From: Alphaproteobacteria bacterium
GTDB taxonomy: Bacteria > Pseudomonadota > Alphaproteobacteria > UBA828
Assembly (NCBI GenBank): GCA_965221125.1
Contig: CBDCRW010000004.1
Location: forward strand, 1,024,001 to 1,088,000
Reading direction: 5' to 3'
Length of the DNA stretch: 64,000 nt
Shown one piece after another: positions 1-64,000 of this stretch. The translations under genes were made by a program, and so were the position numbers. The notes under the pieces are model-generated. The model worked only from the letters and a program-made list of their open reading frames with translations, had not been told where the DNA came from and ran no database searches. Numbering within the stretch: position 1 is the first letter of the stretch; each line of letters starts with the position of its first letter.

Positions 1-2
1 CC

Positions 3-302
3 ACGCTGGACGCGGTCGCCTGCACGGCGATCAAGAACGAGCTCGCCCTCGTCGACGGCTTCGACTGCAAGACGTGGGACGTCACGGTGAAAGCCGGCCT
101 GACGGCGTCTGCGCTCTCAACCGGCCTGACGGCGTCTGCGCTCTCAAGCGGCGCCAACACCGCGGGCAACAGCGGCGACATGATCCTGGTCACGATCGAC
201 GGTTGGGAGCGGGCGCCCTGGGTGACGGAGGTGCGGAAGCTCGACGACCCGGAAGGCCGAGTCGCCACAGGCGTCGCCCGCCGCGAGCCGACGGACACGT
301 GA
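3..302 (+). CDS. 3' part of a probable TadE-like minor pilin (gene starts upstream of the window)
   Basis: Open frame from position 3 (TLDAVACTAIKNELALVDGFDCKTWDVTV...) to TGA 302, ending ATGVARREP like TadE/TadF C-termini; directly upstream of another tadE-like gene. Confidence 0.55.
   Translation, partial: TLDAVACTAIKNELALVDGFDCKTWDVTVKAGLTASALSTGLTASALSSGANTAGNSGDMILVTIDGWERAPWVTEVRKLDDPEGRVATGVARREPTDT
94..147 (+). repeat. Perfect 27-bp tandem duplication (in-frame, GLTASALS x2)
   Basis: ccggcctgacggcgtctgcgctctcaa at 94-120 and 121-147. Confidence 0.95.
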
Positions 303-463
303 GCGCTGTCATGATCAACGCGCGCGCACTCTTCGGGTCCATGCCGGCATTCCTCGGCCGGGTGTCGCGCGCCCTGGTCCTCCCGGCCGAGTCGCGTGCG
401 CGAGCCGGCGACGCGCGGCCAAGCGCTGCCCCGCCGGACTCGTTCCTGAGGCCGGCTCCTCTC

Positions 464-487
464 GGGGGGGGGGGGGGGGGGGGGGGG
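464..487 (+). repeat. Poly-G homopolymer (G24)
   Basis: 24 consecutive G, ending 1 nt before GTG 489. Confidence 0.95.
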
Positions 488-488
488 A

Positions 489-1163
489 GTGAAATTCCTC
501 CCTTCGGCGTTCGGGCGCAACCGGCACAGGGCATGGCGGCCACGGCCTGAGTCCCCTGCCACACTCATCGGGCGCCTAGTTCGCGAGCGGCGGGCGGCGG
601 CATCGATCGAGCTTGCCTTGGGCGTAGTGGCGATCCTGACCGTCGCATGGGTCGCCTTCGATGTCTATTCGCTGACCCGGGCCCACGCGGCGGGCGAGCG
701 CATCGCCGCCATCATGGCCAACTATGTCTCGCAGGAAGCGACGCCCGACGGCGGCGAGATCACGGCTCTCGGCAAGTTTCTGCGCGAGAGCGAACTCCGC
801 GTTCCGTCGTCGCTAGTATACCTGATTTCCGCGGTACATCTTGAGGACGATTCTGCCGAGCAACTCTGGGCCCCCTCCTCCTACGAGATCCGCCTCGGCG
901 ACGACGACGACGAAACGGCGTCTCTGGTTCAGACATGCAAGAGCCGGGGGAAGAGCGGCTGGCAGGCGCAGGCGCTCGGGGCCGATGCCACCCTCGCGCT
1001 CCAGCCCACCGATGTGGTGATCGTCGTCGAGATCTGCGCGAGCCTGAACCGCGAAGGCATGCTCAGCGAGTCGGTGGCCGGCAACCTTTACCGCGTCCAC
1101 GCCCTGCTTGCCCGCGGTACCGGGGGCAAGCCCGCAAGGCCGACCGAGCCTTCGACCAGCTAA
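489..1163 (+). CDS. TadE/TadF-like minor pilin (true start may be 299/311, across the poly-G tract)
   Basis: Class III signal-like motif ERRAAASIELALGVVAILTVAWVAF followed by a Cys-containing periplasmic domain ending VVIVVEIC...LYRVHALLAR. Confidence 0.75.
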   Translation: MKFLPSAFGRNRHRAWRPRPESPATLIGRLVRERRAAASIELALGVVAILTVAWVAFDVYSLTRAHAAGERIAAIMANYVSQEATPDGGEITALGKFLRESELRVPSSLVYLISAVHLEDDSAEQLWAPSSYEIRLGDDDDETASLVQTCKSRGKSGWQAQALGADATLALQPTDVVIVVEICASLNREGMLSESVAGNLYRVHALLARGTGGKPARPTEPSTS

Positions 1164-1506
1164 GAGGCTGCAGTGTCGGCCGATGATCGCACTCGATCGA
1201 TGGCTTCCCTCCACGCCCCGTCCGAGCCTGTGGATCAGCGGGCGGCGGTCCGGCCCGGCATGCGCGCAGTCATGAAGGAGGCTGCATGACCATGCGCGTG
1301 CGCTGCCGGGCCAATCACAGAACAGAAGCCGACATTTCGGAGGGGTCGCCGACGGGTGCGTCCGCAACCCCAAGGAATGGGAAGCGGGATGCGCACAACA
1401 AGACGCTCACCCGCTTCGCCACGCATCCGGAGGCAGTTGGGAGTACCTCCGGAGGTCTACACCGCGCCGGCGCGGCTCGCCGGTATCTTCATCAAAGGAG
1501 CACGAG

Positions 1507-1737
1507 ATGAAAGTGAAGAACTTCCTGCGGGCTGTTGCCCGCTTCGCACGGGCCAAGGAGGCCGTGTCGGCGCTCGAGTACGCCGTCGTTGTCAGCGTCG
1601 TCGTCGCCGGAGTCGGCGGGGCCGTGTGGGCGTTCGTGGGCGATACGCAAACCGCGATCGAATCAATCGGCACCGCAGTTGAGACGACGGCAAGTACGGC
1701 CCCGACGGGCACATTGACAGCGCCCACCTCACCCTAA
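1507..1737 (+). CDS. flp: Flp/Fap type IVc major pilin
   Basis: 76 aa; MKVKNFLRAVARFARAKEA-VSALEYAVVVSVVVAGVGGAV carries the Flp E5-Y6 motif and hydrophobic helix; strong RBS aaaggag upstream. Confidence 0.9.
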   Translation: MKVKNFLRAVARFARAKEAVSALEYAVVVSVVVAGVGGAVWAFVGDTQTAIESIGTAVETTASTAPTGTLTAPTSP

Positions 1738-1774
1738 TCCTCCACGCTTAACGCGGAACGGCACGGACAGGAGC

Positions 1775-1801
1775 CTGGGCGGCGATTGGACCGCCGCCCA
1801 G
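1775..1801 (+). terminator. GC-rich hairpin downstream of flp (terminator or mRNA stabiliser)
   Basis: ctgggcggcg-attggac-cgccgcccag, perfect 10-bp stem; no clear U-tract. Confidence 0.5.
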
Positions 1802-2221
1802 ACCTTGCCGCTCGGCGATACCATCGGGATTCGAGGACAGGCATGAACTTCGGAAAGCACGCATCCCATCAGCGCGCGACTCTGCCTCCTTGGCGGAGCG
1901 GAGCGAACGCCGCGCCAACGCCGGAATTCGCCATCCCTACCTGTCTCAAATTGTTTGTCCAATTGTTTGTATCAAGGCCAAGCGCACGTCAGCACGCAGG
2001 AGATATGGAATGCGGACGCACATGACCGAATCGGGCCGGCGGGCCAAGGCCGGCGGAGTCGAAGCAACCGGCGCGCATGCCATGGACCTGCATCGCGCAG
2101 GTGACAAGTCTCGTTCGCATCGTTCGCCCAACCGAAGGCGCAGAGCATCCCGGACGTTCCGGGCGCCTGCCGCACAGACATCCGCACCCGGTCTGCCCGC
2201 CACGCGAAGGGAACTCTCGTC

Positions 2222-2689
2222 ATGAGCGAGTGGGGAATTCACGGAGCCAGAGCGGCGTTCCAAGGAATCGTGGAGGACCTGATGAGAACGTTGCTGGAGG
2301 AGCATCCCACGCTGCTCGGTGAGATGGACCTGTCGAACCTGATGGATGCCGGCTACTGCAAGGACGTCCTCGAGCTGAATATCGCGAACTTCGCGCTGAT
2401 TCGGCGCCGGGAGCAGGGCCACATGATCCAGGGCCACGCCCGGTATTGGAAGCACGTGTACGCCGGTGAGTTCTACGTGTGTTCGCAATGGTGGAAGGAC
2501 CATCACCGCTCCAATGCCGCCGCCCTGGCGAGGTTCGCGGCAAGCCTTGCCGGGATGCGGCCGCAGCATCCGGGCGCCCCTGACCTTCTGCGGCACATCG
2601 AGTCGCTTGAGCGCTATGCCGCCAGCGAAGACCCGTCCTTCCCGGATGGGCGCCAGGCGAACTCGCTGGGCCTGGCTCACAATGGCTGA
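2222..2689 (+). CDS. Hypothetical protein (155 aa)
   Basis: Protein-like composition and GC3-biased codons; aromatic motif RYWKHVYAGEFYVCSQWW. Confidence 0.65.
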   Translation: MSEWGIHGARAAFQGIVEDLMRTLLEEHPTLLGEMDLSNLMDAGYCKDVLELNIANFALIRRREQGHMIQGHARYWKHVYAGEFYVCSQWWKDHHRSNAAALARFAASLAGMRPQHPGAPDLLRHIESLERYAASEDPSFPDGRQANSLGLAHNG

Positions 2690-2824
2690 AGCACTGAGGC
2701 GCGCACCTTCCGGTGCGGGCGTTCCTGCGCCAATGGCCGTTGGTCACGGAAGACGGCGCAACGAGGCTTGTGACCGGCTGGTCGCGCCGAACAGCTTCAG
2801 CCACCGCGGAAGAGCGCGGCCGGC

Positions 2825-5800
2825 ATGACCCTCGACTCCTCCAGCCCGGCCAACGCCGTGACTGCGGCGACGGGGTCGCAGCCCGACGGCGATCGCCCGC
2901 GTGAGGTGCTGCACGAGCGCCCCGACCTGGGTGCGCTTGAAGCGCTGCTCGCGGACCCTGTAGCCGTTTCGTCGGAGGAGACGGCGCTTGCGGGCTTCAT
3001 TTCCAAGCCCTTGGGACAAGACAAAGCAGGTGCCGGGACCATCGGTCCGTTCGGGTCGCGAACCGATGATTCACTTGTCGATGCGCTGCCCAAGTTGCCC
3101 ACCCACGCGCCGGACGCTCCGACGGGGAGCGAGCGCACAGTAGACGACGGTCTCGCAGCGCATCCCTCAGTTCCCGCTGAGTCGCCGATCGCTCCGATCG
3201 AACACGATATCCAGCATGCGGACACGTTAGTCCAAGACGGAACTGCGGCCGATGAGACCGGAGAGCACGGCTCGAGTCGCGCAGGCGCAAATGCTGGCGC
3301 AATGCCGGGCGCAACCAGGGACATCTCCGGACACGAGATAAGCGCCGAAGACCCAGGTGCCGGCAACACCGGAGCTGCAGACACGAGCACGTTTTCGGGA
3401 CCCGAAGCGGTTCAGACGGAAACGAACGCCGGCCCATCCGTGAACGAGCACAGTGATCAAAGTGGCGGGGCTATAGCCAACGGCCCGGATGGGACTGCTG
3501 CAAGCAAGGCCGCCAACGCCGCAGCTTCCCTGGACGATGCCCTCCTTCGTGAAATCGCCGAGGCACCTTCGGTCTCCTCCGATTCGGCAGCTTCGGACAA
3601 AGTGGATGCTGTCTTTCTCGCCCTGGATTCACCGGCCCAAGAGTCCGGTCCGGCGACCGGAACCGATACTCTGGACGGCTTCGATATCGAGTCGTTCTTT
3701 GACAGTGGGTCGCGAGGTCCGGAAGCCACCGAGGCCGCCGACGCGCTGGAAGCCGACAAACCGTCTGCTGCATCTTCCGCCGGTGCCGCAGCCGTCAGTG
3801 GGGGAACCGCCAGCGGCAGTGACGCGAGCGATGCGAACTTGCAGGATCCGCCCGAATCCGAAGTACCGACCGCCTCACATGCGCACGAGCGGCTGGAACC
3901 GGCCGGGGAAGCTGCGGACGACCGATCCGGTCGGGGTGTTGAGGCCGCCGTTAACACACTCGGCGGACTCCTGGACGGCACCCTCGTTCGAGACATTGCC
4001 GAGTCGCCCGCAATCTCATCCGATTCGGCATCGTCAGAGCAGGTTGGCACGGCCGATCTCGCAGTCGATTCCCAGGTTCACGATTCGGATTCTGTGACCG
4101 AGTCTGCTTCACTGCGCAATCAAGGCCTCGGACGCGACTTCGACCACGAGGCGCAAGATTCTGAATCCCCCGCGACCACCGACGCTGTCGTGGAGAATGC
4201 GGCGCGACGCGAAGTGTCCAGTCCTGACGCCGTACAGTCCGCCGACGGAGCAGATTCGGCCGTAGGCGGCGCCGGCGCGAAAGACCCGATGGACGTCGGG
4301 GGCGCGGAGCCGGAGCCGAGCGGTCCTCCGTCTGCCGGAAGCGGCGTGGGCCGCGACGAGTCGGTTCTCGGCCGGATCGCCGGCGAGGTGGCGGCCATCG
4401 GCGGCGAGCCGGCCGAACCCGACTCCCGGGACACCGGCGTCGAGATGTCTTGCGATGTGCCGGCAAAGCCTGCCCCAAGCGTGTCGGATCGGAACGACCC
4501 AGTGGCATCCGACGTTGAGTCCCTTGAGGACTCTGGCCGGATCGACCAGTCCGAGACGAAGAGCGCACGGGAGGAAGCCGCTTCAGTCGCGCACGAACGG
4601 CACAAAGAGCATACCGAATCGGCCACGGAAGCGACGACGCCTGCCCGGCCGGCCGTTCCGGGGGACGAGTCGCCCTTCGGCCCGGCGGATCCCGGTGAAC
4701 CGGCAACTGCCGTTGCGACCGAAGACATCATTGCGAAGGACGTCGACACTGAGAGCGATATTGCGCCCGTCATTCACCTTCCCGATCTGAGCGGCTTGCC
4801 TTCCTCTGGAACCTGCGCGGACCAAAAGGAGTCGCTGCTCCGGCAGATTGCCGACGTGGTGGCCGCCTCTGCCGGCGCGGCCGGCGATGCGCCTCCGCCG
4901 GGTCTGGCCGGACGCGGTATCGCGAGCGTTGATGAGCAGAATGATGGAGCCCAAACGGATGCTCCGCGTTCGGAGGATTCGGCTTCGATCACACTTCCCA
5001 GACCCGAGGGCTCCGAACGGCCTTTCGTGCCTATCGTGCCGGCAACCCCCGAGGGTCCCACCGATTCGTTGCGGGAGGCCGCTCCCGAGTCGACCGGCTC
5101 CGCACTTGAGTCTCCCTCCGAACAAGCGGCTCCGGATAAACCGAAGATTGCTGAAACGACCGATGACGCCGGTGACTTCGGCGCCGCACCGGCAGAATCC
5201 GAGTCCGAATCGTTCTTCGACCCCACGAACTCCAAAGAGGCGGTGGCTGCCACCGTCGCCCGGTACGCCGTCGCAACGGACGCGGAGATCGAGGACGACA
5301 CCTCCTCCGTCATTCACCTTCCCGACCTGAGCGGCCCGGCACCCTTCGAAGCTGGCGCAGGCCACGCCGAGTCGGTTGTGCCGCTGGCTGACGATGCCAT
5401 ACCCGATTCTTCCAGCGAGCCCGCCGCGCCGCCTGAAGCGGCTACGCCCCTGTCCGAGGATGCGCAGGCACGTGGTTCCGACGGCTGGCCAGATGCCGAC
5501 GACGGGCCCGCGGCAGACGACATGTCTCCCGGACACGGAGGTGTCGGTTCCCTTCCCGAATCGGATGAGAGCGCAGTGCCCGCCGACCCGGCAGAGTTTC
5601 AATTCGGTGACGACCGCCAGGATTCCGAGTCCGATAAAGAGGACCGTGGCGAGGCTTCCGCTGACGCGACCGGTATCGTGTTCGACGACACCCTTCTCGT
5701 AGACCTCGCTGCCGTAGCGCCCATCTCGTCCGATGAGGACATTGCACCGGAACGCTCGTCAGCGGCCGCCGGCGGGAGTGCCGAAGCCGACGCCCACTTG

Positions 5801-7078
5801 GTGTCCGCTCCGGAACCCGCCTTCGACGTCTCCCTTCCTCACACCGACACCGTTTCCCTTGAGGCATCTGGCGACGAACCGGACCCCGAATACGCGCACG
5901 ATGCCCTGGAGGCGGAGTCTCCCGGCCCTGCTGCTGCCCTGGCCTTCGCGACCGATGCGGACACGGAGTTGGCGCTGCGCGATGGTTTGATCGGCTTCGG
6001 ATCCGCCTCCGCCGGGACCGGGGAGCCGCAGGTGTGGCAGGGCGGTCTCAAGGCCGCGATCGCGGCCCTGGCCGAGGGCCGCACGGCTCCCTTGGTTATC
6101 GTGGATATCGATGGCGTTCCCTACCCCGCTGGCGCCATCCACGAGCTGGCGGCGGTGTGCGAGGTGGGCACCGTGGTGGTGGCGGTGGGCTCCGATGTCT
6201 CCGCGCGCCCGGGACGCGAACTGCTGTTGTCGGGGGTGAGCGACTACCTGGCCAAGCCACTGACGGCGGAAGCGGTGCGCGGGGTGGCGTCCCGCGCTCT
6301 CGCGGATGCGGCCGAAAGGCGCCCCGGCGGCCGCGTCGCATGCTTCGTCGGCTGCGGGGGAAGCGGAGCGACGACACTGGCGGCCGCGACGGCACTCCAT
6401 GCGGCGTCGCGCGGCTGCTACGTCTCGGTACTGGACCTGAGTCGGACGGTGGCGGCGGCGGCGCTGGCCTTGGGGGTAGAGCCCGTGGCGGGTCTGGATC
6501 AGCTCCTGGAGACGACAGACAAGGTCGAGGTGGAGCCCGAGTCGCTTGAGGGCGTGTGCGGGCGCCGATCGGACCGGATCGAGGTCTACGCCCATCGCTG
6601 GAGCCCGGAGCATCCGGCGGCGGCGACGGCAGCGGCGGTGGATCGCCTGCTGGCCGCGCTTAGACAGCGCTCGCAGTTGGTGTTGGTCGACGGTCTCGAT
6701 GAAGCAGAGATGCGCTTCCTTCCTTCCGTCGAGATCGACACGCGGGTGTTCGTCGCGGAGCCGACGGCGGGGAAGACGCCTCATCTGATCCGCATGATGG
6801 ACCTGCTGGACGGTGACCAGCCCACGGTGTTCGTGCAGAACTACACGCGCTCCTTCCGCCGCGACGCCGGCGCGCGCGCATTGCGGGAGGCGGGAACGGG
6901 GATCGAGCCAGACCTCGCGGTCCAGTTCGATCCGGCGATTCCCGAGACGGCCGACCGGGGCTGGCCCCAGGGAAGGCTGCCGCGCTCGTTGCGCAAGCCG
7001 GTGTCGGCGCTGACGGACCTTCTTCTGGACGAGTCGTCCGCTGCCGGCGCTGCGGCGGCCTTCGCAAGGGCAGCGTGA
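2825..7078 (+). CDS. cpaE: Giant CpaE/TadZ-like pilus localisation protein: ~1,030-aa acidic low-complexity N-terminus, receiver-like domain, MinD/ParA-like domain
   Basis: C-terminal ~380 aa has LVIVDIDG, GVSDYLAKPL and RVACFVGCGGSGATTLA...VSVLDL; stop overlaps the tadA start; paralogous to 32022-33176. Confidence 0.8.
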   Translation: MTLDSSSPANAVTAATGSQPDGDRPREVLHERPDLGALEALLADPVAVSSEETALAGFISKPLGQDKAGAGTIGPFGSRTDDSLVDALPKLPTHAPDAPTGSERTVDDGLAAHPSVPAESPIAPIEHDIQHADTLVQDGTAADETGEHGSSRAGANAGAMPGATRDISGHEISAEDPGAGNTGAADTSTFSGPEAVQTETNAGPSVNEHSDQSGGAIANGPDGTAASKAANAAASLDDALLREIAEAPSVSSDSAASDKVDAVFLALDSPAQESGPATGTDTLDGFDIESFFDSGSRGPEATEAADALEADKPSAASSAGAAAVSGGTASGSDASDANLQDPPESEVPTASHAHERLEPAGEAADDRSGRGVEAAVNTLGGLLDGTLVRDIAESPAISSDSASSEQVGTADLAVDSQVHDSDSVTESASLRNQGLGRDFDHEAQDSESPATTDAVVENAARREVSSPDAVQSADGADSAVGGAGAKDPMDVGGAEPEPSGPPSAGSGVGRDESVLGRIAGEVAAIGGEPAEPDSRDTGVEMSCDVPAKPAPSVSDRNDPVASDVESLEDSGRIDQSETKSAREEAASVAHERHKEHTESATEATTPARPAVPGDESPFGPADPGEPATAVATEDIIAKDVDTESDIAPVIHLPDLSGLPSSGTCADQKESLLRQIADVVAASAGAAGDAPPPGLAGRGIASVDEQNDGAQTDAPRSEDSASITLPRPEGSERPFVPIVPATPEGPTDSLREAAPESTGSALESPSEQAAPDKPKIAETTDDAGDFGAAPAESESESFFDPTNSKEAVAATVARYAVATDAEIEDDTSSVIHLPDLSGPAPFEAGAGHAESVVPLADDAIPDSSSEPAAPPEAATPLSEDAQARGSDGWPDADDGPAADDMSPGHGGVGSLPESDESAVPADPAEFQFGDDRQDSESDKEDRGEASADATGIVFDDTLLVDLAAVAPISSDEDIAPERSSAAAGGSAEADAHLVSAPEPAFDVSLPHTDTVSLEASGDEPDPEYAHDALEAESPGPAAALAFATDADTELALRDGLIGFGSASAGTGEPQVWQGGLKAAIAALAEGRTAPLVIVDIDGVPYPAGAIHELAAVCEVGTVVVAVGSDVSARPGRELLLSGVSDYLAKPLTAEAVRGVASRALADAAERRPGGRVACFVGCGGSGATTLAAATALHAASRGCYVSVLDLSRTVAAAALALGVEPVAGLDQLLETTDKVEVEPESLEGVCGRRSDRIEVYAHRWSPEHPAAATAAAVDRLLAALRQRSQLVLVDGLDEAEMRFLPSVEIDTRVFVAEPTAGKTPHLIRMMDLLDGDQPTVFVQNYTRSFRRDAGARALREAGTGIEPDLAVQFDPAIPETADRGWPQGRLPRSLRKPVSALTDLLLDESSAAGAAAAFARAA

Positions 7079-8490
7079 GCATGGCCGCCCGCGCCTTCGG
7101 CCGCCGCCCGCGGTCTGCCGTCCCGGCGCCTGCACCCAAGGCTGCGCGCGCGGCGCCGACGCCTGCCCCGGCCGCTGCCGCCGAGCAGACAACCCCGCCG
7201 CGCCCGCGCGGCCGGAGTAGCGGCGGGATCTCCGATATTGTGACCCGGATCCATCCGACGATCGTCAAGTCGCTCGACATGACCAAGATCGCGGAGCTCG
7301 ACAACGAGCGTCTGGCCTCGCAGCTTCTGGCGTTCCTGGAGACGGGCGAGGCAGGACTGCCGGACTTGAGCCCGCTGGACCGCCAGCAGGTGGTCACCCA
7401 GCTGGTCCACGACATCAAGGGCCTGGGTCCGATCGAGCCGCTGCTGCTGGACCGCAGGATCTCGGACATCCTGATCAACGGCATGGACTCGGTCTACGTG
7501 GAGCGGAACGGCCGGCTGCAGCAGGTTGACGTGCGCTTCCGCGACGCCGAACACCTTCTCCACATCGCCCAGCGGATCGCGGGCTGGGTGGGGCGCCGGG
7601 TGGACGAGTCCAACCCGATGGTGGATGCGCGGCTTCCCGACGGCTCGCGGGTAAACATCATCATCCCGCCGCTTGCGATCGACGGGGCCACGGTCTCGAT
7701 CCGGCGCTTCACGCTGAAGGGGATCGGGCTCGAGGAGATGGCCGAGCGCCAGGTGATGTCGGAGGCGATGGCGGAGGCCTTCCGTATCTGCGTGAAGGCG
7801 CGTCTCAACGTCCTGATCAGCGGCGGCACGGGCTCGGGCAAGACCACGTTCATGAACGCGATGTCGCAGCATATCGACCACGGCGAACGGCTGGTGACCA
7901 TTGAGGACGCGGCAGAGCTGCAGCTGCAGCAGCCGCACGTGGTGCGGCTGGAGACCCGGACCATGAGCGCCGAGGGCACCGGCGAAGTGACCATGCGCGA
8001 CCTGCTTGTGAACACGCTGCGGATGCGTCCCGACCGCATCATCGTCGGCGAGGTCCGGGGCGGCGAGGCGACCGAGATGCTGCAGGCGATGAACACCGGC
8101 CATCCGGGGTCGATGTGCACGCTGCATGCGAACAGCCCTCGCGATGCACTGACGCGTCTTGAGAACATGCTGATGATGGCAGGCACGGAGATGCCGCTGC
8201 CTGCGATCCGGCGCCAGATCGCATCGAGCGTCGACATGATCGTGCAGCTTGCGCGGCTTCGCACGGGTCACCGCTGCGTGACCAGCCTGACCAACGTGGT
8301 GGGTCTCGAGAACGACATCGTGACCACGGAGGAGCTCTGGCGGCGGCGTCCGACGGTGGACACGCAGCACATCTTCGAGACCTCCGGCAGGCAGCCGTCG
8401 TGGATGGAGGCGGTGGACGCGGTGAGCATGCGCGAGCCTCTCATGGCGGCGCTCAAGGCGGACCCCCGGATCGGGGAGACGCAGACGTGA
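7075..8490 (+). CDS. tadA: TadA/CpaF pilus assembly ATPase
   Basis: [21 protein letters not shown], Walker [49 protein letters not shown]. Confidence 0.97.
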
Positions 8491-11417
8491 GGTGCTGCCG
8501 CACAGTCATTTTCATCGCGTTGCTGGGCGGCGTATCCGTAATAGCGGCCGTGCTCGTTATGAGCGTCGTCCTTCCGGCCGGGCGGAGCCAGGCGGCAGAA
8601 CCGGTGCTTCAGGCCGCGTCTGTGCAGGCCGTGCCTGTCCGGGCTGCGCCTGTCCGGGCTGCGCCTGTCCGGGCTGCGCCTGTCCGGGCTGCGCCTGTCC
8701 GGGCTGCGCCTGTCCGGGCTGCGCCTGTCCGGGCTGCGCCTGTCCGGGCTGCGCCTGTCCGGGCTGCGCCTGTCCGGGCTGCGCCTGTGCCGGTGGTCGA
8801 GGAAGGGACGAAACAGGTTCTGGTGCTTGCGGCCGCGCGGTCTCTGCCGGCGGGTACGGTGCTGGCGGGCGAGCATCTCACCGGGATCGGCATCGCGGCC
8901 GACCTGGTCGGGCACGGACACATCCGGGTGGACAACCTCGACGGGGACAAAGCGCCCTACGGCTACGCGGTGCGAGAAGCGATCGCTACGGGCGCGCCGT
9001 TGACGTGGCTCTCCCTGGTGGGGCCCCGGCGAGAGGGCTTTCTTGCGGCGGTACTGAAGCCCGGCATGCGGGCCGTCACCGTAACGCTCGGGCCTGCCAC
9101 GGTTGGTTCCGGGATTGTCGAGCCGAGCGATCGCGTGGACGTGATCCTGGCGTCGCATTCGCGCGATAGCGGTGAGGGGAGCGTGCTGGCGCGAAGGTTG
9201 CTGGAGGACGTGCGCGTCGTGGCCGTGGACCGGCGGATCGTCGTCGGCACGGCCGACGCGTCCGCACCCGGGGACAAGATCGAGCGCGGGGAGATCGTGA
9301 CCGCGACGCTGGAGGTCCTGCCCTCTCAGACAGGCCTTCTCGGCCTGGGCGAGCTCGAGGGCGAGCTCTCGCTTGTCGCACGCCCGCCGGCGGCCGGCGG
9401 CGAGCGCGTCCAGGCGCTCGATGCGATCAACGCGCAGCGCCCGCCGGTGCTGGCGGAGGAAGTCGTTAAACAGATGAGCCTGCAGCAGACCGTCCGGGTC
9501 ATGCGCGGCAGCGCGGTCGATCATGTCGTGTTTGGAAATGACCTGAAATCCGCCGCGCCGGCTGCCGGACCGCAGCATGCGCTTGTGGCCGAAGATCCCG
9601 GTTCCGGCGGTGTCCAGATGCGGCGGATGGCCGGCGGCACCACTCCTTCAGTCGAGGCCGACCCCGCAGTCGTCACGGAGGATTGGCCCGGACTTGCGGC
9701 GGCCGCGCTCACGGAAGCCGGACCGATCGAAAATGGGCTGGATGCAGGAGCGGAACTCGAGCACGTGCCCGAGCTCGAACCGGTTCTTCCCGTCCTCGAC
9801 GTTGCTACCGAGGCACGGTCCCCTCGCGGGGCCGTGCAGACGGGCGCGGCGGAGCGGGCGGCGACCGCGGAGCTCGCCCTCACCGCCCCCACGGAACACT
9901 TGCCGGACGAGAGCGGCCAGCCCGCCGCGTTGAGTGTCGGAGAGCTGCGCACACCATCGGCAGCGGAGGCCGATCCCGGGAGCGTGCTCGTGCAGAGCCT
10001 CGCCGGCGGCATCGCGCTCCCCGGCGCGGCGGCTGCGACGGAGGAGCCGCCGGAGCCGGAAGCCGCCGCGCTTGCGGAAGCGGCTGACTGGTCCTCCCTG
10101 TCGGAAAGCGCGCCAGATGAGCACGCGCCGCCTCTTGCGCTCGGTCTTGAGCGACCGAATTCAATTCCGGCGGCGGCTCCCGATGCCGCGGCAGGCAGCA
10201 TTCTGCTGCCGGCGCGCAGAGCGGTTCCGGCCGATGCGACCGACTCGGCAGCTGCTGCCGGGCTTGCGGCGGATTTGCTTGGGAAGCGCACCCCGGCGCA
10301 GCATGACCTGGCGGCGGAACCGAGGCGCGAGCCCTCGCGCACGGACCGGGTGGATCGGCCGGATCGCCAAGGCGTTGCGGCGGAGCGGAGAGACCTTGAT
10401 CCGACGGCAGCCGAGCAGGCGGCGGAAGCTGCCGTCTCGTCGCTGCCGTGGGCCATGCTGTCGGCGAACGGCGCCACGATCGCCGGCGGCGGTGCCTTGC
10501 TGCTCGGCTGGACGGGAGCCTTCCTGTGGCTGCGGCGGCAGAACAAGGCCCTGCGCAGTCGGCTGCAATCGGTGAGCGCGCCCCTCACCGGTCATGGCGC
10601 GGTGGAGCAGATAGCGCCGGAAGAGAGCATCTTCCGCCCGAGGCGCCCCGATTCCCGGTTGTCGTGGCTGTGGCGGCGGCTCGAGAGGCGCTATCCGCTG
10701 ATCGACGCGCCGCAGGTGTTTCCGCGCCTTCTGGGGGTCGGCGTGCTGGCAGCCGCCCTGGTCTGGGCGGGCATGTGGGTGATGGGAATGCCGGGCGCAG
10801 TGTCGCCTCTCGCTGCCGCCATCGGAGGCTTTGCCGGCGCCTGGTTTTTCCTGGGGCGGGTCCAGACGCGTAAGGAAACCCAGTTCGTCCAGCAGTTCCC
10901 GGAAGTCGTGGACCAGATCGTGCGGCTGTCGGGTGCCGGCCTGCCGCCGCTGGAGGCGCTGGGCAAGGTCGCCGAGGACGCGCAAGAACCGGTGAAGGGA
11001 GTTCTGGAAGAGGTCTCGGATGCGCTTCTGGCCGGTCTGGACGCCGACACCGCGCTGGGGATGGTTGCCGGCCGGGTGCGGCTGGCGGAGTTCACTCTGT
11101 TCGCCGCGGTGATCCGCCTGCAGCGCCGGGCGGGGGGCAGCATCTCCGGGGCGTTCTCGAACCTTTCGAACACGCTGCGCGCTCGGCGCGCGACGGCGCT
11201 GAAGGCGAAGGCGTCGACGGCGCAGACGCGGCTCACGCTGCTGGTGCTCATGCTGATGCCGCCTCTGGTGTTGGGCGCGCAGAGCATGACCTCACCTGGC
11301 TCGGTCGACCTGCTGTTCAACTCGGAAGATGGGCAGACTCTGCTGCAGCTTGGCGTGGGCCTGATCGTTGTCGGCCTGATCGTGGCGCGCCAGATCGCTG
11401 CCCGGGGCGCGAAGTAG
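8487..11417 (+). CDS. CpaB/RcpC - Ala/Pro/Glu linker - TadB fusion protein
   Basis: GTG 8487 overlaps the tadA stop and its N-terminus matches the cpaB paralog at 19138; SAF/RcpC motifs ([45 protein letters not shown]); C-terminal T2SSF/TadB motifs ([40 protein letters not shown]). Confidence 0.88.
8633..8787 (+). repeat. Perfect 15-bp tandem repeat x10 encoding (PVRAA)10
   Basis: Unit gcctgtccgggctgc repeated ten times in frame. Confidence 0.97.
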
Positions 11418-11434
11418 GCCGGGGAGGAGTTGAG

Positions 11435-12430
11435 ATGACGTCTTCGATGATTGTGCTGGCGGGCGTTGCGACCAGCGGGGTGGTGCTGATCCTGCTTGCT
11501 CCCCTCATCTTCGGGGAGACGCAGCGGGCGCGGCTTCTCGACCGGCGTCTCGCGATGGCGCGGCGGGAGGCGATGCGTGCGGTGCCGGGCTCTGGCGCCT
11601 CGGCGGTGGCTGCGGTGCAGCTTCGCTCCTTCGGACCGGCACTGCTCCAGGCGCTCTCGATGTTGGTTCCGGTGGGCGCACGGGAGCGTGAGAAGCTTAC
11701 GCGTACCTTGCGCCTTGCCGGGTTTGCGCGTCATGACGCGCTCTCGCTGTTCCTCTCGTGCAAGCTTGCCAGCAGCGTGCTCGGCGCCGGTCTCGCCGCC
11801 TTTGCCGCGCAGGCCATCGGTCCCGTGCTCGCGTTCCTTCCTCATGGCGCCCTTGTCGCGGTTGCGGGCGTGGCCGGGTTCGCAATCGGCGGCATCGTGC
11901 CCGAGTACGGAGTGCGCTCCCTGGTGAGCCGCCGGCAGCGCAGGATGAGCAGCGCGCTCCCCGATGCCCTCGACCTGATGACCATGTGCCTGGAGTCGGG
12001 TCTTACCTTCGAGCGGGCGCTCGCGACGGTGGCGGAAGAGCTGACCCCGATAGAGCCCGATCTGGCGGCCGAGTTCCGCGTCATCGAAGCGGAGCTGCGC
12101 GTCGGCGCCAATCGCCGCTCGGTGCTCCAGGCCTACCAGGAGCGCACCGACATCGAGGGTCTGAAGGATCTCGCGATGAGCCTGATCCAGGGCGACCGCT
12201 ACGGCACGCCGCTTACCCAGTCGATGAAGAACATCGCGGAGGGCGAGCGCGTGCAGCGTGCGGCCCGCATCTCGGCATGGGCGTCCAAGCTGCCGGTGTT
12301 GATGACGCTCCCCATGCTGCTGCTGGTGATGCCGGGGATCATGCTCCTGGTGGCGGGCCCCGGGGTGCTCTCGGCGATGAAGGCGCTCAGCGGACTGAGC
12401 TCTATTGGAGGCGGACCCAGTGTTGAATGA
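11435..12430 (+). CDS. tadC: TadC inner-membrane platform protein (T2SSF family)
   Basis: ALPDALDLMTMCLESGLTFERAL, LIQGDRYGTPL, ASKLPVLMTLPM; follows tadB. Confidence 0.93.
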   Translation: MTSSMIVLAGVATSGVVLILLAPLIFGETQRARLLDRRLAMARREAMRAVPGSGASAVAAVQLRSFGPALLQALSMLVPVGAREREKLTRTLRLAGFARHDALSLFLSCKLASSVLGAGLAAFAAQAIGPVLAFLPHGALVAVAGVAGFAIGGIVPEYGVRSLVSRRQRRMSSALPDALDLMTMCLESGLTFERALATVAEELTPIEPDLAAEFRVIEAELRVGANRRSVLQAYQERTDIEGLKDLAMSLIQGDRYGTPLTQSMKNIAEGERVQRAARISAWASKLPVLMTLPMLLLVMPGIMLLVAGPGVLSAMKALSGLSSIGGGPSVE

Positions 12431-12431
12431 G

Positions 12432-13385
12432 ATGCGCATAGAGTCCCTTCTGTTCTTCGCGGCTACCGGGCTGGCTGCCTTGCTGCTCGCCGCCGGCGTG
12501 CATGCGGAGGAGCCGATCAAGCCGATTCCGGAGGCCGTGAACGTGAACCCGTTCAAGGTCGAGCTGGGCCGCTCGCTCTTCCACGACACTATCCTGTCCA
12601 AGGATGACACCATCGCGTGCGCGAGCTGCCACGAGCTCGCGAGCGGCGGCGACGACGGGCTCCGGGTCTCGATCGGGATCGAGGGCCGGGAGGGCCCGAT
12701 CAACTCGCCCACGGTGTTCAACTCAGCCTTCAACTTCAAGCAGTTCTGGGACGGGCGTGCCAGGGACCTCGAGGCCCAGATCGACGGGCCCATCCAGAAC
12801 CCTGTGGAGATGGGCAACCTCTGGCCCGACGTGGTCTCCAAGCTCTACCAGGACAGCGACTACCCGGCGCAGTTCAACGCGATCTACGCGGACGGCATCA
12901 ACCGCAAGAACGTCAAGAACGCGATCGCCGAGTACTTGAAGTCCCTGATCACGCCCAACAGCCGCTTCGACCAGTGGCTCAAGGGCAACGAGAGCGCGCT
13001 GACGGACTACGAGAAGCACGGCTACGCGCTCTTCAAGGACTACGGCTGCTCCTCGTGCCACCAGGGCGCGAACGTGGGCGGCAACATGTTCCAGGTCTTC
13101 GGCGTGCTGAACGACTACTTCAAGCGGAGGGGCGACATCACCGACGCGGACCTCGGCCGCTACAACGTCACCGGCAACGAAGAAGACCGCCACTCGTTCA
13201 AGGTGCCCAGCCTGCGGATGGCGGCCCACACGGCTCCTTATCTCCATGACGGCAGCGCGGAGACGCTGCGGGACGCGGTCGACGCGATGTTCGAGTTCCA
13301 GCTCGGACGCGAGGCGCCCGACGAAGACAAGGACGCCATCGTCGCTTTCATCAAGACCCTGGCGGGCGAATCGGAGGAGTTCTGA
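12432..13385 (+). CDS. Di-heme cytochrome c peroxidase family (bCcP/MauG-like) periplasmic protein
   Basis: Signal peptide; two CxxCH motifs (CASCH, CSSCH); LGRSLFHD, INSPTVFN, QFWDGRA, FKVPSLR, APYLHDGS. Confidence 0.93.
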   Translation: MRIESLLFFAATGLAALLLAAGVHAEEPIKPIPEAVNVNPFKVELGRSLFHDTILSKDDTIACASCHELASGGDDGLRVSIGIEGREGPINSPTVFNSAFNFKQFWDGRARDLEAQIDGPIQNPVEMGNLWPDVVSKLYQDSDYPAQFNAIYADGINRKNVKNAIAEYLKSLITPNSRFDQWLKGNESALTDYEKHGYALFKDYGCSSCHQGANVGGNMFQVFGVLNDYFKRRGDITDADLGRYNVTGNEEDRHSFKVPSLRMAAHTAPYLHDGSAETLRDAVDAMFEFQLGREAPDEDKDAIVAFIKTLAGESEEF

Positions 13386-13387
13386 CC

Positions 13388-15142
13388 ATGAAACCTGGCG
13401 CGCTCATACTAGGCGCAGTCGTCTCCGTCATCCTGCTGGCGGTGGCGGGCGTCCTCTACATGATGGCCAACGACAGCGGCGAAGAGGACTACCGCAGCTC
13501 AATCGCGGCGGTACAGCAGATCCAGCGGCTATCGTCCGACTGGAGCATCGAGGTCAGCCGGGTCAGGTCCGACCCGCTTGCGGACTTCGACTCCCTTGCC
13601 GCCTTCATTCCGCGCATGGAGCGGCTCAAGGGAGAGTTGTCAGCGACCGCGAGCCGCATTCCCGATCTCCCGGATCGCCTCGCCAACGCCGTCAACGCCT
13701 ACATCAGCGCCGTCGACGCCAAGGAAGAGCGCGTCGAGCGCTTCAAGACGGGCTATGCGGTCGTGCGCAACTCCGAGAGATACCTCCCGCTCGCGGCATC
13801 CAACGTGGTGCGGCTAGCCGAGGAGGCCGGAGAGGGAGGGCTGGCACGGCGCGTCTCCGGCCTGGTTCAGGAGATGGATCTCTACCTGACCTCGCCGAAC
13901 GAGACGGCGCAGGAAAGACTGGTGGGCGAGATCGAGGAGCTTCGTGCCGAGAGCGTCACCTACCCGCCGGCCCTCTCCAACACGCTGAGCAACCTAATCT
14001 CCCATGCCGAGGTGCTTCTCGCGAAGCAGGCCCCCACGGAGGAGCTATTCGCGGAGGCGACCTCGAACAATATCTCCGGGATGACCGACGAGCTGGTCAA
14101 CAACCTGCAGTTCGAGCTCGGCAGGTCGCAGGCGCAGCTGGCCTTTTACGACCGGGGGATGCTGATCGTCATCGCGCTGCTGGCGCTGTTCTGGATCCTG
14201 CTTGCGCTGCACCAGAGGCGGCGGGGCGGAGCGGAGACCGCGCCGGTTGCGGAGGCACCTGCCTATGCCGCTGTTGCGCCGGGCGCCGCGCCTGTGCACG
14301 CCGCAGCGAACGGCTCCGCCGAGCCGGCCGCTCCGGCTCCGGCGGCGCACTCTGCACCCGCGCCGGCGCCCGTGCCCATGCCTGCAGAGCCCGACCTCGA
14401 AGAGGCAACGGTCAGGGGCTTCGTGGTCAAGTCGGCCGCCGGCACGCTTTCCGCGGCGGCGGACCAGATCACTGCCCGCATGGACTACCTGCGCCAGACC
14501 CGCCAGCACCTGCAGAACGCGCTGGACAATAGCGACACACTTGCCGACCTGCCCGACGGCATCGACCTCGACGAGGAGATGGCGGCCCTCGCCGACATCT
14601 CGACGAGTATCCGTCAGGAGGCCGCCGGCATCGCCGGTCTGGCGAAACGCCTCGAGACCGTGGCGGCGCTGCCCAACAGCGAGGTGCGGCGCAGCATGAC
14701 CGATGTCAACGCCTGTATCGAGGAGGCGATCGAGGCGTGCGGGCCGACGGCGGCGAAGGTGATCTCGAAGCGGCTGGGCGACGTTCCCGAGATCCTCGCG
14801 TCGCGGGCGGAGCTGCGCCTTCTGCTCAAGAAGATCGTCGAGAACTCGGTGCGCGCCGTGGACGGGCTCGACGGGCGCGAGGGTGTCGTCAGGATCGACA
14901 CGGCGCGCAAGGACGACGAGATCGTGATCACGGTAATCGACAACGGCAACGGGATCGCGGCCGAGAAGCGCATGAACATCTTCCGGCCGTTCTACACCTC
15001 GCATGAGGATGCCATGGGGATCGGCCTCTCGCTGGCCGGCCACCTGGCGAAGAAGTACGAGGGCGTGATCAAGATCAACTCGCTGCCGGGGCAGGGAACC
15101 GTGGCTCAGATCACGCTCCCGGCCGGCGTGCCGAGTCCGTGA
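13388..15142 (+). CDS. Membrane sensor with an all-helical (DAHL-like) periplasmic domain and HATPase_c domain; degenerate H-box
   Basis: Two TM helices flank a helical domain (DFDSL, VERFKTGYAVVRNSERYLP); N box IVENSVRA, G1 DNGNGI, F box IFRPFYTS, G2 GIGLS. Confidence 0.8.
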   Translation: MKPGALILGAVVSVILLAVAGVLYMMANDSGEEDYRSSIAAVQQIQRLSSDWSIEVSRVRSDPLADFDSLAAFIPRMERLKGELSATASRIPDLPDRLANAVNAYISAVDAKEERVERFKTGYAVVRNSERYLPLAASNVVRLAEEAGEGGLARRVSGLVQEMDLYLTSPNETAQERLVGEIEELRAESVTYPPALSNTLSNLISHAEVLLAKQAPTEELFAEATSNNISGMTDELVNNLQFELGRSQAQLAFYDRGMLIVIALLALFWILLALHQRRRGGAETAPVAEAPAYAAVAPGAAPVHAAANGSAEPAAPAPAAHSAPAPAPVPMPAEPDLEEATVRGFVVKSAAGTLSAAADQITARMDYLRQTRQHLQNALDNSDTLADLPDGIDLDEEMAALADISTSIRQEAAGIAGLAKRLETVAALPNSEVRRSMTDVNACIEEAIEACGPTAAKVISKRLGDVPEILASRAELRLLLKKIVENSVRAVDGLDGREGVVRIDTARKDDEIVITVIDNGNGIAAEKRMNIFRPFYTSHEDAMGIGLSLAGHLAKKYEGVIKINSLPGQGTVAQITLPAGVPSP

Positions 15143-15233
15143 GACACGGGCCCCGGGAAATGCCAAGGACATCGATCCGCCGTTGCACCATGACCGGCGC
15201 CGCGGCACATCGGATCGAGAACGCGGGCGGAGC

Positions 15234-18200
15234 ATGAGAACGGAACGGAGCACGTTCGGTCGTTTGTCGGAGCGAAGCGGAGCCTCGACGGCACTGCGCG
15301 CGTTTTCAGGCGTGGTGACGCGGCGTGCGCGGTGCCTGTTTCCGCTCGTCGTCCTTGCAGCCATCGTGACCGCCGCCTGCGGCGGTGGTGAGCTTCGCAT
15401 CGCCAAGCCGGAGGGCGGTACAACACTCGAGTTCGATTTTCCGCCGGGGGAAGAGTGGACGCATCGATTGCCCACCATCTCCGGCGGGTTCCTTCCCTAT
15501 GAGACGAGCATCGAAGGCTGTCCTGACTGGGCGAGATTGCTCTTCCCCGACCAGAGATACCCTTCGCGACGCACTCTCGCGGGCATTGCCCCGGCCGAAG
15601 CAAGGGGCCAGCAATACCTGTGCACTTACCGCGTCACCGAGGCCGACCCCGGCTTCCGACCGCAGCGGAGCGTGACTTACGGCCTTCGTCTGGTTGTCGA
15701 GAGTGTTCCATCAGACCTGTCACTTCCGACGTATGTCGTGCCGGGGAATGTCCTGCGCCTCAGGGTAGGTAACCCCGTCAGCGAAACATTCAAAGAAGCA
15801 ACCGGGGGTGTGTGGCCTTACACCTATGAGCTTGAGTGCCCGGACCCTCCTCCTGGCACGTTACCTCCCACCAGCCCGCTTCCTCCCGGATTGGGGTTCG
15901 GCCAGGAGACCCGGGTTCTGTCCGGCACGCCGACGGCGGCCTATCAGGGTCCTAACTGCACCTACTCGGTGACGGACAGCGCGCAACCCCCCGCGACCGT
16001 CTCCAGGGCCGTCGAGGTCGAGGTCACGACCCCAAATCTTACTCTCGGCGATCCGGACGATATCAGCCTTTCCGTCGGCGAGTTGCACAATGACCCGCTT
16101 CCGGAGGCTACGGGTGGCGTCGAGCCCTACGCCTATTCATTAACCTGTGGCGGAGGGCAGTTGCCGTCGGGAATGGACTTCACGCCCGAGACCCGCAGGT
16201 TCGCCGGCACCCCGGACGGTCGCTTCCGCGATTCGTGCACCTACACGGTGACGGACAGCGCCGACGAATCGTTCTCGCGGGTCGTCCAGATCGAGGTAAC
16301 GGGTGATGGCCCCTCGCTTGAATTGGTGTCACCCATCAACCTTACCATCGGCGAGCGCAGCGACCGGTCCCTGCCTGCTGCCTCTGGTGGTGTTGCGCCC
16401 TACACATATTCGTTCACCTGCGCCGGGGGACAGCTGCCGTCGGGGATGAGTTTTGCGCCTTCGCCCCCCGTGTTCGCCGGCACCCCGGACGGTCGCTTCC
16501 GCGATTCGTGCACCTACACGGTGACGGACAGCGCCGACGAATCGTTCTCGAGGGTCGTCCAGGTGACTAGCGCGGCGGCATCGCCGCTGAGACTTTCCCT
16601 GCCCGTCGTACCAGGGAACGTCCTGCGCCTCAGGGTAGGCGAGCGCACCAGGATAACGTTGCAAGCAGCAACCGGGGGCGTGCAACCTTACACCTATGAA
16701 CTTCAGTGCCCCGACCCCGCTCCTGGCACGTTTCCCCCTCCCACCGTGCTCCCTCCCGGTTTGGGGTTCGGCCCGCAAACCCGGGTTCTGTCCGGCACAC
16801 CCGAGGTGGCCTATGGGGGCCCGGACTGCTCGTACCGAGTGACCGACAGCTCCAATCCTCCAGCAAGCGCCGCACGAAGCATTGCGCTCATCATTAGTCC
16901 CGAACGTGCAAAGTGGCGGTTCACCGAACGAAGCCTCGTACAGAGAGATCGAACCTTGGGCCGCAATAGTGATGCGGACCCGCAGGAGGTTCACGAACTG
17001 CCGGAAGCGACGGTCGAAGCAGGAACGCCGCCACAAGATACCGTCCCCATCTACCGGCTCCTGCGCGTCCACCCGCCGCTGCGGTTCGATCAGGACACCC
17101 GCCAGCTGGAGTACATGCATCCCGAGTCAGGCAATGATCCGGCGCACGGCGTCACCTCCACGTACCTTTATCAAGTCCTCTTCGGCAATACGGTCGACGA
17201 CACACTGTGTATCGATGTCAGCTTCCGCGACGAAGATGAGGATGATGAAGATGACCAGCTGATCGCGTCTGTCCGGATACGTGACGATGCGCACTGGGAT
17301 GGCGAGATGTGGAGGTGCCCGGCAGCACCCTTGCAGCCGTCGTCCGCTTCACTCCCGCCGGTCTCCAATCCCGTCCACACGGCGCTCGCGCCCGTGCATG
17401 CGCGCCGCGCCGTCGATGTCGCTCACACTGCCGTTCGAGACCAAGTTCGCAACTGGTCTTCCGGTGAGGCGCGCACGCTCACGGCCATTACCCCTGCGAT
17501 AGGCCTTGCGTCGCTGTCGGGCGAGAGCGGCGGCTTCGACTACAGCGGGACGAGCGAGGCTCTGAGCGCCGGAGCGGAGCTCGGAGCCGGCTCCTGGCAG
17601 GTGGGCGCGCTCGCTTCGTTTGTCCGAACCGGTCTTCACTACCGTGCCGAGGCGAGCCTAGCCCAACACGGCTACCTTACCGGCGAACACGACACGGAAT
17701 TCCTGTCCCTGCATCCGTTCGCCGCGTGGCACGCCTCGTCGGGCGGCCATGTCTGGGTATCTTTCGGTGCCGGGTTGGGCGAGCTGCGCCACCGTGACGA
17801 TCTCGGTTTCCCGTCCTGGTCGCGCTCCGACGTGCGCCTTCTCAGCTATGCTGCGGGCGCCTCCGTTCCGGTTGCCGACATGCTGACCGGAGAGCTTCAG
17901 GCCGAAGCGGGCATCGAGGCCTTCTCCCTGGAGATCGAGGGCGGCGGCAACATATCCTCGTCCCTGCCCACGATGCGCGGCCGCGACTATCGTGCCGGCT
18001 TGGCGTGGAGCGCGCCTCTCTCAGGCTCACCTTCGATATCCATGGCCTACAGGCACCTGACCGGTGATGGGGCCGATGGCGGGTCGCTGGAGGCAGAGGG
18101 CTCTTTCTCGGTTGCAGGAGTGTTCGATCCCCGCCTCACCCTGACGGGGAGTGTCGAGGCTTCGTTCGGTCTCGGCGAGAACGACCAGGACCTCTGGGGC

Positions 18201-18521
18201 CTCGGCGCCGGCCTTCGTTTCGCTCCTGACGGCCTCGGTCGAGGCTTCGGGCTGGGCGTTGAGACTCGTCTCCGGTCCTTAACCCACGAGCAATCTCCCA
18301 GCGTGAGCATTCACGGCGAGGCCGGCTACGGGTTGGGGGGGGGACCGTTCGGGACGATACGGCCGTACTTTGGCGTGGTTGGCGAATCGCGCCGCCAGTC
18401 TGTCCAGCCAACCCTGGGTGTCGCACTCCGAGAGACACCGGATTTGGTGGCGAAAGTCGAATTTCGCGAACGTCCGGCAATCGACCGTGCACTCATGTTC
18501 ACGCTTTGGCACCGACTGTGA
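15234..18521 (+). CDS. Lipidated autotransporter-like adhesin with tandem putative Ig-like domains and C-terminal beta-barrel
   Basis: Lipobox-like LVVLAAIVTAA-CGGG; repeats of ATGGVxPYTY...LPxG(L/M)xF...R(VL/RF)xGTP...CTYxVTDS; C-terminal amphipathic strands (LSLHPFAAW, GEAGYGL, IRPYFG). Confidence 0.78.
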   Translation: MRTERSTFGRLSERSGASTALRAFSGVVTRRARCLFPLVVLAAIVTAACGGGELRIAKPEGGTTLEFDFPPGEEWTHRLPTISGGFLPYETSIEGCPDWARLLFPDQRYPSRRTLAGIAPAEARGQQYLCTYRVTEADPGFRPQRSVTYGLRLVVESVPSDLSLPTYVVPGNVLRLRVGNPVSETFKEATGGVWPYTYELECPDPPPGTLPPTSPLPPGLGFGQETRVLSGTPTAAYQGPNCTYSVTDSAQPPATVSRAVEVEVTTPNLTLGDPDDISLSVGELHNDPLPEATGGVEPYAYSLTCGGGQLPSGMDFTPETRRFAGTPDGRFRDSCTYTVTDSADESFSRVVQIEVTGDGPSLELVSPINLTIGERSDRSLPAASGGVAPYTYSFTCAGGQLPSGMSFAPSPPVFAGTPDGRFRDSCTYTVTDSADESFSRVVQVTSAAASPLRLSLPVVPGNVLRLRVGERTRITLQAATGGVQPYTYELQCPDPAPGTFPPPTVLPPGLGFGPQTRVLSGTPEVAYGGPDCSYRVTDSSNPPASAARSIALIISPERAKWRFTERSLVQRDRTLGRNSDADPQEVHELPEATVEAGTPPQDTVPIYRLLRVHPPLRFDQDTRQLEYMHPESGNDPAHGVTSTYLYQVLFGNTVDDTLCIDVSFRDEDEDDEDDQLIASVRIRDDAHWDGEMWRCPAAPLQPSSASLPPVSNPVHTALAPVHARRAVDVAHTAVRDQVRNWSSGEARTLTAITPAIGLASLSGESGGFDYSGTSEALSAGAELGAGSWQVGALASFVRTGLHYRAEASLAQHGYLTGEHDTEFLSLHPFAAWHASSGGHVWVSFGAGLGELRHRDDLGFPSWSRSDVRLLSYAAGASVPVADMLTGELQAEAGIEAFSLEIEGGGNISSSLPTMRGRDYRAGLAWSAPLSGSPSISMAYRHLTGDGADGGSLEAEGSFSVAGVFDPRLTLTGSVEASFGLGENDQDLWGLGAGLRFAPDGLGRGFGLGVETRLRSLTHEQSPSVSIHGEAGYGLGGGPFGTIRPYFGVVGESRRQSVQPTLGVALRETPDLVAKVEFRERPAIDRALMFTLWHRL
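16199..16550 (+). repeat. Identical ~79-nt segments in adjacent Ig-like domains (16199-16277 and 16472-16550)
   Basis: gttcgccggcaccccggacggtcgcttccgcgattcgtgc...gaatcgttctcg occurs twice. Confidence 0.9.
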
Positions 18522-18645
18522 TGCCGGCACTCGTGCACCTGATCCAGCCTTGTGCCGGCGGACGGATCCGCCGGGCGATCGCCGCGTTCGGCGCGAAGCC
18601 TGCCGAATCCGGTTCGCAGTCGCATGGAAATAGTTGAGGAGACAC

Positions 18646-19119
18646 ATGGCCGACGTGGTCGTCCATATCGCAGAGGCTGCGGCGTGTGCTTTGTTCGCCG
18701 CGAGCGTCGCTACCGATGTGCGCCGCCGCGAGGTTCCGAACGCCGTTCCTCTTCTGCTGCTCGGCCTCTTTGCGGTCTACGCGGCAGCGGGCGCGGTGAG
18801 GCCTCTTGGGGACCTTTGGCAGCACATTGCGGTCGGCGCGATCATTCTCGCCGCCGGGTTCGGTCTCTTTCTGACGGGGCGCTTCGGAGCCGGAGATGCC
18901 AAGCTGTTCGCCGTGGCCGGTGTCTGGATCGGTCCTGCGCTCTCCCACCTGACCCTCTTCCTGTTCGGCATGGCGGCGTTCGCGCTGGCGCTCGTCGTGG
19001 CCGCCCTTCTGCCCTTCGAGAGGATGCGGCGCATGCGCAAGGAGCTGCCGTTCGCGGTCGCGATCGCCCCGCCGGCCGTGATCGTCCTGGCTCTGCGGGC
19101 GCTCTCGGACGGGATATGA
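18646..19119 (+). CDS. cpaA: Prepilin peptidase TadV/CpaA (peptidase A24)
   Basis: Catalytic Asp motifs ATDVRRREVPN and FGAGDAKL, C-terminal LPFAVAI; RBS gaggag before ATG 18646. Confidence 0.93.
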   Translation: MADVVVHIAEAAACALFAASVATDVRRREVPNAVPLLLLGLFAVYAAAGAVRPLGDLWQHIAVGAIILAAGFGLFLTGRFGAGDAKLFAVAGVWIGPALSHLTLFLFGMAAFALALVVAALLPFERMRRMRKELPFAVAIAPPAVIVLALRALSDGI

Positions 19120-19137
19120 GCGCGAGGAATCGCTGAC

Positions 19138-20073
19138 ATGAGACGCTACCGCACCGTCATCATCATCGCGCTGATGGGCATTGTTCCCATGGTCGCGGCC
19201 GTGTTCGTGATGCGCTTCATCCTCCCTGCCGCCGAGCCGGTTCAGGCGCCGCCGCCCGTGCAGCAGGCAGCGGCGGCGCCCGCGCCGGTCGTCGAGGAGG
19301 AGCCGGACGAATTCATGGTGCTCGCGGCCGCGCGGGCGCTGCCGGTGGGCACCCTGCTGGACGAGCAGCATCTCACCGAGGTCGGCGTCGAGGAAGACAG
19401 CGTCAGGCGCTGGCATATCGGGACCGAGGACCTGGAGCCGGACGAGATGCCCTACGGCCACGTGGTGCGGCAGGCGATTTCAGCCGGCGCGCCGGTGACC
19501 CGGCAGTCCCTGGTGGGGCCCCGGCAGCGGGGCTTCCTGGCGGCGGTGCTGAAGCCCGGCATGCGGGCCATCACCGTCAGGCTCGGGGCCGGCACGCGCC
19601 ACTCGGGCCTGGTCGACCCGGGCGATCGCGTGGACGTGGTGCTGACGGCGCAGTCGCGCGATCGGGGCGAGCAGAACGTGCTTGCGCGCACGATCCTTGA
19701 GGACGTGCGCGTGGTTGCCGTGGACCGCCGCATCGGCAGTGCGGCGGGCGCTGCGGAAGGCGGCGGCGAGGTCGAACGCACGGAGATTGTGACCGCGACC
19801 CTTGAGGTTCTGCCCTCTCAGACGGGTCTGCTTGCGCTTGGAGAGCTGGAGGGGGAGCTCTCGCTTGCGGTGCGCCCGCTGGCGGCGGCCGGAGCACCGG
19901 CGGAGCCGGCGGACGTTGTGGACATGCGGAGCCTTCTGGCGCTGCCGGAGGAGAACCTGCAGCAGAAGACGGTGCGGGTCGTGCGGGGCAGTCAGGTCAC
20001 AGACGTGACTTTCGGCAACGCGCCCGGGCCTGCCCCCTTCAACGAGGCAGTGGCCGATGCAGGCCTCGAGTGA
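19138..20073 (+). CDS. cpaB: CpaB/RcpC pilus assembly protein (stand-alone copy)
   Basis: N-terminal TM, SAF domain (VLAAARALPVGTLL), [35 protein letters not shown]. Confidence 0.93.
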   Translation: MRRYRTVIIIALMGIVPMVAAVFVMRFILPAAEPVQAPPPVQQAAAAPAPVVEEEPDEFMVLAAARALPVGTLLDEQHLTEVGVEEDSVRRWHIGTEDLEPDEMPYGHVVRQAISAGAPVTRQSLVGPRQRGFLAAVLKPGMRAITVRLGAGTRHSGLVDPGDRVDVVLTAQSRDRGEQNVLARTILEDVRVVAVDRRIGSAAGAAEGGGEVERTEIVTATLEVLPSQTGLLALGELEGELSLAVRPLAAAGAPAEPADVVDMRSLLALPEENLQQKTVRVVRGSQVTDVTFGNAPGPAPFNEAVADAGLE

Positions 20074-20189
20074 ATGCATCCAACCCTTACCGCCGAGCCT
20101 CCGACAAGGGAACGACGGGATCGACAGCGTGGCCGAAGAGCGAGGGCTCATAGCCCGCGGCAACTAACCAATACCAGGGAGTAGCAACG

Positions 20190-21998
20190 TTGAATACCGA
20201 GAAGCTGTTCACCCGCGCCGTCACGGCGCTCCCTCAGGCGATCAGGAAGCGACTGGACAGCGGCGCGCCGCTCGACTGGACGATACTGGAGGACCCCAGG
20301 ACCGGAGCCAGGCTCGCCGAGGCGGGGCGCGTGCATGCGCGCCTGCCGGAGGCCGTCGAGGTCCTTGCGAACCGTCTGGTGAACGAGACCGGTATCGTGC
20401 CCGCCGACCTCGTCCGGGGCACGGAGCGGCAGACGGATGCCGCCGCCTGGATCCGGCAGGCCTCGATCGAGTCGGAGGGCGAGAGCTACTGTATCCGCAG
20501 TCGCCTCAGCGGCGAGGTCCATACTGGCGTCCGTCCGGAGGCCGTTGCCGGCTACGCGGTTCTGGCGCTGGAGCTTGCGGCGGCGGTGCACGAGGCGGTG
20601 GACCGCTGGATCGAGGCCGGCGAGCGGCACAGGACGGTGGACGGCGGGACGACGAGCCTTCTCGGGCTCTACGCCGTGCGCATGCTGGAACACCTGCGTC
20701 CCTCCTCCGGGAGCGGTCCCGATCGCCGGACGGCGGCAGAACTCGCTGCCGCACTCGACCGGACCTGGAACACTCAGGAACTCAAGACACGCGCCGCACT
20801 GTCCGCTATCCGTCTGCGCAACGTCCGGGGGGCGCATGCGCCGCGGCGGAGCTACTACGCACCGATGACGGGCTACCGCCTGCATTCGTTCGATCCGGGC
20901 GAGATCCGGTGGTTGTGGACTCTTGCCGAGCAGGCGATCGAGGCGGCCAGTATGGACGTCAAGAAGAAGCAAGAGGAGGAGCGACCCGCCGCGGCCCGCC
21001 CGCCTGCAGCGGCGCCTCCCCCGAAACTTCCCCCGACCGAAGCCTCGGATTCGAACGACATTTCCGCACTGGAGGCGCGCATCAGGGCGGCGAACGAAGA
21101 GACCGCCAGACTGCTTCAGCTCGGGTCGCCGGTCGAGGAGTTGGCTCCGGAGCGGGAGCTGAGCGGCCTCAGGGAAGCTGCGGAGAGGCTTCCGGACGCG
21201 GTGCGTCGGCGGATGCGCGAATCCAACGGTATCGGCTTCGCCCATGCGCTGTCGCGGCTGCGCAACACCGAGGATTCCGCTGCGGTCCGGGCGGAGCTGG
21301 GGTCCGCGTTGGCGAAACAGAGCGTTCCCCGCTGGCTGGAGGAGCTTGCCACAGCGCTGCTGGCCGACGCGGGCGCACAGAGCCGCGAGGGCACACGGAC
21401 GGGTGGCCTGCGGCTGCATGCGGAAGAGGAACCGGAGGCCGGGTATCGCGCGGTCGAGATCGAAGGCGGTGCAGCCGGGCGGATCACGGCCCTCGGGCTG
21501 ATCGAGCAGGTTCGCCTCGGCCTCTCCTTCGCCACGGACGCATGGCGGGGCCAGACCGCGATCCGCAGCGCGGGCAAGGAAGGCGGCTGGATCCTGGACA
21601 AGGGGGAGGCTGAAGGCAGCGCATTCTCTGAGAGCGAACGAGAGACCCTGGAGGCAGCACGGCAGATGGAGCAGGTGTTGGACCGCATTCAGCGCGGCCG
21701 CGGCACCGACGCGCCGACGGCGCTCGAGGAAGCGTCCATGACCGCGGGCACGTTCAGGGGGATCGGGGCTGCGACGCGCACGGCCGCAGGCTGGCCGGGA
21801 AGCGCCGAGGCTCCGGACCCCCGTGTCCCGGGCGACGTCGAGCGTATCGCGGCTGTCTCGGAGGCGTTGCACGAGCGGATCCGCTCGATCGCCAACAAAC
21901 ACATCGCGAGCTGGATCGCGGGCAACGGAGATTCCGGGGTCGGCAGGAACGGCCGCCCGGCCACGGGCCAGGACGACGGCCGCCGCACCACGGTGTGA
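20190..21998 (+). CDS. Hypothetical protein (602 aa)
   Basis: TTG start with agggag RBS, co-directional, helical composition; no family recognised. Confidence 0.6.
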   Translation: MNTEKLFTRAVTALPQAIRKRLDSGAPLDWTILEDPRTGARLAEAGRVHARLPEAVEVLANRLVNETGIVPADLVRGTERQTDAAAWIRQASIESEGESYCIRSRLSGEVHTGVRPEAVAGYAVLALELAAAVHEAVDRWIEAGERHRTVDGGTTSLLGLYAVRMLEHLRPSSGSGPDRRTAAELAAALDRTWNTQELKTRAALSAIRLRNVRGAHAPRRSYYAPMTGYRLHSFDPGEIRWLWTLAEQAIEAASMDVKKKQEEERPAAARPPAAAPPPKLPPTEASDSNDISALEARIRAANEETARLLQLGSPVEELAPERELSGLREAAERLPDAVRRRMRESNGIGFAHALSRLRNTEDSAAVRAELGSALAKQSVPRWLEELATALLADAGAQSREGTRTGGLRLHAEEEPEAGYRAVEIEGGAAGRITALGLIEQVRLGLSFATDAWRGQTAIRSAGKEGGWILDKGEAEGSAFSESERETLEAARQMEQVLDRIQRGRGTDAPTALEEASMTAGTFRGIGAATRTAAGWPGSAEAPDPRVPGDVERIAAVSEALHERIRSIANKHIASWIAGNGDSGVGRNGRPATGQDDGRRTTV

Positions 21999-22041
21999 AG
22001 GGCGTGAGCGTCCCCGGCAGTGGGAAAGAGTGGAGGAGACC

Positions 22042-23127
22042 ATGACCAGGATTGCCACGGCCCTCGTGGCCGTCGCGGTATTGGCGGGAGTCCTGTTGTC
22101 TGCCGCCGCAGCGGTCGCCGACACCCTCGACCGCGCGCTCACGCTCGCCGCCGAGGGACGCTATCCGGAGGCACGGCGGGTTCTCGATCCCCTGCTGGAT
22201 AACGAGCCGGGCAACGCGCAGCTGCGGCTGCTGCACGGGGTCCTTCGAGTGCAGGAGGGACACAGGGGCGAAGCGATCGCCGTCTTCTCCGGACTCGCGC
22301 GGGAGTTCCCCGACATGTTCGAGGCGCACAACAATCTCGCGGTGCTCTACGTGGACGAAGGCCGGCTGGAAGAGGCGCGGGCGGTCCTGGCGGCAATTCT
22401 GGAACGGCGCCCGGAGGCCGTGGGCTACCGCAACCTGGGCGAAGTCTACGAGAAGCTTGCGAGGCGTGCCTATGCGCAGAGCCGTGCGCTCCGCGACGAC
22501 AGGTCCAGGGATGGAGATGACGACGGCGACTCCGGCACGGAGGTCCTGCAGGCGAGCGATGCGGCCGGTACCGTCTCCGAGCCTGCGACCGCGTTGGAGC
22601 CGGCATCCGGCAGCGAGCCGCCCGCGGTTCCCGAAAGGCCGGCGCCGGCCGAGGAGGCGATCGCGGCGGCCTGCCTGGCGACGGGGGAGTTCCTGGACAT
22701 GGGCACTGTCGAGGAAGCACGGCTGTGGCTGGCGGCGCTCGGCGCGGAAGCAACGCGTGTCTCGAGCGGCACTCGCGAGAGAGTCAAGGACTACCGTGTC
22801 TACCTGCCGCCCTTCGAGAGCCGCAAGGCTGCCGACGCGGCGCTCGGGGATCTGAGCGAGAAGGGCGTGAGCGACATTGCGGTGATTCCAAAGGGTGCCA
22901 GGAAGAACGCCGTCTCTCTGGGCATTTACGCCAAAGAGGCGAACGCGTCGCGGCGGGTGGCACGGTTGGAGGAGCTCGGCTACGCGCCCGTGGTGGAGCC
23001 CAATTCCATGGCGGTCGAAGAGCACGCCACGATCAAGGCGCGCCTTCCCGGCGGCTTCGAGGACCTGCGCGATGCCTGGGCGTCGAGTTTCCCTGACCAC
23101 GCTGTGCGGCAGGTGGAATGTGACTGA
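22042..23127 (+). CDS. Secreted TPR + SPOR-like domain protein
   Basis: RBS ggaggag; signal peptide; TPR motif FPDMFEAHNNLAVLY...YRNLGEVY; C-terminal YRVYLPP...NAVSLGIY...RRVARLEELGY resembles SPOR-type domains. Confidence 0.78.
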   Translation: MTRIATALVAVAVLAGVLLSAAAAVADTLDRALTLAAEGRYPEARRVLDPLLDNEPGNAQLRLLHGVLRVQEGHRGEAIAVFSGLAREFPDMFEAHNNLAVLYVDEGRLEEARAVLAAILERRPEAVGYRNLGEVYEKLARRAYAQSRALRDDRSRDGDDDGDSGTEVLQASDAAGTVSEPATALEPASGSEPPAVPERPAPAEEAIAAACLATGEFLDMGTVEEARLWLAALGAEATRVSSGTRERVKDYRVYLPPFESRKAADAALGDLSEKGVSDIAVIPKGARKNAVSLGIYAKEANASRRVARLEELGYAPVVEPNSMAVEEHATIKARLPGGFEDLRDAWASSFPDHAVRQVECD

Positions 23128-23161
23128 ACTCCCCGCCAGGAAATCGTCCCGGAGCCCGATC

Positions 23162-26100
23162 ATGAATACGGCACACACCGACAGATATCCGGTCCCGGCC
23201 AAACCCGGGCAACCCCGAGCGCGCTTTTCGGTTTCGCCGTTCGAAGCCATCCGGCGCGCCGCGGCGATGGCTGCCGTTCTGTTCTCTCTTTCGGCCTGCT
23301 GGGGACTGTCCGGGGAGAGCCGCTCGCCAGGAGGCGAGCAGCTGCTGCAGAGCAACCTGTCGGTCGCATCCGCCGCGCTCGCGGCCGGCCAGCCGGCGGT
23401 TGCGCACAAGCTCTATCTGGCGCTCGCCGAGCGCTTCGACGACGCGCCCGAGCCGGTCCTCGGGCTTGGCTACATCGCCCTGCAGACGGAGAGGCCCGGC
23501 GAGGCCGGCGACCACTTCAGACGGGCCGCGAAGCTGTCGGACGATGCGCCCGGCTTGCGGGCGGAGGCGCTGCTCGGTGCCGCCCGCGCATCCCTGGCGC
23601 AGGGCGACAGCTCTGCCGCACGGCACCACCTGGCGGCAGCACGCGACCTTGCGGAGGATTCCTCGACGATCGCCTGGATCGAGAACGGCCTGGCCGTCGC
23701 TGCGGTCTTCGAGGAAGACTACCGGACCGCCGAGGCCCACTACGCAAGCGCTCTCCGCCAGCCGTCCGCCCATCCCCGCATAGCAGCCAACTTCATCCGC
23801 ATGCTCATCGCGTCCGGGCGCATCGACGTGGCGGAGCGCACGTACGGGGCCTACGCAACGTCCTATTGGGATGAAGGCGACCGGCATGCCTTGCAGAACC
23901 TGATCGGCGAGGCGAGGCGCCTGTCGCCGCCGCCCAACCGCTTCGATCCGCGCCTTCTGTTGCGGCTGACTGAGATGAAGGCGCTCCCTGACCCGGCGGA
24001 CGCCCCAGCGTACCCCGCAGACGGCGGCCTGCGCACCGGCCCGGAGGGACCCGTGCTGACGATCGGGGGCCGCTTGTTCCCGGCTACACCGGCGACGATG
24101 GCCGCGAGGCCCGCGGCGACACCGGCAGCACCCGTCCTGTCCGAACCGCCACTGGAAGAGACAGCAGATCCCGTCCCGACCTCCAAGCGAAGCGCGCCCG
24201 AATACCAGCCCTCTGTTGGGGAGCGCGGGTCGCCGCGGGCTGCAATCCCCGCCCTCGCGGCTGCACTTCCCCGCGAGGTCCCAGCGTCGTCAGTCACTCG
24301 ATCCGGCTCCTCTTCGTGGTCCGACGTACTCGTGCTGCGCATCGATCCTGAGGGCACATCACGCGAAGGAATATTGGAAGTCGATGCGCCGGTCGAAGGC
24401 CCACCTTCAGCGACATCTACCGATGAGCGGCCACCGGGCAATGCGGAGACCGATGCGGTGCCGGTGGAGGACGTACTTCCAATTGACGGCGCGCTCCGCA
24501 GCGGTTTGGTGCTGGTTGTGGCGTCCTCGCATGCTCAGGTCTCGCCCGGCTCCGCCGTGCCGGACTTCGACGCGGCCACGAGCACACCGGGGGCGCCCCC
24601 GCAGGTCCACGAACCCGGGGCGGTCCAGGCCGCCGGCATCCCTTCCGCAACCGCCGGGGTCGAGCAACAGGCGCACCGATTGGAGGCCGACCCGGTGCAG
24701 TCCGCTAACGCGCTTCTCTTGACCGTTTCCCCCCACGACGGTCCGCCACTGCGGGACAACGCGTCCCTGCGGGCCCCGTCTTCATCGGCCTCCCTCTCGC
24801 GCGAAGCCGGAGCGACCAGCGCAACACTCAAGAGTGAAGCACCCGAGGGTGCACCGCCCGAGGGCGCATCACACGTCGCGGCGGCACAGGCTTCGGGCCT
24901 GCAGTTGGCCACGATCGAAGGCGCGGGCGGAACGCACCGGTCCGAACCCGGCCCGACGCTGGTCGTAAACGTAGCGATCCTGAACGACTACTCGAACTAC
25001 GACCCGTTTTCCGCTGCACCTGCCGCCCATCGTCCCTTCCTGCTCGCCTCCGCCTCTTCGCCGTACATCGACCCGTTGTGGGAATCGGTGTGGATGCCGA
25101 AAGGGAGCGGAGCGGGCTTTCATACCTTTGCGGCGGTTGAATCGGAGAGCCACGACGACTGGCTTCCGCAGGTTGCCGAGACGGCACCGCCGGAGCCGGC
25201 TCGGAGCGACGAATGGACAGTTCTGCTGGGAACGGGCCACAGGCTCACTCTTGGCGTCGACGCTGCGGCGGTCGCGATTGCGTCTCCCGAGATTGCCGAC
25301 GTCCAGCTGCTTACGCCTCGGGTTCTGTTCGTCATGGGGCGGAACCTGGGCCGTACCACCGTCTCGGTACTCGGCGAGGACGGGTCCGTATTCGAGCGGG
25401 ACGTGTCGGTCGTTCTGGATATTGAGCCCCTGCGCGCGCTGTTGGCCGGAGAGCCCGGCCTGCAAGGGGTGCAGGTGGAAAGCCTCACCCGCGGCGTTGC
25501 CCTGGCCGGGGATGTCGACTCGCAAGAGGCGGCGGATCGGGCGCTCGGTCTCGCGACGGTATCGCTCCCCGAAGGCACTCTGGTCGAGAACAACCTCGAC
25601 GTCGGGTTGGATCTGGAGCCGTTGCGGGCCCTCCTCGCGGGCGAGCCCGGCTTCGCCGATGTTGCGGTCAAACGGGTCGGCCGGGGCGTGGCGCTCACCG
25701 GCGAGGTCGCCTCGGCAGAGTCCGCCGACCGGGCGCGTCGGCTGGCCTTGACCGCGGTTCCGGAAGGCCTCCCGGTGGAGAATAACCTTCGGGTGATTAT
25801 CGACATCGAGCCTCTTCGTACGGTTCTGGCCGCAAAGCCGGGGCTCGATCGAGTTCAGGTACAGCGTCTGGCCCGCGGTGTGGCACTTGCAGGCGAGGTG
25901 GACACACCGGAGGCTGCCGACCGCGCCCTTCGTCTGGCCGCAGCCTCTCTGCCGGAAGGCGTGCTGGTGGAGAATAATCTGAACCTGATCCTCGATCTCT
26001 TGCCGCTGAAGGCGCTCCTTGCTGCCGAGACCGGACTGGCCCACGTTCATGTGCGGCAGGTGGCTTGGGGTGTCGCTCTGGCCGGCGAAGTCGCTTCGGC

Positions 26101-29100
26101 GCGGTCCGCCGACTTGGCGCATCGGCTTGCGGTCGCCTCTCTCCCTGAGAGCGTGCCGGTGGAGAACAACCTGCGGGTGGTGGACCTTGAGCCGCTGCGC
26201 GCTGTTCTGGCCGGGGAGGCCGGCCTGCGAGGCGTGCGCGTGGAGAGCCTGACGCACGAGGTCGCACTTGTGGGCGAAGTCGCCTCGCCGGCTCTGGTGG
26301 ACCTGGCGGTCCGTCTCGCCGCCGACTTTCTACCGGAGAGCGTACCGGTGGAGAACAACCTGCGGGTAGTGGACCTTTCGCCGCTGCGCGTGCTTCTGGC
26401 GGGCGAGCCCGGACTTGGAGGCGTTGAGGTCCGCCGGCTCGGTCGGGGCGTGGCGCTCGCCGGTGAGGTTGCCTCGGCAGAAACATCCGAAAGGGCGCAC
26501 AGCCTCGCCTTGGTCACGCTTCCAGAAGACCTGCCGGTCGAGAACAACCTTCGAATCGTGTTCGACACCGGGCCCCTGCTCGAGATCCTGGCGGGCGAGC
26601 CCGGTCTCGAGCGGGTGCGGGTGCAGCGTCTCGCCCGGGGAGTCGCTCTGTCGGGCTACGTCGATTCGCCAGTTGCGGCTGAGCGCGCGCGCGGTCTGGC
26701 TTCCGCGTCTCTCCCGGAAGGCTTGGCGGTGCAAGACAATCTGACCGTAGGCCTGGGCCTTGAGCCGCTTCGTGAACTCCCGGCCGGCGAGCCCGGCCTG
26801 GACGATCTCGCGCCGCTGCGCGTCTTCATCACCGAGGAACCTGGCCTAGAGGGCGTCGTGGTGCGGCGCGTCGGCCGCGGCGTCGCGCTGACGGGCGAGG
26901 TGGCTTCGGTAGAGGATGCCGAAAGGGCACGGCGGCTGGTCGTGGCCGCTTTGCCGGAGACCGTTCCGGTGGAGAACAACCTGCGCGTGGTGCCGGACAT
27001 CGAGCCCCTGACCACCGTCTTCGCTTCGGAGCCCGGACTGGAAGGCGTGCAGGTGAAACGCCTCCCACGTGGCGTCGCCCTCGCGGGGCACGTCGACTCG
27101 CAGGAGGGGGCGGACCGGGCGCTCGGTCTCGCGACGGCGTCGCTCCCGGAGAACACGCTGATCGAGAACAACCTCGACATCGGGCTGGACCTGGGGCCGC
27201 TGCGGGCGCTGCTCGCGGGCGAGTCCGGCTTCGCCGATGTCGAAGTCCAGCGGGTCGGCAGGGGCATAGCGCTCACCGGCGAGGTCGCTTCGCCGGAGGT
27301 TGCCGATCGCGCACACCGGCTTGCCGCAGCCTCGCTACCGGAAACCGTTCCGGTAGAAAACAGCCTGCGTGTCGAGTTCGATATTGTGCCGCTGCGTGTG
27401 CTTCTGGCCGGAGAAGCCGGTCTGGAACGCGTGCAGGTGCAGCGGCTTGCCCGGGGCGTGGCCCTGTCAGGCTACGTCGAGTCGCCGGCCGCGGCGGAGC
27501 GCGCGCTCGGTCTGGCCTCCGCATCTCTTCCGGAAGGCTTGCTTGTCGAGGACAATCTGACCGCAGGCCTTGGTCTCGAGCCGCTTCGTGCACTCCTGGC
27601 CGGCGAGCCCGGTCTGGACGACCTCTCGCCGCTGCGCGCTTTCATAGCCGGCGAGCCCGGTCTCGAGGGCGTCGAGGTGCAGCGGGTCGGCCGGGGCGTG
27701 GCGCTCACCGGCGAGGTCGCTTCGGCAGAGGATGCCGAAAGGGCACGTCGCCTTGCCGTGGCGGCTCTCCCGGAGGGCGTTCCGGTGGAGAACAACCTGC
27801 GGGTGGTGTTCGACATCGTGCCTCTGCGTGTGCTTCTGGCCGGAGAAGCAGGCCTGGATCGCGTGCATGTCCAGCGGCTCGCCCGGGGGGTGGCCCTTGC
27901 GGGCTACGTCGGCTCACCTGCGGCGGAAGACCGCGCGCTTCGGCTTGCCGCCGCCTCCCTGCCGGAAGGCCTGCTGATCGAGAACAACCTGGACGTGGGG
28001 CTGGACCTCGATCCGCTGCGCGTACTGCTGATCGGCGAGCCCGGCCTCGATAGCGTCGCGGCACGGCGCGTGGGCCGGGGCGTGGCGCTCACCGGCGAGG
28101 TCGCTTCGGCGGACGCTGCCGATCGGGCACATCGGCTTGCAGTGGCCTCGCTCCCCGAGAACCTGCTGGTGGAGAACAACCTGCGCGTGCAGTTCGACAT
28201 CGAGCCCCTGCGCGCTGTCCTGGCGGCCGAGCCGGGCCTGGAAGGGATCCAGGTGCGGCAGCTCGCGCGAGGCGTGGCGCTCGCCGGCGAGGTCGCCTCG
28301 CCGGAGGCCGCAGATCGGGCCTCTCGGCTAGCCGCCGCCTCTCTGCCGGAAGGCCTGATCGTGGAGAACAACCTTGAGGTGGGTCTGGACCTGGAGCCTT
28401 TGCGCGCTCTCATGTCGGGCGAGAGCGGTCTCGAAGGCGTCGAGGTGAGGCGCATCGGCCGGGGCGTGGCGCTCACGGGCGAGGTCGCTTCGGCAGACGC
28501 TGCCGATCGGGCGCACCGTCTGGCAGTGGCCTCCCTTCCCGAGAGCCTCCTGGTGGAGAACAACCTGCGCGTGCAGTTCGACATCGAGCCGCTTCGCACT
28601 GTCCTCGCTGCGGAGCCCGGCCTGGAGCAAGTCCGCGTACAGCGGCTAGCGCGAGGCGTGGCGCTTGCCGGCGAGGTCGCCTCGCCGGAGGCCGCGGACC
28701 GGGCGCACCGTCTGGCCGTTGCCTCACTGCCGGGTGGCCTGCTGGTCGAGAACAATATGAGCGTGGTTCTGGACCTCGTGCCGCTCCAGGCGCTCATGGC
28801 CGGCGAGTCCGGCCTGAAGGGAGTCGAGGTGCAGCGGGTCGGCCAGGGCGTGGCGCTCACGGGCGAGGTCGCTTCGGCAGAGGCGTCCGACCGGGCGTAC
28901 CGTCTGATCGCAGCCTCTCTCCCCGACAGCCTGCCGGTGGAGAACAACCTTCGGGTGGTGTTCGACATCGGTCCGTTGCGCGCGGTTCTGGCCGGCGAGC
29001 CCGAACTGGACCGCATCCAGGTGCAGGAGCTGGGCAGAGGCGTCGTGCTGACCGGCGAGGTCGCTTCGGCGGAGGCGTCGGACCGGGCACACCGGATCGC

Positions 29101-31288
29101 CACGGCGTCGCTCCCGGAAGGCGTGCCGGTGGAGAACAGCCTGCGCGTGGTCCCGGACATCGAACACCTGCGCGCGGCCCTGGCCGGCGAACCCGGACTG
29201 GATCGCGTTCAGGTTCAGCGGCTCGCGCGCGGCGTGGCGCTTTCCGGCGACGTCGACTCGCATGCGGCGGAAGGCCGCGCACTCCGGCTGGCGGCAGCCT
29301 CACTTCCGGAAGGCGTGCCGGTGGAGAACAACCTGCACGTGGGACTGGACCTCGCGCCTCTGCGCTCGCTGGTGGCCGGCGAGCGCGGTCTGAAGGACGT
29401 TCGTGTGCAGCGGACAGGCCGCGGTGTTGCGCTCATCGGCGAGGTGGGTTCGGCCGAGGCGTCCGATCAGGCCTCCCGCCTCGCGGCCGCGCTTCTCCCG
29501 GAAGACATGCCTGTCGAGAACAACCTGCGCGTGGTGTGGGACGTGGAGCCGCTGCGCGCGCTTCTGGCCGGATCGCCCGATCTGGAACGCGTGCAGGTTC
29601 AGCGCCTTGCGCGTGGCGTCGTGCTCAGCGGGGATGTCGACTCGCATGCGACGGCCGACCTGGCGCTTCGCCTGGCTGCGGCATCCGTGCCGGAAGGCGT
29701 TCTGGTGGAGAACAACCTGAACGTGCGACTGGACCTGGCGCCACTGCGGGTGCTCATTGCAGGTGTACCGGACTTGCGCAACGTCCGGGTGAAACGGATC
29801 GGACGGGGCGTGGCGCTCTCGGGCGAGGTGGGCTCGGCGGAAGCGTCAGATAGGGCACTTCGGCTCGCCGTGGCCTCGCTGCCCGAGGGTATTGCGGTCG
29901 AGAACGGCCTGCGCATAGCGCCGGATGTCGAACCGCTGCGGGCGCTCCTGGCCGGGGAACCCGGTCTTGAGCGGGTGCACGTGCAGAAACTCGCGCGTGG
30001 CGTCGCGCTGGCCGGCGATGTCGCTTCGCCGAAAGCCGCAGACCGGGCGCTGCGTCTTGCCGCCGCTTCCCTGCCCGAAGGCATGCTGGTGGAAGACAAC
30101 CTGAACGTCGGGTTGAATCTTGCGCCTCTCGAAGCGCTCATGGTTGCGGAGGAGGGCTTCGAGAGCATCCGCCTCAACCGGATCGACCGAGGCGTGGCGC
30201 TGACCGGCGAGGTGGGGTCGCAGACGGAAGCGGAACGTGCTGCCCGTCTTGCGGCTGCCACGCTCCCTGAGGACGCTCTGGTCGAGAACAACCTGCGCGT
30301 GGTGCTGGATTCCGGACCTCTTCGTGCGGCCCTTGCGGGTGATCCGGAGTTCGACCGCGTCCACGTGCGCGATCTTGGGCATGGCGTATCGCTGAGCGGC
30401 GAGGTCAGCTCGGCTGCGGCCGCCGATCGGGCGCACCGACTTGCCGCCGTTTCGCTGCCTGCGGACACGCTGGTGGAGAACAACCTGCGCATCGCCGGGC
30501 CCCTGCAGGTGAACCTGGAGGTGCAGATCGCGGAGGTGCAGCGCTCCATCGCCGAGGAATTCGGGTTCAACTGGGAGCTCTTCGGACGTTCTGCCGAGGG
30601 GGATCTGGGAGGCAGCTTCCGGATCGGACGGCAGAACAGGACCGAGCAAGCCATGGTGGACGGATTGCCGTCGCCGTCCCTCATTCTATCGAGAACGTGG
30701 GAAGAGATCGGCATTACCGGCATGGTCGATGCACTTGCGAAAGCGGGCCTTGCTAACGTGCTGGCCCGGCCCAACGTCACCGCCAACTCGGGCGAGACCG
30801 CGTCCTTCTTCTCGGGTGGTGAGTTTCCGCTGCCGTCCGGCTTCAAGGACGGGGTGATCGTCTTCGAGTACAAGAAGTACGGTGTCGTTCTGGACTTCGT
30901 ACCGACGATCGTTGACGACGGCAGGGTCGAGCTTACGGTTCGTCCCGAGGTTTCCGAGCCCTCGCAGGATAACTCGGTGCAGGTTGCCGGCGGCGTCAAC
31001 GTCCCCGTGATCAACGTGCGCCGTGCCGAGACTACCGTCGAGATGGGCGACGGCGAGTCGATCGTGATCGCAGGGCTCTTCAGCAGCACCTCGAACGAAG
31101 TGCAGTCGGGGGTGCCGGTGCTCAAGGATCTGCCGCTGCTCGGTGCGATGTTCGGACACACCTCGACCCGGGCGGACGAGCTGGAGCTGATCGTCACCGT
31201 GACCGCCCGCCTGGTGCAGGCCGGGCCCGCGCCGGGCGACGCGATCACGGCCGGATCCGGACAAGCCAACAACAGTTACTACTACTGA
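23162..31288 (+). CDS. cpaC: Giant RcpA/CpaC secretin: TadD-like TPR lipoprotein N-terminus, Pro/Ala linker, pilus-formation N domain, 26 BON-like repeats, secretin domain
   Basis: Lipobox VLFSLSA-C; TPRs; IASPEIADVQLLTPRVLFVMGRNLGRTTV; 26 repeats ending VENNL; QVNLEVQIAEV, LARPNVTANSGETASFFSGGEFP, RRAETTVEMGDGESIVIAGL, VPVLKDLPLLGAMF. Start uncertain (23120 or 23162). Confidence 0.9.
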   Translation: MNTAHTDRYPVPAKPGQPRARFSVSPFEAIRRAAAMAAVLFSLSACWGLSGESRSPGGEQLLQSNLSVASAALAAGQPAVAHKLYLALAERFDDAPEPVLGLGYIALQTERPGEAGDHFRRAAKLSDDAPGLRAEALLGAARASLAQGDSSAARHHLAAARDLAEDSSTIAWIENGLAVAAVFEEDYRTAEAHYASALRQPSAHPRIAANFIRMLIASGRIDVAERTYGAYATSYWDEGDRHALQNLIGEARRLSPPPNRFDPRLLLRLTEMKALPDPADAPAYPADGGLRTGPEGPVLTIGGRLFPATPATMAARPAATPAAPVLSEPPLEETADPVPTSKRSAPEYQPSVGERGSPRAAIPALAAALPREVPASSVTRSGSSSWSDVLVLRIDPEGTSREGILEVDAPVEGPPSATSTDERPPGNAETDAVPVEDVLPIDGALRSGLVLVVASSHAQVSPGSAVPDFDAATSTPGAPPQVHEPGAVQAAGIPSATAGVEQQAHRLEADPVQSANALLLTVSPHDGPPLRDNASLRAPSSSASLSREAGATSATLKSEAPEGAPPEGASHVAAAQASGLQLATIEGAGGTHRSEPGPTLVVNVAILNDYSNYDPFSAAPAAHRPFLLASASSPYIDPLWESVWMPKGSGAGFHTFAAVESESHDDWLPQVAETAPPEPARSDEWTVLLGTGHRLTLGVDAAAVAIASPEIADVQLLTPRVLFVMGRNLGRTTVSVLGEDGSVFERDVSVVLDIEPLRALLAGEPGLQGVQVESLTRGVALAGDVDSQEAADRALGLATVSLPEGTLVENNLDVGLDLEPLRALLAGEPGFADVAVKRVGRGVALTGEVASAESADRARRLALTAVPEGLPVENNLRVIIDIEPLRTVLAAKPGLDRVQVQRLARGVALAGEVDTPEAADRALRLAAASLPEGVLVENNLNLILDLLPLKALLAAETGLAHVHVRQVAWGVALAGEVASARSADLAHRLAVASLPESVPVENNLRVVDLEPLRAVLAGEAGLRGVRVESLTHEVALVGEVASPALVDLAVRLAADFLPESVPVENNLRVVDLSPLRVLLAGEPGLGGVEVRRLGRGVALAGEVASAETSERAHSLALVTLPEDLPVENNLRIVFDTGPLLEILAGEPGLERVRVQRLARGVALSGYVDSPVAAERARGLASASLPEGLAVQDNLTVGLGLEPLRELPAGEPGLDDLAPLRVFITEEPGLEGVVVRRVGRGVALTGEVASVEDAERARRLVVAALPETVPVENNLRVVPDIEPLTTVFASEPGLEGVQVKRLPRGVALAGHVDSQEGADRALGLATASLPENTLIENNLDIGLDLGPLRALLAGESGFADVEVQRVGRGIALTGEVASPEVADRAHRLAAASLPETVPVENSLRVEFDIVPLRVLLAGEAGLERVQVQRLARGVALSGYVESPAAAERALGLASASLPEGLLVEDNLTAGLGLEPLRALLAGEPGLDDLSPLRAFIAGEPGLEGVEVQRVGRGVALTGEVASAEDAERARRLAVAALPEGVPVENNLRVVFDIVPLRVLLAGEAGLDRVHVQRLARGVALAGYVGSPAAEDRALRLAAASLPEGLLIENNLDVGLDLDPLRVLLIGEPGLDSVAARRVGRGVALTGEVASADAADRAHRLAVASLPENLLVENNLRVQFDIEPLRAVLAAEPGLEGIQVRQLARGVALAGEVASPEAADRASRLAAASLPEGLIVENNLEVGLDLEPLRALMSGESGLEGVEVRRIGRGVALTGEVASADAADRAHRLAVASLPESLLVENNLRVQFDIEPLRTVLAAEPGLEQVRVQRLARGVALAGEVASPEAADRAHRLAVASLPGGLLVENNMSVVLDLVPLQALMAGESGLKGVEVQRVGQGVALTGEVASAEASDRAYRLIAASLPDSLPVENNLRVVFDIGPLRAVLAGEPELDRIQVQELGRGVVLTGEVASAEASDRAHRIATASLPEGVPVENSLRVVPDIEHLRAALAGEPGLDRVQVQRLARGVALSGDVDSHAAEGRALRLAAASLPEGVPVENNLHVGLDLAPLRSLVAGERGLKDVRVQRTGRGVALIGEVGSAEASDQASRLAAALLPEDMPVENNLRVVWDVEPLRALLAGSPDLERVQVQRLARGVVLSGDVDSHATADLALRLAAASVPEGVLVENNLNVRLDLAPLRVLIAGVPDLRNVRVKRIGRGVALSGEVGSAEASDRALRLAVASLPEGIAVENGLRIAPDVEPLRALLAGEPGLERVHVQKLARGVALAGDVASPKAADRALRLAAASLPEGMLVEDNLNVGLNLAPLEALMVAEEGFESIRLNRIDRGVALTGEVGSQTEAERAARLAAATLPEDALVENNLRVVLDSGPLRAALAGDPEFDRVHVRDLGHGVSLSGEVSSAAAADRAHRLAAVSLPADTLVENNLRIAGPLQVNLEVQIAEVQRSIAEEFGFNWELFGRSAEGDLGGSFRIGRQNRTEQAMVDGLPSPSLILSRTWEEIGITGMVDALAKAGLANVLARPNVTANSGETASFFSGGEFPLPSGFKDGVIVFEYKKYGVVLDFVPTIVDDGRVELTVRPEVSEPSQDNSVQVAGGVNVPVINVRRAETTVEMGDGESIVIAGLFSSTSNEVQSGVPVLKDLPLLGAMFGHTSTRADELELIVTVTARLVQAGPAPGDAITAGSGQANNSYYY
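25415..30495 (+). repeat. 26 diverged ~192-bp repeats (64-aa BON-like domain) plus two 17-aa partial units
   Basis: Consensus DxEPLRALLAGEPGLxxVxVxRxxRGVALxGEVASxEAADRAxRLAxASLPExxxVENNLxV, counted by eye in the translation. Confidence 0.93.
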
Positions 31289-31328
31289 GGACGGTGCCGC
31301 CGTGCAGTTTCTCCTCCTGGAGTACGCA

Positions 31329-31988
31329 ATGAGGAACACGCGCCCGATAGATGTCCCCGCTTCGCGGGAGAGAGATGCAGCCGCCCCCGCGGTGGCCTCG
31401 ACTCCTGCCGCAAACCATCCTGCCGGGACGCGTCTCCGCAATGCGGCCGTGCCAGATCCGAATGCCGGCTCAATTCCGGCGGGCTTCCTCTCCCTCCGCG
31501 GCGATATCCCGGATGGAGAGCGCCCGCCTGACCGACGCAACGCAGGAAACATTGTCGTGCCCGACCTCCCGACCCGCAGCCGTCCAGCCGCCATCACCGC
31601 CGCCCTGTGTGTCGTCGTCGTTCTCGGCGGCTGCCAGGAGCGGCTGGCGCAACGCGATACCTACTTCGCTCCCCTGCGCGGCTTGAGCGCCTCTCTGCAT
31701 GCGGAGACGGAGCACGTGCTGGATTATCATCAGGCCATGCAGGCCGCGCTGCATGGATGCAGCAAGAGCCAGCGCGCGACTGCAACACCGAGCGTCATGG
31801 GGCCGGCGAACGTGGTGCCGGAGGGAGCGTTGGATCCCGACGCGCAGGCGCGGCTCTGCGCATCCTCCGGGATCACGCATGCTACGCACGGGGCGCCGTT
31901 GAACGGCTACCGGCGTTGGGTGGGAGACCAGGTCCGCGAGTTGCCCGCGCCGTCCGAGACGGCCTCCTCGATCGGAGGCGGCTCTTGA
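31329..31988 (+). CDS. Putative lipoprotein in the cpaD/rcpB position
   Basis: Hydrophobic stretch and lipobox ALCVVVVLGG-C; lies between secretin and cpaE; RBS ggag. Confidence 0.55.
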   Translation: MRNTRPIDVPASRERDAAAPAVASTPAANHPAGTRLRNAAVPDPNAGSIPAGFLSLRGDIPDGERPPDRRNAGNIVVPDLPTRSRPAAITAALCVVVVLGGCQERLAQRDTYFAPLRGLSASLHAETEHVLDYHQAMQAALHGCSKSQRATATPSVMGPANVVPEGALDPDAQARLCASSGITHATHGAPLNGYRRWVGDQVRELPAPSETASSIGGGS

Positions 31989-32021
31989 GCGACCGAGGCC
32001 CATCCCGGCTCCCCTCCGGCC

Positions 32022-33176
32022 GTGAGCGCGATCATGGCACTTTCGCCTGACAGCCTCTACGCGCGAGCGTTCGCTTCGGATGGCGAGACGCTGCGGGCGC
32101 TTCGTACCGGGCTCGAGGGCCGCAAGGCGAGGATCCAGCGCGGACGTCTCGCAGCGGCGCTACGCACGCTCGCGAGCGAACCGGCCTCCAGGGTGCTGTT
32201 CGTCGACCTCGACGGCATCGCGGAACCTGGCTCAGCCGCTCGGGAGCTGACGGCGGTGTGCGCCTTCGAGACCGCCGTGATCGCCATCGGCTCCATCGAC
32301 ACGGCTCAGTACACCCGGGAATTGTTCCAGCAGGGCATCGCCGACTATCTGGTCAAACCCGTATCCGCCTCCCTTGTGCGCGAAGCCTGCGCGGCGGTGA
32401 CGGATGATGGTACCGAGCGACCCTACGCAGGACGGGTGGTCGCGTTCGCGGGCAGCGCGGGCAGCGGGACCTCCACCCTTGTAGCCGCGCTCGCCCGTAC
32501 CATCGGCGCCGAAGGACGGACGGTGTCGGTGGTCGATCTCGATCCGATATCCGGACGGCTTCCCGCGCTGTTGGGCTCCGAGCCTGCCGAGGGTCTTCCG
32601 GCGCTACTTGAAGCGTTGAGCGCTCAGGCCGGGAACGACACCGATGTGGGCGCGGCAGCCGACCAGATCGACGGCGTATGCATGCCCGTCGATGCCCAGG
32701 TGTCACTGTTCGCCTACGCTCCGGATTTGGCCCTTCCGGCAGCACCTTCGTCGGTCTCGGTACTCAGGTTGCTCGGGCACCTCGCCAACCGGACGCACCT
32801 GGTGCTGGTGAGAGGGTTCCCGGATCCCGTCACGCAGCTCGACATCATGCAGCAGACCGACGCCCGCGTGCTGCTCTACGAACCGACGCTGTCCAGCCTG
32901 AGTGCTGCGGTTCGATGCCTGGCCCTTCTTGGTACGAGCCACCCCGCGACCTTGGTGCAAAGCCTGCCGAGGATGCCGCGAAGCGCGTTGTCGCCGGCGC
33001 ATATCCGCTATGCGTTGGGCGACCGCAAACCCGACATCGTGGTGCCCTTCGATTCCGCAATTCACGCGGAAGCCACCGAGGGCAGGTCGAAGCAGCCCGG
33101 ACGGGCGTGGCACAACGCCGTGCGGCAAGTGCTGGATCGTATCCTCGAGAGCGCCGCCGTGCCGCAGGGAGATTGA
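32022..33176 (+). CDS. cpaE: CpaE/TadZ-like protein, normal-sized copy
   Basis: Receiver-like VLFVDLDG, QGIADYLVKPV; RVVAFAGSAGSGTSTLV...VSVVDLD. Confidence 0.85.
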   Translation: MSAIMALSPDSLYARAFASDGETLRALRTGLEGRKARIQRGRLAAALRTLASEPASRVLFVDLDGIAEPGSAARELTAVCAFETAVIAIGSIDTAQYTRELFQQGIADYLVKPVSASLVREACAAVTDDGTERPYAGRVVAFAGSAGSGTSTLVAALARTIGAEGRTVSVVDLDPISGRLPALLGSEPAEGLPALLEALSAQAGNDTDVGAAADQIDGVCMPVDAQVSLFAYAPDLALPAAPSSVSVLRLLGHLANRTHLVLVRGFPDPVTQLDIMQQTDARVLLYEPTLSSLSAAVRCLALLGTSHPATLVQSLPRMPRSALSPAHIRYALGDRKPDIVVPFDSAIHAEATEGRSKQPGRAWHNAVRQVLDRILESAAVPQGD

Positions 33177-33250
33177 CGGTGCCGGTCGACAATTGGTTTC
33201 TCTCATGCCGCGTTCGCGGAGGCCCGAGAGTCGGAAGCGTAGTGGGCTTG

Positions 33251-33925
33251 ATGGCGGCATGTCTCCTTTTCCTGACCGCCGTTCTGTCGGGATCCGCCCA
33301 TGCGGATGTGTCCGGGCTGGCTCGGGTGATCGACGGCGACACCATCGAGGTGAGTGGTAGCCGCATCCGGCTACACGGGATCGATGCGCCGGAAAGCGAA
33401 CAGCTCTGTTGCGTCGGCGGCACGGCCCGGAAGTGCGGCAGGCAGGCAACGCGTGCACTGAGAGATCGGATCGGCGGCGGCCTCGTGGACTGCGAGGAGA
33501 GGGATCGGGACCGCTACGGCCGCCTCGTGGCGCTCTGCCGCGTCGGCGGCGGTGACCTGGGAGCCTGGCTGGTCATCCAAGGGTGGGCGCTGGCCTATCG
33601 CCAGTATTCGGACGCCTACGTGAGCGAAGAGGCATCGGCAAGAGAGTCCCGGAGGGGTCTCTGGCACGGCGAGTTCGTCGCGCCCTGGGACTGGCGCGCG
33701 GGGGAGCGCCTGCTCTCGACATGTCAGGTCAGGCCCCGAAAGGAAGATCACACTCCCGGCAACTGCCTCATCAAGGGGAATATCGCCCGCGACGGAGAGC
33801 GCATCTACCACCTTCCGGGCGGGCAATACTACGAGCGGACCCGGATCGATTCAGCAAGGGGCGAACGCTGGTTCTGCACCGAGGCCGAGGCTGAGGCGGC
33901 AGGGTGGAGGAGATCGCGCCGGTGA
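33251..33925 (+). CDS. Secreted thermonuclease (SNase-like, ExoI-type) with C-terminal Cys/His domain
   Basis: VIDGDTI, IRLHGIDAPE, DRYGRLVA, GWALAY, RGLW, then CLIKGNI...IYHLPG...ERWFCTEAEA. Confidence 0.9.
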   Translation: MAACLLFLTAVLSGSAHADVSGLARVIDGDTIEVSGSRIRLHGIDAPESEQLCCVGGTARKCGRQATRALRDRIGGGLVDCEERDRDRYGRLVALCRVGGGDLGAWLVIQGWALAYRQYSDAYVSEEASARESRRGLWHGEFVAPWDWRAGERLLSTCQVRPRKEDHTPGNCLIKGNIARDGERIYHLPGGQYYERTRIDSARGERWFCTEAEAEAAGWRRSRR

Positions 33926-34171
33926 ACGACCGTCCTGCCGCGCAGATATTGTCCGCCCGGTCCGGCTGGAGCGAGGAGAAGCGGTCCGCCTCGTCCATGG
34001 CGTATCTCCGGCTCCCAGCGAAGACATGCACACCAGGCGTGCCCCTGGCCGGCGGCCGGCGCTTCCTGTGCGCCAGTATCGCACCGGTGGCGAAGTCCGG
34101 CACTCGACGCTCCTACAATCCCGGATCGGCAAGGACGTTTCTCTCTGCTTCTCCGGCACCGTGAAGAACAG

Positions 34172-35018
34172 AATGAACAACGCATACGAGACCTGCCTCT
34201 CCATGAATGCCTCACCGGGCACCATCGCCGGAGCGCTCCGGGAGCGAGAAATTTGCCGACCTACAGGCGAGGTACTCGCACATACCCGGGCCTCGCCGCC
34301 AAGTCCGCCCGCGCCGGCTAACCCCTTCCGGCTTGTCGGGCGTGCCGCGCTGCCGTGGCACGAAATGAGAGAGGGACGTGAACGGCCGAGCAAGAAGGAG
34401 TTCGAGGCTGCACTTCCTTGCAGCTGTGCACGGATTCTTGTCCCCAACGCCGGCGGTGCCGGACGGAAGCCGGGCAGATGCGGGCGCCGAAGACCATGCA
34501 CATCGGGCTCGAAACCGCCCGAGGTCGCAGATAGGCCCCCGGCGACCGGACGACCCGGTCGCCGGCTACTCGACTGCAACGGCAAACGCTGGCGAGGCCA
34601 GGGCCACCAGTGCCGTTGCAGCCGGATTATCTCGAACAACAAACGCGCGCTGAGGAACCTTCGATCCATGAGCAGACGCAGCCTTGAGCGCAATCCGGCC
34701 GCGCTGACGGCCGCCCGACACCTCAGGGAGTTCGGCTTTACGGGCTGGCATCTGAGGCAGCGCAAGCAAGACCCCCGCCCCCCCGATGCCGTGGTGGACG
34801 GCGCGGACCGCGTGGAGCGGCAGTTGGTCCAGGCCGACCACCACGCCGCCGAACAGTTCCCGCACCGGGACGATTCCGCCGTGTTCCTGCTGATGGGCCG
34901 GCCTCGCCCCGAAGCCGGAGACGGACTGATAGCGCTCACTCGCTACTGGCTCATCGAGGAGGTCAACGTCATGCACCAGGACAGGGAAGAGGCGATTTAT
35001 GCCGTGTTCTGCACATGA
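34172..35018 (+). CDS. Hypothetical ORF or degraded gene remnant
   Basis: Only the 3' half looks protein-like (YWLIEEVNVMHQDREEAIYAVFCT). Confidence 0.25.
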
Positions 35019-35085
35019 GGCGACAGACAACCATTCTTCTGGAAGACCGTGGAACGCCCGAGCGCGCCGCCTGTCTATTACCGGA

Positions 35086-35781
35086 ATGGGAGTGAGTGTC
35101 GTGAGAGTGTCGGGAAGAGTGCTGTTGCCAGTCGTGGTTCTACTGTTTACTGCCGGCGCCGTACTCGCTCAGGACAATCAAGACAGCGTGCCGCGCCTCT
35201 ATCTCTCGGCGAGCGGTGCTCTGGTCATGCCGGCTGACGTTCACGCCGACTTCCACGACGCTTCGGGGAGCCCGAATGGAGGAATGGATGGGGCATTCGA
35301 CAGGGGCCCTGGTCTCGTTCTCGTCATGGGCTACGGCCAGAAGTGGGGGGTCCGGGGCGAGTTGGAGATCGGGTACCGGACCTTCGCGATCGACAGGATA
35401 TCGAACTTTCGGCTGGGTGGCGTTGCCGATCCCGGCCCCTATCGAGCGATCGGCGACGTGACGTCATACTCGGTCATGGGGAATGTCGTGTCGTCGCTGG
35501 ATTTGGGTCCTCTCAACTTGTACGTCGGCGGCGGCATCGGCATGGCCCGCGTCGACGCCGGTATGCGCTCCATTGCACGTGTGTCGTTCGACGAAGCCGA
35601 TGGCCGGGACAGCGTATTTGCCTGGCAGCTGTTCACTGGCCTCCAGTACCACCTGTCCCAGGACTTCTCCGCGTCGCTGGGCTATCGCTATTTCGCGACC
35701 GAAGACGCGAGATTCGGCAGCACCTCCGCACCCATAGAGGCTCACAACGTCGAAGTGGGCATTACCCACTGGCTGGACTGA
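35086..35781 (+). CDS. Small outer-membrane beta-barrel protein (OmpA-TM/opacity-porin-like)
   Basis: Signal peptide; RGELEIGYR, YVGGGIGMA, FAWQLFTGLQY, LGYRYF, HNVEVGI. Confidence 0.85.
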   Translation: MGVSVVRVSGRVLLPVVVLLFTAGAVLAQDNQDSVPRLYLSASGALVMPADVHADFHDASGSPNGGMDGAFDRGPGLVLVMGYGQKWGVRGELEIGYRTFAIDRISNFRLGGVADPGPYRAIGDVTSYSVMGNVVSSLDLGPLNLYVGGGIGMARVDAGMRSIARVSFDEADGRDSVFAWQLFTGLQYHLSQDFSASLGYRYFATEDARFGSTSAPIEAHNVEVGITHWLD

Positions 35782-35824
35782 GGATCCCGGAAACCTTTAT
35801 TTCCGGTCTGCGAGGGGCAACATA

Positions 35825-37036
35825 TTGCAGCAGCAAACGAAAGCAACGGTTCGCGCGACGAGGCTGTGCGGGATCGTCGCTGCGGCCACCGTCGTCTGGC
35901 TCTGCGCACTTTCGCTCGCAGTCGAGGCTGCTGCGCCGTCGGTGGAGGATGTGCGCGTGGATCGGTACGGCGACGGGACGCGGCTCGTCGTGGAACTGAC
36001 CGGAGCGGTTGACTTTCAGGTCTTCGCTCTGGCCGGGCCGGAGCGGCTGGTGATCGATCTGTCGCCGGTGCGCTGGGTACTGCCGGATCGCACTCTCACC
36101 ATCGGCCGTGACGGCGTGGCTCAGATCCGGTTCGGCCAATTCCGGCCCGATACCTCGCGCATCGTGATCGACCTGGACCTGCCGCTCATCCTGGGCAGTG
36201 CGCAGTGGCTTGAAGCCGACGCAGTCTCCAGGAACCCCTACCGCCTGATCCTCGATCTCGCTCCCGTACCCGCGTCGGCGTTTCTCGCCACCGTCCGCGT
36301 TCAGCCATCGGATCCTGCGCCGCTGCCAAGGTTGAAGCCGCTGCCGCCATCCCTCGTCCGCCTCATCGCCCTCGACCCCGGCCATGGAGGGCGCGATCCC
36401 GGGGCGGTCTCGTCGGGTGGTGTACAGGAGAAAGTTATCGTCCTGACCTTTGCGCGTGAGCTTCGCGACGTTCTCCAGGAAACCGGTCGCTATCGCGTGG
36501 CAATGACCCGGGACAGCGACCGCAAGGTCGGGCTCTGGCAGCGCGTGGCATTCGCCCGCAATTCCGGCGCGGACGTCCTCCTCTCAATTCACGTAGACCG
36601 CGTGCATGACCGCCGGGTGCGCGGAGCCTCGGTCTACACCCTGTCCGAGGAGGCCTCCGACGCCGAGACAGCCGAGCTCGCCAGGTTCGAGAACAAAGCT
36701 GACATCGCCGCCGGTATCGAGGCGCCGGAGCAGCTTGATCCCGATGTCGCTGCGGTTCTTGCTTCGATGGAGCAGCAGGGAACCATGAACTGTTCCGTTG
36801 TACTTGCAGGACTGCTGGTCCCCGCGCTCGGCGATGTGGCTCCCCTCGTCAACCGCTCCCACCGAATGGCGGAGTTCCGCGTGCTCAAGGCACCGGATGT
36901 CCCGTCGGTCCTGATCGAGCTCGGCTTCTTGTCCAACGAGCAGGATGCCGAACGCCTGAAGAGCGTCAATCACAGGAGGGCGCTGGCCGTAGCGATCCTC
37001 AAGGCTGTCGACGAGTATTTCCTGGAACCTTGCTGA
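35825..37036 (+). CDS. amiC: N-acetylmuramoyl-L-alanine amidase (AMIN + Amidase_3)
   Basis: AMIN motifs (TRLVVEL, PERLVIDL, IRFGQF..SRIVIDL); IALDPGHGGRDPGA, EK, LSIH, VLKAPDVPSVLIELGFLSN. Confidence 0.92.
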   Translation: MQQQTKATVRATRLCGIVAAATVVWLCALSLAVEAAAPSVEDVRVDRYGDGTRLVVELTGAVDFQVFALAGPERLVIDLSPVRWVLPDRTLTIGRDGVAQIRFGQFRPDTSRIVIDLDLPLILGSAQWLEADAVSRNPYRLILDLAPVPASAFLATVRVQPSDPAPLPRLKPLPPSLVRLIALDPGHGGRDPGAVSSGGVQEKVIVLTFARELRDVLQETGRYRVAMTRDSDRKVGLWQRVAFARNSGADVLLSIHVDRVHDRRVRGASVYTLSEEASDAETAELARFENKADIAAGIEAPEQLDPDVAAVLASMEQQGTMNCSVVLAGLLVPALGDVAPLVNRSHRMAEFRVLKAPDVPSVLIELGFLSNEQDAERLKSVNHRRALAVAILKAVDEYFLEPC

Positions 37037-37717
37037 GCGTGCGCCATTGAGACCGGTCGAATTTCTCCGCCTCATCGTGCCAGCCCTCGCTGGAAGGAAC
37101 CTGCCATGCTGCGAACCACAACAGTCCGCCGGCGAGACGACGAGCCTCGGCGCGATGACACCCCTGGCGAGCGAGCCCGTTCGCTCCAAACGGCTTCGGT
37201 CGACGGTGCCGGGCACGTGTTTCACGTTCCGAACCCGCTGGTGCCAGATCGCGCCGCCAGTCTCGCTCTACGGTGCCGAAGTTCGCAATACTACGACGTT
37301 TCCATCTTCAGGAAACGCTGCAGCGTACGCACTTCTTCTTGCATGCATAGCTCAATAGCGCTAACGTATATTGGCTGTAAAATCAGCATTGGACTGAGAC
37401 ATTCCTGCGATTTGGTAGAAGCAAATACTCGCGACACTGTATCAATCAGTCGATCAAGATGAGTGGAGTCGAGTGTGGTAGTCTTGGGCGCTATACACGG
37501 AAGTATAAGGTTGGGGCGTGTCGAAGAGAGCGCCGGCTACGTTCATCTCTCGGCCAAAAGAACTGGGAAGGAGTTGGGCGATTTATGCATTTCCCGGATA
37601 CGCGGTTGCACCGCGGTAACGGCATCATCCCTTGACGCGGTGTGTCATGACTCTTTCGAATGAAAGGTCAAGTTTTCATCCAATGACTGGTTACGACAAG
37701 TCCATAGGTGCGGATCG

Positions 37718-38815
37718 ATGAGCGGGGATCGAATGCCGGGATACGCCAGACCCAGAGAGCCGATTCCGGCTGCGGCATCGCACAGCGAGCCGCGGTCCTC
37801 CCTGGCATGGCTGCGTGGTGCCGGTTTCGACAGCGCACTCATATTCGGTGGAATCTCTCTCGCGCTGCTCTGTGGAGCCGCGATCCTTTACGAGCCGTCC
37901 TGGTTCTACCCGATCCTGGTGGTCGATCTCTGGGTGCTGGGATATCACCACGTGATCTCCACCTACACGAGGCTCTGCTTCGACAGGGCGAGCTTCCGTG
38001 AGCACCGGTGGATGATCGCCTACCTCGTCCCGGTCATTGCCGCAGTCACCGTTTTGCTTGCCTGGACGGTCGGGATCTGGGCCATCGTAACGATCTATTT
38101 CTATTGGCAATGGTGGCACTACACGCGGCAGAGCTGGGGAATTTCACGCGCCTATCGCCGGACGGATCCAAACAGTCTCTACGAGGACGGATGGCTCGAC
38201 CAGGCGATCTTCTTCGCGATGCCGGTCTACGGAATCCTGCTTCGCTCCAGCCAGGATCACGAGCATTTCATCGGCATGGAACTCTGGACGTTTCCGGTCC
38301 CGGAGTCGGTCGCCAGTACCGCGGGCTACGTCATGGGGGCGCTGCTTCTGGTTTGGGCTGGACGGCGTCTGGTGGCCCTGTGGCGCGGACGCCTTGCCAC
38401 CGTCCACACGCTCTACATGCTGACTCACTTCGCGATCTTCGGCCTCGGATACGTCTGGATATCCGACATCACTCTGGGATGGCTGATGATCAACATCTGG
38501 CACAACTACCAGTACATCCTCTTTGTCTGGATGTTCAACAACAAGCGTTTTGCACGAGGGCGGGATCCGAATGCGCGTTTTCTGTCGTATATCAGCCAGA
38601 GTGGACGGTTGTGGCTGTACTTGCTGGTATGTCTTGCTATCACCGGTGCCTTCTATTGGGGGGTACTGCGGACCATAGACTGGTTGCTCTTCGCGGGGTT
38701 CTCGGCGACGATCGTTCTGTATCAGATCATCAACTTCCATCACTACGTGGTGGACGCGCTGATCTGGACAAAGCGCGGGCGCGGTACGTCAAGCGCCTCG
38801 GCAACCGCCAGTTGA
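37718..38815 (+). CDS. Polytopic membrane protein with four His motifs (possible non-heme metal enzyme)
   Basis: Multiple TM segments; GYHHVISTYTR, WQWWHYTRQSWG, WHNYQY, NFHHYVVDALIW. Confidence 0.8.
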   Translation: MSGDRMPGYARPREPIPAAASHSEPRSSLAWLRGAGFDSALIFGGISLALLCGAAILYEPSWFYPILVVDLWVLGYHHVISTYTRLCFDRASFREHRWMIAYLVPVIAAVTVLLAWTVGIWAIVTIYFYWQWWHYTRQSWGISRAYRRTDPNSLYEDGWLDQAIFFAMPVYGILLRSSQDHEHFIGMELWTFPVPESVASTAGYVMGALLLVWAGRRLVALWRGRLATVHTLYMLTHFAIFGLGYVWISDITLGWLMINIWHNYQYILFVWMFNNKRFARGRDPNARFLSYISQSGRLWLYLLVCLAITGAFYWGVLRTIDWLLFAGFSATIVLYQIINFHHYVVDALIWTKRGRGTSSASATAS

Positions 38816-39047
38816 AAAGAAGCCACCGCAAGAGAAGATGCACGTGCGATGAAGGATCTTCTATCGAACATTACAGTCGAGCAATGCGCCTATGTTTACT
38901 GCTCGATCAGCCCCGAATCGCTTGAATGAAAGTCCTTTCGTAAAGCCGCCGCACGAGTGCATGAAGCCGGCCGCTGCCCGGGACCGCTGCTTCGGTCGGA
39001 GGCCACAACAAGAGAGTCGATTATGGAACGGAGAGTCGCAGACAGTG

Positions 39048-39923
39048 ATGCGTGATTGTATTTCCTCCCGACGCGCAACGGACGTAATTCTCGCGCCCGC
39101 GACGGCTCGATTCGTCTGTTGCGCGAGCACCGGCCGCACCGCGACGATGTTTCTGGCGGAGTGCCTTGACCGACTGCCGGACGTGGTGGGGCTGCACGAG
39201 GGCCATCAGCTGGGTGCCGGGCGAGTTCCGCGACTGCCCCTGATCAATGTTCACAACCGCAAGGCTTGGCACGACCCGGACTACGCCGACCGGCTCGTCG
39301 CTGAGAAGCGCGACTTGGCTGCCCTCAGCGCCGCCGCTGACGGAGCGCGACTGATTGTCGACGCGGCCTTCTACAATGCGCCCCTGGTCGAGGCGATTGC
39401 CAGACGCCACCCGGACGCCTTGCTGTTCGTGATCTTCCGCCGCTGCGAGGGGTTCGTTCGATCGGCGACGATCGTGAGGGGCGAGGACCTGCAGCCGGCA
39501 GGTTGGCCGGATCTGTCCAAGCCGCTCACAAACCGCGAAAAGTTTATCTCGCTCGGCAGGCTCAAGCCGGAGTTAACTCACAGGGATCACGCGTCATGGT
39601 CGGCATGGTCCGCCATCCAGCGCAACACCTGGCTCTGGACGGCAGTCAATGGACACCTTCACCGGTTCGCTCGCGACAACGCGAATTGCCATCGGTTCTT
39701 CTTCGAGGACCTGGTCGAAAGACCGGAGAAATTCTGGACAGACTTGCTGCAGCAGATGGAGGTTCTCTCCCCTGCAACGCTTTCCCGATGCCTTGAGTTT
39801 TCGGGATCGAAGATCAATCAGCGCCAGTCCTACCAGATCGGCCGCGTCGCAAGCTGGAGTGCGGCGGAACGGGCATTCTACGCGGAACGAGCACGCCCCC
39901 TGGAGGACGAAATCTATGGCTGA
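39048..39923 (+). CDS. Sulfotransferase-like P-loop protein
   Basis: STGRTATMFLA (5'-PSB-like), LHE, VIFRRCEGFVRS (3'-PB-like R...S), FFEDLV. Confidence 0.65.
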   Translation: MRDCISSRRATDVILAPATARFVCCASTGRTATMFLAECLDRLPDVVGLHEGHQLGAGRVPRLPLINVHNRKAWHDPDYADRLVAEKRDLAALSAAADGARLIVDAAFYNAPLVEAIARRHPDALLFVIFRRCEGFVRSATIVRGEDLQPAGWPDLSKPLTNREKFISLGRLKPELTHRDHASWSAWSAIQRNTWLWTAVNGHLHRFARDNANCHRFFFEDLVERPEKFWTDLLQQMEVLSPATLSRCLEFSGSKINQRQSYQIGRVASWSAAERAFYAERARPLEDEIYG

Positions 39924-40167
39924 CTCACTGGAGGCGCGCATTATCGAAATCATCCAGTCGACATTGCGTCATGAGAGCGGCAATGCGGAACTGACCCTTG
40001 GTCCTTCAGCCTCGATGGAGACGGTCGGCGAATGGGATTCTCTCTCTTTCATGAGCGTCTTTTGCGCGGTCAACAAGGCCTTCGATATCGATCCCGATTT
40101 CGATGACGCGGTGCACTACATATCGGTCGCATCTCTTCATCGTTATCTGGAAGCAGTGACCGTCTGA
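39916..40167 (+). CDS. Acyl/aminoacyl carrier protein (DltC-like)
   Basis: 83-aa acidic protein with phosphopantetheine site GEWDSL; overlaps both neighbours. Confidence 0.88.
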   Translation: MADSLEARIIEIIQSTLRHESGNAELTLGPSASMETVGEWDSLSFMSVFCAVNKAFDIDPDFDDAVHYISVASLHRYLEAVTV

Positions 40168-41693
40168 TGTCCGGTCAAGGCGGTCGCAAGGCACTCCTCG
40201 CGCGGATGCAGATAACTATCGACCGCTACGCCCAGCGAACCGCCGTTCGTGCGCCCGGAGAAAGCCTGAGCTACGGCGATTTCTCCCGGATGGTCGGGAG
40301 GCTCTGCCTCGAACTGCGGAACCCGAAGCGCGCGCAGGACGGCCCCGTCGGATTGCTGCTGGATCGCTCGGCGACGGCCTATGCCGCCATGTGGGCTGCC
40401 ATCGCTCTCGGCCGCCCGTACGTTCCGCTGAACGCCAAGTACCCGCCGAGCCGGCTGCGGAGCATCCTGAGGCAGGCAGGTGTCGACGTCACGGTGTGCA
40501 CGCAAGCCAACCGGGGCTTGGCGACCGGCCTTGGCATCGCATCGGACGATACCGTCGTGGCGGACACCGACCTACCGGTCGACGAATTGGCGGGCGGTGC
40601 AATCGACTGGGGTGTAAGCGACGAAGATCAGGGGATTGCGTACATCCTCTTCACCTCGGGTTCGACGGGCGAGCCGAAGGGCGTACCCATCTCCTACGAC
40701 AATCTCGCGAGCTTCATCGAGAATCTGGGCGCAGTCATCGATTACAGACCCGAAGACGTGTGCTCGCAGTTCTGCGAACTCTCCTTCGATCTCGGCGTGC
40801 ACGAAATATATCTCTCACTTCTGAACGGATGCACCTTGTGCCCGGCCCGACAAATCGATCTCTTCAACCCCGCTCCATTTGTGGCGAATAACAGAATTAC
40901 CGTCTGGGTATCGGTCCCGTCGTTGGCGCGCGTCGTGCTCCAACACCGCGGTGCCGACCACGAGTCTCTCGGCACGCTCCGACTGAGCATGTTCAACGGC
41001 GAGGCGCTGACCCACCAGCTTGCCAGAGACTGGAACAGGGCGGCGTGCGGCACCGAGATCTGGAACACCTATGGGCCGACCGAGTGCACTGTCGCCGTCA
41101 CGGCCCAGCGCTGGGAGGACCATCCCGACCTTTCAGAATCCGGCGTCGTCTCGATCGGGACCGCCTTTCCGGATTGCACGGCTGCGCTGCTCGTGGACGA
41201 AGAAGTCGTCCCCGTTTCTCCTGAACGGAACGGCATCGTCGGCGAGTTGCTGCTGGCGACACCGCAGCGCTTTGACGGCTACCTCGATCCGGGCCTGCCC
41301 TCACCGTTCATCGCGGACAGCAAGGGCCTGCACTTTTATCGCACGGGCGATCGCGTTCGATCGAGAGGGGGACGGCTCTACTACCTTGATCGGCTCGATC
41401 TTCAGGTAAAGATCGGCGGCCACCGAATCGAACTCCTGGAGATCGAGCATCGGTTGCGAAGGCGACTGGAGTCGGACGCGCTCGCCGTCATCGCCCATCC
41501 GCCCCGGCGTCCGACCGAGCTGATCCTGTTTCTTGTCGGCGACCGCGAGACACCGAAACTAACCAGCCAGGAACTGGGCCTTCCCAGCTACATGTTGCCC
41601 CAGCGGACCTTCGTGATCGATGCTCTCCCTCTCACAGCACACGGGAAACTCGACCGACACGCCTTGCATGAGCGCATCGCACCGAACGCCTGA
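40167..41693 (+). CDS. Stand-alone amino acid adenylation enzyme (DltA-like)
   Basis: YILFTSGSTGEPKG, SFDL, VWVSVPS, NTYGPTECTVAVT, YRTGD, QVKIGGHRIEL, LPLTAHGKLDR. Confidence 0.92.
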   Translation: MSGQGGRKALLARMQITIDRYAQRTAVRAPGESLSYGDFSRMVGRLCLELRNPKRAQDGPVGLLLDRSATAYAAMWAAIALGRPYVPLNAKYPPSRLRSILRQAGVDVTVCTQANRGLATGLGIASDDTVVADTDLPVDELAGGAIDWGVSDEDQGIAYILFTSGSTGEPKGVPISYDNLASFIENLGAVIDYRPEDVCSQFCELSFDLGVHEIYLSLLNGCTLCPARQIDLFNPAPFVANNRITVWVSVPSLARVVLQHRGADHESLGTLRLSMFNGEALTHQLARDWNRAACGTEIWNTYGPTECTVAVTAQRWEDHPDLSESGVVSIGTAFPDCTAALLVDEEVVPVSPERNGIVGELLLATPQRFDGYLDPGLPSPFIADSKGLHFYRTGDRVRSRGGRLYYLDRLDLQVKIGGHRIELLEIEHRLRRRLESDALAVIAHPPRRPTELILFLVGDRETPKLTSQELGLPSYMLPQRTFVIDALPLTAHGKLDRHALHERIAPNA

Positions 41694-41706
41694 CAGGGCT
41701 TCATTC

Positions 41707-42837
41707 ATGTTCCGCGTCGTCCTGTTGGCCGGATGTGCTGCCCTGATCTCAGGTCTTCTCTGGCTCGACGGAAACCGGGCCGGGCCGGCGAATTCGATGG
41801 GCCGCTGCAACCTGCTGCTCTCCCAAGCGGGCGAACCGGCGGCAGACGTTCTCATAGTCGGCAGCAGCAGGATCGGGGTGGCTCTTGACCCCGTGGCTAT
41901 GGAGCACATCCTGAGCGCGGAACTCGGTCGCCGGGTCCGCGTCGACCGTCTGTCTCTCGGCCGCAATCCGCTGAGGACGATGAGCGGGCTTCTGGAGAAC
42001 TATCTGGAGGCGCGCGGATCTCCCGCGGTCGTGGCACTCGAAATCATGTTCATGACCGAACGCAGCGTCAACCGCCTGGCCCAACGCGGCCTCGCGCTTG
42101 CCCCGGAAGACTACAACTACTTGAGGGACGTCAACCTTCTCCGCTTTGAGCAACTTCTCAGCCAGCCGTCCATCGCCATGCCGTTCACGAGAAGTGAGAG
42201 TGTTCTCAGTCTTTGGAGCCAACGCCTCAGAGGCGTTGCCCTGCGGTCGGGTGCCCTGATCTACCAGGCGCTTCGGGATCCGAACCAGGAATGGGAACTC
42301 TCCGCCTGCGCGCGCGACGACTGGAGACGCGAGGCTGAGTGGCCATCCGACTTCTCATTCAGTTACGGAGAGTTCGAACCGGATACCGGCTTGGCGGACC
42401 TTGTCCAGGCACTGGAGATGGATGTCGCCCGGCAAGCGGAAGCCCGCGCATTGAAGGACTGGCAGTTCAACAGCCCCGGCGACATTGTCTATCCATACGA
42501 TTTGGGGGCTGCCTATAGACGGGGTGAGGTCAATGTCCTCGTGTCGATGATCGAGCGTGTCCTCGAACGGGATGCCGAAATTGTAGTCCTTCCCTTGCCG
42601 CTATTCGGGTACGCACTCGACCGTACGGAATTGCTCGATTTTGTTACGACGCGCTTTGAGCGGCACGTTCATCTCTTCGACCTCTATGGCGAAATCAGCG
42701 CGAATTTCGATCCACTCTGGTACGACGATGCTCATGTCGAACGCTCGCCGGTCGGGGCATTGACCACAGCACTCATGGCGCAACGCCTGCTGAAATCGCG
42801 AGCGCTGGTCCCGGTACCGTCAGGGCCCGATGATTGA
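41707..42837 (+). CDS. SGNH-like extracytoplasmic acyltransferase (DltD/AlgJ-like)
   Basis: N-terminal TM; IVGSSR catalytic Ser block; C-terminal WYDDAH (DxxH); adjacent to an MBOAT gene. Confidence 0.75.
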   Translation: MFRVVLLAGCAALISGLLWLDGNRAGPANSMGRCNLLLSQAGEPAADVLIVGSSRIGVALDPVAMEHILSAELGRRVRVDRLSLGRNPLRTMSGLLENYLEARGSPAVVALEIMFMTERSVNRLAQRGLALAPEDYNYLRDVNLLRFEQLLSQPSIAMPFTRSESVLSLWSQRLRGVALRSGALIYQALRDPNQEWELSACARDDWRREAEWPSDFSFSYGEFEPDTGLADLVQALEMDVARQAEARALKDWQFNSPGDIVYPYDLGAAYRRGEVNVLVSMIERVLERDAEIVVLPLPLFGYALDRTELLDFVTTRFERHVHLFDLYGEISANFDPLWYDDAHVERSPVGALTTALMAQRLLKSRALVPVPSGPDD

Positions 42838-43912
42838 TCCGGTTTCCTTCCTCGTCTTCATCCTGGTCTCGGTAGGTCTGTCTCACACGATTTGGCCCTA
42901 CAGCGCACTGAACCGACTGTTTTGGGGATGCATGCCGGGCGTGGTTCTCCTTTTCATGGTTCACCCGCTCGCATTGCTGTTCGCGGTGACCTCGTTCGCC
43001 GCCTGCGGGAGCTTGTACCTGGTCGGCCGGATCGCCGGAAGCTCCCGCGTCAAGGCCCGCATACCTTACTTGATCCTGCTGCTCCTTTTCGTGCCCGACG
43101 TCACCGGAACCCTCACGACCAATCCGATTCTCTGGCTCGGGAGTGCGTTCTTCATCATCCGCCAGATGATGACTGTGGCGGCAGCTCTCAAGGAACAGAG
43201 AGACATTTCTAATTTCGTTCCCGGACTTCTTCTGGCGACGTTTTTCTTCGCTGCCTTACCGTCCGGTCCCGTGTTCAACGGCTTGCGCATCTGGAACACG
43301 CTGAAGGCCAGGAACAGGCCGAATTATCCCGAGGGTCTGTTCCGACTCTTCGAAGGCTTCGCCTACTTGTTCGCCTTCGCCGGCATCGCGAGTGTCGCCA
43401 TCGAACACGCCGGCACCCTCGGCGGTGCCCTGGCCGAAGACGGCAATTGGGCAGCCTCCTGGATCCTGCGCATCCTGGTCGATCCGCTTCTCGGCTTCGG
43501 TTTCCTGTTCTCTACCTTCTACGGTTACTCACGCATGGCTGAGGGCACGGCTCTGCTCTTCGGCTTCGAGGTGCCGCAGAATTTCAACAAGCCGCACCTG
43601 GCCACGGACCTGGCCGACTTCTGGAAGCGCTGGCACCGTTCGATGGCGGAATTCGTCATGCAGTACATCTATTTGCCTCTACTCGTCTCGACCAGGCATG
43701 CCAAGTTCGCACTGATCGCCGCCTTCGTCTTCATGGGCCTGTGGCATGAGTTTACACTCGGCTTCTTGATTTGGGGTCTTGGCCACGGTCTTGGACTCGC
43801 TGTCGTCCTGCCTTGGGCGAGCCGTCGCCGTATCCCGGCAGGGGTAATTCGCGTCTTGTCCCTGGCCTACGTGCTAGGGCTCTCGGCCGTTGCCCATGGA
43901 GTCTGGAAATGA
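42830..43912 (+). CDS. MBOAT family O-acyltransferase (DltB/AlgI-like)
   Basis: SGP, FYGYSRMA, PQNFNKP, DFWKRWH, catalytic MGLWH, WGLGHG. Confidence 0.93.
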   Translation: MIDPVSFLVFILVSVGLSHTIWPYSALNRLFWGCMPGVVLLFMVHPLALLFAVTSFAACGSLYLVGRIAGSSRVKARIPYLILLLLFVPDVTGTLTTNPILWLGSAFFIIRQMMTVAAALKEQRDISNFVPGLLLATFFFAALPSGPVFNGLRIWNTLKARNRPNYPEGLFRLFEGFAYLFAFAGIASVAIEHAGTLGGALAEDGNWAASWILRILVDPLLGFGFLFSTFYGYSRMAEGTALLFGFEVPQNFNKPHLATDLADFWKRWHRSMAEFVMQYIYLPLLVSTRHAKFALIAAFVFMGLWHEFTLGFLIWGLGHGLGLAVVLPWASRRRIPAGVIRVLSLAYVLGLSAVAHGVWK

Positions 43913-44025
43913 CGTTTCGTCGCTGGCTACGGCTGGTCTACCTGGCCGTGTGCATCTTGGCAGTGCTGGCGTGGATCTGGTTCGGACGGTTCGAGGCAAT
44001 CGAGGTGCCGTATGTGCAGTTCTGA
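43909..44025 (+). CDS. 38-aa DltX-like membrane peptide with C-terminal Tyr motif
   Basis: ATGA overlap with the MBOAT stop; MTFRRWLRLVYLAVCILAVLAWIWFGRFEAIEVPYVQF*, one TM helix plus terminal PYVQF. Confidence 0.82.
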   Translation: MTFRRWLRLVYLAVCILAVLAWIWFGRFEAIEVPYVQF

Positions 44026-44133
44026 TGTCGTACCCCCTCGTTACACTTCGGGACCCTTCCGGTGTCGCACGCGCCGCAAACGCGGACGTGGTTCCTCCTC
44101 GCGCCCGCGCCGACATGCCGGGAACAGTGCCGG

Positions 44134-44238
44134 TCAAGTTGGAAGGCGCATGAGTTGGTCGACCGACAGCACCAAGATTCCGAACATCAGGTGGCAATGA
44201 GCCTTGACATGGCAGCGCGCATGATCATGGCGGCGAAT
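44134..44238 (-). pseudogene. C-terminal remnant of an IS (DDE) transposase
   Basis: Minus-strand translation IRRHDHARCHVKAHCHLMFGILVLSVDQLMRLPT* resembles the VRGxxKVxCHLMFGIL..DQLMRL end of IS5/IS1182-like transposases (recognised from memory). Confidence 0.6.
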
Positions 44239-47200
44239 CTAGTCCGGTGCGTCCATAATCAGCGCCTGAAGTTCGGCCACAGTGGGGATCTCGTGTTCAT
44301 GAGCGCGCCGGGTCATGCGCTGGAAGGCCAGCGCTTCCTTCGCCGTATCGGCGTAGCTCGGCGCGTGGTTGTCGATCAGGCTCTTCAAGACGTCTTCCGC
44401 CTCGGGCTCGGGCCGGCTGGCGATGGCATGGATGGTGCGCTCGATGAACGCGCTCGCGCCCCCGGGATCGTTCCAGCCGCCGCCGGTGCGGCCACTTCCG
44501 GGCCATTGGACCATCCTGGGCCAGCGTGTGCCGAAGACCTCCACGACGAACCGGAGAGTATCGAGCGGCACTTCGCCGAAGAGGAACGCGCTTCCGATCC
44601 GCTCCCGGACGAATGCGATGAAGTCCGGGCTGTTTTCCGCCGCGTCCAGCAATGCGTCCCTGCATCCCTCCAGGTCGACTACGCAGGCCATCGACAGCCA
44701 CGACAGCTTCGCGCACTCATCCCGGTGCACCCTGTCACGGCAATCGACGATCAACCGGCGCACCGCGTCGCGCGGCGCGTCCTCGAGCGCGCAGGTCATC
44801 AGTTCCCTCTGCGCCTGCCCGTGCAGTCGGGGATAGGCACGCAGCCATTCGAGCGAGAGGCGGCCGGCCAATTCGTGGAAGCCGCTCCCGTAGTCTCCGC
44901 CGAGGCTGTCGAGCTCACGGACGAACTCTGCATTGCATGCGAGCTGGGGCTCGATGCTCGCCCGGAAATGCCGCTCCATGTCCTCCACGCCCGTGAATAC
45001 CATCTCCCTCAGCGCGAATTCGATATCGATCTGTCCGCCGGAGACGCTCATCGGCACACGCCGCCAGGCCATGTAGGCGGCGTCCAGTGCCGCCCGCCCG
45101 ATCGTGTCGAGGGGCAGGCCCCGTTGAAGCGCCACGTCGACACCGCAGATCAGCGGCGCCTCCGCCTCGTGCTCGTTGCCCGCACAGTGGATTTGCGCTA
45201 TCGCCGAAGCGTGGGGCAGCTCGGTGCGTCCGAGTACGGCGACGAAGCCGTTCAGAACCCGCTCGCAGAGGTCCTCACCGAGAAAGTCCCGCAGCCGCTC
45301 GCGGGGAGCGAGCGAGGGGTCGCCGTTCACGTTTTCGCCGAGCCTGTCGAACCGGCCCAGATAGACGGCGGCAGGCAGCGCCAGGACCCTGAAGTCCCCG
45401 GCCGCAATGCTGTCGGCCTGCCCGGCCAGCGCCGCACGATGCGCTTGCCTGTGGACTTGCACCGCCGTCCCGGCACCGGAGCCGCCGTCCCTGTCCCGTG
45501 CATTCTGCAGAGCCGCCAGGCTCAGGGCCGGCCCGCCGCTCACCAGCCCGGCATTATGGAGTACCGGGCGGGCAGCCTCGATGATGCCCCGCCACGTCTC
45601 GGGATCGATCGAGCCGTTCTCCGAACGAATGCGAAGCGCCTCTGCCAGTTCATCGTGGTCCGCCGCCGCCGCACCGATACCGAGGCCTGTCTTCCTGAGT
45701 TCCAGGCAGGCCGACCGGACGCTGCCCGGGCGAGGTGTCGTCAGCGCATGCTCCAGAACCGCGGCGCGCAGCGCGCGTTCGCGGCCGAATATCTCCGCCA
45801 GCCGTTCCCGTGGGGCTGCGGCGCCGGCCTCGCCGGTCCAGCGAATCCACGCCCAGACCCGGTCCGCCGCGACGGCCGGATCGGCTTCCAGCACCCGGGC
45901 CGCAAGATGTCTTCCCATATCCGTGAGCGTCTCCCTCTGCCAATCTTCGGCCTCCGCGAGCGCGGCGGGCGCGCCCTCGGCGATGAAGTCGAGCAACGCG
46001 GCCAGTCGGGCCGTGTCGAGAGCGCCGAACGGTTCCCGGCGCGAAGATGCCGCCGCCTGCGGCTCCGTGTCGTCCTCTCCGCCAGGCTTCGCTTCCATGC
46101 GACCGGCGGACGGAGACCACCTTGCAGTTCCATCGTCCAGTTCAAGGCTCCCGAGTATCTCACAGGCCAGCCGTGCGGAGCCGGCATCGCCCAGGTCGAG
46201 AAGCCGAAGCGCCGCGGCTTCGTCATCGGCCGGGGCGTTCGCGTCCAGCGACCAGAACGCAGCGGCGCGCTCCCGGTAATCGCGGTCTCGATCGAACAGG
46301 ATGCCCTCCAGCAACCGGCCGTCTTCCCCGGACAGGTCCGTCCCGCCCATCGCTTCGATCAGGAACGCCGAAAGCTGCGCATGTGGGCCGGGCTCGGCCA
46401 GAACCCCGACGATGTCGTCCTTGAGCTCCCGCCTCATCAGTCCCGAGCCCCGGTGAACGCCCCGGTCCTCGGCGTCGAAGCACGGGTCCTCTCCCGAGCG
46501 CTCTTTCAGCGCGGCGAGAAGAGTGCGGGCCCGGTCCGGGGCAAGCGTCTCCATCTCGCCCTCGCGCAGCACCGCATGGGGATCCGCCGCGAGGCAGCGG
46601 GCGGCCAGGGCCGGGCTGAGGCGCGCAATCCAGGCGTGGAGCCCGCGCAGCGCCGCGGGAACGCTCCCGCCCGAGTCAAACAGCGAAAGGATGCCGCCGC
46701 CGGTGGGACCCTCGGCAACACAACGGGACAGCCATGCGGCCCCGAGAAATTCGGCGATCGCGCGGTGCAGGCAGGAGAAGCGCCCCTCCCCGTCGGCCTG
46801 GAACAGCCGTGTTCCGAGCGCGTCGGCGGCCGCGCCGGCGAAGGGGAGCCCGCGGACATCGGAAACGTTCAGGAACCCTGCCGGGGTCTCCGCGACGTTT
46901 CCGTCGTGCACGCCCATGAGATCGCACAGAAGCAGCGTCGCGCAGATCGCACCGGAGGCCAGCAGCAGCTCGTCCCCGTCGCTGCGGACCGCAGGAACGA
47001 TGCCCGGGCTGGCGTCGTGAGCGAGCATCGCGCGGCACCCCTGGGCGAAGAGCTCGGCGCGGTTCCGGGGAATTCCGCCCCCGGCCCGCGCGATCTCGCC
47101 CAACAGACGCAGGTTCAGCGGATTCATGCAGGCGCGGATCAGCGCCCGGCTCTCCAGCTTCTCCAGGAGAGCGTGCACCTCGACGCCGGGAAACTCGCGC

Positions 47201-47688
47201 TCCAGGAACGCACGGGTTTCAGCGTCGTCGAATGGTATCAGGTAGAACGTCTTGAGTTCGCGGCCATACTCGTTCTCGATCCTCGCGCGGTCCACGGCTT
47301 CGCGCCACTCGGCGCTGCGGCAGGACACCGTGAATTCCGGTTTTCCCGCCCTGACCAGTTGACCCAGCACTGCATCGAGAGCGCTGCCCCGGTCGGGCGA
47401 CGCGATCTCGTCGAGGCCGTCCACATGCACACGTCCGAATTCCGGCAGCAGGGAGCCGGGATCGTCGGCCTTCAGCAGCCTGGCCGCGTGAATGTATGTC
47501 TCGCCATGCTTCTCGCACACTTGGCGCATGAGCGTGGTCTTTCCCATGCCGGCGTCGCCGAGAAGCGCCACCGGATCGTACAGGTTGCCGAGCGCGTTCA
47601 GGTCGATACCCCTGATCTCGCCATCGCAATCCTCTACGAACACTTTCCTTTCGATCCACATCGTCATTGTCTCCTTCGTTGCGTTCAT
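44239..47688 (-). CDS. STAND/NACHT-like NTPase with long helical C-terminus (candidate anti-phage sensor)
   Basis: Walker A LLGDAGMGKTT, Walker B VHVDGLDE, sensor VSCR, NPLNLRLL, winged-helix HRAIAEFLGA. Confidence 0.82.
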   Translation of the reverse strand: MNATKETMTMWIERKVFVEDCDGEIRGIDLNALGNLYDPVALLGDAGMGKTTLMRQVCEKHGETYIHAARLLKADDPGSLLPEFGRVHVDGLDEIASPDRGSALDAVLGQLVRAGKPEFTVSCRSAEWREAVDRARIENEYGRELKTFYLIPFDDAETRAFLEREFPGVEVHALLEKLESRALIRACMNPLNLRLLGEIARAGGGIPRNRAELFAQGCRAMLAHDASPGIVPAVRSDGDELLLASGAICATLLLCDLMGVHDGNVAETPAGFLNVSDVRGLPFAGAAADALGTRLFQADGEGRFSCLHRAIAEFLGAAWLSRCVAEGPTGGGILSLFDSGGSVPAALRGLHAWIARLSPALAARCLAADPHAVLREGEMETLAPDRARTLLAALKERSGEDPCFDAEDRGVHRGSGLMRRELKDDIVGVLAEPGPHAQLSAFLIEAMGGTDLSGEDGRLLEGILFDRDRDYRERAAAFWSLDANAPADDEAAALRLLDLGDAGSARLACEILGSLELDDGTARWSPSAGRMEAKPGGEDDTEPQAAASSRREPFGALDTARLAALLDFIAEGAPAALAEAEDWQRETLTDMGRHLAARVLEADPAVAADRVWAWIRWTGEAGAAAPRERLAEIFGRERALRAAVLEHALTTPRPGSVRSACLELRKTGLGIGAAAADHDELAEALRIRSENGSIDPETWRGIIEAARPVLHNAGLVSGGPALSLAALQNARDRDGGSGAGTAVQVHRQAHRAALAGQADSIAAGDFRVLALPAAVYLGRFDRLGENVNGDPSLAPRERLRDFLGEDLCERVLNGFVAVLGRTELPHASAIAQIHCAGNEHEAEAPLICGVDVALQRGLPLDTIGRAALDAAYMAWRRVPMSVSGGQIDIEFALREMVFTGVEDMERHFRASIEPQLACNAEFVRELDSLGGDYGSGFHELAGRLSLEWLRAYPRLHGQAQRELMTCALEDAPRDAVRRLIVDCRDRVHRDECAKLSWLSMACVVDLEGCRDALLDAAENSPDFIAFVRERIGSAFLFGEVPLDTLRFVVEVFGTRWPRMVQWPGSGRTGGGWNDPGGASAFIERTIHAIASRPEPEAEDVLKSLIDNHAPSYADTAKEALAFQRMTRRAHEHEIPTVAELQALIMDAPD

Positions 47689-47839
47689 GTTTCGCGCATC
47701 GGGTCCGCGCTGCGCTCCACTTCCAGGCCATCGGGCCGTTGCCCGCGCGCGGGTGCAGGCTGTTCTCTCCTTGCGGACCGGAGCTTTCGCAGCCGCCGTT
47801 GGGCCTGGCGATCCGATCGCCGGCGCCGCTCCCGGGGCA

Positions 47840-50342
47840 TCAGAGCTCTAGCTCCAGTCCGAGTTCCATTTCGAGGGGCTTGTCCCGCGCAGGCTGCGGG
47901 GGCCGGCGATCGCGGGTTTCCCCGTCCTTTCCGCCCCGTTCGGCCGGCGAACGGGACGGCGCGGCGTGCTCGGCTGCCGGCCTTGCGGCGGCATTGCCGG
48001 GCGTTTCGGCGCCCTTCGCCGGCGCGTCCGGCGCGACGGCCTCCAGCGCAGCGATCCGCTCGCCGGTGGTGGTCTCAAGCTGCTCCCGCAGCCTTGCCGC
48101 GTCGTCCGTCACCAGTTCCGCGCGATAGCGGGCCCGGCTGATCTCCACGTAGAAGCTCTTGGCCGTGGTCAGGTGAGGGTGGCCGGCCTCCATCGCCGCG
48201 ATCACGCTGTCCACCGTGCGCCCCTGGAACGCGTGCACCGTAGACGCGTGGGCGTGATCGAGGTGGCGCAGCTGCGGATCGCCGGGGCCCAGCACCAGCG
48301 CGCGCCCGTCCTCCAGCCGGAACGAGACGCGGCCGTCCACGACCGAGACCACCTCCGCAGTCCGGCTGTTGACGAGCCCGAGGTCCCTGTCGTTGCGGGT
48401 CCAGCGCACGCGGTCGCCCGCGCGCAGCTCGACCGGTTCGACGCGGTACGCCTCGCTCCCGCCGTGACGGCCTGCCACGTGGCCGGGCTTCCAGGCGACG
48501 GTGCCGCCGTGTGCGTCCGCCAGCACCACGGTGTGGCTGCGGCGGTCCACCTCGAGCACCCTGCGCTCGTCGCCCTTGCCGACGCCGAGCCGCCTGTAGG
48601 GGCGGTGGAAGGCCACGACATCGCCCGGCGCATAGTTGGCGGCGAGCGCCTTCTCGGCCCGCGTGTAGCCTCGGGAGACCAGCTGCTCGCCCTGGAACGC
48701 CGGACCGTGGATCGCGCCCTCTCTCGCGAGCCGCTCCCTGATATGCCCGTTGATGGCGACGCGAAGCTCGTGGCTCGGCGCCATCACGCCGGTGTTCTCA
48801 CGCTCGTCGGGCGAGAGCCTGAGCCAGCGGGCGGCGACGGCGCCCGCGATGTTGTCCGCCTTCACCTCCGCCACGGCCGGCCCCAGCTTCTCGAAGGCCT
48901 TGCGGATGTCGCCCGCGACGCTGGCCTCGACCGCCTCCTTCAGCGCAGGTTCGCGCTGGCGCATGATCTCGTCCATCACCGCCGTCCGCATGCCCGCCCG
49001 CTGCAGCTGGGCGAAGGGCTTGCCGGCATCGACGGCGTCGAGCTGCTTCTCGTCGCCGACCAGTACGACCCTGGGAATGCGCAGTGTGGCGGCGATCCTG
49101 AGCAGGTCGCGCGCCTGCACGGTGGACGCGAGAGAGCCCTCGTCCACCACCAGCACGGTCTTCGAGAAGGCGTCGCGCATGTGGCGGGCGCCCCGTCGCG
49201 TGAGCCTGCCCCCGGCGATGCCCGCGTTGCGGGCGAGAAAGCCCTGCAGGGTCTCGCTCTCAATGCCCGACTCCGTGGCCAGCGTCTGCACCGCCGAAGC
49301 GGACGGCGCGAGGCCGAGCATGCGGTAGCCGCTCTTCTCCGCGAGCGCACGCGCCCGGTTGAGCATGGCGGTCTTGCCGGTGCCGGCGTAGCCCTGGACG
49401 CCCACGACCCGGTCCTTCGACGAGAGGATCGCGGTGACGGCCTGTTTCTGGCCGTCGGTGAGCGGCCCGTTGTTCAGGTGCTGGTGCACCTTGCGGCGCC
49501 GCATCAGAACCTGTCCCCTGTCCCGGCCAGTGCGCATGAGGCCGATGGTCTCCCGCTCGTCGGCGATCGCGGTATCGGTGGTCAGGCCCTCGCCACCGGC
49601 AAATGCAGGAGCGGCATGCAGGCGACCGTCGCGCTGGAGAGCGTCGATGGCCTGTCCGGCGGCCTCGGCGGAAACGGCGCCGGGCTTCCAGGCGAGAGCT
49701 GCGGCCAGCAGGTCCGAACGCGCAAACACCGCCTCGCGTTCGCAGACGTGTTCCGTCGCCCAGGACACCGCCTGCATTGCCGGGCCGGCGCCGCGTGCCG
49801 GATCCCTGGCGGGTCCCCGGTTCGTTTCTCCGGCCCCGGCAACGTTCCGGTCACGGGCGACCTCGGCCTTCGGCACCTCCGCATCGACGGCAGGCGAGAG
49901 GCGGCGCCGGGCCGCTTCGGCCACCGCATCGGGCGAGAAGCCAAGCGACGCCGCCTGTTCGCGCCAGCTCGCCTGAAGCGCCTCCCTGTCCACCTCGCGC
50001 TTGTGGGCGCGCGTCATCAGCGCCGCGCGCTCGGCCAGCTGCGGATTGCTCGCCGTATCGCCGAGGCCCCGGGCCTCCATCGCAGCCTCGATCTCCGCAC
50101 GCCTCGTCGAGAAGGCCTCGACGATCCCGCGGGGCACACCCGCGATCTCGAAGCGCCCGTCGGCGTGCGTCTTCTCGATGCCGTAGCCGAGAGCCGCCAG
50201 CTCCCGTGCCAGCTCGCTCCGGTACACCATGCCGATCAGCTTCTGGCGCCGGTAGAGCGGCTCGTTCGACATCGTCCGCCATTTTCCGTCGTCGCCCTGC
50301 ACCATGTTGGCGACCACGGCATGGGTATGGAGCTGGGGGTCG
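47840..50342 (-). pseudogene. trwC: MOBF relaxase-helicase (TrwC/TraI), 3' part after the insertion
   Basis: DPQLHTHAVVANM, FEIAGVP..FSTRRAEI, helicase motifs VQGYAGTGKT, VVDEGS, LVGDEKQL, HAHASTVHAFQGRT, FYVEISRAR. Confidence 0.92.
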
Positions 50343-50392
50343 GCACCAGGCTTTCAACTGCACGTCGTTCATGCGTTGAGCAGCAACGCTTT

Positions 50393-50701
50393 GTGGTGAC
50401 GCACCCGTTTCATCCTCTTCTCGGACGTGAGTTCGAACTGATCGAGACCACGTCGATGCTTGGGGTGGGGCTGGTCCATTACACGGCTGACGACGGGACG
50501 CTGCGCACGATTCGTCAGGCTTTTACCAGCGTTGCAGCGGTGGATCCGTTTGCGCGGGTAGCGGCGGGCCGGTCGGCGTTCCGTGTCTCGGATCTGCTGA
50601 CGTTGTCGGCGTTGCTGGATGGCTTGGGCGGCGGCGAGAGGGTTGGAAAGGAGGCGGCCGGCGGCGCGAGCGGTGTCAAGGAGATTTTGCCGCATGTGTA
50701 A
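50393..50701 (+). CDS. Small accessory protein (DUF5372/Y4bD-like)
   Basis: VVTHPFHPLLGREF...DPF..AAGRSAFRVSDLL; corresponds to the 3' end of track ORF 47966-50701. Confidence 0.7.
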   Translation: MVTHPFHPLLGREFELIETTSMLGVGLVHYTADDGTLRTIRQAFTSVAAVDPFARVAAGRSAFRVSDLLTLSALLDGLGGGERVGKEAAGGASGVKEILPHV

Positions 50702-50883
50702 GAGCGTTTTTGTCCATACCTGGCGGTCGGAGGTTGTCGTATGGACTGGAAGGGCGGTCATGATCGACCAATATACACGGTATTTCGGCCTGTTTTCGTC
50801 GATATGGGGCAAGAAAGGGTTTGATGCGATGCCAGGGGTGTGCATAAATATACTTACATTCCTCCGCCGCCGGAGCCCACGCA

Positions 50884-51345
50884 ATGGCCAGACGCCCCGC
50901 CGACGCCAAGACCCGCTCCCTCAAGGAGCACGGCTGCCTCAACCCGAACGCGGAGACGGTGCGCGACGAGCTGTTCCTGTCCAACGCGTTCTTCGACCCG
51001 CGCGACCTGGTCCAGGTCAGGTACGAGATGCTGCGCCGTGTGCGCGAGGACGGCGTGCCGGTGAGCCACGCCGCGGCCAGCTTCGGCGTCTCGCGGCCCA
51101 CCTGGTACCAGGCGCAGCGCGCCTACGATGCGGGCGGGCTGCCGGGCCTGCTGCCGGAGAAGCCGGGACCCCGCCGACGCCACAAGCTCAGCGACGAGGT
51201 GGTCGAGGCGCTGCTCGCGGCGAAGAGCGAACAGCCGGAGTTGACCGCCGCCGCGCTGGTCGATCTGGTGCGCGCGCGCTTTGGCATCACCATCCATCGC
51301 CGCAGCATCGGCCGCATGCTCGCGCAGGTAAAAAAAAGCCGATGA
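50884..51345 (+). CDS. Helix-turn-helix protein of the recombinase element
   Basis: FFDPRDLVQVRYEMLR, AAASFGVSRPTWY, GLLPEKPGPR, IHRRSIGR. Confidence 0.85.
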   Translation: MARRPADAKTRSLKEHGCLNPNAETVRDELFLSNAFFDPRDLVQVRYEMLRRVREDGVPVSHAAASFGVSRPTWYQAQRAYDAGGLPGLLPEKPGPRRRHKLSDEVVEALLAAKSEQPELTAAALVDLVRARFGITIHRRSIGRMLAQVKKSR

Positions 51346-51644
51346 AGTGCCGGCCGCCGCTCGCCGGGCTGCTCCCGCTGGAACATTCCGCCTATGGGGA
51401 CGGCTACGAGCGGCTGCGCCGTCATGCGGTCGAGCCCGGCACAGAGCACAACCGTCACGGGCTTGCCGTGGTGGCGTTGCGCGGCGTCGCGGCCTGGCTG
51501 CACGCCGTGGCCGAGTTGCCCGCCCCGCCGGCCGCCGTTTGCGCCGGCGCCTCGACCGAGCCGCTGCCCGGCGGGGTCGAGAAGTCGCTGATCGACATTC
51601 TTCTCGCGATGCTCAAGGGCCATATGGAAGGAGAGTTGGCATGA
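51342..51644 (+). CDS. Hypothetical accessory protein (100 aa)
   Basis: ATGA overlaps at both ends; YERLRRHA...GLAVVALRGVAAWL. Confidence 0.7.
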   Translation: MKCRPPLAGLLPLEHSAYGDGYERLRRHAVEPGTEHNRHGLAVVALRGVAAWLHAVAELPAPPAAVCAGASTEPLPGGVEKSLIDILLAMLKGHMEGELA

Positions 51645-53716
51645 GCACTGCCTATCAGAAGGTGAGCGCGAACCACCTGAGCCGCGATGCTTACCTGTAC
51701 GTGCGTCAGTCCACCGTGCGCCAGGTGTTCGAACATGGCGAGAGCACGCGCCGCCAGTACGCGCTGCGCGAGCGGGCCGTGGCCCTGGGCTGGCCGACCG
51801 AGAACGTCGTCGTGATCGATTGCGATCAGGGCCTGTCCGGCGCCGACAAGGACCGCGAAGGCTTCCAGCGTCTGGTCGCCGACGTCAGCTTGGGCCGGGC
51901 CGGGATCGTGCTCGGGCTCGAGGTGTCAAGGCTCGCGCGCAATTCCACCGAGTGGCATCGGCTGGTCGAGATCTGTGACCTGAGCGAGACGCTGATCCTC
52001 GACGAGGACGGCCTCTACAATCCAGGAGACTTCAACGACAGGCTCCTGCTCGGGCTCAAAGGGACCATGTCGGAAGCGGAGCTGCACATGATGCGCGCCC
52101 GGCTGCGCGGTGGGACGCTGAACGCGGCCAAGCGTGGGGAGTTGAAGTTGCCGCTGCCGGTGGGACTGGTCTATGACCCGCTCGGCAACGTGGTGCTCGA
52201 CCCCGACGAACAAGTGCAGCATAGCCTGCGCCTGTTCTTCGATACCTTCACCCGGCTCGGCTCGGCTAATGCCACGGTCAAGTATTTCAGGGCCGAGAAC
52301 CTGCTTTTCCCCTACCGTCCTCTCCACGGGCCGCACAAGGGCGAGCTGCATTGGAAGCCGCTGAGGTTCGCGCGGGCACTGCGAGTGCTGCGCAATCCGC
52401 GATACGCCGGCGCTTACGCGTACGGGCGCAGCCGCAGCCGGCGGCGTCCCGGCGGCGGTGTCGAGACCCAACGTCTGCCACGTGAGGAATGGATGGTGGA
52501 GCTGCGCGATGCGCACCCGGGCTACATCACCTGGGAGCGGTTCGAACAGAACGAGAGCCAGCTTCGCGACAACAATGCTGCCCGAGCGCGCGGCGCGGAG
52601 CGCCGCCCTCCCCCACGCGAGGGGCCGGCACTGCTGCAGGGACTGGCTGTCTGCGGCGTGTGCGGCCGGAGCATGGGGGTGCGCTACTACAAGCAAAAAT
52701 CAAAGGAGCTGCACCCCTACTACCTGTGCAGCCATGAAGGTGCGCAGACGGCGAGCGCCTGGTGTCAGAGCATCCCCGGCGCTGCCATCGACCGCGCGGT
52801 CGGCGAGTTGCTGGTGGAGCTGATGACGCCGTTGACGCTGGAGGTGGCGTTGCAGGTGCAGGACGAACTCACCGCGCGCGCCGAGGAGGCCGATCTGTGG
52901 CGCGCTCAGCGAGTGCAGCGCGCCCGCGAGGAAGCGGACCTGGCGCGGCAGAGGTTCATGCAGACCCATCCCGACAACCGGATAGTAGCCGACGTGCTGG
53001 AGGCGGAGTGGAACGCGAAGCTTCGGACGCTGGACGAGGCGCAGCGAGAGCTCGAGCGCAGCCGCGCGGATCCGGGCCAGGGGTTGGACGAAGGGCAACG
53101 CAAGCGAATCCTCGCGCTGGCCAGCGACTTCCCCCGCCTGTGGAACGATCCTGCGACGCCGCACCGCGAGCGCAAGCGGATGGCGCGGCTGCTGATCGAG
53201 GACGTGACGCTGACCAGGGCCACGCGGAGCCTGGGGGTGCGTCTGCGCGGCGGCGCGACCCGCCAGCTCACCTGGGCGCCGGATCCTCTCGGATGTGAGA
53301 CCTTCAAGACCAAGGCCGAGATCGTCGCCGAGGTCGACAGCCTGTTGAACGACCACAACTATGGCGAGATCGCCAAAATCCTCAACGAGCGCGGATACCG
53401 AAGCGGTTACGGCCACGCCTTTACCCCGAAGTTGGTGGGGGTGCTGCGAGCGAACTACGCTCTCAAGCCACGCTATGAACGGCTGCGCGATCGCGGGCTG
53501 TTGACGGTCAACGAGGCCGCCGAGCGCCTCGCGGTCTCCGTCGGCACAGTCAACCAATGGCGCAAGGCCGGGCTCTTGCGCGGACACGCCTACACCGGCG
53601 GATCCGACTACTTGTACGAGATTCCCGACCCTCCGCCGACCAAACAACCGGGGCGAAAGCTGTCTCTGCGCAAACCGAGCTGCAACCTTGCCCCCACAGG
53701 AATAGATGAGGTGTAG
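51641..53716 (+). CDS. Large serine recombinase (resolvase, recombinase, zinc ribbon, C-terminal HTH)
   Basis: AYLYVRQST catalytic Ser, DQGLSG, EVSRLAR, LLGLKGTMSEAEL, LRNPRYAGAY, LLQGLAVCGVCG. Confidence 0.95.
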   Translation: MSTAYQKVSANHLSRDAYLYVRQSTVRQVFEHGESTRRQYALRERAVALGWPTENVVVIDCDQGLSGADKDREGFQRLVADVSLGRAGIVLGLEVSRLARNSTEWHRLVEICDLSETLILDEDGLYNPGDFNDRLLLGLKGTMSEAELHMMRARLRGGTLNAAKRGELKLPLPVGLVYDPLGNVVLDPDEQVQHSLRLFFDTFTRLGSANATVKYFRAENLLFPYRPLHGPHKGELHWKPLRFARALRVLRNPRYAGAYAYGRSRSRRRPGGGVETQRLPREEWMVELRDAHPGYITWERFEQNESQLRDNNAARARGAERRPPPREGPALLQGLAVCGVCGRSMGVRYYKQKSKELHPYYLCSHEGAQTASAWCQSIPGAAIDRAVGELLVELMTPLTLEVALQVQDELTARAEEADLWRAQRVQRAREEADLARQRFMQTHPDNRIVADVLEAEWNAKLRTLDEAQRELERSRADPGQGLDEGQRKRILALASDFPRLWNDPATPHRERKRMARLLIEDVTLTRATRSLGVRLRGGATRQLTWAPDPLGCETFKTKAEIVAEVDSLLNDHNYGEIAKILNERGYRSGYGHAFTPKLVGVLRANYALKPRYERLRDRGLLTVNEAAERLAVSVGTVNQWRKAGLLRGHAYTGGSDYLYEIPDPPPTKQPGRKLSLRKPSCNLAPTGIDEV

Positions 53717-53730
53717 TATGAAGCGTACTC

Positions 53731-54218
53731 TCGAGGTTGCGCGAGACCTCGTGCCTGAACGTTGCGGCCACCATCTTCTGGCCGCCCGTGTGAACGAGCA
53801 GCCCGCTCTCGGGATCCCTGATGCGGGTCTGGATCGTCGAGGCCTCCAGCCAGGCGAGCGTGCGCCGCACCGCGGCGTCGTGGGCCGCCGCGACGGCCGC
53901 GTCGCCGCCCAGCATGGCCACGATGGAGACGGACTTGGGCGCCGAGAAGGTGAGGTCCCGCCCTGGGCGGTGCGTGACGCTCCCGTCCCTTTCTCGGCGC
54001 CCGAGCCGGCGCCCCGTGCCGTCGGGCACCGTGCCCTCCATGACGTCCTGGAACACGCCGGGCTCGACGGGGCCGCGAAGCTCCAGCGCCTCGGCGCCCC
54101 GGCCCGCCCAGGCGCTGGCGTCGAGGTGCCGGGAATCGCCCTTCGCGTAGTATCCGTCCCGCTCGAAGTACGACACGCCCTGGGCGGCGGAGGCGATCGC
54201 GCCGATGGAGACGACCAT
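53731..54218 (-). pseudogene. trwC: MOBF relaxase, 5' part before the insertion
   Basis: SYFERDGYY catalytic tyrosines, HRPGRDLTFSAPKSVS, AHDAAV, FRHEVSRNL; start overlaps the coupling-protein stop. Confidence 0.92.
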
Positions 54219-56422
54219 CACTGCCAGTCCAGCGTCTCGTCATCGGACCGGCCGCCGGCCGCACCGCCCCGGGCGTCCGTCCCGCCTGCCGCTTCAGCCG
54301 TTAGTTCTCCGGACGGGTCCGCCGTCGAGCCGGCCGTCGGCCCGTATCCTTCGAAGAGCCATTCCGGCTCGCCGTCCAAGTCGTTGGCCGGGGCCGGCAG
54401 GGGCTCTCCGCCGCCTGCCCACTCCAGCGCGCTCAGATCGGCTGCCCGGTCGACGTCTTCCTGCCCGCCGAACGCAACTGCGGCGCTATCGGCGGCCGGC
54501 GGTCTTCCCGCTCCGCCGGTCCGCTCCCTCGGCATGGCCGTCTTCGCCGCCGGCGTTTCTTCGCCCGGGACGTCCGGCGCCGCCGGCGAATCGGTCCGCC
54601 GGTCGACCGCCGCCGGGACCGCCCTGTCGCCGGCATCGTTCGCCGCCCGGGCCTGCGGCCCGGCACCGCCCGTCACCGGCTCCGCCTTCGGCATGAACCG
54701 GCCGGCCTTCACAGGCCGCTTCCTGTACTTGAGCCTGATCCTGGCGATCGGCCAGCGTCCGGGGAACTTGAGGTATCCCGACAGCTTCTCCAGACGGGTC
54801 ACGTCGGAGGGCAGCACCAGGGAGCGCTGGTCGCGCCGCGTGCTGAGCGTCACACCGTCCCTGGGCGTGTCGTAGCTGACGCCCTCCGACAGCGACTCGA
54901 CCTCTTCCCGCCCCAGGCTCTCCGCGGACCACTCGGACGTGTCCTTGTCGGTCGCTGCGAGAACCACGCGGGTGCCGCAGAGGCCCGAAATCGTCTCCGC
55001 CCCGTCGCGCCCGTAGAGGTCCCGCAAGGCTGAGAACACTTGAACGCCCAGCACGAAGCAGCCACCGAACTGACGACTCTCCGCAAGGCCAGGACGGAGG
55101 GAAGGAAGCTGGTACAGCGTCGGAAGCTCGTCCAGGATCACCCAGATGCGGCGCCCTTCGTCGCCTGGTAGCGAAAGCAGCGCGTTCACCGCGATCTCCA
55201 ACCAGGTGGAGATCAGGCCCCGCAGGCTCGCGTGCTGGTCGCCCCTCGACGTTAGGAACAGGAAGCCGCCGCCTTCCTCGCTCTCGATCCACTCACGGAT
55301 GGAGAACGGTTCGCCCTCGTCGGAGAGCAGGTCCATGGCGCCGATGTTGGCGGTGAGCATGGCGCGCACCGAGAGCGCGGTCTTCGGGTTGGCGGGATCC
55401 ACGATGGACTGCGCCACGGTGCCCTCCATGGCCTCCGCGAGCTCGTTGAGCTCGGTCTTCAGCAGAAGGTTCACCAGCACCCGGTTCCGGGTCTCGCCGC
55501 GCTGCCAGAGCACTGCGGCGCCGCGTGAGAAGAGCTGGCGTGCGGCGGTAATCCAGAAGGGATCGGCCGCATCCTTCTGGCGGGGGATGAGCGCGTCCGC
55601 CATGGTATCGAAATCCCGTGCGGTGCGGGCTTCGAGGAAGGGCGACCAGCGGGGTGCGCGCCTGTCGAGAGGGTTGAGCAGCACGTCGCGTGTCTCGTCG
55701 AAGAAGGTCTCCGTGTAGGAACCCATCTTGTCGTAGACGATGCAGCGCTCGCCCCTCTTCCTGATCTGCTCGACGAGGTCGGAGATGAGCACGGTCTTTC
55801 CCGAGCCTGTGGTACCGGAGACGATCGTGTGCTGCGTCTCCGCTTCCCCGGGCCAGGGGATGCCGGCGATCGAATAGGGCCTGGCTTCGGGCGGCCTGAA
55901 CCGAAGCAGGGCACGGTGCCGCAGTGGCATCGCACGCCGCCTGAGCGCATTCGCGCTCACCAGCTCGCCGCCGCGCAGGCGGCGCCCCCTTCGAAGCCCG
56001 CCGCCCAACGCGCGGAGCCCGAGAAGAACGGCCGTGACCAGGCCAGCGGCAATGCCGGTGCCGAGCAGGGCGGCGTACAGCACATCGCCGATTATCCGAT
56101 CGCGCAGTTCATGGAAGGGCTCGAACCCGGAGATGTCCCCGATGGTGGTGACGTAGACCTCGCCCTCTTCGGTGCGCACCTTCTTGGTCTTGTCCGGCTT
56201 GTAGCCGGCGGCGAGAAGGAACTCGGAGAGCGCGAACACGCCCATGAGGTGCCACTCGTATGAGGAGGCTGCGTTCCATGTCTTCCAGGTCCCGGCGGCA
56301 AGGCCTGCGAGAAAGGCGATGACGACGACGAGGCTGGTGATGCGGTTCCAGGTACGCACGCTGCGGGCTGCGACCCGGAGGCCGCGCCCTGTGTCTCCGC
56401 CGGCGCCGGTCATGGCGCGCAC
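54218..56422 (-). CDS. traD: Type IV coupling protein (TraD/TrwB family)
   Basis: N-terminal TMs, Walker A SGTTGSGKT, LNPLDRR, WVILDELPTL, ESRQFGGCFVLG. Confidence 0.93.
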   Translation of the reverse strand: MRAMTGAGGDTGRGLRVAARSVRTWNRITSLVVVIAFLAGLAAGTWKTWNAASSYEWHLMGVFALSEFLLAAGYKPDKTKKVRTEEGEVYVTTIGDISGFEPFHELRDRIIGDVLYAALLGTGIAAGLVTAVLLGLRALGGGLRRGRRLRGGELVSANALRRRAMPLRHRALLRFRPPEARPYSIAGIPWPGEAETQHTIVSGTTGSGKTVLISDLVEQIRKRGERCIVYDKMGSYTETFFDETRDVLLNPLDRRAPRWSPFLEARTARDFDTMADALIPRQKDAADPFWITAARQLFSRGAAVLWQRGETRNRVLVNLLLKTELNELAEAMEGTVAQSIVDPANPKTALSVRAMLTANIGAMDLLSDEGEPFSIREWIESEEGGGFLFLTSRGDQHASLRGLISTWLEIAVNALLSLPGDEGRRIWVILDELPTLYQLPSLRPGLAESRQFGGCFVLGVQVFSALRDLYGRDGAETISGLCGTRVVLAATDKDTSEWSAESLGREEVESLSEGVSYDTPRDGVTLSTRRDQRSLVLPSDVTRLEKLSGYLKFPGRWPIARIRLKYRKRPVKAGRFMPKAEPVTGGAGPQARAANDAGDRAVPAAVDRRTDSPAAPDVPGEETPAAKTAMPRERTGGAGRPPAADSAAVAFGGQEDVDRAADLSALEWAGGGEPLPAPANDLDGEPEWLFEGYGPTAGSTADPSGELTAEAAGGTDARGGAAGGRSDDETLDWQ

Positions 56423-57078
56423 TCCCCGCCGGCGGATGCGTTGGCAGGGGTACGGGCACCGCCCCCTTCATTGACGCCGCCGGCGTGGAGTTCGTGGAAC
56501 CGTGCGAGCCAGCGCTCCGCTGCCGCCTCGGGCGCCAGGGGCCGAATGGTGCGGCGCAGCGGCGGGAAGGGGAAGCCCCCGCTGCCCACGCCGAGGTCGC
56601 GCCTCTCTGCGGCGTCGGTCATGCGGTCGACGAAGCGCAGCACCTCAGTCCAGTCTTCCGGCAGTTCCGGATCGAGACCCGCTGCCTCCCGCACGGCCCT
56701 GTCGATGGCCTTGCCGTGGGTCCTGGCGCGCGCCGCCGCCCGGGCCGATGCGGGGTGTTCTCCCTCCCCGTCGCCGAACCAGGCGGCGCGCGCAGGCATG
56801 AGCAGCGCATGGAGCGCGAGCGCGCGGCGGTCTTCGTCCGCGACGCCGTCCAGCGCCTCGATCTCCTCCGAGGCGGTGAGCGCGTGCTGGGCGAGCGAGT
56901 AGAAGCGCCGCGTGCGCCCGCCCCAGCGGCAGGTGTTGGCCAGAACATGGGCAATCGCCTCGAAGTCCACGGCGATGCTTTCGCCCTGCTCCGGATCCCC
57001 GGGCCAGCGAGGGGGCGGCGTGAGCTTCGCTTGTGCGCGCCTGCGACGGCTCTTGACGGCAGATTCCTGCTCGGTCAT
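56410..57078 (-). CDS. HD-superfamily (YfbR/YfdR-like) protein with degenerate HD motif
   Basis: IAHVLANTCRWGG...FYSLAQH is typical of the family, but the expected ALLHDA reads ALLMPA. Confidence 0.72.
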   Translation of the reverse strand: MTEQESAVKSRRRRAQAKLTPPPRWPGDPEQGESIAVDFEAIAHVLANTCRWGGRTRRFYSLAQHALTASEEIEALDGVADEDRRALALHALLMPARAAWFGDGEGEHPASARAAARARTHGKAIDRAVREAAGLDPELPEDWTEVLRFVDRMTDAAERRDLGVGSGGFPFPPLRRTIRPLAPEAAAERWLARFHELHAGGVNEGGGARTPANASAGGECAP

Positions 57079-57219
57079 CGTGTCTGTCCTCGTGATGTCA
57101 TGTTGAGTTGTGTCGTTACGTGTCGGGGGCGCCATCAAGGGGCGGCCCCCGGCATCGTCTTGTTCGCGGCAGCTGCGGCCCCCAAAGAGGCACAGGCCAC
57201 CCGGTCCTGCCGAGTATCG

Positions 57220-57339
57220 TCATGGCTCTCGAACCGGTCGCGGCGAGCGACGCTGGGTCCGGCTTCGGCGCGACCGCCGCTTGACTGTCGTCGTCCGCTC
57301 GGCGATGATTGTCACCGTTACCTTTAGAGACTTCTTCAT
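57220..57339 (-). CDS. Candidate 39-aa basic small protein
   Basis: RBS gagggag 6 nt before ATG; MKKSLKVTVTIIAERTTTVKRRSRRSRTQRRSPRPVREP*. Confidence 0.4.
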   Translation of the reverse strand: MKKSLKVTVTIIAERTTTVKRRSRRSRTQRRSPRPVREP

Positions 57340-57461
57340 GTGCATCTCCCTCTACCGGGGGCCGCCCGCCAACAGCGGTCCCCGGCGTCGTTGCAGCGGC
57401 GACAAGGCCACCCGCACTGTCGGCCATGCGGCGCGCATCGCGTGCACCACGTCCCACCGCC

Positions 57462-59777
57462 CTATCCCCCGCTTCCGCTGCGCAGCCGTCCCGTGAGGCG
57501 GCCGCTGCCGGCACGCGCGATGCCGCCGGTGACGGCGCCCGCAAGACGGCCCGCGCCGTCGTCCGTGCCTCCGGAGCGCCCGCCGATCCACTCCATGACC
57601 GCCGAAGGCAGCAGGTCGATCAGCTTGAAGGCGCCGTTCATCAGCGCGTAGCAGAGCATCACGTAGAGGGTCAGCATCGCGAGGAAGCCGATCGGCCCGA
57701 GACCGTCCGAGGCGCCGGCGTCCCTGAGCTGCGGCAGCCAGATGGCGTTCAGCAGGCCGACGGCGGCGAGGAACACGAAGTAGCCGAGGATGAGGCCGAA
57801 CAGCATGAGCGGCGGGCGCAGGATCAGCCCCGGCAGGAACAGCCACCCCTGCCGTGTCGCCGCAACCATGAGTCCCCGGTCCTGGCCGCGCGTGACGTGG
57901 GCGGCGGCGAACACGGTGACGGCGAGCACCGCCTCCACCACGTTCACCAGCCAGCCGAAGACGCCGAAGAGGAAGCGGATGAAGGGCAGCGCGGGAAGCA
58001 CGAACGCGAGCACCGCGCCCGCGATCAGCATGAGTCCGAGGATGGTGGAGACGAATCCGTCGGTAACGCGCCAGACGGACTCGAAGGCATCGAGACCCTT
58101 GCCGAAGAAGGGGATGGATTCCAGGAGACCCGAACCCACGGCGACGCCGGAGATGGCGCCGATGGCCCCCAGGGCGGAGGCGATCAGGTCGTGCCCAAGA
58201 CCCGCGAGATCGGCGATGGGATTGCCGCTGTCGGCGATCACCACTGCATCGAGGTCGATGAACTCGAAAAGGCCGGCGACCAACCCGCCATCGCCGCTCC
58301 CTGCAGCGGGCAGTGTGCCCGTCACGCCTGCCCCTGCGGCAAAGAACACGGGTTGCCAGGTGCGCGAGGAGGCGAGTGCGGCGAGCAGGCCCTTCACCGC
58401 CGCGGCCGCGGGCGGCGACCACTCCTCGAGGCTCGGCAGGGGCAGCGCCGCGTCGGGGACGTTGTGGGCCGCGGCCTGGAAGAGGCCGGTGCGGGACGCG
58501 ATGGTGTTGAAGAAGCCGGCGGCGGCGAGCCACGACGAGCCTGCAGCGTCCTCGGCGACGGCACGCTCCAGGGCGAGGCGCTCCTCGGAGGCGGCGCGGC
58601 TCAACGCATCGTCAAGGACGGACTCATAGGACAGCGCGAGGCCCCGCGCATTCATGGCGGCCTCGACGTCCGGCAGCGGCTGGCCGTGCATGGGCGAGCC
58701 CGGCAGGTAGCGGTCTCCCAGCTCGGCGGCCAGACCGCGAATGGCGGGGAACAGGCCCTCCATGGCCCTGCGGTGGCCGTGCGCCGCGATCCCCCTGGAG
58801 CCCTCGCCGTCAAGGCCGTCGAAGCGCACCGCGCCGCAGAGGTCGCGGGGCATGCCGCGCCCGTCGCCGTCGTAGCGCAGCAGCAGCGCGCCGTCCGCCC
58901 GCTCCTCGTCCACCTCTATGTAAGGGTCGTCGCCGATGCGGCGCGCATTGGCGTTGGCGACATGCGTGCAAGTCTCGGCGAGCAGCACCCGCGATATGGC
59001 GGAGCGCCAGGCTGCGGCCTTGGGTCTGGGCGCGATGGGATCGCCCCTGCCCAGCGCCTGCTCGGAGAAGGGGGTCCATACGGCGCCCGCGAAGTCGCCG
59101 CCGAGGGTCGCCAGGCCGACCACGGCGTGCTGCGCGCCGTTCATGCCGCCCGGCAGCGGGGCCATGAGGGCCACCGCCGCCACGATGCGCACGATCTCCC
59201 AGGCCCCGAACCCCCAGCGGCCCGTGCGGGCGGTGTCGACGGTCCCTGCCACGGTGTGCCAGAGCAGGAGGAAGCCGGCCAGCACCAGCACGCCGCCGTT
59301 GAAGACAAAGAGCATATCGCCGAGCACGGCGTGGCGAGCCACGTCCATGTCGCTCAGGAAGGAGAGCAGGTCGCGGGTGGCGTTGTCCGCAGTCGCGAAT
59401 ATGTCCGGATCGATGGTCTGGGCGTCCGCAGTACCGGAGACCAGGCCGGAAGCGCCGAGGGACACGAAGGCGAGGCCGGAAGCCGAAAGTGCGGCGCCCA
59501 GAACAGCGCGCAGGCGCCGTTCCCGCTCCATAAGACGCTTCCAGCGCCAGCCACCGCCAACCGCAGGGGAACGCCCCGGTCCAGGGGAACGCCCCGGTCC
59601 AGGGGAACGCCCCGGTCCAGGGGAACGCCCCGGTCCAGGGGAACGCCCCGGTCCAGGGGAACTCCCATCCGAGAGTGCGCGCACGCTATGCCCCAGGCGC
59701 CGGCCCGCCTGGCGCATGTCGGCCAGGCAGCGACCGAGCTCGGGCGCGAAGAGGAAGCGCAGGAGACGCATGCTCAT
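57462..59777 (-). CDS. dotA: DotA/TraY family polytopic membrane protein (type IVB / MPF-I T4SS)
   Basis: RIVAAVALMAPLPGGMNGAQ, large central periplasmic domain, LPALPFIRFLFGVFGWLVNVVEAVLA, LRPPLMLFG, IDLLPSAVMEWIGG. Confidence 0.88.
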   Translation of the reverse strand: MSMRLLRFLFAPELGRCLADMRQAGRRLGHSVRALSDGSSPGPGRSPGPGRSPGPGRSPGPGRSPGPGRSPAVGGGWRWKRLMERERRLRAVLGAALSASGLAFVSLGASGLVSGTADAQTIDPDIFATADNATRDLLSFLSDMDVARHAVLGDMLFVFNGGVLVLAGFLLLWHTVAGTVDTARTGRWGFGAWEIVRIVAAVALMAPLPGGMNGAQHAVVGLATLGGDFAGAVWTPFSEQALGRGDPIAPRPKAAAWRSAISRVLLAETCTHVANANARRIGDDPYIEVDEERADGALLLRYDGDGRGMPRDLCGAVRFDGLDGEGSRGIAAHGHRRAMEGLFPAIRGLAAELGDRYLPGSPMHGQPLPDVEAAMNARGLALSYESVLDDALSRAASEERLALERAVAEDAAGSSWLAAAGFFNTIASRTGLFQAAAHNVPDAALPLPSLEEWSPPAAAAVKGLLAALASSRTWQPVFFAAGAGVTGTLPAAGSGDGGLVAGLFEFIDLDAVVIADSGNPIADLAGLGHDLIASALGAIGAISGVAVGSGLLESIPFFGKGLDAFESVWRVTDGFVSTILGLMLIAGAVLAFVLPALPFIRFLFGVFGWLVNVVEAVLAVTVFAAAHVTRGQDRGLMVAATRQGWLFLPGLILRPPLMLFGLILGYFVFLAAVGLLNAIWLPQLRDAGASDGLGPIGFLAMLTLYVMLCYALMNGAFKLIDLLPSAVMEWIGGRSGGTDDGAGRLAGAVTGGIARAGSGRLTGRLRSGSGG
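59564..59663. repeat. Perfect 18-bp tandem repeat x5.5 in the dotA 5' region
   Basis: Unit caggggaacgccccggtc; encodes (PGPGRS)n in DotA. Confidence 0.95.
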
Positions 59778-60994
59778 CGGGGCGCGGCGCCCGGATCGGT
59801 GAGGCCCGGCAGGCGGCGCATCTCTTCCACCCCGAGAGCGAGCCGCGCCGCCTCCATGGCGCCCCGGCGCTCGTCCAGCCGGAAGCGCTCCCAGTCGAGC
59901 ATGAGGGAGATGGAGGTCAGCATCGCCAGTTCGCGCAGCAGGTTGTCCGCGGACATTTCCTGCAACGCCACGAACCGGGCGGGATCCTCGAAGCGGCGGC
60001 TCGCCAGCAGCTCCATGAGCTCATAGCGGCTGATCGGCTTGCCCGTGTCGCGCCCGCGTCCGCCGGACACGGCGTCGGCCCAGGCGCCGAGTTCGGCCCC
60101 AGGAGTGCGCAGGCTGCGGGCATGTCCGAACCAGTCGGCGGCAAGCGCCGTGCGTGCATCGGCCGCACGCGCGAGCAGCACCAGCCTGCGCTCCCGGTCG
60201 GTCTCGGCTGACGCCAGCGGCAAGGGGTCGTGCACCACCGGCGCCGCCAGGTTGCGGGAGAGTTCGACGGCCGCATGGAGTTCCGCCTGGCTGCCGAAGG
60301 TGCGGCGGTCGAGGAGGATTCCAGGTCTGAGATCGACGCCGTGCCAGGCGTCCTCGCCCCGGCAGGTCTCGTCGCCGGCGCGGCCGGGGCTGCAGTAGAC
60401 GCCGATCACGGTATCGAACCGCGCCGCACCGTCGGCAGCGCTGCCGGCTTCCGCCACCACAGCGCGGTCGCTCGCGATGCGTCCGGCCTCGACCTCGCCC
60501 GCGGAAGCACGGTGGGCATCGGCGGCGCGCCGGGCCGCCCCGAGACCGGTGACGCCGGTGACCGTCGAGCACGCGCTCCGGCTCGGCCGGTGCGCGTTCA
60601 TGCTCCGCGTCTCCTCGACCTCGCGGGCGGTCTGGGCCTGGAGGCGGGTCTGGGCATCGAGCGCCTGGGTCAGCGCCTTGGTGCTCTGCGCGGTGTAGCC
60701 CGCGAGCTGGCCGGTCTGGAGCCGCAAGGCCTCGATGATGGCCCGCTCCATGGCGTCGATCTCGCCCGTCAGCACCCGGATGGCCCGGCTGGCCTCTGCG
60801 CGGTCGTTGTCAGTGCGGTCGCAGCGAAGCGCCTCGGCGGGCGACGCCGCCAGGATCGCGATCGCTGCCACCGCCGCGGCACACGCGCCGCGGAAAATCC
60901 GCACCATGCCGGCGCGCTCCGTCGCGGCGGCAAGCGGCCGGGCGCCTCTTCCGCCGGCGGTGCTTGACTTGCTCATCATCGCCTCGGTGCTCAT
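59774..60994 (-). CDS. Secreted IcmX/TraW-like conjugation protein
   Basis: Signal peptide (AILAASPAEA); C-terminal SRYELM..RRFEDP..NLLRELA..ERR helical pattern; immediately upstream of dotA with ATGA overlaps. Confidence 0.6.
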   Translation of the reverse strand: MSTEAMMSKSSTAGGRGARPLAAATERAGMVRIFRGACAAAVAAIAILAASPAEALRCDRTDNDRAEASRAIRVLTGEIDAMERAIIEALRLQTGQLAGYTAQSTKALTQALDAQTRLQAQTAREVEETRSMNAHRPSRSACSTVTGVTGLGAARRAADAHRASAGEVEAGRIASDRAVVAEAGSAADGAARFDTVIGVYCSPGRAGDETCRGEDAWHGVDLRPGILLDRRTFGSQAELHAAVELSRNLAAPVVHDPLPLASAETDRERRLVLLARAADARTALAADWFGHARSLRTPGAELGAWADAVSGGRGRDTGKPISRYELMELLASRRFEDPARFVALQEMSADNLLRELAMLTSISLMLDWERFRLDERRGAMEAARLALGVEEMRRLPGLTDPGAAPR

Positions 60995-61632
60995 CGACCG
61001 CCTCCCACGACACTGCGAAACAGGGGAACGCCCTGGTGCAAGGGAACGCCTTGGTCCAAGGGAACGCCTTGGTCCAAGGGAACGCCCTGATCCAACGGAA
61101 TGCGCTGGTCCAAGGGAACGCCCTGTTCCAGCGGGAAGCGCCGGTCCAGGGGAATGCCTTGGTCCCGCTCGGCGCTCCCGGCGCGCCCCGCGCTCTCGAT
61201 CGCGTGGACCGGACCGAGCCCCGGCAGCCGGGGAATGCGCGCGGTGTAGAGGGCCGCATTGAGGGGGCGGCCGACGTATCCGCGGTATGCCTCGCGTGCA
61301 GCCGCGCAGATGCGCCGCTGCACAAGGCCGAGCAGATCGGACATGCTCCGGCCGGGATCGAAGAGGATGTCGAAGCGTCGAAAATCGAAGAGATCGTCGA
61401 GGCAGGAGAAATCCAGGATCGAGTCCGGGTCGCGGATGCCCTGGTCGGGATGGCGCAGCACGGCCACGTCGCGTTCGACGCCCATGCGCGCACCATCGAT
61501 CAGCGCCCGTTCTACCTCCGGCGCACACTCCGCACCGGCAGCTCCCCCCTCGCCGGCCGCCGAGCCTTCTGCCGGCCAGAGGGAGAGCGCCAGTGCCAGG
61601 ACACCCGCGAGGAAAAGGATCCTGCTAGGCAT
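60991..61632 (-). CDS. Secreted Cys-containing hypothetical conjugation protein with C-terminal (DQGVPL)n repeat
   Basis: Signal peptide, ECAPEV, SILDFSCLD, RRIC; coupled to both neighbours. Confidence 0.65.
   Translation of the reverse strand: MPSRILFLAGVLALALSLWPAEGSAAGEGGAAGAECAPEVERALIDGARMGVERDVAVLRHPDQGIRDPDSILDFSCLDDLFDFRRFDILFDPGRSMSDLLGLVQRRICAAAREAYRGYVGRPLNAALYTARIPRLPGLGPVHAIESAGRAGSAERDQGIPLDRRFPLEQGVPLDQRIPLDQGVPLDQGVPLDQGVPLHQGVPLFRSVVGGGR
61021..61164. repeat. Degenerate 18-bp tandem repeat x8
   Basis: Consensus ca(a/g)gggaacgccytggtc, the same motif as 59564-59663. Confidence 0.9.
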
Positions 61633-62707
61633 GGCCGGCATCGCTTGCCCGGCCTTCGATCCCGACCGTTACCGCCTCGCTGCCGGCATCCCCCGCGTCG
61701 GTGGCTTCGGCTTTACCGGTCACAGCATCACCGGCATCGCCCGTCGCAACACCTCCGTCGGACGTATCTTCGGCTCTGCCGGTCGCTTCGCCGGACCCTG
61801 GCTCGCCGCAGGTATCGGTCTCCAGCTCTCCCGACGCCGACGTGCCGCCCTCCACACCGGCAGTGGCGGCCTCGGCCGACGCCGCTTCAGCCGAGGCCGT
61901 TTCCTCCGGGGAAGCGGCGGACGTGCTATCCCCTCCGTCATGGCCGGTGTCCTCATCGGCCGGGCCGGCGGCTTCACCGGTCTGAACGTCCTGGGTTCCG
62001 GGGCCGGCATCTTCGCCGCCTGCCGGCCGCGCTTTCTCCTCAGGTCCATTCCCGGCAGAAGCCGGGGCATCCGCACCTGTTTCGTTCCCAGCCTTCGCCC
62101 CGGCTGCAACGGAAGTCGCGCCCGCCGCATCGGCAGCGGCCTCGGCCGGGGCAGCCGCCTCACTCTCCGCACCGTCGGACGAAGCGCGGTCCGCGGCGGC
62201 GCCGGTTCCGGTATCGGCATCGCCGTCCACGCCGGAGCCGGCCGTCCTGTCAGCAGCGGCCACCGCGTCTGCGGGGGCGTCGCCGGGGGCATCGGTCGCG
62301 GCGTTCGCCGCCCCTGCCGGCGCAGTGCCGCCGGGCGTGTCATCATCGCCGCCCGACCCCCGCGCGCGCTTCGTGAGCACGTTCACCCGCGCCTGCGGAC
62401 CCGAGACCAGGATCTCCGAGGTCCGGTGCTCCGTGCCCGTCCTGTCCGTCCAGGTGCGCGTCGCGATGCGCCCCTCGACCAGAACTGCAGCGCCCTTGCG
62501 CACCATCTTGCGCACCGTCTGCGCGGCGCCGCCGAAGGCCACGATGGCGTGCCACTCGGTGGACTCGCCCTCCATACCGTCGCGGCGCTTGAAGCGCTCG
62601 TTGGTGGCCAGGCTGAACAATGCCACCTCGCCGCCGGACGGCAGCGTGCGCATTTCGGGATTGCGTCCGGCGTGGCCCACCAGCGTCGCCCTGTTCATCG
62701 TCAACAT
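61625..62707 (-). CDS. ssb: Single-stranded DNA-binding protein with long acidic Ala/Gly tail
   Basis: MNRATLVGHAGRNPEMR, FSLATNE, TEWHAIVAFG, KGAAVLVEGRIATRTWTD. Confidence 0.9.
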   Translation of the reverse strand: MLTMNRATLVGHAGRNPEMRTLPSGGEVALFSLATNERFKRRDGMEGESTEWHAIVAFGGAAQTVRKMVRKGAAVLVEGRIATRTWTDRTGTEHRTSEILVSGPQARVNVLTKRARGSGGDDDTPGGTAPAGAANAATDAPGDAPADAVAAADRTAGSGVDGDADTGTGAAADRASSDGAESEAAAPAEAAADAAGATSVAAGAKAGNETGADAPASAGNGPEEKARPAGGEDAGPGTQDVQTGEAAGPADEDTGHDGGDSTSAASPEETASAEAASAEAATAGVEGGTSASGELETDTCGEPGSGEATGRAEDTSDGGVATGDAGDAVTGKAEATDAGDAGSEAVTVGIEGRASDAGHA

Positions 62708-62750
62708 CGTTCCGGTCTCCCTTTCATGATGGTTACGGTCTTCATGCAGC

Positions 62751-64000
62751 TCATCCCGCCGCCCCCGCTCCCGCGAGCGCGGCGCGATTCGGTATTCCTT
62801 CGTCCTGTGCCAGCTCGTCTGCGAGCCTCTCCAGTAGATCGCTCTCGGACGCCGCGACCCTGGCGCCGCGCAGCTCCAGCCGGCGCAGCTCCGCCTCGAC
62901 CCACGCGCCTGCCGATCCCGCGGGGAAGCGCCGGGCCAGCGCCGCACGGGCTTCCGCCGGCGCGAGACGGGCGTGCAGCCGCTCACGGAGAGCGGCGTCG
63001 CGCGGCGAGGTGGTGAGCGCCCAGAGCTCCACCGGCCCCGGCGCGTTCACCGCCACCTGCTCGAAGCGGCCACGGGCGTCCGCTGCGATCAGCAGGGCGG
63101 GCGCCCCGCTAGGCCCAGGACCCGCGAGGCGAAAGCGCACCGCCTCCGTGACCGTTTCGCTCAGCTCGAACACCCGCGCCAGAGATTCCATCTCCCCCGC
63201 CTTGCCGCCCGCGCCCAGCACCCAGATGCGGTTGGCGAGCTCCACCAGGGCGTCGCCGAAGTCGTCGAGACGCTGGGAGGCGAGGCAGAGCCGCACCCCG
63301 TGCTTGCGCGCCTCGCGGGCGTCGCGCTCCACCTGGGAGCGCACGGCGGGTGCCGTGCCGGTGCGGTGGAACTCGTCGAAGGCGAGGCGCTTGGGGGTCT
63401 CGCGGATCTGGCGCAGGCGGCTGCGGTGCCACTCGCGGTAGCGCTCGGGCACCAGGTCGATATCCTCGTCGGCGATCCACCAGTGGCGGGTCAGCGCGTG
63501 GCGGGCCAGCATGTAGAAGGCGGCGGTCTGGCGGTCGGCCTCGGCCGAGCCCCTCGGCGCCATCTCGCGCAGGTCTATCGCCGCCACCCTGGCGGCGCCG
63601 GTGTCGAAGGCGGTGGGGGCGAACATCGCGGGCCAGGAGCCCACGAGCGCGGTGAGGTTGCGGATGAAGGCCTGCGTCACGGTCTCGCCGCCCGTTCCGT
63701 GCCGGGCATCGCCCACGAGGCCCTGTACCGCGGGCTCGCGCACTGCCGAGAGGAAGTCTCCCAGAACCGGCACCGCGTAGCGCTGGGCGCGCGAAGCGGC
63801 GACCGGATCGCCCGCGTCGAACAGCGCGTCCACCACGTCCCACCAGGGAACGTCGGCAAGGCCAAGCCCGACCCGCTCCAGCGCCCTGTCGACCCCTTCG
63901 TCGCGGCCTGCGGAATAGGCGTTCGGCTCTGCGCCGGCGATCCGGTCGGAGCGGAGCGCATAGGCGCCCGCGATCGTGGGGCCGATCAGCTCGCGCATAC
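62751..64000 (-). CDS. icmB: DotO/IcmB/TraU (VirB4-like) ATPase, C-terminal part
   Basis: WWDVVDALF, AQRYAVP, PTAFD, PKRLAFDEFHRT (Walker B), REARKHGV..ASQ, ELWALTT; runs off the window end. Confidence 0.88.
   Translation of the reverse strand, partial: MRELIGPTIAGAYALRSDRIAGAEPNAYSAGRDEGVDRALERVGLGLADVPWWDVVDALFDAGDPVAASRAQRYAVPVLGDFLSAVREPAVQGLVGDARHGTGGETVTQAFIRNLTALVGSWPAMFAPTAFDTGAARVAAIDLREMAPRGSAEADRQTAAFYMLARHALTRHWWIADEDIDLVPERYREWHRSRLRQIRETPKRLAFDEFHRTGTAPAVRSQVERDAREARKHGVRLCLASQRLDDFGDALVELANRIWVLGAGGKAGEMESLARVFELSETVTEAVRFRLAGPGPSGAPALLIAADARGRFEQVAVNAPGPVELWALTTSPRDAALRERLHARLAPAEARAALARRFPAGSAGAWVEAELRRLELRGARVAASESDLLERLADELAQDEGIPNRAALAGAGAAG

Follow-up and report, generated by a model that had tools for sequence, protein, structure and literature searches.

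Results

Gene content of the Tad island

A Tad/Flp (type IVc) pilus gene island whose secretin carries 26 BON repeats lies on the + strand of the window (the whole 64,000-nt stretch of alphaproteobacterial DNA analyzed here), from about position 1 to 37036. We read it, with moderate confidence, as a functional-looking pilus island in which the repeat array would serve as a length-tolerant periplasmic sleeve or tether, not as a ruler of envelope width. Profile and structure-homology searches found a complete Tad parts list, and the whole genome encodes a single TadA and a single secretin, both in the island. The genes are co-directional and tightly packed, with GTGA start/stop overlaps, and the first TadE-like gene sets the left end about 315 nt outside the window. 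The host genus consists of uncultured, sponge-associated alphaproteobacteria whose habitat is the sponge holobiont. All features described below are on the + strand, where every part named in the original prediction is present.

Two TadE-like pseudopilin genes open the island. The first (1..302, the 3' part of a 205-aa ORF at -315..302) was assigned from its hydrophobic TadE-type N-terminus and is probably a pseudopilin without a family match; the second (489..1163, 224 aa) has a TadE-like N-terminal segment, no match in Pfam or NCBIfam, and 46–61% identity to its counterparts in the relatives G005, G015, and G011. The putative Flp-like pilin (1507..1737, 76 aa; 57–66% identity in relatives) was recognized by its length, its motif, and its place in the island alone, the Pfam match to Flp_Fap being at E 0.86. 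Between Flp and TadZ, a 155-aa protein (2222..2689) with no family match in profile searches is conserved at 79–85% identity in G020, G015, and G005 (dN/dS 0.21). The TadA/CpaF ATPase (7075..8490, 471 aa; T2SSE 1.6e-66, TadA-family 9e-97), whose start overlaps the TadZ stop (GTGA), is 50–57% identical to annotated CpaF, and in the plasmid collection it comes closest to ordinary alpha- and betaproteobacterial CpaF proteins. TadC (11435..12430, 331 aa; T2SSF 4e-16) is followed at a distance by the TadV prepilin peptidase (18634..19119, 161 aa; Peptidase_A24 1.8e-14, supported by coding-frame GC3); an ORF at 18552 was rejected as TadV, being in the wrong frame. Next comes a free CpaB/RcpC (19138..20073, 311 aa; RcpC 7e-26, SAF, TIGR03177 2e-46). 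At the cpaD position lies a small lipoprotein (31302..31988) with a lipobox and a likely start near 31557; relatives align with it only from residue ~87 on, and no family match was found.

The giant secretin and its BON repeats

The Tad secretin (23162..31288, with 23162 the likely start within ORF 22895-31288) is 2,708 aa long, compared with frames of 339–1,026 aa among the matches listed from a 301-genome class sample. It begins with a lipobox and TPR module (~23300-24150), followed by a P/A/S-rich linker of ~350 aa, a pil_N domain (~25211-25411), the BON array (25406..30493), and the secretin pore domain (~30494-31288). Giant secretin frames recur in six other genomes; in some shorter relatives (577–1,082 aa), the TPR, pil_N, and secretin domains come with a single BON domain or only a few.

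Pfam reports 13 BON stretches over the array (360 bits), which motif spacing and a custom HMM resolve into 26 tandem BON/ring-building-motif repeats of 64 aa, in register. The array has a two-repeat super-period (384 nt in the DNA), with repeat identity of 0.66 at lag 2 vs. 0.57 at lag 1. Because the repeats differ from one another by 24–33% in DNA, the array is not an assembly artefact, and giant frames are also present in the other genomes mentioned. An AF2 model of four repeats gave a confident alpha-beta-beta-alpha-beta unit (pLDDT 89.9) and an uncertain orientation of neighboring repeats (pTM 0.58), with which a sleeve, a tether, and a brush are all compatible. In Foldseek searches against solved structures the best match was YscD (2e-8), then CdsD, DolP, OsmY, and PrgH; BonA was also matched. 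Repeat number ranges from 9 to 47 across 36 database relatives whose pore regions are at least 61% identical. The eight pore-proximal repeats are collinear in G000, G008, G020, and G005, and the distal ones are shuffled. Values of dN/dS for the repeats (0.16–0.29) are close to those of the TPR module (0.25–0.39) and the pore domain (0.08–0.18), and by this measure the repeats are under purifying selection.

The secretin lipobox is conserved, as is a C-terminal YYY tail in relatives, and the TPR lipoprotein module is probably a built-in pilotin that would hold this tail. Generic TPR proteins match the module just as PilF does (by sequence, PilF reaches E 0.02 only), and TadD was not among the module's top matches. 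In the account of P. aeruginosa given in PMC10499894, the last four residues of RcpA bind the TPR groove of TadD. The island resembles that pair in combining a TPR lipoprotein with a Tad secretin that has a conserved C-terminal tail (PMC10499894), but here lipoprotein and secretin form a single chain, the likeness to PilF/TadD is unspecific, and binding of YYY would be by analogy.

Elongated CpaB and TadZ

A second CpaB is fused to TadB (8487..11417, 976 aa; RcpC 1.4e-19, T2SSF 5e-15), with its true start at a GTG at 8487 that overlaps the TadA stop. The order is a TM helix, an (AAPVR)n repeat, CpaB domains, a linker of ~330 aa that contains decayed BON relics, and TadB. The AAPVR stretch is encoded by a 15-nt tandem repeat (8612..8793; about 11–12 copies, 99% matches), at which 150 or 135 nt are missing from contigs of other runs. 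RcpC and T2SSF occur together in 12 database clusters, each at least 49% identical. For fused CpaB, dN/dS is 0.73–0.78, vs. 0.19–0.22 for free CpaB, a sign of relaxed constraint that fits a dispensable copy; linkers gave 0.47–0.66 on rough, low-complexity alignments.

The long TadZ/CpaE (2825..7078, 1,417 aa) consists of an acidic, disordered, low-complexity extension of ~1,040 aa (~2825-5950) and a CpaE/TadZ-like C-terminal part, the last ~370 aa, with receiver-like and MinD-like domains (~5950-7078; PDB CpaE 4n0p, E 6e-8). In each of the five orthologues, the extension carries a net charge of -13 to -15 per 100 aa and conserved short motifs; its ~1,040-codon frame stays open at 66% GC. Its dN/dS is 0.56–0.62 (a rough, low-complexity alignment), vs. 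0.12–0.19 for the domain. A second TadZ/CpaE (32022..33176, 384 aa; CpaE-homologue model 3e-13, CpaE 4n0p 8e-5) has a dN/dS of 0.20. CpaB and TadZ each exist in one long and one normal copy, then, and the BON array, the CpaB-TadB linker, and the TadZ extension are all long, as had been claimed; TadA, TadC, TadV, Flp, the free CpaB, and the second TadZ are normal-sized, also as predicted.

Accessory genes and conservation in relatives

The same co-directional block encodes the TPR-SPOR, amidase, nuclease, and putative adhesin functions reported earlier, along with a peroxidase and a kinase. A di-haem cytochrome c peroxidase/MauG-family protein (12405..13385; CCP_MauG 5.5e-59), syntenic in G020, G015, G005, and G011, precedes a DAHL-domain histidine kinase (13388..15142; DAHL 2e-30, HATPase_c 1e-18) and an Ig-repeat (He_PIG) lipoprotein, a putative adhesin (15183..18521; He_PIG 6e-26 in four stretches, lipobox) whose C-terminal ~370 aa have no family match. 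Between the free CpaB and the secretin are an island-specific 602-aa protein (20190..21998; dN/dS 0.25), present in 7 of the 21 genus genomes and without a match in Pfam, NCBIfam, or PDB, and a TPR-SPOR protein predicted to bind peptidoglycan (22042..23127; TPR_19 1e-14, SPOR 2.7e-10). To the right of the second TadZ follow a secreted staphylococcal-type nuclease with a signal peptide and a C-terminal sunset domain (33251..33925; SNase 5.6e-14, sunset 4e-14), an outer-membrane beta-barrel protein (34999..35781; OMP_b-brl 4.5e-9), and an AMIN-domain N-acetylmuramoyl-L-alanine amidase (35825..37036; Amidase_3 3.6e-44, AMIN 2.7e-14), which adjoins the island in G015, G005, and G008 as well.

The island is patchily distributed, being present in 7 of the 21 species genomes of the genus. 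Synteny is kept throughout in G015, G020, and G005, and in part in G008, G011, and G019. Accessory genes (TPR-SPOR, amidase, nuclease, Ig adhesin, peroxidase and kinase, 602-aa protein) remain syntenic with the tad genes, and this joint conservation in same-genus relatives bears out the proposal of a distinct Tad subtype. Some copies are decaying: G011 carries insertions, the G005 secretin is split over two frames, G008 lacks TadA, and G019 retains a remnant with four repeats and no TadA.

Discussion

The island shares with the Caulobacter Cpa and Pseudomonas-Aggregatibacter Tad systems a core of Flp, TadV/CpaA, CpaB/RcpC, CpaC/RcpA with pil_N, TadZ/CpaE, TadA/CpaF, TadB, TadC, and TadE-like pseudopilins, and the genes of its right half are arranged as in other alphaproteobacteria, in the order cpaA-cpaB-(two inserted genes)-cpaC-lipoprotein-cpaE. 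It differs from them in the 26 BON repeats and the TPR lipoprotein fused in front of the secretin, in the CpaB fused to TadB, in an additional TadZ with a ~1,040-aa acidic arm, and in the peroxidase, kinase, adhesin, nuclease, and wall enzymes in or beside the operon. DolP, OsmY, and BonA, as well as the ring-building motifs of T3SS YscD, CdsD, and PrgH, have the alpha-beta-beta-alpha-beta fold in common with the repeat; the likeness is one of fold, and these proteins have two or three domains each, vs. 26 here and 9–47 in relatives. Giant GspD-type secretins (1,801–4,681 aa; those with a named source are from Phycisphaerae) are also lengthened many-fold by repeated periplasmic domains, but they are T2SS-type proteins of another phylum with Secretin_N PF03958 and other repeats and no BON, and share 27–32% identity with the island's pore region.

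In the working that we propose, Flp would be matured by TadV and polymerized by TadA with the TadB/TadC platform and TadZ, and the pilus would exit via the CpaC/RcpA-type secretin. CpaB/RcpC is described as forming a dodecameric ring, anchored in the membrane and docked on the secretin's periplasmic domain (PMC12307814; bioRxiv 10.1101/2025.11.05.686773), and the free CpaB would form such an alignment ring, anchored in the inner membrane. The single BON-fold domain between pil_N and pore of shorter relatives appears to have been amplified to the present copy number, and each of 13–14 protomers (the RcpA stoichiometry) would supply one long string of folded BON domains, whose packing is probably that of dual-BON units. 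Jointly, such strings could form a sleeve or tether between CpaB ring and pore, its length changing as unequal recombination adds or removes repeats in the pore-distal part. A further CpaB copy, which evolves fast, has been fused to TadB in one subclade via a tether of decayed BON repeats. The cytoplasmic acidic arm of the long TadZ, with its repeated short motifs, is most likely a multivalent scaffold.

Among the alternatives, the least unlikely is a putative lipid- or wall-binding anchor, in which a DolP/OsmY-like dual-BON string, spread out beneath the outer membrane or across the peptidoglycan, would join the TPR-SPOR protein and AMIN-amidase in holding a load-bearing adhesive pilus. The two-repeat super-period, the fold matches to DolP, OsmY, and BonA, and the conserved wall-binding and wall-cutting neighbors are consistent with it, and the tolerated range of copy numbers is easier to reconcile with a brush than with a tube; the top fold matches, however, are the ring-forming YscD and CdsD.

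The original prediction held that the secretin array, CpaB-TadB linker, and TadZ extension had been lengthened together to span an unusually wide periplasm. Three elongated parts in one island invite this idea, and TadZ frame and BON number rank nearly alike in five clusters (921/19, 1434/26, 1523/36, 1578/28, 1682/~42), a rank correlation of ~0.9 for n = 5 related genomes, one with a broken array and one frameshifted. Furthermore, the sole other giant secretins found are the GspD-type proteins above, and the group containing Phycisphaerae has an enlarged periplasm. However, BON count and linker length do not co-vary: the three fusion-bearing genomes have 26, 28, and 36 repeats with linkers of 328, 343, and 338 aa, and G005 and G011 combine a giant secretin with an ordinary, unfused TadB. 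TadZ is cytoplasmic, and therefore its extension cannot span the periplasm; the genome's TolC is of ordinary size (a 471-aa frame); the fused CpaB is under relaxed constraint; and repeat number varies from 9 to 47 among secretins whose pore regions are 61% identical or more. At ~3 nm per domain (estimated from known BON/RBM sizes), 26–47 domains would need 80–140 nm. Coordinated stretching is not supported by these observations, and we consider a periplasm ruler improbable.

We give similarly little weight to a neutral expansion of repeats within an accessory island undergoing decay, by which the elongations would be functionless, tolerated products of slippage or recombination. The patchy distribution, several broken copies, the AAPVR microsatellite that differs between runs, and the relaxed dN/dS of fused CpaB, linkers, and TadZ arm all point that way; against it stand the low dN/dS and confident fold of the BON repeats, the long open TadZ frame with conserved motifs at high GC, and the indels seen in the fusion linker and TadZ arm in three other runs (from two other studies), every one of which preserves the frame, being a multiple of three or compensated. 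Very improbable is a Kil-like contact-dependent attack or DNA-related device, in which pilus, adhesin, and secreted nuclease would putatively act on neighbor cells or host DNA: several genomes keep the nuclease and Ig-repeat lipoprotein in synteny with the tad genes, and the Tad-like Kil pili of Myxococcus, a Tad-derived machine with accessory functions, are described as mediating contact killing (PMC12075869), but the island has a TadA closest to ordinary CpaF, no toxin-immunity pair was seen in it, and adhesion is the simpler reading for a sponge holobiont.

We found no description in print of a Tad variant with a giant BON secretin. The evidence supports a Tad variant that is both distinct and conserved, an extreme form, hitherto undescribed, of a well-known adhesion machine.

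Gene Content and Order of the Tad Island

Almost every gene in the stretch that begins about 315 nt left of the window and ends at position 37036 is on the + strand, and the genes are separated by small gaps or joined by GTGA start/stop overlaps; the window as a whole has a GC content of about 68%. Gene identities were assigned with Pfam, NCBIfam, and PDB searches. The island opens with two TadE-like pseudopilins, a 76-aa Flp-like pilin, a conserved 155-aa hypothetical protein, and a 1,417-aa TadZ, followed by TadA/CpaF, a CpaB-TadB fusion, TadC, and a di-haem cytochrome c peroxidase. A DAHL-domain histidine kinase, an Ig-repeat lipoprotein, TadV, a free CpaB, and a 602-aa protein specific to this island (20190-21998) come next, and then a TPR-SPOR protein, the secretin, a small lipoprotein, and a second TadZ. 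The last block encodes a secreted SNase-type nuclease, an outer-membrane protein (OMP) barrel, and an AMIN-amidase. The left half has the order Flp-TadZ-TadA-TadB-TadC and the right half the alphaproteobacterial order cpaA-cpaB-...-cpaC-lipoprotein-cpaE, from which it follows that CpaB and TadZ are the two genes duplicated at the seam. In G000, the genome bearing the window (4.58 Mb, 92% complete), TadA and the secretin are each present in a single copy, both within the island.

Judged by its ATPase, platform proteins, TadZ, secretin, CpaB, and prepilin peptidase, the system belongs to the Tad family. The TadA/CpaF ATPase matched T2SSE (1.6e-66) and CpaF-annotated proteins, and scored 9e-97 with the TadA-family NCBIfam model (324 bits, below the equivalog cut-off of 373 bits). 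Both platform proteins matched T2SSF (5e-15 for TadB in the fusion, 4e-16 for TadC), and the secretin, of the RcpA/CpaC type with pil_N, matched Secretin (1.9e-40) and T2SS-T3SS_pil_N (7e-13). RcpC and TIGR03177 were above cut-off in both the free and the fused CpaB, as was Peptidase_A24 in TadV/CpaA (1.8e-14, 54.5 bits vs. a cut-off of 26.5). The two TadZ/CpaE copies matched the CpaE receiver-domain structure 4n0p (6e-8 for the long copy, 8e-5 for the short one), and the short copy also matched a CpaE-homologue model (3e-13); no Pfam family was above cut-off for either. The Flp-like 76-aa ORF has a hydrophobic core and an EY motif and keeps its position in relatives, with Pfam Flp_Fap below cut-off (E 0.86); the two ORFs with TadE-like N-termini had no family matches in Pfam or NCBIfam. 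The parts are known folds, and the novelty lies in the architecture.

That the secretin, CpaB-TadB, and TadZ are long while the other parts are normal-sized, as the original prediction had observed, was confirmed on all points, and domain searches likewise found CpaB and TadZ each as one long and one normal copy. Details that had to be corrected are the starts of the secretin (23162) and the fusion (8487), the TadV frame (18634-19119), and the BON repeat count. Two ORFs (18552-19136 and 34026-35018) were rejected as wrong-frame artefacts, being arginine-rich with poor GC3. Rfam and tRNA scans across the window found nothing. The gap of about 1 kb between the nuclease and OMP genes (33925-35000) has poor GC3 in all frames, no convincing ORF, and no Rfam match; a related genome, G005, has a similar-sized gap at this position. 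The 602-aa protein had no matches in a PDB sequence search, and a search of the genome contigs with it returned only two loci.

The Giant Secretin

The secretin is 2,708 aa long from its ATG at 23162. A signal peptide with lipobox is followed by a TPR module of about 220 folded residues, a Pro/Ala/Ser-rich linker of about 350 aa, a pil_N domain, 26 repeats of 64 aa (two of which carry a 16-aa insert), and the secretin domain, which ends in a conserved YYY tail. The lipobox is kept in all eight loci compared. An AF2 model of the TPR module has 11 helices with pLDDT >85 over residues ~10-200. PilF was the sole named bacterial pilus protein among its top structural matches, where generic TPR proteins score alike, and by sequence the module reached PilF in the PDB at E 0.02-0.08 only.

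The array matched Pfam BON at 3.8e-110 (360 bits). A four-repeat model, built from an alignment of 134 in-register four-repeat windows from the G000 locus and seven related loci, had a pLDDT of 89.9 with an alpha-beta-beta-alpha-beta fold per repeat; with its pTM of 0.58, the model does not constrain the arrangement between domains. Foldseek searches of the PDB matched the repeats to the tandem ring-building motifs of the type III secretion proteins YscD (2e-8), CdsD, and PrgH, and also to the dual-BON proteins DolP, OsmY, and BonA. An oligomer prediction with four copies of a two-repeat segment returned no arrangement (score 0.00) and counts neither way. The repeats alternate between two types (identity 0.66 at lag 2 vs. 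0.57 at lag 1; DNA period 384 nt with 76% matches), so the array can be read as 13 dual-BON units. An assembly artefact can be dismissed given the 24-33% DNA divergence between copies.

The CpaB-TadB Fusion and the Long TadZ

The 976-aa fusion comprises a TM helix, an (AAPVR)n stretch, SAF/RcpC domains, a linker, and TadB with its own first TM helix, a layout consistent with the topology in-out, periplasm, out-in. The (AAPVR)n stretch, which directly follows the TM helix, is encoded by a 15-nt microsatellite-like repeat (8612-8793) that is 99% perfect. Counted between the CpaB hairpin end and a marker in the first TadB helix, the linker spans 328 aa in G000, 338 and 342 aa in the two copies of G020, and 343 aa in G015 (both relatives of the same genus). 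In G020 the linker has clear matches to the family BON profile (1.6e-11, 3.6e-10), and in G000 it has weak ones (E 1e-5, 1e-4), which indicates that it was built from decayed BON repeats. Twelve database clusters are CpaB-TadB fusions (924-1,183 aa, all at least 49% identical), among them G000's own, which was entered as 876 searched residues; other fusions in the database, for which the sequence alone was considered, have linkers of 285-451 aa. The fused CpaB of G015 (locus L017, G015:C95 9301-10194) is 96% identical to the free CpaB of G000 and about 57% identical to the fused one, which suggests gene conversion between the two CpaB copies. The G015 fusion also repeats the CpaB C-terminal hairpin.

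The long TadZ joins a C-terminal CpaE-type receiver and MinD-like domain to an N-terminal arm of about 1,040 aa, whose net charge in five of five orthologues lies between -13 and -15 per 100 residues. Conserved, repeated islands occur along the arm, including an LL-R-x-IA-x-x-P-x-VSSD-type motif in four to five copies and a VIHLPDLSG-type motif in two.

Distribution and Genomic Context

The 602-aa island gene is present in seven of the 21 species genomes that the collection contains for the genus, G000 included. Full islands occur on G020:C61 (36 BON repeats in a 3,411-aa secretin frame), G015:C95 (28-29 repeats, 2,876-aa frame), and G005:C3 (about 41-43 repeats, with the secretin split over two frames); TadB is fused to CpaB in the first two and unfused in G005. 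A second, partial copy in G005 (L021, C2 660000-680000) retains the right module, consisting of a secretin with 22 repeats, the lipoprotein, and the short TadZ. G008 has only the right half, at a contig start, with 27 repeats and without TadA though the assembly is 100% complete. In G011, where TadB is unfused, the secretin (12+5+2 repeats) and the 602-aa gene are interrupted by inserted DNA, and G019 has a remnant with four repeats and no TadA. Wherever contigs permit a view, the accessory genes hold the same places in relatives. Metagenome runs from four studies, some sponge and some marine, contain near-identical sequence.

A collection of 5.8 billion proteins contained 36 clusters of this secretin family (pore region at least 61% identical; 1,505-3,852 aa, some of them fragments), with 9-47 BON repeats (median 26.5) and constant N-terminal (~740-790 aa) and C-terminal (266-299 aa) parts. 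CpaC-type secretins were found in 144 genomes of a 301-genome class sample (in which G268, an unpublished genome, is one ordinary row on which nothing rests), and apart from G000's the listed frames measure 339-1,026 aa. Searched against 1.84 billion representatives, the four-repeat profile matched 262 proteins at E ≤1e-3 and 14 at E ≤1e-30, all 14 belonging to the giant-secretin family. Tad secretins of 544-1,294 aa are among the proteins in the tier below; some have TPR, pil_N, one BON, and secretin domains and others pil_N, a few BON, and secretin, counts that the family-specific HMM keeps low for divergent BON domains. These short architectures indicate that the fused TPR and the pore-adjacent BON are older traits and the extreme amplification lineage-specific. 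GspD-type secretins of 1,801-4,681 aa (P0038-P0051; those with a named source are from Phycisphaerae) instead carry many Secretin_N-type domains and are an independent case of secretin gigantism. Another multi-BON envelope architecture is seen in three unrelated proteins of 1,100-1,250 aa (P0092, P0102, P0137), in which many BON domains occur together with an OmpA domain at the C-terminus. A simpler type of Tad cluster also occurs in the genus (L024-L026, on G015:C76, G007:C52, and G001:C405), with Flp, TadZ with an acidic arm of about 300 aa, TadA, TadB, TadC, TadV, CpaB, TadE, and an Ig adhesin; the 12-20 kb examined at these loci contain no secretin.

On its right side the island is followed by a lower-GC segment and then by a conjugative or integrative element, an arrangement that fits its patchy distribution. 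The element encodes a NACHT-like NTPase (44239-47688, - strand), a TrwC-type relaxase/helicase (47840-50317, - strand), a large serine recombinase (51347-53716, + strand), a TrwB-type coupling protein (54218-56422, - strand), and an SSB (61625-62986, - strand); DUF5372 also falls inside it (44000-64000). The intervening segment (37700-43900, GC ~0.60) has genes for an AMP-binding enzyme (40167-41693) and an MBOAT acyltransferase (42830-43912); three more ORFs there match no family. On the same G000 contig (C4), 13-16 kb left of the window, are a transposase or integrase-core ORF and a TniB/IstB-like ATPase ORF; an element of similar kind seems to interrupt the G011 secretin.

Selection and Array Evolution

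Pairwise Nei-Gojobori dN/dS values, which are rough for low-complexity parts, were 0.16-0.29 for the BON repeats, 0.25-0.39 for the secretin TPR module, 0.09-0.19 for pil_N, 0.08-0.18 for the pore domain, and 0.49-0.66 for the secretin linker. The TadZ arm gave 0.56-0.62 and the TadZ domain 0.12-0.19. Within the fusion, values were 0.73-0.78 vs. G020 and 0.38 vs. G015 for CpaB, 0.47-0.63 for the linker, and 0.20-0.24 for TadB; the free CpaB gave 0.19-0.22. Relaxed evolution, together with absence from G005 and G011, marks the fused CpaB as an optional addition.

Frame integrity over 2800-11500 was checked against metagenome contigs (not reads) from four runs, one of them from the probable source sample and the remaining three, one marine and two sponge metagenomes, from two other studies. 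These contigs carry many substitutions. Among the differences listed, all indels and skips have lengths divisible by three or are balanced out a few bases away (-12, -6, -3, +9, net -156, and paired +1/-1; 644 further differences are unlisted). Contigs of source-like and other runs skip 150 or 135 nt in the AAPVR repeat, whose copy number probably varies or was collapsed in assemblies. The open frame of 1,040 codons at 66% GC is far beyond chance, with an estimated one stop expected per ~40 codons.

The last eight repeats of G008, G020, and G005 map one-to-one on the eight pore-proximal repeats of G000, with repeat 22 in G005 the sole exception. Best matches of the pore-distal and middle repeats are scrambled between genomes, and G015 differs from G000 by one pair inserted after repeat 1. 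This pattern indicates that the array gains and loses repeats at its pore-distal part, through duplication and deletion.

Discussion

The original prediction read the long parts as one coordinately stretched machine that spans an enlarged periplasm or acts in contact-dependent interaction, to be abandoned if spacer lengths varied independently and the accessory genes were not conserved with the tad genes. The lengths do vary independently: arrays of 26, 36, and 28 repeats (G000, G020, G015) accompany linkers of 328, 338/342, and 343 aa, and G005 and G011 pair long arrays with an ordinary, unfused TadB. The accessory genes, however, are conserved in synteny with the tad genes. TadZ frame length and BON number rank similarly in five clusters, which is a weak hint only, since n is 5, the genomes are related, two of the arrays are damaged, and TadZ is cytoplasmic. 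Nor does a five-fold spread of repeat number among close relatives fit an array that acts as a ruler of the envelope. The only TolC-family gene of G000 is of normal size (471-aa frame, two OEP repeats), which argues weakly for an ordinary envelope width. TolA (TIGR02794) and TonB_C models found nothing in G000, and the TolA model is uninformative as it also misses the Caulobacter control; literature on sponge morphotypes and periplasmic space yielded nothing usable on envelope width.

The in-situ architecture of the Tad machine was solved only recently. PMC12307814 describes RcpC/CpaB as an inner-membrane-anchored dodecameric ring that docks on the periplasmic domain of the secretin, and PMC10499894 describes RcpA as 13-14-mers requiring the TPR lipoprotein TadD, which grips the last residues of RcpA. 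In Caulobacter, according to bioRxiv 10.1101/2025.11.05.686773, CpaE dimers ring CpaF and a bridging protein joins CpaB to CpaC. On this basis, pil_N would contact the CpaB ring, and the BON chains of all protomers would occupy the space from that ring to the pore. The TPR lipoprotein end would loop back to the outer membrane via the long flexible linker, where it may hold the YYY tail, and the fused CpaB would covalently tie one or a few ring positions to the platform. With both chain ends able to sit at or near the outer membrane, array length need not equal envelope width, which would explain the tolerance of 9-47 copies.

The BON chains may stack as rings, pair up as rods, or form a skirt that binds lipid or the wall. 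We consider it improbable that 26 (9-47) BON domains in each of ~13-14 protomers stack as closed rings, forming a tube of ~30-140 nm and the longest known secretin vestibule. Were this so, the sponge symbionts would have a strongly non-canonical envelope, or the pilus would thread an outer-membrane extension, and species-specific repeat number would tune reach.

Textbooks treat secretins and their periplasmic ring domains as standard components of pili and secretion systems, with dimensions presumed to follow from the envelope. A drift of 9-47 domains among close relatives, with purifying selection on each copy, challenges this view for secretins and offers a natural length series for asking whether secretin N-domains serve as conduit, tether, or anchor. 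The island adds three further design variants: the secretin may carry its own pilotin, a platform protein is joined covalently to an alignment-ring protein, and one TadZ bears a long disordered arm that is probably multivalent. A full-text literature search brought up no description of CpaB-TadB fusions or of Tad secretins with many BON domains or a fused pilotin. The island is of clear interest for researchers of secretins and type IV filaments, and its Tad pili are candidates for attaching abundant, uncultured sponge symbionts to their host or to neighbouring cells.

What the first reader, a model, noticed from the sequence alone, without database searches (positions are those of the whole stretch)
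23162..31288. Giant secretin with 26 BON-like domains and a fused TadD-like TPR lipoprotein
Seen: one uninterrupted ~2,700-aa ORF with lipobox, TPRs, a ~400-aa Pro/Ala/Ser linker, the CpaC N domain, 26 diverged 64-aa repeats and a canonical secretin. Known: RcpA/CpaC secretins are about 450-550 aa with one or two BON domains, and TadD is a separate pilotin-like TPR lipoprotein. Inference: the secretin carries its own pilotin, and the stacked BON rings could form a very long periplasmic conduit or peptidoglycan anchor. That would suit an unusually wide envelope or a specialised polar structure. I know of no described Tad system like this.
Basis: partly seen in the sequence, partly recalled or inferred. 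Interest (0 to 1): 0.92.

Follow-up and report, generated by a model that had tools for sequence, protein, structure and literature searches.

The report
Giant 26-BON Tad secretin with pilotin
A sponge-associated alphaproteobacterium encodes an outer-membrane pilus channel protein about five times the usual size, with a helper-like lipoprotein module fused to its front and 26 copies of a small ring-type domain where relatives have one.

Summary
Window 23162-31288 (+) is one uninterrupted 2708-aa gene. In order it has a lipobox (Cys46), a TPR domain, a 373-aa Ala/Pro/Ser-rich linker, a Tad-type pil_N domain, exactly 26 diverged 64-aa BON repeats, a secretin domain and a conserved aromatic C-terminal tail.

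It is the only secretin found in a 4.58-Mb, 7-contig genome. It lies in a nearly complete tad locus.

It is not an assembly artefact. The repeats are only 42-85% identical, and dN/dS of the array is 0.19-0.24. Of 41 database homologs, 24 are complete, with 9-42 BONs. Contigs from independent sponge metagenomes tile the gene.

The TPR-lipoprotein fusion is older than the BON expansion. A sister clade of 650-1080-aa secretins has the same fusion, the same aromatic tail and one BON. One congener has 3 BONs at the syntenic locus.

Long arrays always come with a 352-442-aa tether, whereas short ones have a median tether of 34 aa.

Nothing like it turned up in the open literature. The mechanism, a built-in pilotin plus an extended stack of BON rings, is inferred and not shown.

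The parts
23162..23299 (+). Signal peptide and lipobox (aa 1-46, L-S-A-C, Cys46)
   Evidence: Sequence read. C46 is nearly invariant in the 36-sequence alignment. No Asp follows the Cys in any aligned homolog.
23300..24091 (+). TPR domain (aa 47-310; structured part about aa 56-256, 11 helices)
   Evidence: Pfam TPR_19 and TPR_16. AF2 pLDDT is above 90 over model residues 10-210. Foldseek places PilF at ranks 3 and 10. PDB profile hits: PilF 4.1e-9, TadD 3.1e-6.
24092..25210 (+). Ala/Pro/Ser-rich linker (aa 311-683, 373 aa)
   Evidence: Composition. dN/dS is 0.57-0.60, which is relaxed. AF2 pLDDT falls below 50 where the linker starts.
25211..25411 (+). Tad-type secretin N-domain (T2SS-T3SS_pil_N, aa 684-750)
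   Evidence: Pfam E 6.8e-13. dN/dS 0.07-0.09.
25412..30487 (+). Array of 26 BON repeats (aa 751-2442)
   Evidence: AF2 model of four repeats: pLDDT 89.4, alpha-beta-beta-alpha-beta per repeat. Foldseek top hits are YscD, OsmY, CdsD, DolP and BonA. dN/dS 0.19-0.24.
30488..31216 (+). Secretin domain (aa 2443-2685)
   Evidence: Pfam Secretin E 1.8e-40. Best PDB match is RcpA 8odn_A at 5.7e-37.
31217..31288 (+). C-terminal tail ending N-S-Y-Y-Y, plus the stop codon
   Evidence: The aromatic last residues are conserved across the giant and single-BON fused clades.
1507..1737 (+). Candidate divergent Flp-type pilin (76 aa)
   Evidence: ORF seen. Pfam Flp_Fap is only E 0.86, so this is tentative.
7075..8490 (+). 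CpaF/TadA ATPase
   Evidence: Pfam T2SSE E 1.6e-66.
8400..11417 (+). One ORF with an RcpC domain and a TadB-like T2SSF domain
   Evidence: Pfam RcpC 1.4e-19 and T2SSF 5.3e-15 in a single 1005-aa frame.
11435..12430 (+). TadC-like platform protein
   Evidence: Pfam T2SSF 4e-16.
18634..19119 (+). Prepilin peptidase (CpaA/TadV-like)
   Evidence: Pfam Peptidase_A24 E 1.8e-14.
19138..20073 (+). RcpC/CpaB
   Evidence: Pfam RcpC 6.7e-26. Syntenic in 5 of the 7 loci compared.
20190..21998 (+). Conserved 602-aa protein with no known family
   Evidence: No Pfam hit. Syntenic in 6 of the 7 loci compared.
22039..23127 (+). Secreted TPR + SPOR protein (not a lipoprotein)
   Evidence: Pfam TPR_19 1.2e-14 and SPOR 2.7e-10. 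Sequence read. Not similar to the fused TPR.
31302..31988 (+). Small putative lipoprotein (L-G-G-C lipobox; start uncertain)
   Evidence: Sequence read. Syntenic in 6 of the 7 loci compared.
32022..33176 (+). CpaE/TadZ-like ParA/MinD-type protein
   Evidence: Weak P-loop Pfam hits. Syntenic in 7 of 7 loci.

Best explanation
This is the functional outer-membrane channel (RcpA/CpaC-type secretin) of a Tad/Flp-type pilus machine in an uncultured sponge-associated alphaproteobacterium. Two additions have been built onto it.

(1) A lipoprotein TPR module of the PilF/TadD kind is fused to the N-terminus. I infer that it sits at the outer membrane. There it would act in cis, or on a neighbouring subunit, as the secretin's own pilotin. 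It would do this by holding the conserved aromatic C-terminal tail in its groove.

(2) The single BON/N3-type domain that normally lies between the N-domain and the pore has expanded to 26 tandem copies. I infer that in the 12-14-mer these line up as an extended stalk of stacked rings below the pore. The N-domain, which docks onto the RcpC alignment complex, would then lie far from the pore. The 373-aa disordered linker would be the tether that lets the membrane-bound TPR module reach back from the N-domain end.

What is shown: the gene, its domains, their folds, selection on them, the genomic context and the family distribution. What is inferred: pilotin action, ring stacking and the length of the structure.

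The confidence of 0.5 is for the whole statement. Taken separately, I put the gene being real and functional at about 0.95, the built-in pilotin at about 0.55 and the extended stack at about 0.4.
For: Identity of the gene:
- The domains are listed. The best solved relative is RcpA 8odn_A at 5.7e-37.
- A profile of single-BON relatives aligns collinearly with a solved 502-aa Tad-type secretin, 8jvb_A residues 20-436.
- It is the only PF00263 match in the genome (1 match).

Locus:
- Tad parts nearby: CpaF, RcpC twice, TadB-like, TadC-like, A24 peptidase and CpaE-like.
- TadE-like and TadG-like genes lie just upstream, both below their Pfam cut-offs.

The gene is real and under selection:
- Repeats are 42-85% identical.
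- dN/dS against two orthologs: BON 0.24 and 0.19, N-domain 0.09 and 0.07, secretin 0.09 and 0.18, TPR 0.32 and 0.23, linker 0.57 and 0.60.
- 24 of 41 other database homologs are complete end to end, with 9-42 BONs.
- Congeners assembled in 4-7 contigs carry about 27 and 42 BONs.
- Contigs of two independent sponge-metagenome studies cover all 30 bins of the gene.

Pilotin idea:
- Lipobox with nearly invariant Cys.
- AF2 TPR model with 11 helices, with PilF among the top Foldseek hits.
- TadD binds the last 4-5 residues of RcpA in its groove (PMC10499894, abstract and section 11).
- The fused clade has its own conserved tail: 14 of 18 TPR-positive representatives against 10 of 65 TPR-negative ones. 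Five of those 10 are N-truncated fragments.
- The nearly invariant polar residues R142, N175, N210 and R213 fall on model helices 5, 7 and 9. By my reading of the W-x-x-x-G signature these are A helices.

Extended array:
- AF2 of four repeats keeps pLDDT at 82 or above across all junctions.
- The best fold matches are tandem ring-building domains of YscD, CdsD and PrgH.
- The domain in this position in CpaC is called a classical N3 domain (bioRxiv 10.1101/2025.11.05.686773, passages).
- All 38 proteins with 9 or more BONs have a 352-442-aa tether. The 19 with 3 or fewer have a median of 34 aa.
- The syntenic 3-BON ortholog has an 81-aa tether.
Against: Against or limiting the pilotin idea:
- No binding test could be run.
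- Generic designed TPR proteins score far better than PilF or TadD by sequence profile. TadD itself is not among the 50 Foldseek hits listed.
- In Caulobacter the TadD ortholog CpaO is dispensable (bioRxiv 10.1101/2025.11.05.686773, passages). A pilotin role is therefore not universal in Tad systems.

Against or limiting the extended stack:
- The tether length does not scale with BON number within the giant clade: 9 BONs go with 440 aa and 47 BONs with 436 aa. One single-BON protein, P0060, has a 446-aa tether.
- The tether association may reflect one or two evolutionary events rather than many.
- The BON number runs from 1 to about 42 within one genus. This is hard to square with a rigid tube that must match the envelope width.
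- A stack of 26 domains would, by my own rough estimate of 2.5-3.5 nm each, be 65-90 nm long. That is well beyond an ordinary periplasm.
- pTM of the four-repeat model is only 0.60, and no coordinates were available to measure the rise per repeat.

Other gaps:
- No Flp pilin reaches Pfam significance in the genome. The candidate scores E 0.86.
- One congener copy carries a frame change inside the array.
Confidence: 0.5

Rival explanations
1. The protein is the Tad secretin, but the BON array is not a pilus conduit. It would be a flexible or laterally spread anchor that binds the outer-membrane inner leaflet or the cell wall. It would work as a buttress or spacer around the pore, with a size that can drift freely.
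For: - BON domains of DolP bind phospholipid (PMC7806268, abstract).
- Fold matches include OsmY, DolP and BonA.
- The two-unit alternation and 14 matches to the two-BON ArfA_OmpATb_N model fit dual-BON units.
- The copy number varies from 1 to about 42 in one genus, as expected if the length is not tightly constrained.
- The array is strongly acidic: 243 Asp+Glu against 161 Lys+Arg.
Against: - The domain in this position in ordinary Tad secretins is read as a ring-forming N3 domain under the pore (bioRxiv 10.1101/2025.11.05.686773 and PMC10499894 section 9, passages).
- The N-domain, which must meet the inner-membrane alignment complex (PMC12307814, abstract), lies at the far end of the array.
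- Junctions between repeats are confidently modelled.
- Long arrays always have long tethers.
Confidence: 0.3
2. The channel has been taken over for a purpose other than a Flp pilus. One possibility is export of a large surface protein encoded in the locus.
For: - No Flp pilin at Pfam significance in a genome 92% complete.
- The locus carries unusual genes: a 1112-aa Ig-like He_PIG protein, a 1417-aa protein and a 602-aa protein of no known family.
- Tad-type secretins have been recruited by other machines before, for example RhcC2 in rhizobial T3SS (PMC3459982, passages).
Against: - A full set of Tad assembly genes flanks it: A24 peptidase above its Pfam cut-off, plus TadE-like and TadG-like genes and a 76-aa Flp-like candidate that all fall below theirs.
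- No other export machine was seen in the locus.
Confidence: 0.1
3. The giant size is an assembly or annotation artefact, or the gene is decaying.
For: - No single contig of the four runs laid spans the whole array.
- Some database homologs have near-identical repeats that short reads could mis-assemble, for example P0011.
- One congener copy has a frame change, and two other copies lie in broken frames.
Against: - The window's repeats are diverged (42-85% identity) and the frame stays open for 8.1 kb.
- The array is under purifying selection.
- Contigs of up to 2 kb from three studies match collinearly inside the array.
- The genome is in 7 contigs, and several near-complete congeners carry arrays of similar length.
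Confidence: 0.03

Closest known systems
RcpA/CpaC secretins of Tad (type IVc) pili (Pseudomonas RcpA, PDB 8odn; Caulobacter CpaC)
   Same: Same order of pil_N (VirB9-like) N-domain, then BON/N3 domain, then secretin domain. It lies in a tad locus next to RcpC. The best solved sequence match is RcpA at 5.7e-37.
   Different: Ordinary relatives in my search are about 440-550 aa with no or one BON, at about 40% identity. This one has 26 BONs and 2708 aa, plus an N-terminal lipoprotein TPR module, a 373-aa linker and a different C-terminal tail.
TadD (PA4299) and PilF/PilW, the TPR lipoprotein pilotins of Tad and type IVa pilus secretins
   Same: Lipoprotein signal, about five TPRs, similar size. 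PilF is among the best fold matches. TadD and PilF are found by the sequence profile at 3.1e-6 and 4.1e-9.
   Different: Here the module is part of the secretin polypeptide rather than a separate protein. Sequence similarity is no better than to generic TPR proteins. Binding to the secretin tail was not tested.
Single-BON TPR-fused secretins (unnamed sister clade, e.g. P0048, P0050, P0060)
   Same: Same lipobox, the same conserved start of the TPR domain, the same aromatic C-terminal tail, and 55-69% identity over BON plus secretin.
   Different: One BON, 640-1080 aa, and mostly short tethers (median 34 aa for the 19 proteins with 3 or fewer BONs).
Tandem ring-building (BON-like) domains of T3SS SctD (YscD, PrgH, CdsD), and the N1-N3 domains of T2SS GspD
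   Same: Tandem small alpha/beta domains that build stacked periplasmic rings. YscD is the top fold match at E 2.4e-8.
   Different: Those proteins have three such domains (the number is recalled, not from a call), whereas this one has 26.
Dual-BON proteins OsmY and DolP
   Same: BON fold and a two-unit periodicity.
   Different: They are small soluble or lipid-anchored periplasmic proteins with no channel domain.

Membership tests
Secretin superfamily (PF00263) | C-terminal secretin domain above the Pfam cut-off | tested here: met
   138.7 bits against a cut-off of 27.5, aa 2524-2685.
Tad-type secretin (RcpA/CpaC) | N-terminal T2SS-T3SS_pil_N domain | tested here: met
   48.6 bits against a cut-off of 23, aa 684-750.
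Tad-type secretin (RcpA/CpaC) | Encoded in a tad locus with CpaF, TadB/C, RcpC and a prepilin peptidase | tested here: met
Tad-type secretin (RcpA/CpaC) | A Flp-type pilin substrate in the genome | tested here: inconclusive
   No PF04964 match at E 0.001 or better. A 76-aa candidate scores E 0.86.
Tad-type secretin (RcpA/CpaC) | Usual size of about 450-550 aa with no or one BON/N3 domain | tested here: not met
   2708 aa and 26 BONs. This concerns size only, not homology.
BON domain (PF04972) | Profile match and the conserved glycine-containing core | tested here: met
   E 1.5e-110 over 19 stretches. The consensus has an invariant G-V..L.G.V core.
BON domain (PF04972) | BON-type alpha/beta fold | tested here: met
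   AF2 gives helix-strand-strand-helix-strand per repeat at pLDDT 89.4. Foldseek finds OsmY, DolP, BonA and YscD.
BON domain (PF04972) | Membrane or phospholipid binding | not testable with these tools
   Needs biochemistry.
TadD/PilF-type pilotin | Outer-membrane lipoprotein signal | tested here: met
   Lipobox with Cys46 nearly invariant. No Asp follows the Cys. Sorting to the outer membrane is inferred from the E. coli rule.
TadD/PilF-type pilotin | TPR superhelix of about five repeats resembling PilF/TadD | tested here: inconclusive
   11 helices. PilF is at ranks 3 and 10, but designed TPRs rank 1-2 and TadD is not listed. Generic TPRs also score better in the profile search.
TadD/PilF-type pilotin | Binds the C-terminal residues of its secretin and is needed for assembly | not testable with these tools
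The only support is indirect: co-occurrence of the tail and the fusion.
TadD/PilF-type pilotin | A separate polypeptide | tested here: not met
   It is fused in one frame in the window and in 24 complete homologs.

The most novel reading that the evidence does not exclude
In the assembled 12-14-mer the 26 (in relatives up to about 42) BON rings form a rigid protein tube tens of nanometres long. My rough estimate is 65-90 nm for 26 rings. The tube would carry the Tad pilus through an unusually thick envelope or sheath, or hold the pore out on an outer-membrane-covered projection. Its length would be tuned between species by gain and loss of repeats, and the secretin would pilot itself through its fused TPR lipoprotein module. 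That would be a new structural class of trans-envelope conduit.
Probability: 0.25. Interest if true: 0.9.

Novelty: new variant of a known kind. Interest (0 to 1): 0.74.

Why it matters
Secretins are the common outer-membrane gates of type II and III secretion, type IV pili and filamentous phage export. Their periplasmic part is normally built from one to four small ring domains.

A natural series from 1 through 3 to about 42 such domains, at one syntenic locus within one genus, tests what these domains do. It can show whether they stack, how long a periplasmic channel can be, and how the outer-membrane and inner-membrane halves of a pilus machine stay connected.

The fused TPR lipoprotein with its matching C-terminal tail offers a one-gene model for secretin-pilotin recognition.

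The hosts are uncultured sponge-associated bacteria. The structure may therefore also bear on how symbionts with unusual envelopes attach to their host.

Tried and rejected
- A motif scan of the six-frame translation of the window for the classical Flp motif found nothing.
- A phmmer search of the N-terminal 313 aa against PDB gave only marginal PilF hits (E 0.07). The profile search did better, but it was built from an alignment that also held whole single-BON proteins, so it also returned secretins.
- The literature search 'CpaC' + 'BON' was useless because of word-start matching. The search for PDB code 8JVB found only an unrelated methods paper, so I do not know which organism that solved secretin comes from.
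- I asked whether the fused TPR is a copy of the neighbouring TPR+SPOR gene. It is not (best BLASTP E 8.4).
- The runs laid are all contigs. None spans the array, so the repeat number could not be checked independently. One low-depth joint in X1 (skips 4785 bases, depth 3, side 21) is too weak to count.
- The RNA run X15 gave eight short contigs on or near the gene at 90-98% identity. This is at most a weak hint that a relative's gene is transcribed, because DNA carry-over is not excluded.
- No coordinates of the AF2 models were available, so I could not measure the rise per repeat or map the conserved residues in 3D.
- I did not see supplementary files. [quoted passage not shown]
Full report
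THE OBSERVATION

The + strand frame from 22895 to 31288 contains no stop codon. The upstream gene ends at 23127.

Pfam finds these domains:
- BON: E 1.5e-110, 19 stretches.
- Secretin: E 1.8e-40, aa 2524-2685.
- T2SS-T3SS_pil_N: E 6.8e-13, aa 684-750.
- TPR_19: aa 184-231, above its cut-off.
- TPR_16: aa 69-130, below its cut-off.

NCBIfam matches the two-BON ArfA_OmpATb_N model 14 times (E 4.1e-84). It matches several secretin models only partially, all below their cut-offs.

A motif scan and an HMM built from the repeats both count exactly 26 units between aa 751 and 2442. Most units are 64 aa. Two 16-aa partial units are inserted near aa 1195 and aa 1467.

The units are old copies. Mean pairwise identity is 61% (range 42-85%). 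Units two apart are more alike than neighbours (66% against 58%), which gives a two-unit super-repeat. At the DNA level Tandem Repeats Finder sees periods of 192, 384 and 432 at 67-79% matches.

The N-terminus carries an L-S-A-C lipobox, and its Cys46 is nearly invariant among 36 aligned relatives. Residues 311-683 are 17% Ala, 13% Pro and 12% Ser.

The only corrections are that the linker is 373 aa rather than about 400, and that Pfam's general model sees 19 of the 26 units.

IS THE GENE REAL AND IN USE?

The window lies on a 1.12-Mb contig of a 4.58-Mb genome in 7 contigs, which is 92% complete.

Codon comparison with two orthologs, L001 at 96% and L002 at 84% identity, shows purifying selection on all folded parts:
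- BON array: dN/dS 0.24 and 0.19.
- N-domain: 0.09 and 0.07.
- Secretin: 0.09 and 0.18.
- TPR: 0.32 and 0.23.
- Linker: 0.57 and 0.60, as expected for disordered sequence.

A search of 5.8 billion clustered proteins returned 42 proteins of 1505-3852 aa with the same domains. One of them is the window's own protein, and none of them carries a name. By my HMM and motif checks, 24 of the other 41 are complete from lipobox to C-terminal tail. These have 9, 11, 15, 16, 18, 19, 20, 21, 24, 25, 26, 27, 28, 30, 36, 39 or 42 BONs. The remaining 17 are truncated or chimeric.

Public runs from two sponge-metagenome studies, one marine-metagenome study and one further study hold most of the stretch.

Contigs of three of these runs cover all 30 bins of the gene. 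Pieces of up to about 2 kb lie collinearly inside the array. No contig spans the whole array, so the number 26 rests on the assembly itself. An RNA run of one of the sponge samples gave eight short contigs on or near the gene. I count that only as a weak hint of transcription.

GENOMIC CONTEXT

This is the only secretin domain found in the genome (1 match). Around it lie:
- a candidate 76-aa Flp-like pilin (1507-1737; Pfam Flp_Fap only E 0.86);
- a 1417-aa protein whose C-terminus resembles CpaE;
- CpaF/TadA (7075-8490);
- a single 1005-aa frame holding both an RcpC domain and a TadB-like domain (8400-11417);
- a TadC-like gene;
- an A24 prepilin peptidase (18634-19119);
- RcpC (19138-20073);
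- a conserved 602-aa protein of no known family;
- a secreted TPR+SPOR protein;
- the secretin itself;
- a small putative lipoprotein;
- a CpaE-like gene.

TadE-like and TadG-like genes lie just upstream of the window, both slightly below their Pfam cut-offs.

The order RcpC, 602-aa gene, TPR+SPOR, secretin, lipoprotein, CpaE is kept in 5 of the 7 related loci that I compared. A sixth locus (G026) keeps the stretch from the 602-aa gene onwards.

THE FAMILY AND ITS HISTORY

A full HMMER search of 1.84 billion representatives, using the last two BONs plus the secretin domain, gave 31,859 hits at E 0.001 or better.

At the top are seven representatives of the multi-BON family. Next comes a sister group at 55-69% identity with lengths of 577-1082 aa and one BON. 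After that come ordinary CpaC-like proteins of about 440-550 aa at roughly 40% identity.

Most of the sister group carry a lipobox and the same conserved start of the TPR domain. They also end in the same kind of aromatic tail, typically G-Y-H-Y. Ordinary relatives end in tails such as F-I-V-E or F-M-V-E.

I could score the C-terminus in 83 of the 146 new representatives.
- 14 of the 18 with the TPR module have the aromatic tail.
- 10 of the 65 without it have the tail, and five of those 10 are fragments that lack their N-terminus.
- These proteins are kin, so this is co-occurrence within a clade and not independent replication.

Within the window's own taxonomic order, the fused TPR is found in 7 of 49 genomes, all in the window's genus (7 of 21 species including the window's own). 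Other genera of the family have 476-546-aa frames at about 40% identity.

Within the genus the forms at this locus are:
- open frames of 2800 (the window's own), 2876, 2828 and 3411 aa;
- two copies in G034 and one in G035 that lie in broken frames;
- a 955-aa form with 3 BONs at the syntenic locus in G026;
- a 762-aa single-BON paralog in G025, which also has a giant copy.

One G034 copy has 42 BON units and a single frame change inside the array.

The fusion therefore came first and the BON expansion second, and the BON number is very labile.

FOLDS

AF2 on aa 47-310 with 23 aligned sequences gives 11 helices, with pLDDT above 90 over model residues 10-210. Foldseek against the PDB finds TPR superhelices. 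Designed consensus TPRs rank first, and Pseudomonas PilF, the type IVa pilotin, is at ranks 3 and 10 (TM-score 0.64-0.67 by target length). TadD is not in the list shown.

A sequence profile finds PilF at 4.1e-9 and TadD (8odn_B) at 3.1e-6. Generic TPR proteins score much better.

AF2 on four consecutive repeats with 20 in-register rows gives pLDDT 89.4 and pTM 0.60. Each repeat folds as helix-strand-strand-helix-strand, and confidence does not dip at the junctions. The best fold matches are YscD (E 2.4e-8), OsmY, CdsD, DolP, BonA and the PrgH/MxiG rings. These are BON and ring-building domains.

WHAT THE LITERATURE SAYS

- Abby and Rocha note that CpaC and RhcC2 have one N-terminal BON domain (PMC3459982, passages).
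- Bryant et al. list 'BON + secretin' as one of the main BON architectures, with 476 UniRef100 entries, mostly alphaproteobacterial. Their Table 1, as far as the passages shown to me reach, lists no multi-BON secretin (PMC7806268, passages).
- Tassinari et al. show that TadD is a PilF-like TPR lipoprotein. It binds the last four or five residues of RcpA in its groove and is needed for secretin assembly.
- They also report that other RcpA homologs have an N3 domain between the VirB9-like N-domain and the pore (PMC10499894; abstract, sections 9 and 11).
- Evans et al. show that RcpC forms the periplasmic alignment complex that meets RcpA (PMC12307814, abstract only).
- A Caulobacter cryo-ET preprint describes CpaC as pore plus classical N3 domain plus VirB9-like domain. 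It finds the TadD ortholog CpaO dispensable (bioRxiv 10.1101/2025.11.05.686773, passages).
- Searches for 'BON domain' + secretin + Tad (1 paper), 'BON domains' + secretin (4 papers), and six phrases for tandem or multiple BON domains or giant secretins (no relevant paper) found no description of such a protein.

HOW IT MOST LIKELY WORKS (INFERENCE)

The protein is exported and lipidated at Cys46. Because no Asp follows the Cys in any relative, it would be sorted to the outer membrane by the E. coli rule.

The C-terminal domain forms the 12-14-mer pore. The TPR module, held at the same membrane, would bind the aromatic tail of its own or a neighbouring subunit, as TadD binds RcpA.

The nearly invariant polar residues R142, N175, N210 and R213 fall on model helices 5, 7 and 9. 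By my reading of the W-x-x-x-G signature these are groove-lining A helices.

Fusing a membrane-side pilotin to the N-terminus of a secretin requires a tether, because that N-terminus points towards the inner membrane. The data fit this:
- The 19 proteins with 3 or fewer BONs have a median tether of 34 aa (range about 0 to 446).
- All 38 proteins with 9 or more BONs have tethers of 352-442 aa.
- The syntenic 3-BON ortholog has an 81-aa tether.

This suggests that a long array really does move the N-domain far from the pore, so the array is extended rather than collapsed.

My rough figures are not computed from a model. I assume 2.5-3.5 nm per 64-aa domain, which gives 65-90 nm for 26 domains. 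A 373-aa chain has a contour length of about 130-140 nm, which would suffice as a tether.

WHAT SPEAKS AGAINST A SIMPLE RIGID CONDUIT

- The BON number differs from 1 to about 42 among species of one genus with otherwise the same locus.
- The tether length does not scale with BON number inside the giant clade.
- One single-BON protein has a 446-aa tether.
- The estimated length far exceeds an ordinary periplasm.

Several possibilities remain open. The envelope at the machine may be unusual. The array may lie sideways as an anchor or buttress. The structure may project with the outer membrane. I could not decide between these.

VERDICT

The thing is a Tad-type secretin. It is a new variant of a known kind, found in a small clade of uncultured sponge-associated Alphaproteobacteria.

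My estimates are:
- the gene is real and functional: about 0.95;
- the TPR module acts as a built-in pilotin: about 0.55;
- the BON array forms an extended stacked structure under the pore: about 0.4.

Noticed in passing
window 8400-11417 (+): One 1005-aa open frame joins an RcpC/CpaB domain (aa 213-328) to a TadB-like T2SSF domain (aa 838-959). About ten tandem A-P-V-R-A units lie near its start, and a long Ala/Pro-rich linker joins the two domains. An alignment-complex protein fused to a platform protein is unusual.
   Followed up: partly
window 2825-7078 (+): A 1417-aa protein with no Pfam hit. Its last ~390 residues are 33-34% identical to the CpaE-like gene products of related loci, so the locus has a second, giant CpaE/TadZ-like protein just upstream of CpaF.
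   Followed up: partly
window 12405-18521 (+): Three genes sit between the platform genes and the peptidase/RcpC genes of the tad locus: a MauG-like di-haem peroxidase, a DAHL-domain histidine kinase and a 1112-aa He_PIG Ig-like protein. The three are kept in related loci L001 and L003.
   Followed up: no
window 20190-21998 (+): A 602-aa protein with no signal peptide and no family match. It always lies between RcpC and the TPR+SPOR gene, including in the 3-BON locus. The Atlas search could not be run.
   Followed up: partly
window 33200-33925 (+): A staphylococcal-nuclease-like gene directly after the CpaE-like gene. It is kept in 5 of the 7 related loci. One database 'homolog' (P0029) is a chimera ending in this nuclease.
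   Followed up: no
L017 (G034:C3) about 9530-9727: A congener's copy with 42 BON units changes reading frame once inside the array. This is either a sequencing error or a recent inactivation. The same genome has a second copy, also in broken frames.
   Followed up: partly
L015 (G025:C96) 9985-11916: One species carries both a giant copy (2876-aa frame) and a 762-aa single-BON TPR-fused paralog next to its own CpaE-like gene.
   Followed up: partly
window 30634-30659: A variable loop early in the secretin domain. In one sponge-metagenome run, 24 bases are replaced by 69 others. Database homologs show the same short and long forms of this loop.
   Followed up: no
G000:C4:1095836-1105532 (outside the window, 8-17 kb past its end): Two further T2SSE-type ATPase matches and a second A24 peptidase match. 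This is possibly another pilus-like or secretion system, in a genome where only one secretin was found.
   Followed up: no

Follow-up and report, generated by a model that had tools for sequence, protein, structure and literature searches.

A candidate carrier-dependent Dlt-type acyl relay extended by a sulfotransferase-fold protein and a histidine-rich membrane protein

Does a group of bacterial genes that resembles the D-alanylation pathway in its parts serve to D-alanylate a surface polymer, or does it carry out a different modification together with the two additional genes that accompany it? The group lies on the plus strand at positions 37718-44025 of the window, by which we mean the whole stretch of 64,000 nucleotides that was analysed. 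The initial annotation described it as a complete Dlt-like aminoacylation pathway extended by a sulfotransferase and a membrane enzyme. ORF calls and correction of the boundaries gave seven real genes, g1 to g7, all of them in that place and on the plus strand. We estimate at roughly 0.6 the probability that the cassette would encode, by analogy with Dlt, a carrier-protein-dependent acyl relay with two added parts, g1 and g2. The cassette and its leader are composed as follows:

Leader, 37037..37717, plus strand: 681 bp, AT-richer, 5' of g1, 55.5% GC.
g1, 37718..38815, plus strand: 365-residue His-rich membrane protein with 10 spans, without a named family.
g2, 39048..39923, plus strand: cytoplasmic protein of about 291 residues with a predicted sulfotransferase fold; its ORF opens at 38892.
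g3, 39916..40167, plus strand: putative 83-residue carrier protein with the invariant WDS serine; it starts within the end of g2.
g4, 40167..41693, plus strand: predicted stand-alone amino-acid adenylation enzyme of 508 residues, AlmE-like.
g5, 41707..42837, plus strand: 376 residues, N-terminal membrane anchor, putative transferase of the DltD/AlgX-type SGNH-like kind.
g6, 42830..43912, plus strand: 360-residue MBOAT protein most similar to DltB, whose own C-terminus lacks a tyrosine motif.
g7, 43909..44025, plus strand: 38-residue single-helix microprotein, DltX-like, with C-terminal PYVQF.

Two starts differ from the opening of the respective ORF. That of g2 spans 38892-39923, and the part common to its relatives begins at about 39048; that of g5 opens at 41620, and the start was set at 41707, its relatives being about 380 residues long. 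As read from the junction sequences, g2 and g3 overlap by 8 nt, g3 and g4 by 1 nt, g5 and g6 by 8 nt, and g6 and g7 by 4 nt. The overlapping arrangement that had been proposed thus holds for four of the five junctions between g2 and g7, and for the g4/g5 one only with an earlier g5 start. There is no overlap between g1 and g2. The DltX-like peptide is also present, but the earlier 84-residue ORF with a TTG start was too long, and was replaced by one of 38 residues. The GC content is 60.6% in the cassette, the lowest among all same-size windows of the stretch, and 68.6% in the remaining window, in agreement with the less GC-rich block and the AT-richer leader noticed before. The GC3 of g1, g4 and g6 is about 0.75. 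Together with the conservation of the proteins and with a gene order kept in 13 loci from several phyla, this value indicates that g1-g7 are more than chance ORFs. A search of positions 36500-44500 against Rfam gave no match to a leader or riboswitch RNA at E≤1, and a scan for promoters and terminators gave no more than the shuffle expectation, the plus strand of the leader being without any promoter-like site.

The order g2-g3-g4-g5 was identical in 13 of 13 related loci, with g2 always directly upstream of the carrier gene; g6 was found in all the 12 loci whose sequence reaches it. Eleven of the 13 loci contained g1, upstream in eight cases, divergent in two and downstream in one. It was not found in loci L003 and L004; the sequence of L003 ends 428 bp past g7, and g1 could lie beyond this point. 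The genes on either side vary between loci (98 flanking ORFs in 12 loci). The association of the first two genes with the MBOAT cassette, as given in the initial annotation, is borne out. A cyanobacterial match (L014) of 50 residues (E 9e-4), with no match to the other cassette genes, was excluded as spurious. The hosts are mostly Proteobacteria (Alpha- and Gammaproteobacteria), with Actinomycetota-labelled contigs as well, and include a cultured and non-pathogenic carrier of the cassette, Seohaeicola saemankumensis CCUG 55328 (L011). The diderm host assumed for the window fits the adjoining genes for an outer-membrane beta-barrel protein, a secretin and an AMIN-amidase, as well as the label Alphaproteobacteria on a contig of 98% identity. 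Among 72,556 plasmid records, tblastn with g5 and g1 gave no match. Mobile genes adjoin the cassette in the window, in L007 and in L011; considering these genes, the GC dip and the patchy taxonomic spread, horizontal acquisition is plausible, albeit not proven. No conserved neighbour naming an acceptor was found among the 98 flanking ORFs, and in the 12 loci scanned there were neither conserved genes for glycan, lipid or teichoic-acid synthesis nearby nor polymer synthesis or export genes kept beside the cassette. Teichoic-acid genes were not seen in the flanks of these loci or of the window. In two lineages, tad or secretin genes lie near the cassette, and this is the sole basis for the idea of a pilin as acceptor.

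The g3 protein scored 20.7 bits against PP-binding, whose cut-off is 20.8, and its WDS serine is invariant in an alignment of 14 sequences. From its sequence, g3 is a putative carrier, so divergent that no solved carrier was matched among PDB sequences at E≤1. The g4 protein matched AMP-binding (PF00501) with an E-value of 1e-62, and scored 288.4 bits against AA-adenyl-dom (TIGR01733, cut-off 317.4) and 221.9 bits against the DltA equivalog (TIGR01734, cut-off 559.85). Its pocket code reads D[LFV]H[VI][MIV]N[TSNF]VAK in 13 of 14 sequences, L013 being off at two positions. The two residues that hold the amino acid by its amino and carboxyl groups, an aspartate and a lysine equivalent to Asp235 and Lys517 in GrsA-PheA numbering, are invariant in all 14. 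In the PDB, residues 152-508 were matched best by 4oxi (E 5e-62), identified as AlmE in the available text of one review (PMC11253843); the DltA structures were matched at E 6e-53, and AlmE and NRPS domains scored higher. AlmE activates glycine, according to the accessible parts of two articles (PMC11253843, PMC12930378). Six of the ten code positions, including Asp, Leu, His and Val, are identical in g4 and AlmE, whereas C316, L and I of AlmE correspond to Asn, Thr and Val. The Asn aligned to C316 is present in all 14 cassette adenylation enzymes. The same review text equates AlmE C316 with C269 of Bacillus cereus DltA, the D-Ala-selecting cysteine that gates substrate size (PMC11253843), and this cysteine is therefore absent from the g4 pocket. 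By these sequence features, g4 is an amino-acid adenylation enzyme with a predicted AlmE-like pocket.

The g6 protein matched MBOAT (PF03062) with 75.6 bits (gathering score 27, E 6e-21), and scored 90.7 bits against the DltB equivalog LTA_dltB (TIGR04091, cut-off 375). In a profile search of the PDB, DltB was matched first (6bug and 8jem, E 2e-20), then DGAT1 (2e-5). H269 and H306, as expected for the catalytic His of MBOAT proteins, are invariant in 11 of 11 sequences, and the C-terminus (...AHGVW) contains no tyrosine motif. Such a motif is found instead in g7: a single-helix peptide of 35-39 residues, ending in E-[AV]-P-Y-[VIL]-x-F, was present in all 11 loci reaching past g6, with Y35, F38, P34 and E32, as well as Y11 and W22, invariant. 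The DltX motif that carries the acyl-accepting tyrosine is given as FXYXXF in the available text of PMC12148441; in g7, position 1 is occupied by Ala or Val in place of Phe. The g5 protein has an N-terminal membrane anchor followed by an outside domain, in which S54, D341 and H343 are invariant and D340 is conserved in at least 90% of 31 sequences (motifs GSS(R) and DDxH); the Ser...Asp-x-x-His order is that of DltD-type enzymes. No Pfam match, including PF04914 (DltD), and no significant HMM match were obtained for g5, and a profile search of PDB sequences returned nothing significant. By protein language model, its nearest named Atlas clusters carried DUF1574, LB_356, DltD or Lipase_GDSL_2 (0.93-0.95), and four of 31 relatives gave a weak ALGX match (best E 0.003); the family counts at least 71 matches. 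These features point to g5 as a predicted SGNH-like transferase of the DltD/AlgX type.

The cassette covers all five functional roles of an ordinary D-alanylation locus of the dlt/dra type (Dickeya, Pectobacterium, Bordetella). If it were such a locus, it would put D-alanine on a surface polymer and lower its negative charge, and g1 and g2 would be bystanders. The match of g6 with DltB and that of g4 with the DltA structures agree with such a function, and a small number of Gram-negative bacteria carry dlt genes, as stated in the available parts of two papers (PMC5541007, PMC4448142). However, both equivalog scores are far from the cut-offs (222 vs. 560 bits for DltA, 91 vs. 375 for DltB), g4 is nearer to AlmE and NRPS domains than to DltA, the D-Ala-selecting cysteine is replaced by an invariant Asn, the gene order is unlike dltXABCD, and g2 keeps its place in all 13 loci, overlapping g3 in the window. 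D-alanylation is for these reasons very improbable. The initial annotation had not recognised a described gene combination, and no characterised D-alanylation locus was matched; as judged from sequence, the cassette is clearly not a canonical dlt locus.

The g2 protein scored 20-21 bits against Pfam Sulfotransfer_3, under the cut-off of 27; at E≤0.01, 10 of its 39 relatives matched Sulfotransfer_3 and nine Sulfotransfer_4. When its AlphaFold2 model (pLDDT 91.6) was compared with the PDB by Foldseek, all the matches listed were sulfotransferases, with TPST1/2 at the top (5e-5), then the CurM sulfotransferase domain and Stf9; 13 chains at E≤1e-3, sulfotransferases throughout, had a probability of 1.00. 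Identity with the matched structures was 10-14% and the TM-score 0.4-0.5. According to the model, g2 has the sulfotransferase fold. An N-terminal phosphate-loop-like ASTGRTAT, R131 and S139 (Arg and Ser eight residues apart) are invariant, and would correspond to the 5'-PSB and 3'-PB motifs for PAPS binding. Tyrosine, suggested as a substrate by the TPSTs that head the fold list, was dropped because the g4 pocket is AlmE-like and small. No description of a stand-alone sulfotransferase paired with a Dlt-like relay was found in the literature, of which surveys of DltX-like systems were covered in part.

The membrane protein with four His motifs that had been seen to precede the block is g1, in which seven histidines (77, 78, 134, 237, 262, 341 and 342) are invariant in 25 of 25 aligned relatives. 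It gave no Pfam or NCBIfam match. The AlphaFold2 model (pLDDT 83, pTM 0.80) contains 11 helices, and no such fold was found in the PDB (best E 0.98, TM≤0.2). By the positive-inside rule, both termini are inside (K+R of 2.8-5.1 in inside loops and 0-0.4 in outside loops), and invariant His, Arg, Gln and Asp residues lie in the cytoplasmic half. An H-x4-D spacing is present, which may be acyltransferase-like. The Atlas neighbours were unnamed clusters only, the longer relatives showed no additional Pfam domain, and the 25 relatives no recurring Pfam match at E≤5. One source names a relative beta-carotene monooxygenase; an assignment to the BCD/Blh type was rejected, no BCD/Blh match being found among the 25 relatives. 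In the complex prediction of g6 and g7 with g1 as a partner, the score was 0.00, a value that has no bearing either way.

The variable place and strand of g1, and the two loci in which it was not found, would also be expected if g1 and g2 formed a separate two-gene module, for instance for a sulfolipid, that travels with the Dlt-like genes without sharing a substrate with them. The g1 family (2087 representatives at E≤1e-3, 1250 matches in another search) is also larger than that of g5, and L003 and L005 have extra canonical sulfotransferases close to the cassette. Nevertheless, g2 is directly upstream of g3 in every one of the 13 loci, its end overlaps the start of g3 in the window, and L003 and L004, in which g1 was not found, keep g2 with the cassette. 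This indicates that g2 goes with the relay and not with g1, and we consider a separate module quite improbable.

What we observed are the genes present, how they are ordered and conserved, and the folds and motifs of their products; each chemical step of the preferred reading, a Dlt-type relay with g1 and g2 as added parts, is drawn by analogy with the solved mechanism of Dlt. A small alpha-amino acid, of the size of glycine, alanine or serine, would be activated by g4 at the expense of ATP, and the same enzyme would attach it through a thioester bond to the phosphopantetheine arm of g3. At the cytoplasmic face, the MBOAT protein g6 would take the acyl group from the carrier and transfer it to Tyr35 at the outside end of g7; the active-site serine of g5 would then receive it and pass it to the hydroxyl of an extracytoplasmic acceptor. 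As a cytoplasmic PAPS-type sulfotransferase, g2 would most likely act on the amino acid while the carrier holds it, or else on a precursor of the acceptor in the cytoplasm, and g1 may be a membrane enzyme of new fold, with its His-rich site facing the cytoplasm, acting in the same pathway.

The acceptor might instead be small. Rather than decorate a polymer, the relay could yield a small aminoacyl lipid in sulfated form, or a metabolite that is released. In that case either g5 would acylate a lipid of the membrane or some small alcohol, or g1 would serve as a cytoplasm-facing AlmG-like acyltransferase that uses the loaded carrier. The lack of polymer synthesis or export genes kept beside the cassette in the 12 loci is consistent with this, and so are the kinship of g4 with AlmE, which belongs to the pathway that adds glycine to lipid A, the orientation of the conserved g1 site and the H-x4-D spacing of g1; furthermore, diderm and Actinomycetota-labelled hosts share lipids and peptidoglycan, not LPS. 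On the other hand, none of the seven proteins, g1 included, contains an LPLAT-type (AlmG-like) domain in Pfam or NCBIfam, and the characterised bacterial MBOAT/SGNH pairs named in the available text of PMC12148441 all act on envelope polymers. We consider a lipid or metabolite product unlikely.

Since a glycine-type activating enzyme and a sulfotransferase are always present, the product of the relay is probably an undescribed surface decoration. It is a tentative and rather doubtful extension of the relay that g2 sulfates the amino acid on the carrier, by O-sulfation if it is serine-like and by N-sulfation if it is glycine, and that a sulfo-aminoacyl group is exported. If this were true, the ester formed at the surface would have a negative charge or be zwitterionic, instead of being cationic, a charge logic opposite to that of D-alanylation. 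That a sulfotransferase invariably accompanies the relay points to a chemistry of the envelope still to be described, and this in groups common in marine habitats; the cassette also provides a functional context for the large unnamed family of g1. The cultured S. saemankumensis makes direct testing possible. If the relay is as proposed, it would be the first MBOAT relay outside dlt that depends on a carrier and a microprotein, with a His-rich enzyme of a fold absent from the PDB.

Among known systems, DltXABCD and the dlt/dra genes of Dickeya, Pectobacterium and Bordetella share with the cassette a stand-alone adenylation enzyme with a small carrier, an MBOAT protein for which DltB is the closest, a separate single-helix microprotein with a terminal Tyr-x-x-Phe, a membrane-anchored Ser/Asp/His transferase (predicted for g5) and a single tight operon. 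The cassette differs in its scores with the equivalog models of DltA and DltB, which are far under the cut-offs, in its AlmE-like pocket with Asn, in its motif ([AV]PYxxF as compared to the FXYXXF given for Dlt in the text cited above), in its order (sulfotransferase, carrier, adenylation enzyme, SGNH, MBOAT, microprotein), in its obligatory sulfotransferase and His-rich 10-helix protein, and in its mostly proteobacterial hosts. AlmEFG, which adds glycine to lipid A in Vibrio cholerae, provides the best solved match of g4, with 6 of 10 pocket positions in common, and has a small dedicated carrier and a like logic, as described in the accessible part of PMC12930378. In the cassette, however, MBOAT, microprotein and SGNH proteins take the place of an AlmG-type (LPLAT) transferase, Asn, Thr and Val that of C316, L and I, and a sulfotransferase is present. 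PAPS-dependent sulfotransferases (TPST1/2, the CurM and OLS domains, mycobacterial Stf) have the same predicted fold as g2, which differs in its low identity and its score below the Pfam cut-off, and in being stand-alone and fixed beside a Dlt-like relay. The acetyl-CoA-dependent MBOAT/SGNH pairs (PatA/PatB, AlgI/AlgJ/AlgX) have an extracytoplasmic SGNH-type partner and a tyrosine shuttle, as would the cassette, besides the weak AlgX-domain match of some g5 relatives. In the available text of PMC12148441 these pairs have no carrier or separate microprotein and bear the tyrosine motif on the MBOAT C-terminus, whereas the cassette MBOAT lacks it and carrier and microprotein are both present; the same text describes the MBOAT acylation pathways other than Dlt as having neither a carrier protein nor a DltX-like microprotein. 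Because the cassette contains both, is not dlt, and is found repeatedly, in Alpha- as well as Gammaproteobacteria and on contigs labelled Actinomycetota, the Dlt-type relay appears to be more general than teichoic acid D-alanylation.

Seven genes lie on the plus strand of the window between positions 37718 and 44025. Both open reading frame (ORF) and family evidence bore out this cassette, as the initial annotation had placed it, and corrected the boundaries of g2, g5 and g7:

g1, 37718-38815, plus strand: His-rich membrane protein, 365 aa, no Pfam or NCBIfam match
g2, ORF from 38892, likely start 39048, plus strand: sulfotransferase-fold protein, 291 aa
g3, 39916-40167, plus strand: carrier protein, 83 aa, PP-binding 20.7 bits (cut-off 20.8)
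g4, 40167-41693, plus strand: adenylation enzyme, 508 aa, AMP-binding E 1e-62
g5, 41707-42837, plus strand: putative SGNH-type protein, 376 aa, no Pfam match
g6, 42830-43912, plus strand: MBOAT protein, 360 aa, 75.6 bits
g7, 43909-44025, plus strand: 38-aa peptide

The likely start of g2 was set at 39048 because the alignment with its relatives begins only at about residue 55-75. The terminal peptide had been rightly listed, but as an 84-aa ORF starting with TTG, whereas it is 38 residues long. Overlaps of 8 (g2/g3), 1 (g3/g4), 8 (g5/g6) and 4 bases (g6/g7) were observed, and the Trp-Asp-Ser of g3 was invariant in an alignment of 14 sequences. The cassette is also less GC-rich than its flanks, as had been noticed from the sequence: its GC content is 60.6%, the lowest among all windows of the same size in the stretch, as compared to 67.7% for the whole window and 68.6% for the remainder. 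The 681-bp leader ahead of g1 (37037-37717) is non-coding and AT-richer (55.5% GC), and gave neither an Rfam match nor a consensus promoter on the plus strand.

A profile built from 31 g5 relatives and searched in a species-representative genome collection gave 14 loci, one of which (L014), a spurious 50-residue match, was dropped. In all 13 remaining loci g2, g3, g4 and g5 were found in constant order. The MBOAT gene was present in the 12 loci whose DNA reaches it (L002 stops inside g5), and g7 in the 11 that extend beyond g6 (L002 and L009 end sooner). g1 was found upstream on the same strand in eight loci, whereas in L005 and L012 it is divergent and in L011 it lies downstream; it was not found in the locus DNA of L003, whose sequence stops 428 bp past g7, or of L004. 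The linkage across loci (g2 in 13/13, g1 in 11/13) therefore speaks for a co-occurrence of the first two genes with the others. No conserved neighbour was common to the 98 flanking ORFs of 12 loci. These results indicate that the cassette is real and conserved, and it is uncharacterised.

L001 and L002 are not independent of the window because they belong to the same lineage: with shared flanks, their DNA identity to it is 98% (over 18.6 kb) and 82-90%, respectively. L001, the nearest relative of the window, is labelled Alphaproteobacteria; L002, although syntenic with the window including the secretin region, is labelled Bryobacterales (Acidobacteriota), and a binning or labelling error seems likely. 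The other loci labelled Alphaproteobacteria come from Tateyamaria, from the cultured isolate Seohaeicola saemankumensis CCUG 55328 (L011) and from two MAGs; those labelled Gammaproteobacteria come from Porticoccaceae, Woeseiaceae, Granulosicoccaceae and one MAG; one MAG is labelled Pseudomonadota and two Actinomycetota. Near the cassette, further canonical sulfotransferase genes (Sulfotransfer_1 and _3) were observed at L003 2196-3239 and L005 20347-21096, and class-III aminotransferase genes at L004 13408-14865 and L005 12477-13874 (the gene that directly follows the cassette). They may have an accessory role or lie there by chance.

Against the amino-acid adenylation model, g4 scored 288 bits, below the cut-off of 317. 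Against solved structures, NRPS domains ranked first for the whole protein, and residues 152-508 gave 4oxi as best match (E 5e-62). The ten pocket positions were read by motif mapping with GrsA-PheA numbering. The window enzyme has D-L-H-V-M-N-T-V-A-K where AlmE has D-L-H-V-F-C-L-I-A-K (6/10 identical). The pattern D[LFV]H[VI][MIV]N[TSNF]VAK fits 13 of the 14 cassette enzymes; the exception is L013, which deviates at positions 3 and 4. Every one of the 14 keeps the Asp, Asn, Val-Ala and Lys. The 4oxi structure is AlmE of Vibrio cholerae bound to glycyl-AMP, in which L248 and C316 adjoin the C-alpha and keep out larger or D-residues; the counterpart of C316 in DltA, Cys269, selects D-alanine (PMC11253843). 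All cassette enzymes carry Asn at this position, and at the adjacent Leu position 13 of 14 have Thr, Ser or Asn (Phe in L004). From these residues we infer that the substrate is an alpha-amino acid of small size and possibly polar character (Gly, Ala or Ser); D-Ala may also be used, although the pocket does not point to it.

The transfer genes bear on whether this is an ordinary D-alanylation locus. The best solved relatives of g6 were DltB structures (E 2e-20), followed by DGAT1 (2e-5), and its His H306 is invariant, as is H269. However, the DltB equivalog gave g6 no more than 91 bits (cut-off 375), and the DltA equivalog gave g4 no more than 222 bits (cut-off 560); together with the pocket Asn in place of Cys, this does not match a characterised D-alanylation locus.

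The C-terminal end of g6 is without a tyrosine motif. The microprotein g7 consists of a basic N-terminus and one hydrophobic helix, and its end is invariant as Glu-[Ala/Val]-Pro-Tyr-[Val/Ile/Leu]-x-Phe. Besides this C-terminal Tyr35, a second invariant tyrosine, Tyr11, lies after the basic N-terminus, at the cytoplasmic helix end. As outlined in PMC12148441, DltB transfers D-Ala from DltC to the invariant Tyr in the C-terminal FXYXXF of the microprotein DltX; from DltX it goes to the catalytic Ser of DltD, an SGNH protein that acylates lipoteichoic acid; the non-Dlt MBOAT pathways described there are without carrier and without microprotein, the motif being on the MBOAT itself.

A hydrophobic anchor forms the N-terminus of g5. 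The protein also carries an invariant Gly-Ser-Ser (S54) and, close to its C-terminal end, an Asp-Asp-x-His (D340/D341, H343), which follow each other as blocks I and V do in SGNH proteins. The closest Atlas clusters with a name carry DUF1574, LB_356, DltD or Lipase_GDSL_2 (scores 0.93-0.95), and the AlgX SGNH-like domain was weakly matched in 4 of 31 relatives (best E 0.003). Neither HMM nor PDB sequence matches of g5 were significant, and the SGNH-type assignment is likely, short of proven.

The call of g2 as sulfotransferase-like was upheld by its predicted model (pLDDT 91.6), whose listed PDB fold matches were all sulfotransferases, 13 of them at E<=1e-3, with TM-scores of just 0.4-0.5. Tyrosylprotein sulfotransferases 1 and 2, the sulfotransferase domains of CurM and of an olefin synthase, and mycobacterial Stf9 were on top. 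Among 39 relatives, Sulfotransfer_3 was matched in 10 and Sulfotransfer_4 in 9 at E<=0.01, the window protein being below the cut-off. Invariant in g2 are an ASTGRTAT loop, a His-Glu pair that follows some 20 residues later, and Arg131...Ser139; they would fit the PAPS-binding and catalytic positions of the fold. Since no hydrophobic segment was found in g2, it should act in the cytoplasm, the site of PAPS. Its gene has a fixed place ahead of g3, whose start it overlaps in the window.

The membrane protein g1 gave a predicted model of 11 helices (pLDDT 83, pTM 0.80) with no PDB fold match (best E 0.98, TM<=0.2), and no named family was found in Pfam, NCBIfam or Atlas, also with relatives, including longer ones. 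Its family is large (1250 matches; 2087 representatives at E<=1e-3). Mean Lys+Arg counts of 2.8-5.1 for inside loops and 0-0.4 for outside loops give a predicted topology of ten spans with both termini in the cytoplasm. This topology places the invariant residues (His77/78, His134-Arg137-Gln138, His237, His262-Gln265, His341/342 and Asp346) in the cytoplasmic half of the membrane, and g1 looks like a membrane enzyme facing the cytoplasm, perhaps metal-binding. The invariant His341-His342-x-x-x-Asp346 (window 38738-38755) sits where the last helix ends on the cytoplasmic side; its His341-Asp346 spacing is that of the HX4D motif of glycerolipid acyltransferases, which offers a lead.

Upstream of the cassette are a 2800-aa TPR/BON/secretin ORF, a ParA/MinD-like ATPase, an outer-membrane beta-barrel protein and an AMIN-domain amidase. 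This gene content indicates a diderm host, in agreement with the initial annotation. The secretin ORF (22886-31288, plus strand) combines five BON domains with TPR repeats, a pilus-formation N-terminal domain and, at the C-terminus, a secretin domain; it is unusually long for a secretin, and its single-gene status is putative. L002 carries a related ORF. Downstream are a convergent NACHT-like ATPase, a TrwC-type relaxase, a large serine recombinase and a type IV coupling protein. The first, a 1149-aa protein (44239-47688, minus strand; also in L001) with a weak NACHT P-loop match, converges on the cassette end beside conjugation genes and may be a STAND-type NTPase. The relaxase gene is split on the minus strand (47840-50317 and 53550-54221) around a 3.4-kb stretch (50342-53731) holding an HTH gene (50848-51345) and the serine recombinase (51332-53716). 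L001, without this stretch, has one 996-aa ORF (16134-19124, minus strand), and the stretch looks like a recent insertion.

The proposed horizontal acquisition of the cassette is plausible. In its favour, GC dips of 5-8 points were found in the window, L001 and L002, with smaller ones in L005, L010, L011 and L013; mobile genes adjoin the cassette in the window, L007 and L011; and in the g4 and g5 trees the Gammaproteobacteria-labelled L008 falls inside an Alphaproteobacteria-labelled clade (support 100/100 and 100/99, respectively) and the Actinomycetota pair lies within the Proteobacteria, the backbone being unrooted and weakly resolved. Against it, or neutral, six loci are without GC difference and MAG labels are fallible, that of L002 being apparently wrong. 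In L007, the cassette is followed, after 3.3 kb, by three tandem tyrosine-recombinase genes (15652-18870). In L011, an IS (rve) gene (14515-15330) follows g1, and beyond it are tad-type pilus genes (15457-20588: two TadB/C-like, an ATPase, an L,D-transpeptidase and a response regulator).

The analysis established which genes are present, how they are ordered and coupled, and which folds and motifs their products have; by analogy with Dlt, g4 would put a small amino acid on g3, g6 would transfer it to Tyr35 of g7 at the outer face, and g5 would take it on Ser54 and esterify an extracytoplasmic acceptor. The substrate of g2 would be either the amino acid while bound to the carrier or a precursor of the acceptor in the cytoplasm; sulfotransferase domains of the curacin pathway act on carrier-bound intermediates. 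No polymer genes that could point to the acceptor were conserved near the cassette in the 12 loci scanned. The occurrence of the cassette in Actinomycetota-labelled contigs argues against a target confined to LPS, and tad or secretin genes near the cassette in two lineages, that of the window and L011, are too little to support a pilin target.

The initial annotation had not recognised the gene combination as described, and full-text literature searches for it likewise gave nothing relevant, although the survey of DltX-like motifs by Schultz et al. 2023 could mention such loci; named relatives are all "hypothetical" apart from generic labels. Among Gram-negatives, dlt-type loci are described for Dickeya and Pectobacterium (PMC5541007) and, as dra, for Bordetella (PMC4448142), and a diderm with a Dlt-like relay is therefore nothing new per se. 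What is new is that an AlmE-like activating enzyme serves a Dlt-type relay that has a microprotein of its own, together with a fixed sulfotransferase and an unnamed membrane protein. By analogy, the cassette would work like Dlt, with which it shares a carrier and a separate microprotein, but the first motif position of g7 differs, and by curated models or pocket residue it is placed outside the dlt family, g4 having an invariant Asn where DltA has the D-alanine-selecting Cys269. With AlmE, g4 shares six of ten pocket positions, whereas the C, L and I of AlmE are Asn, Thr and Val in the window enzyme.
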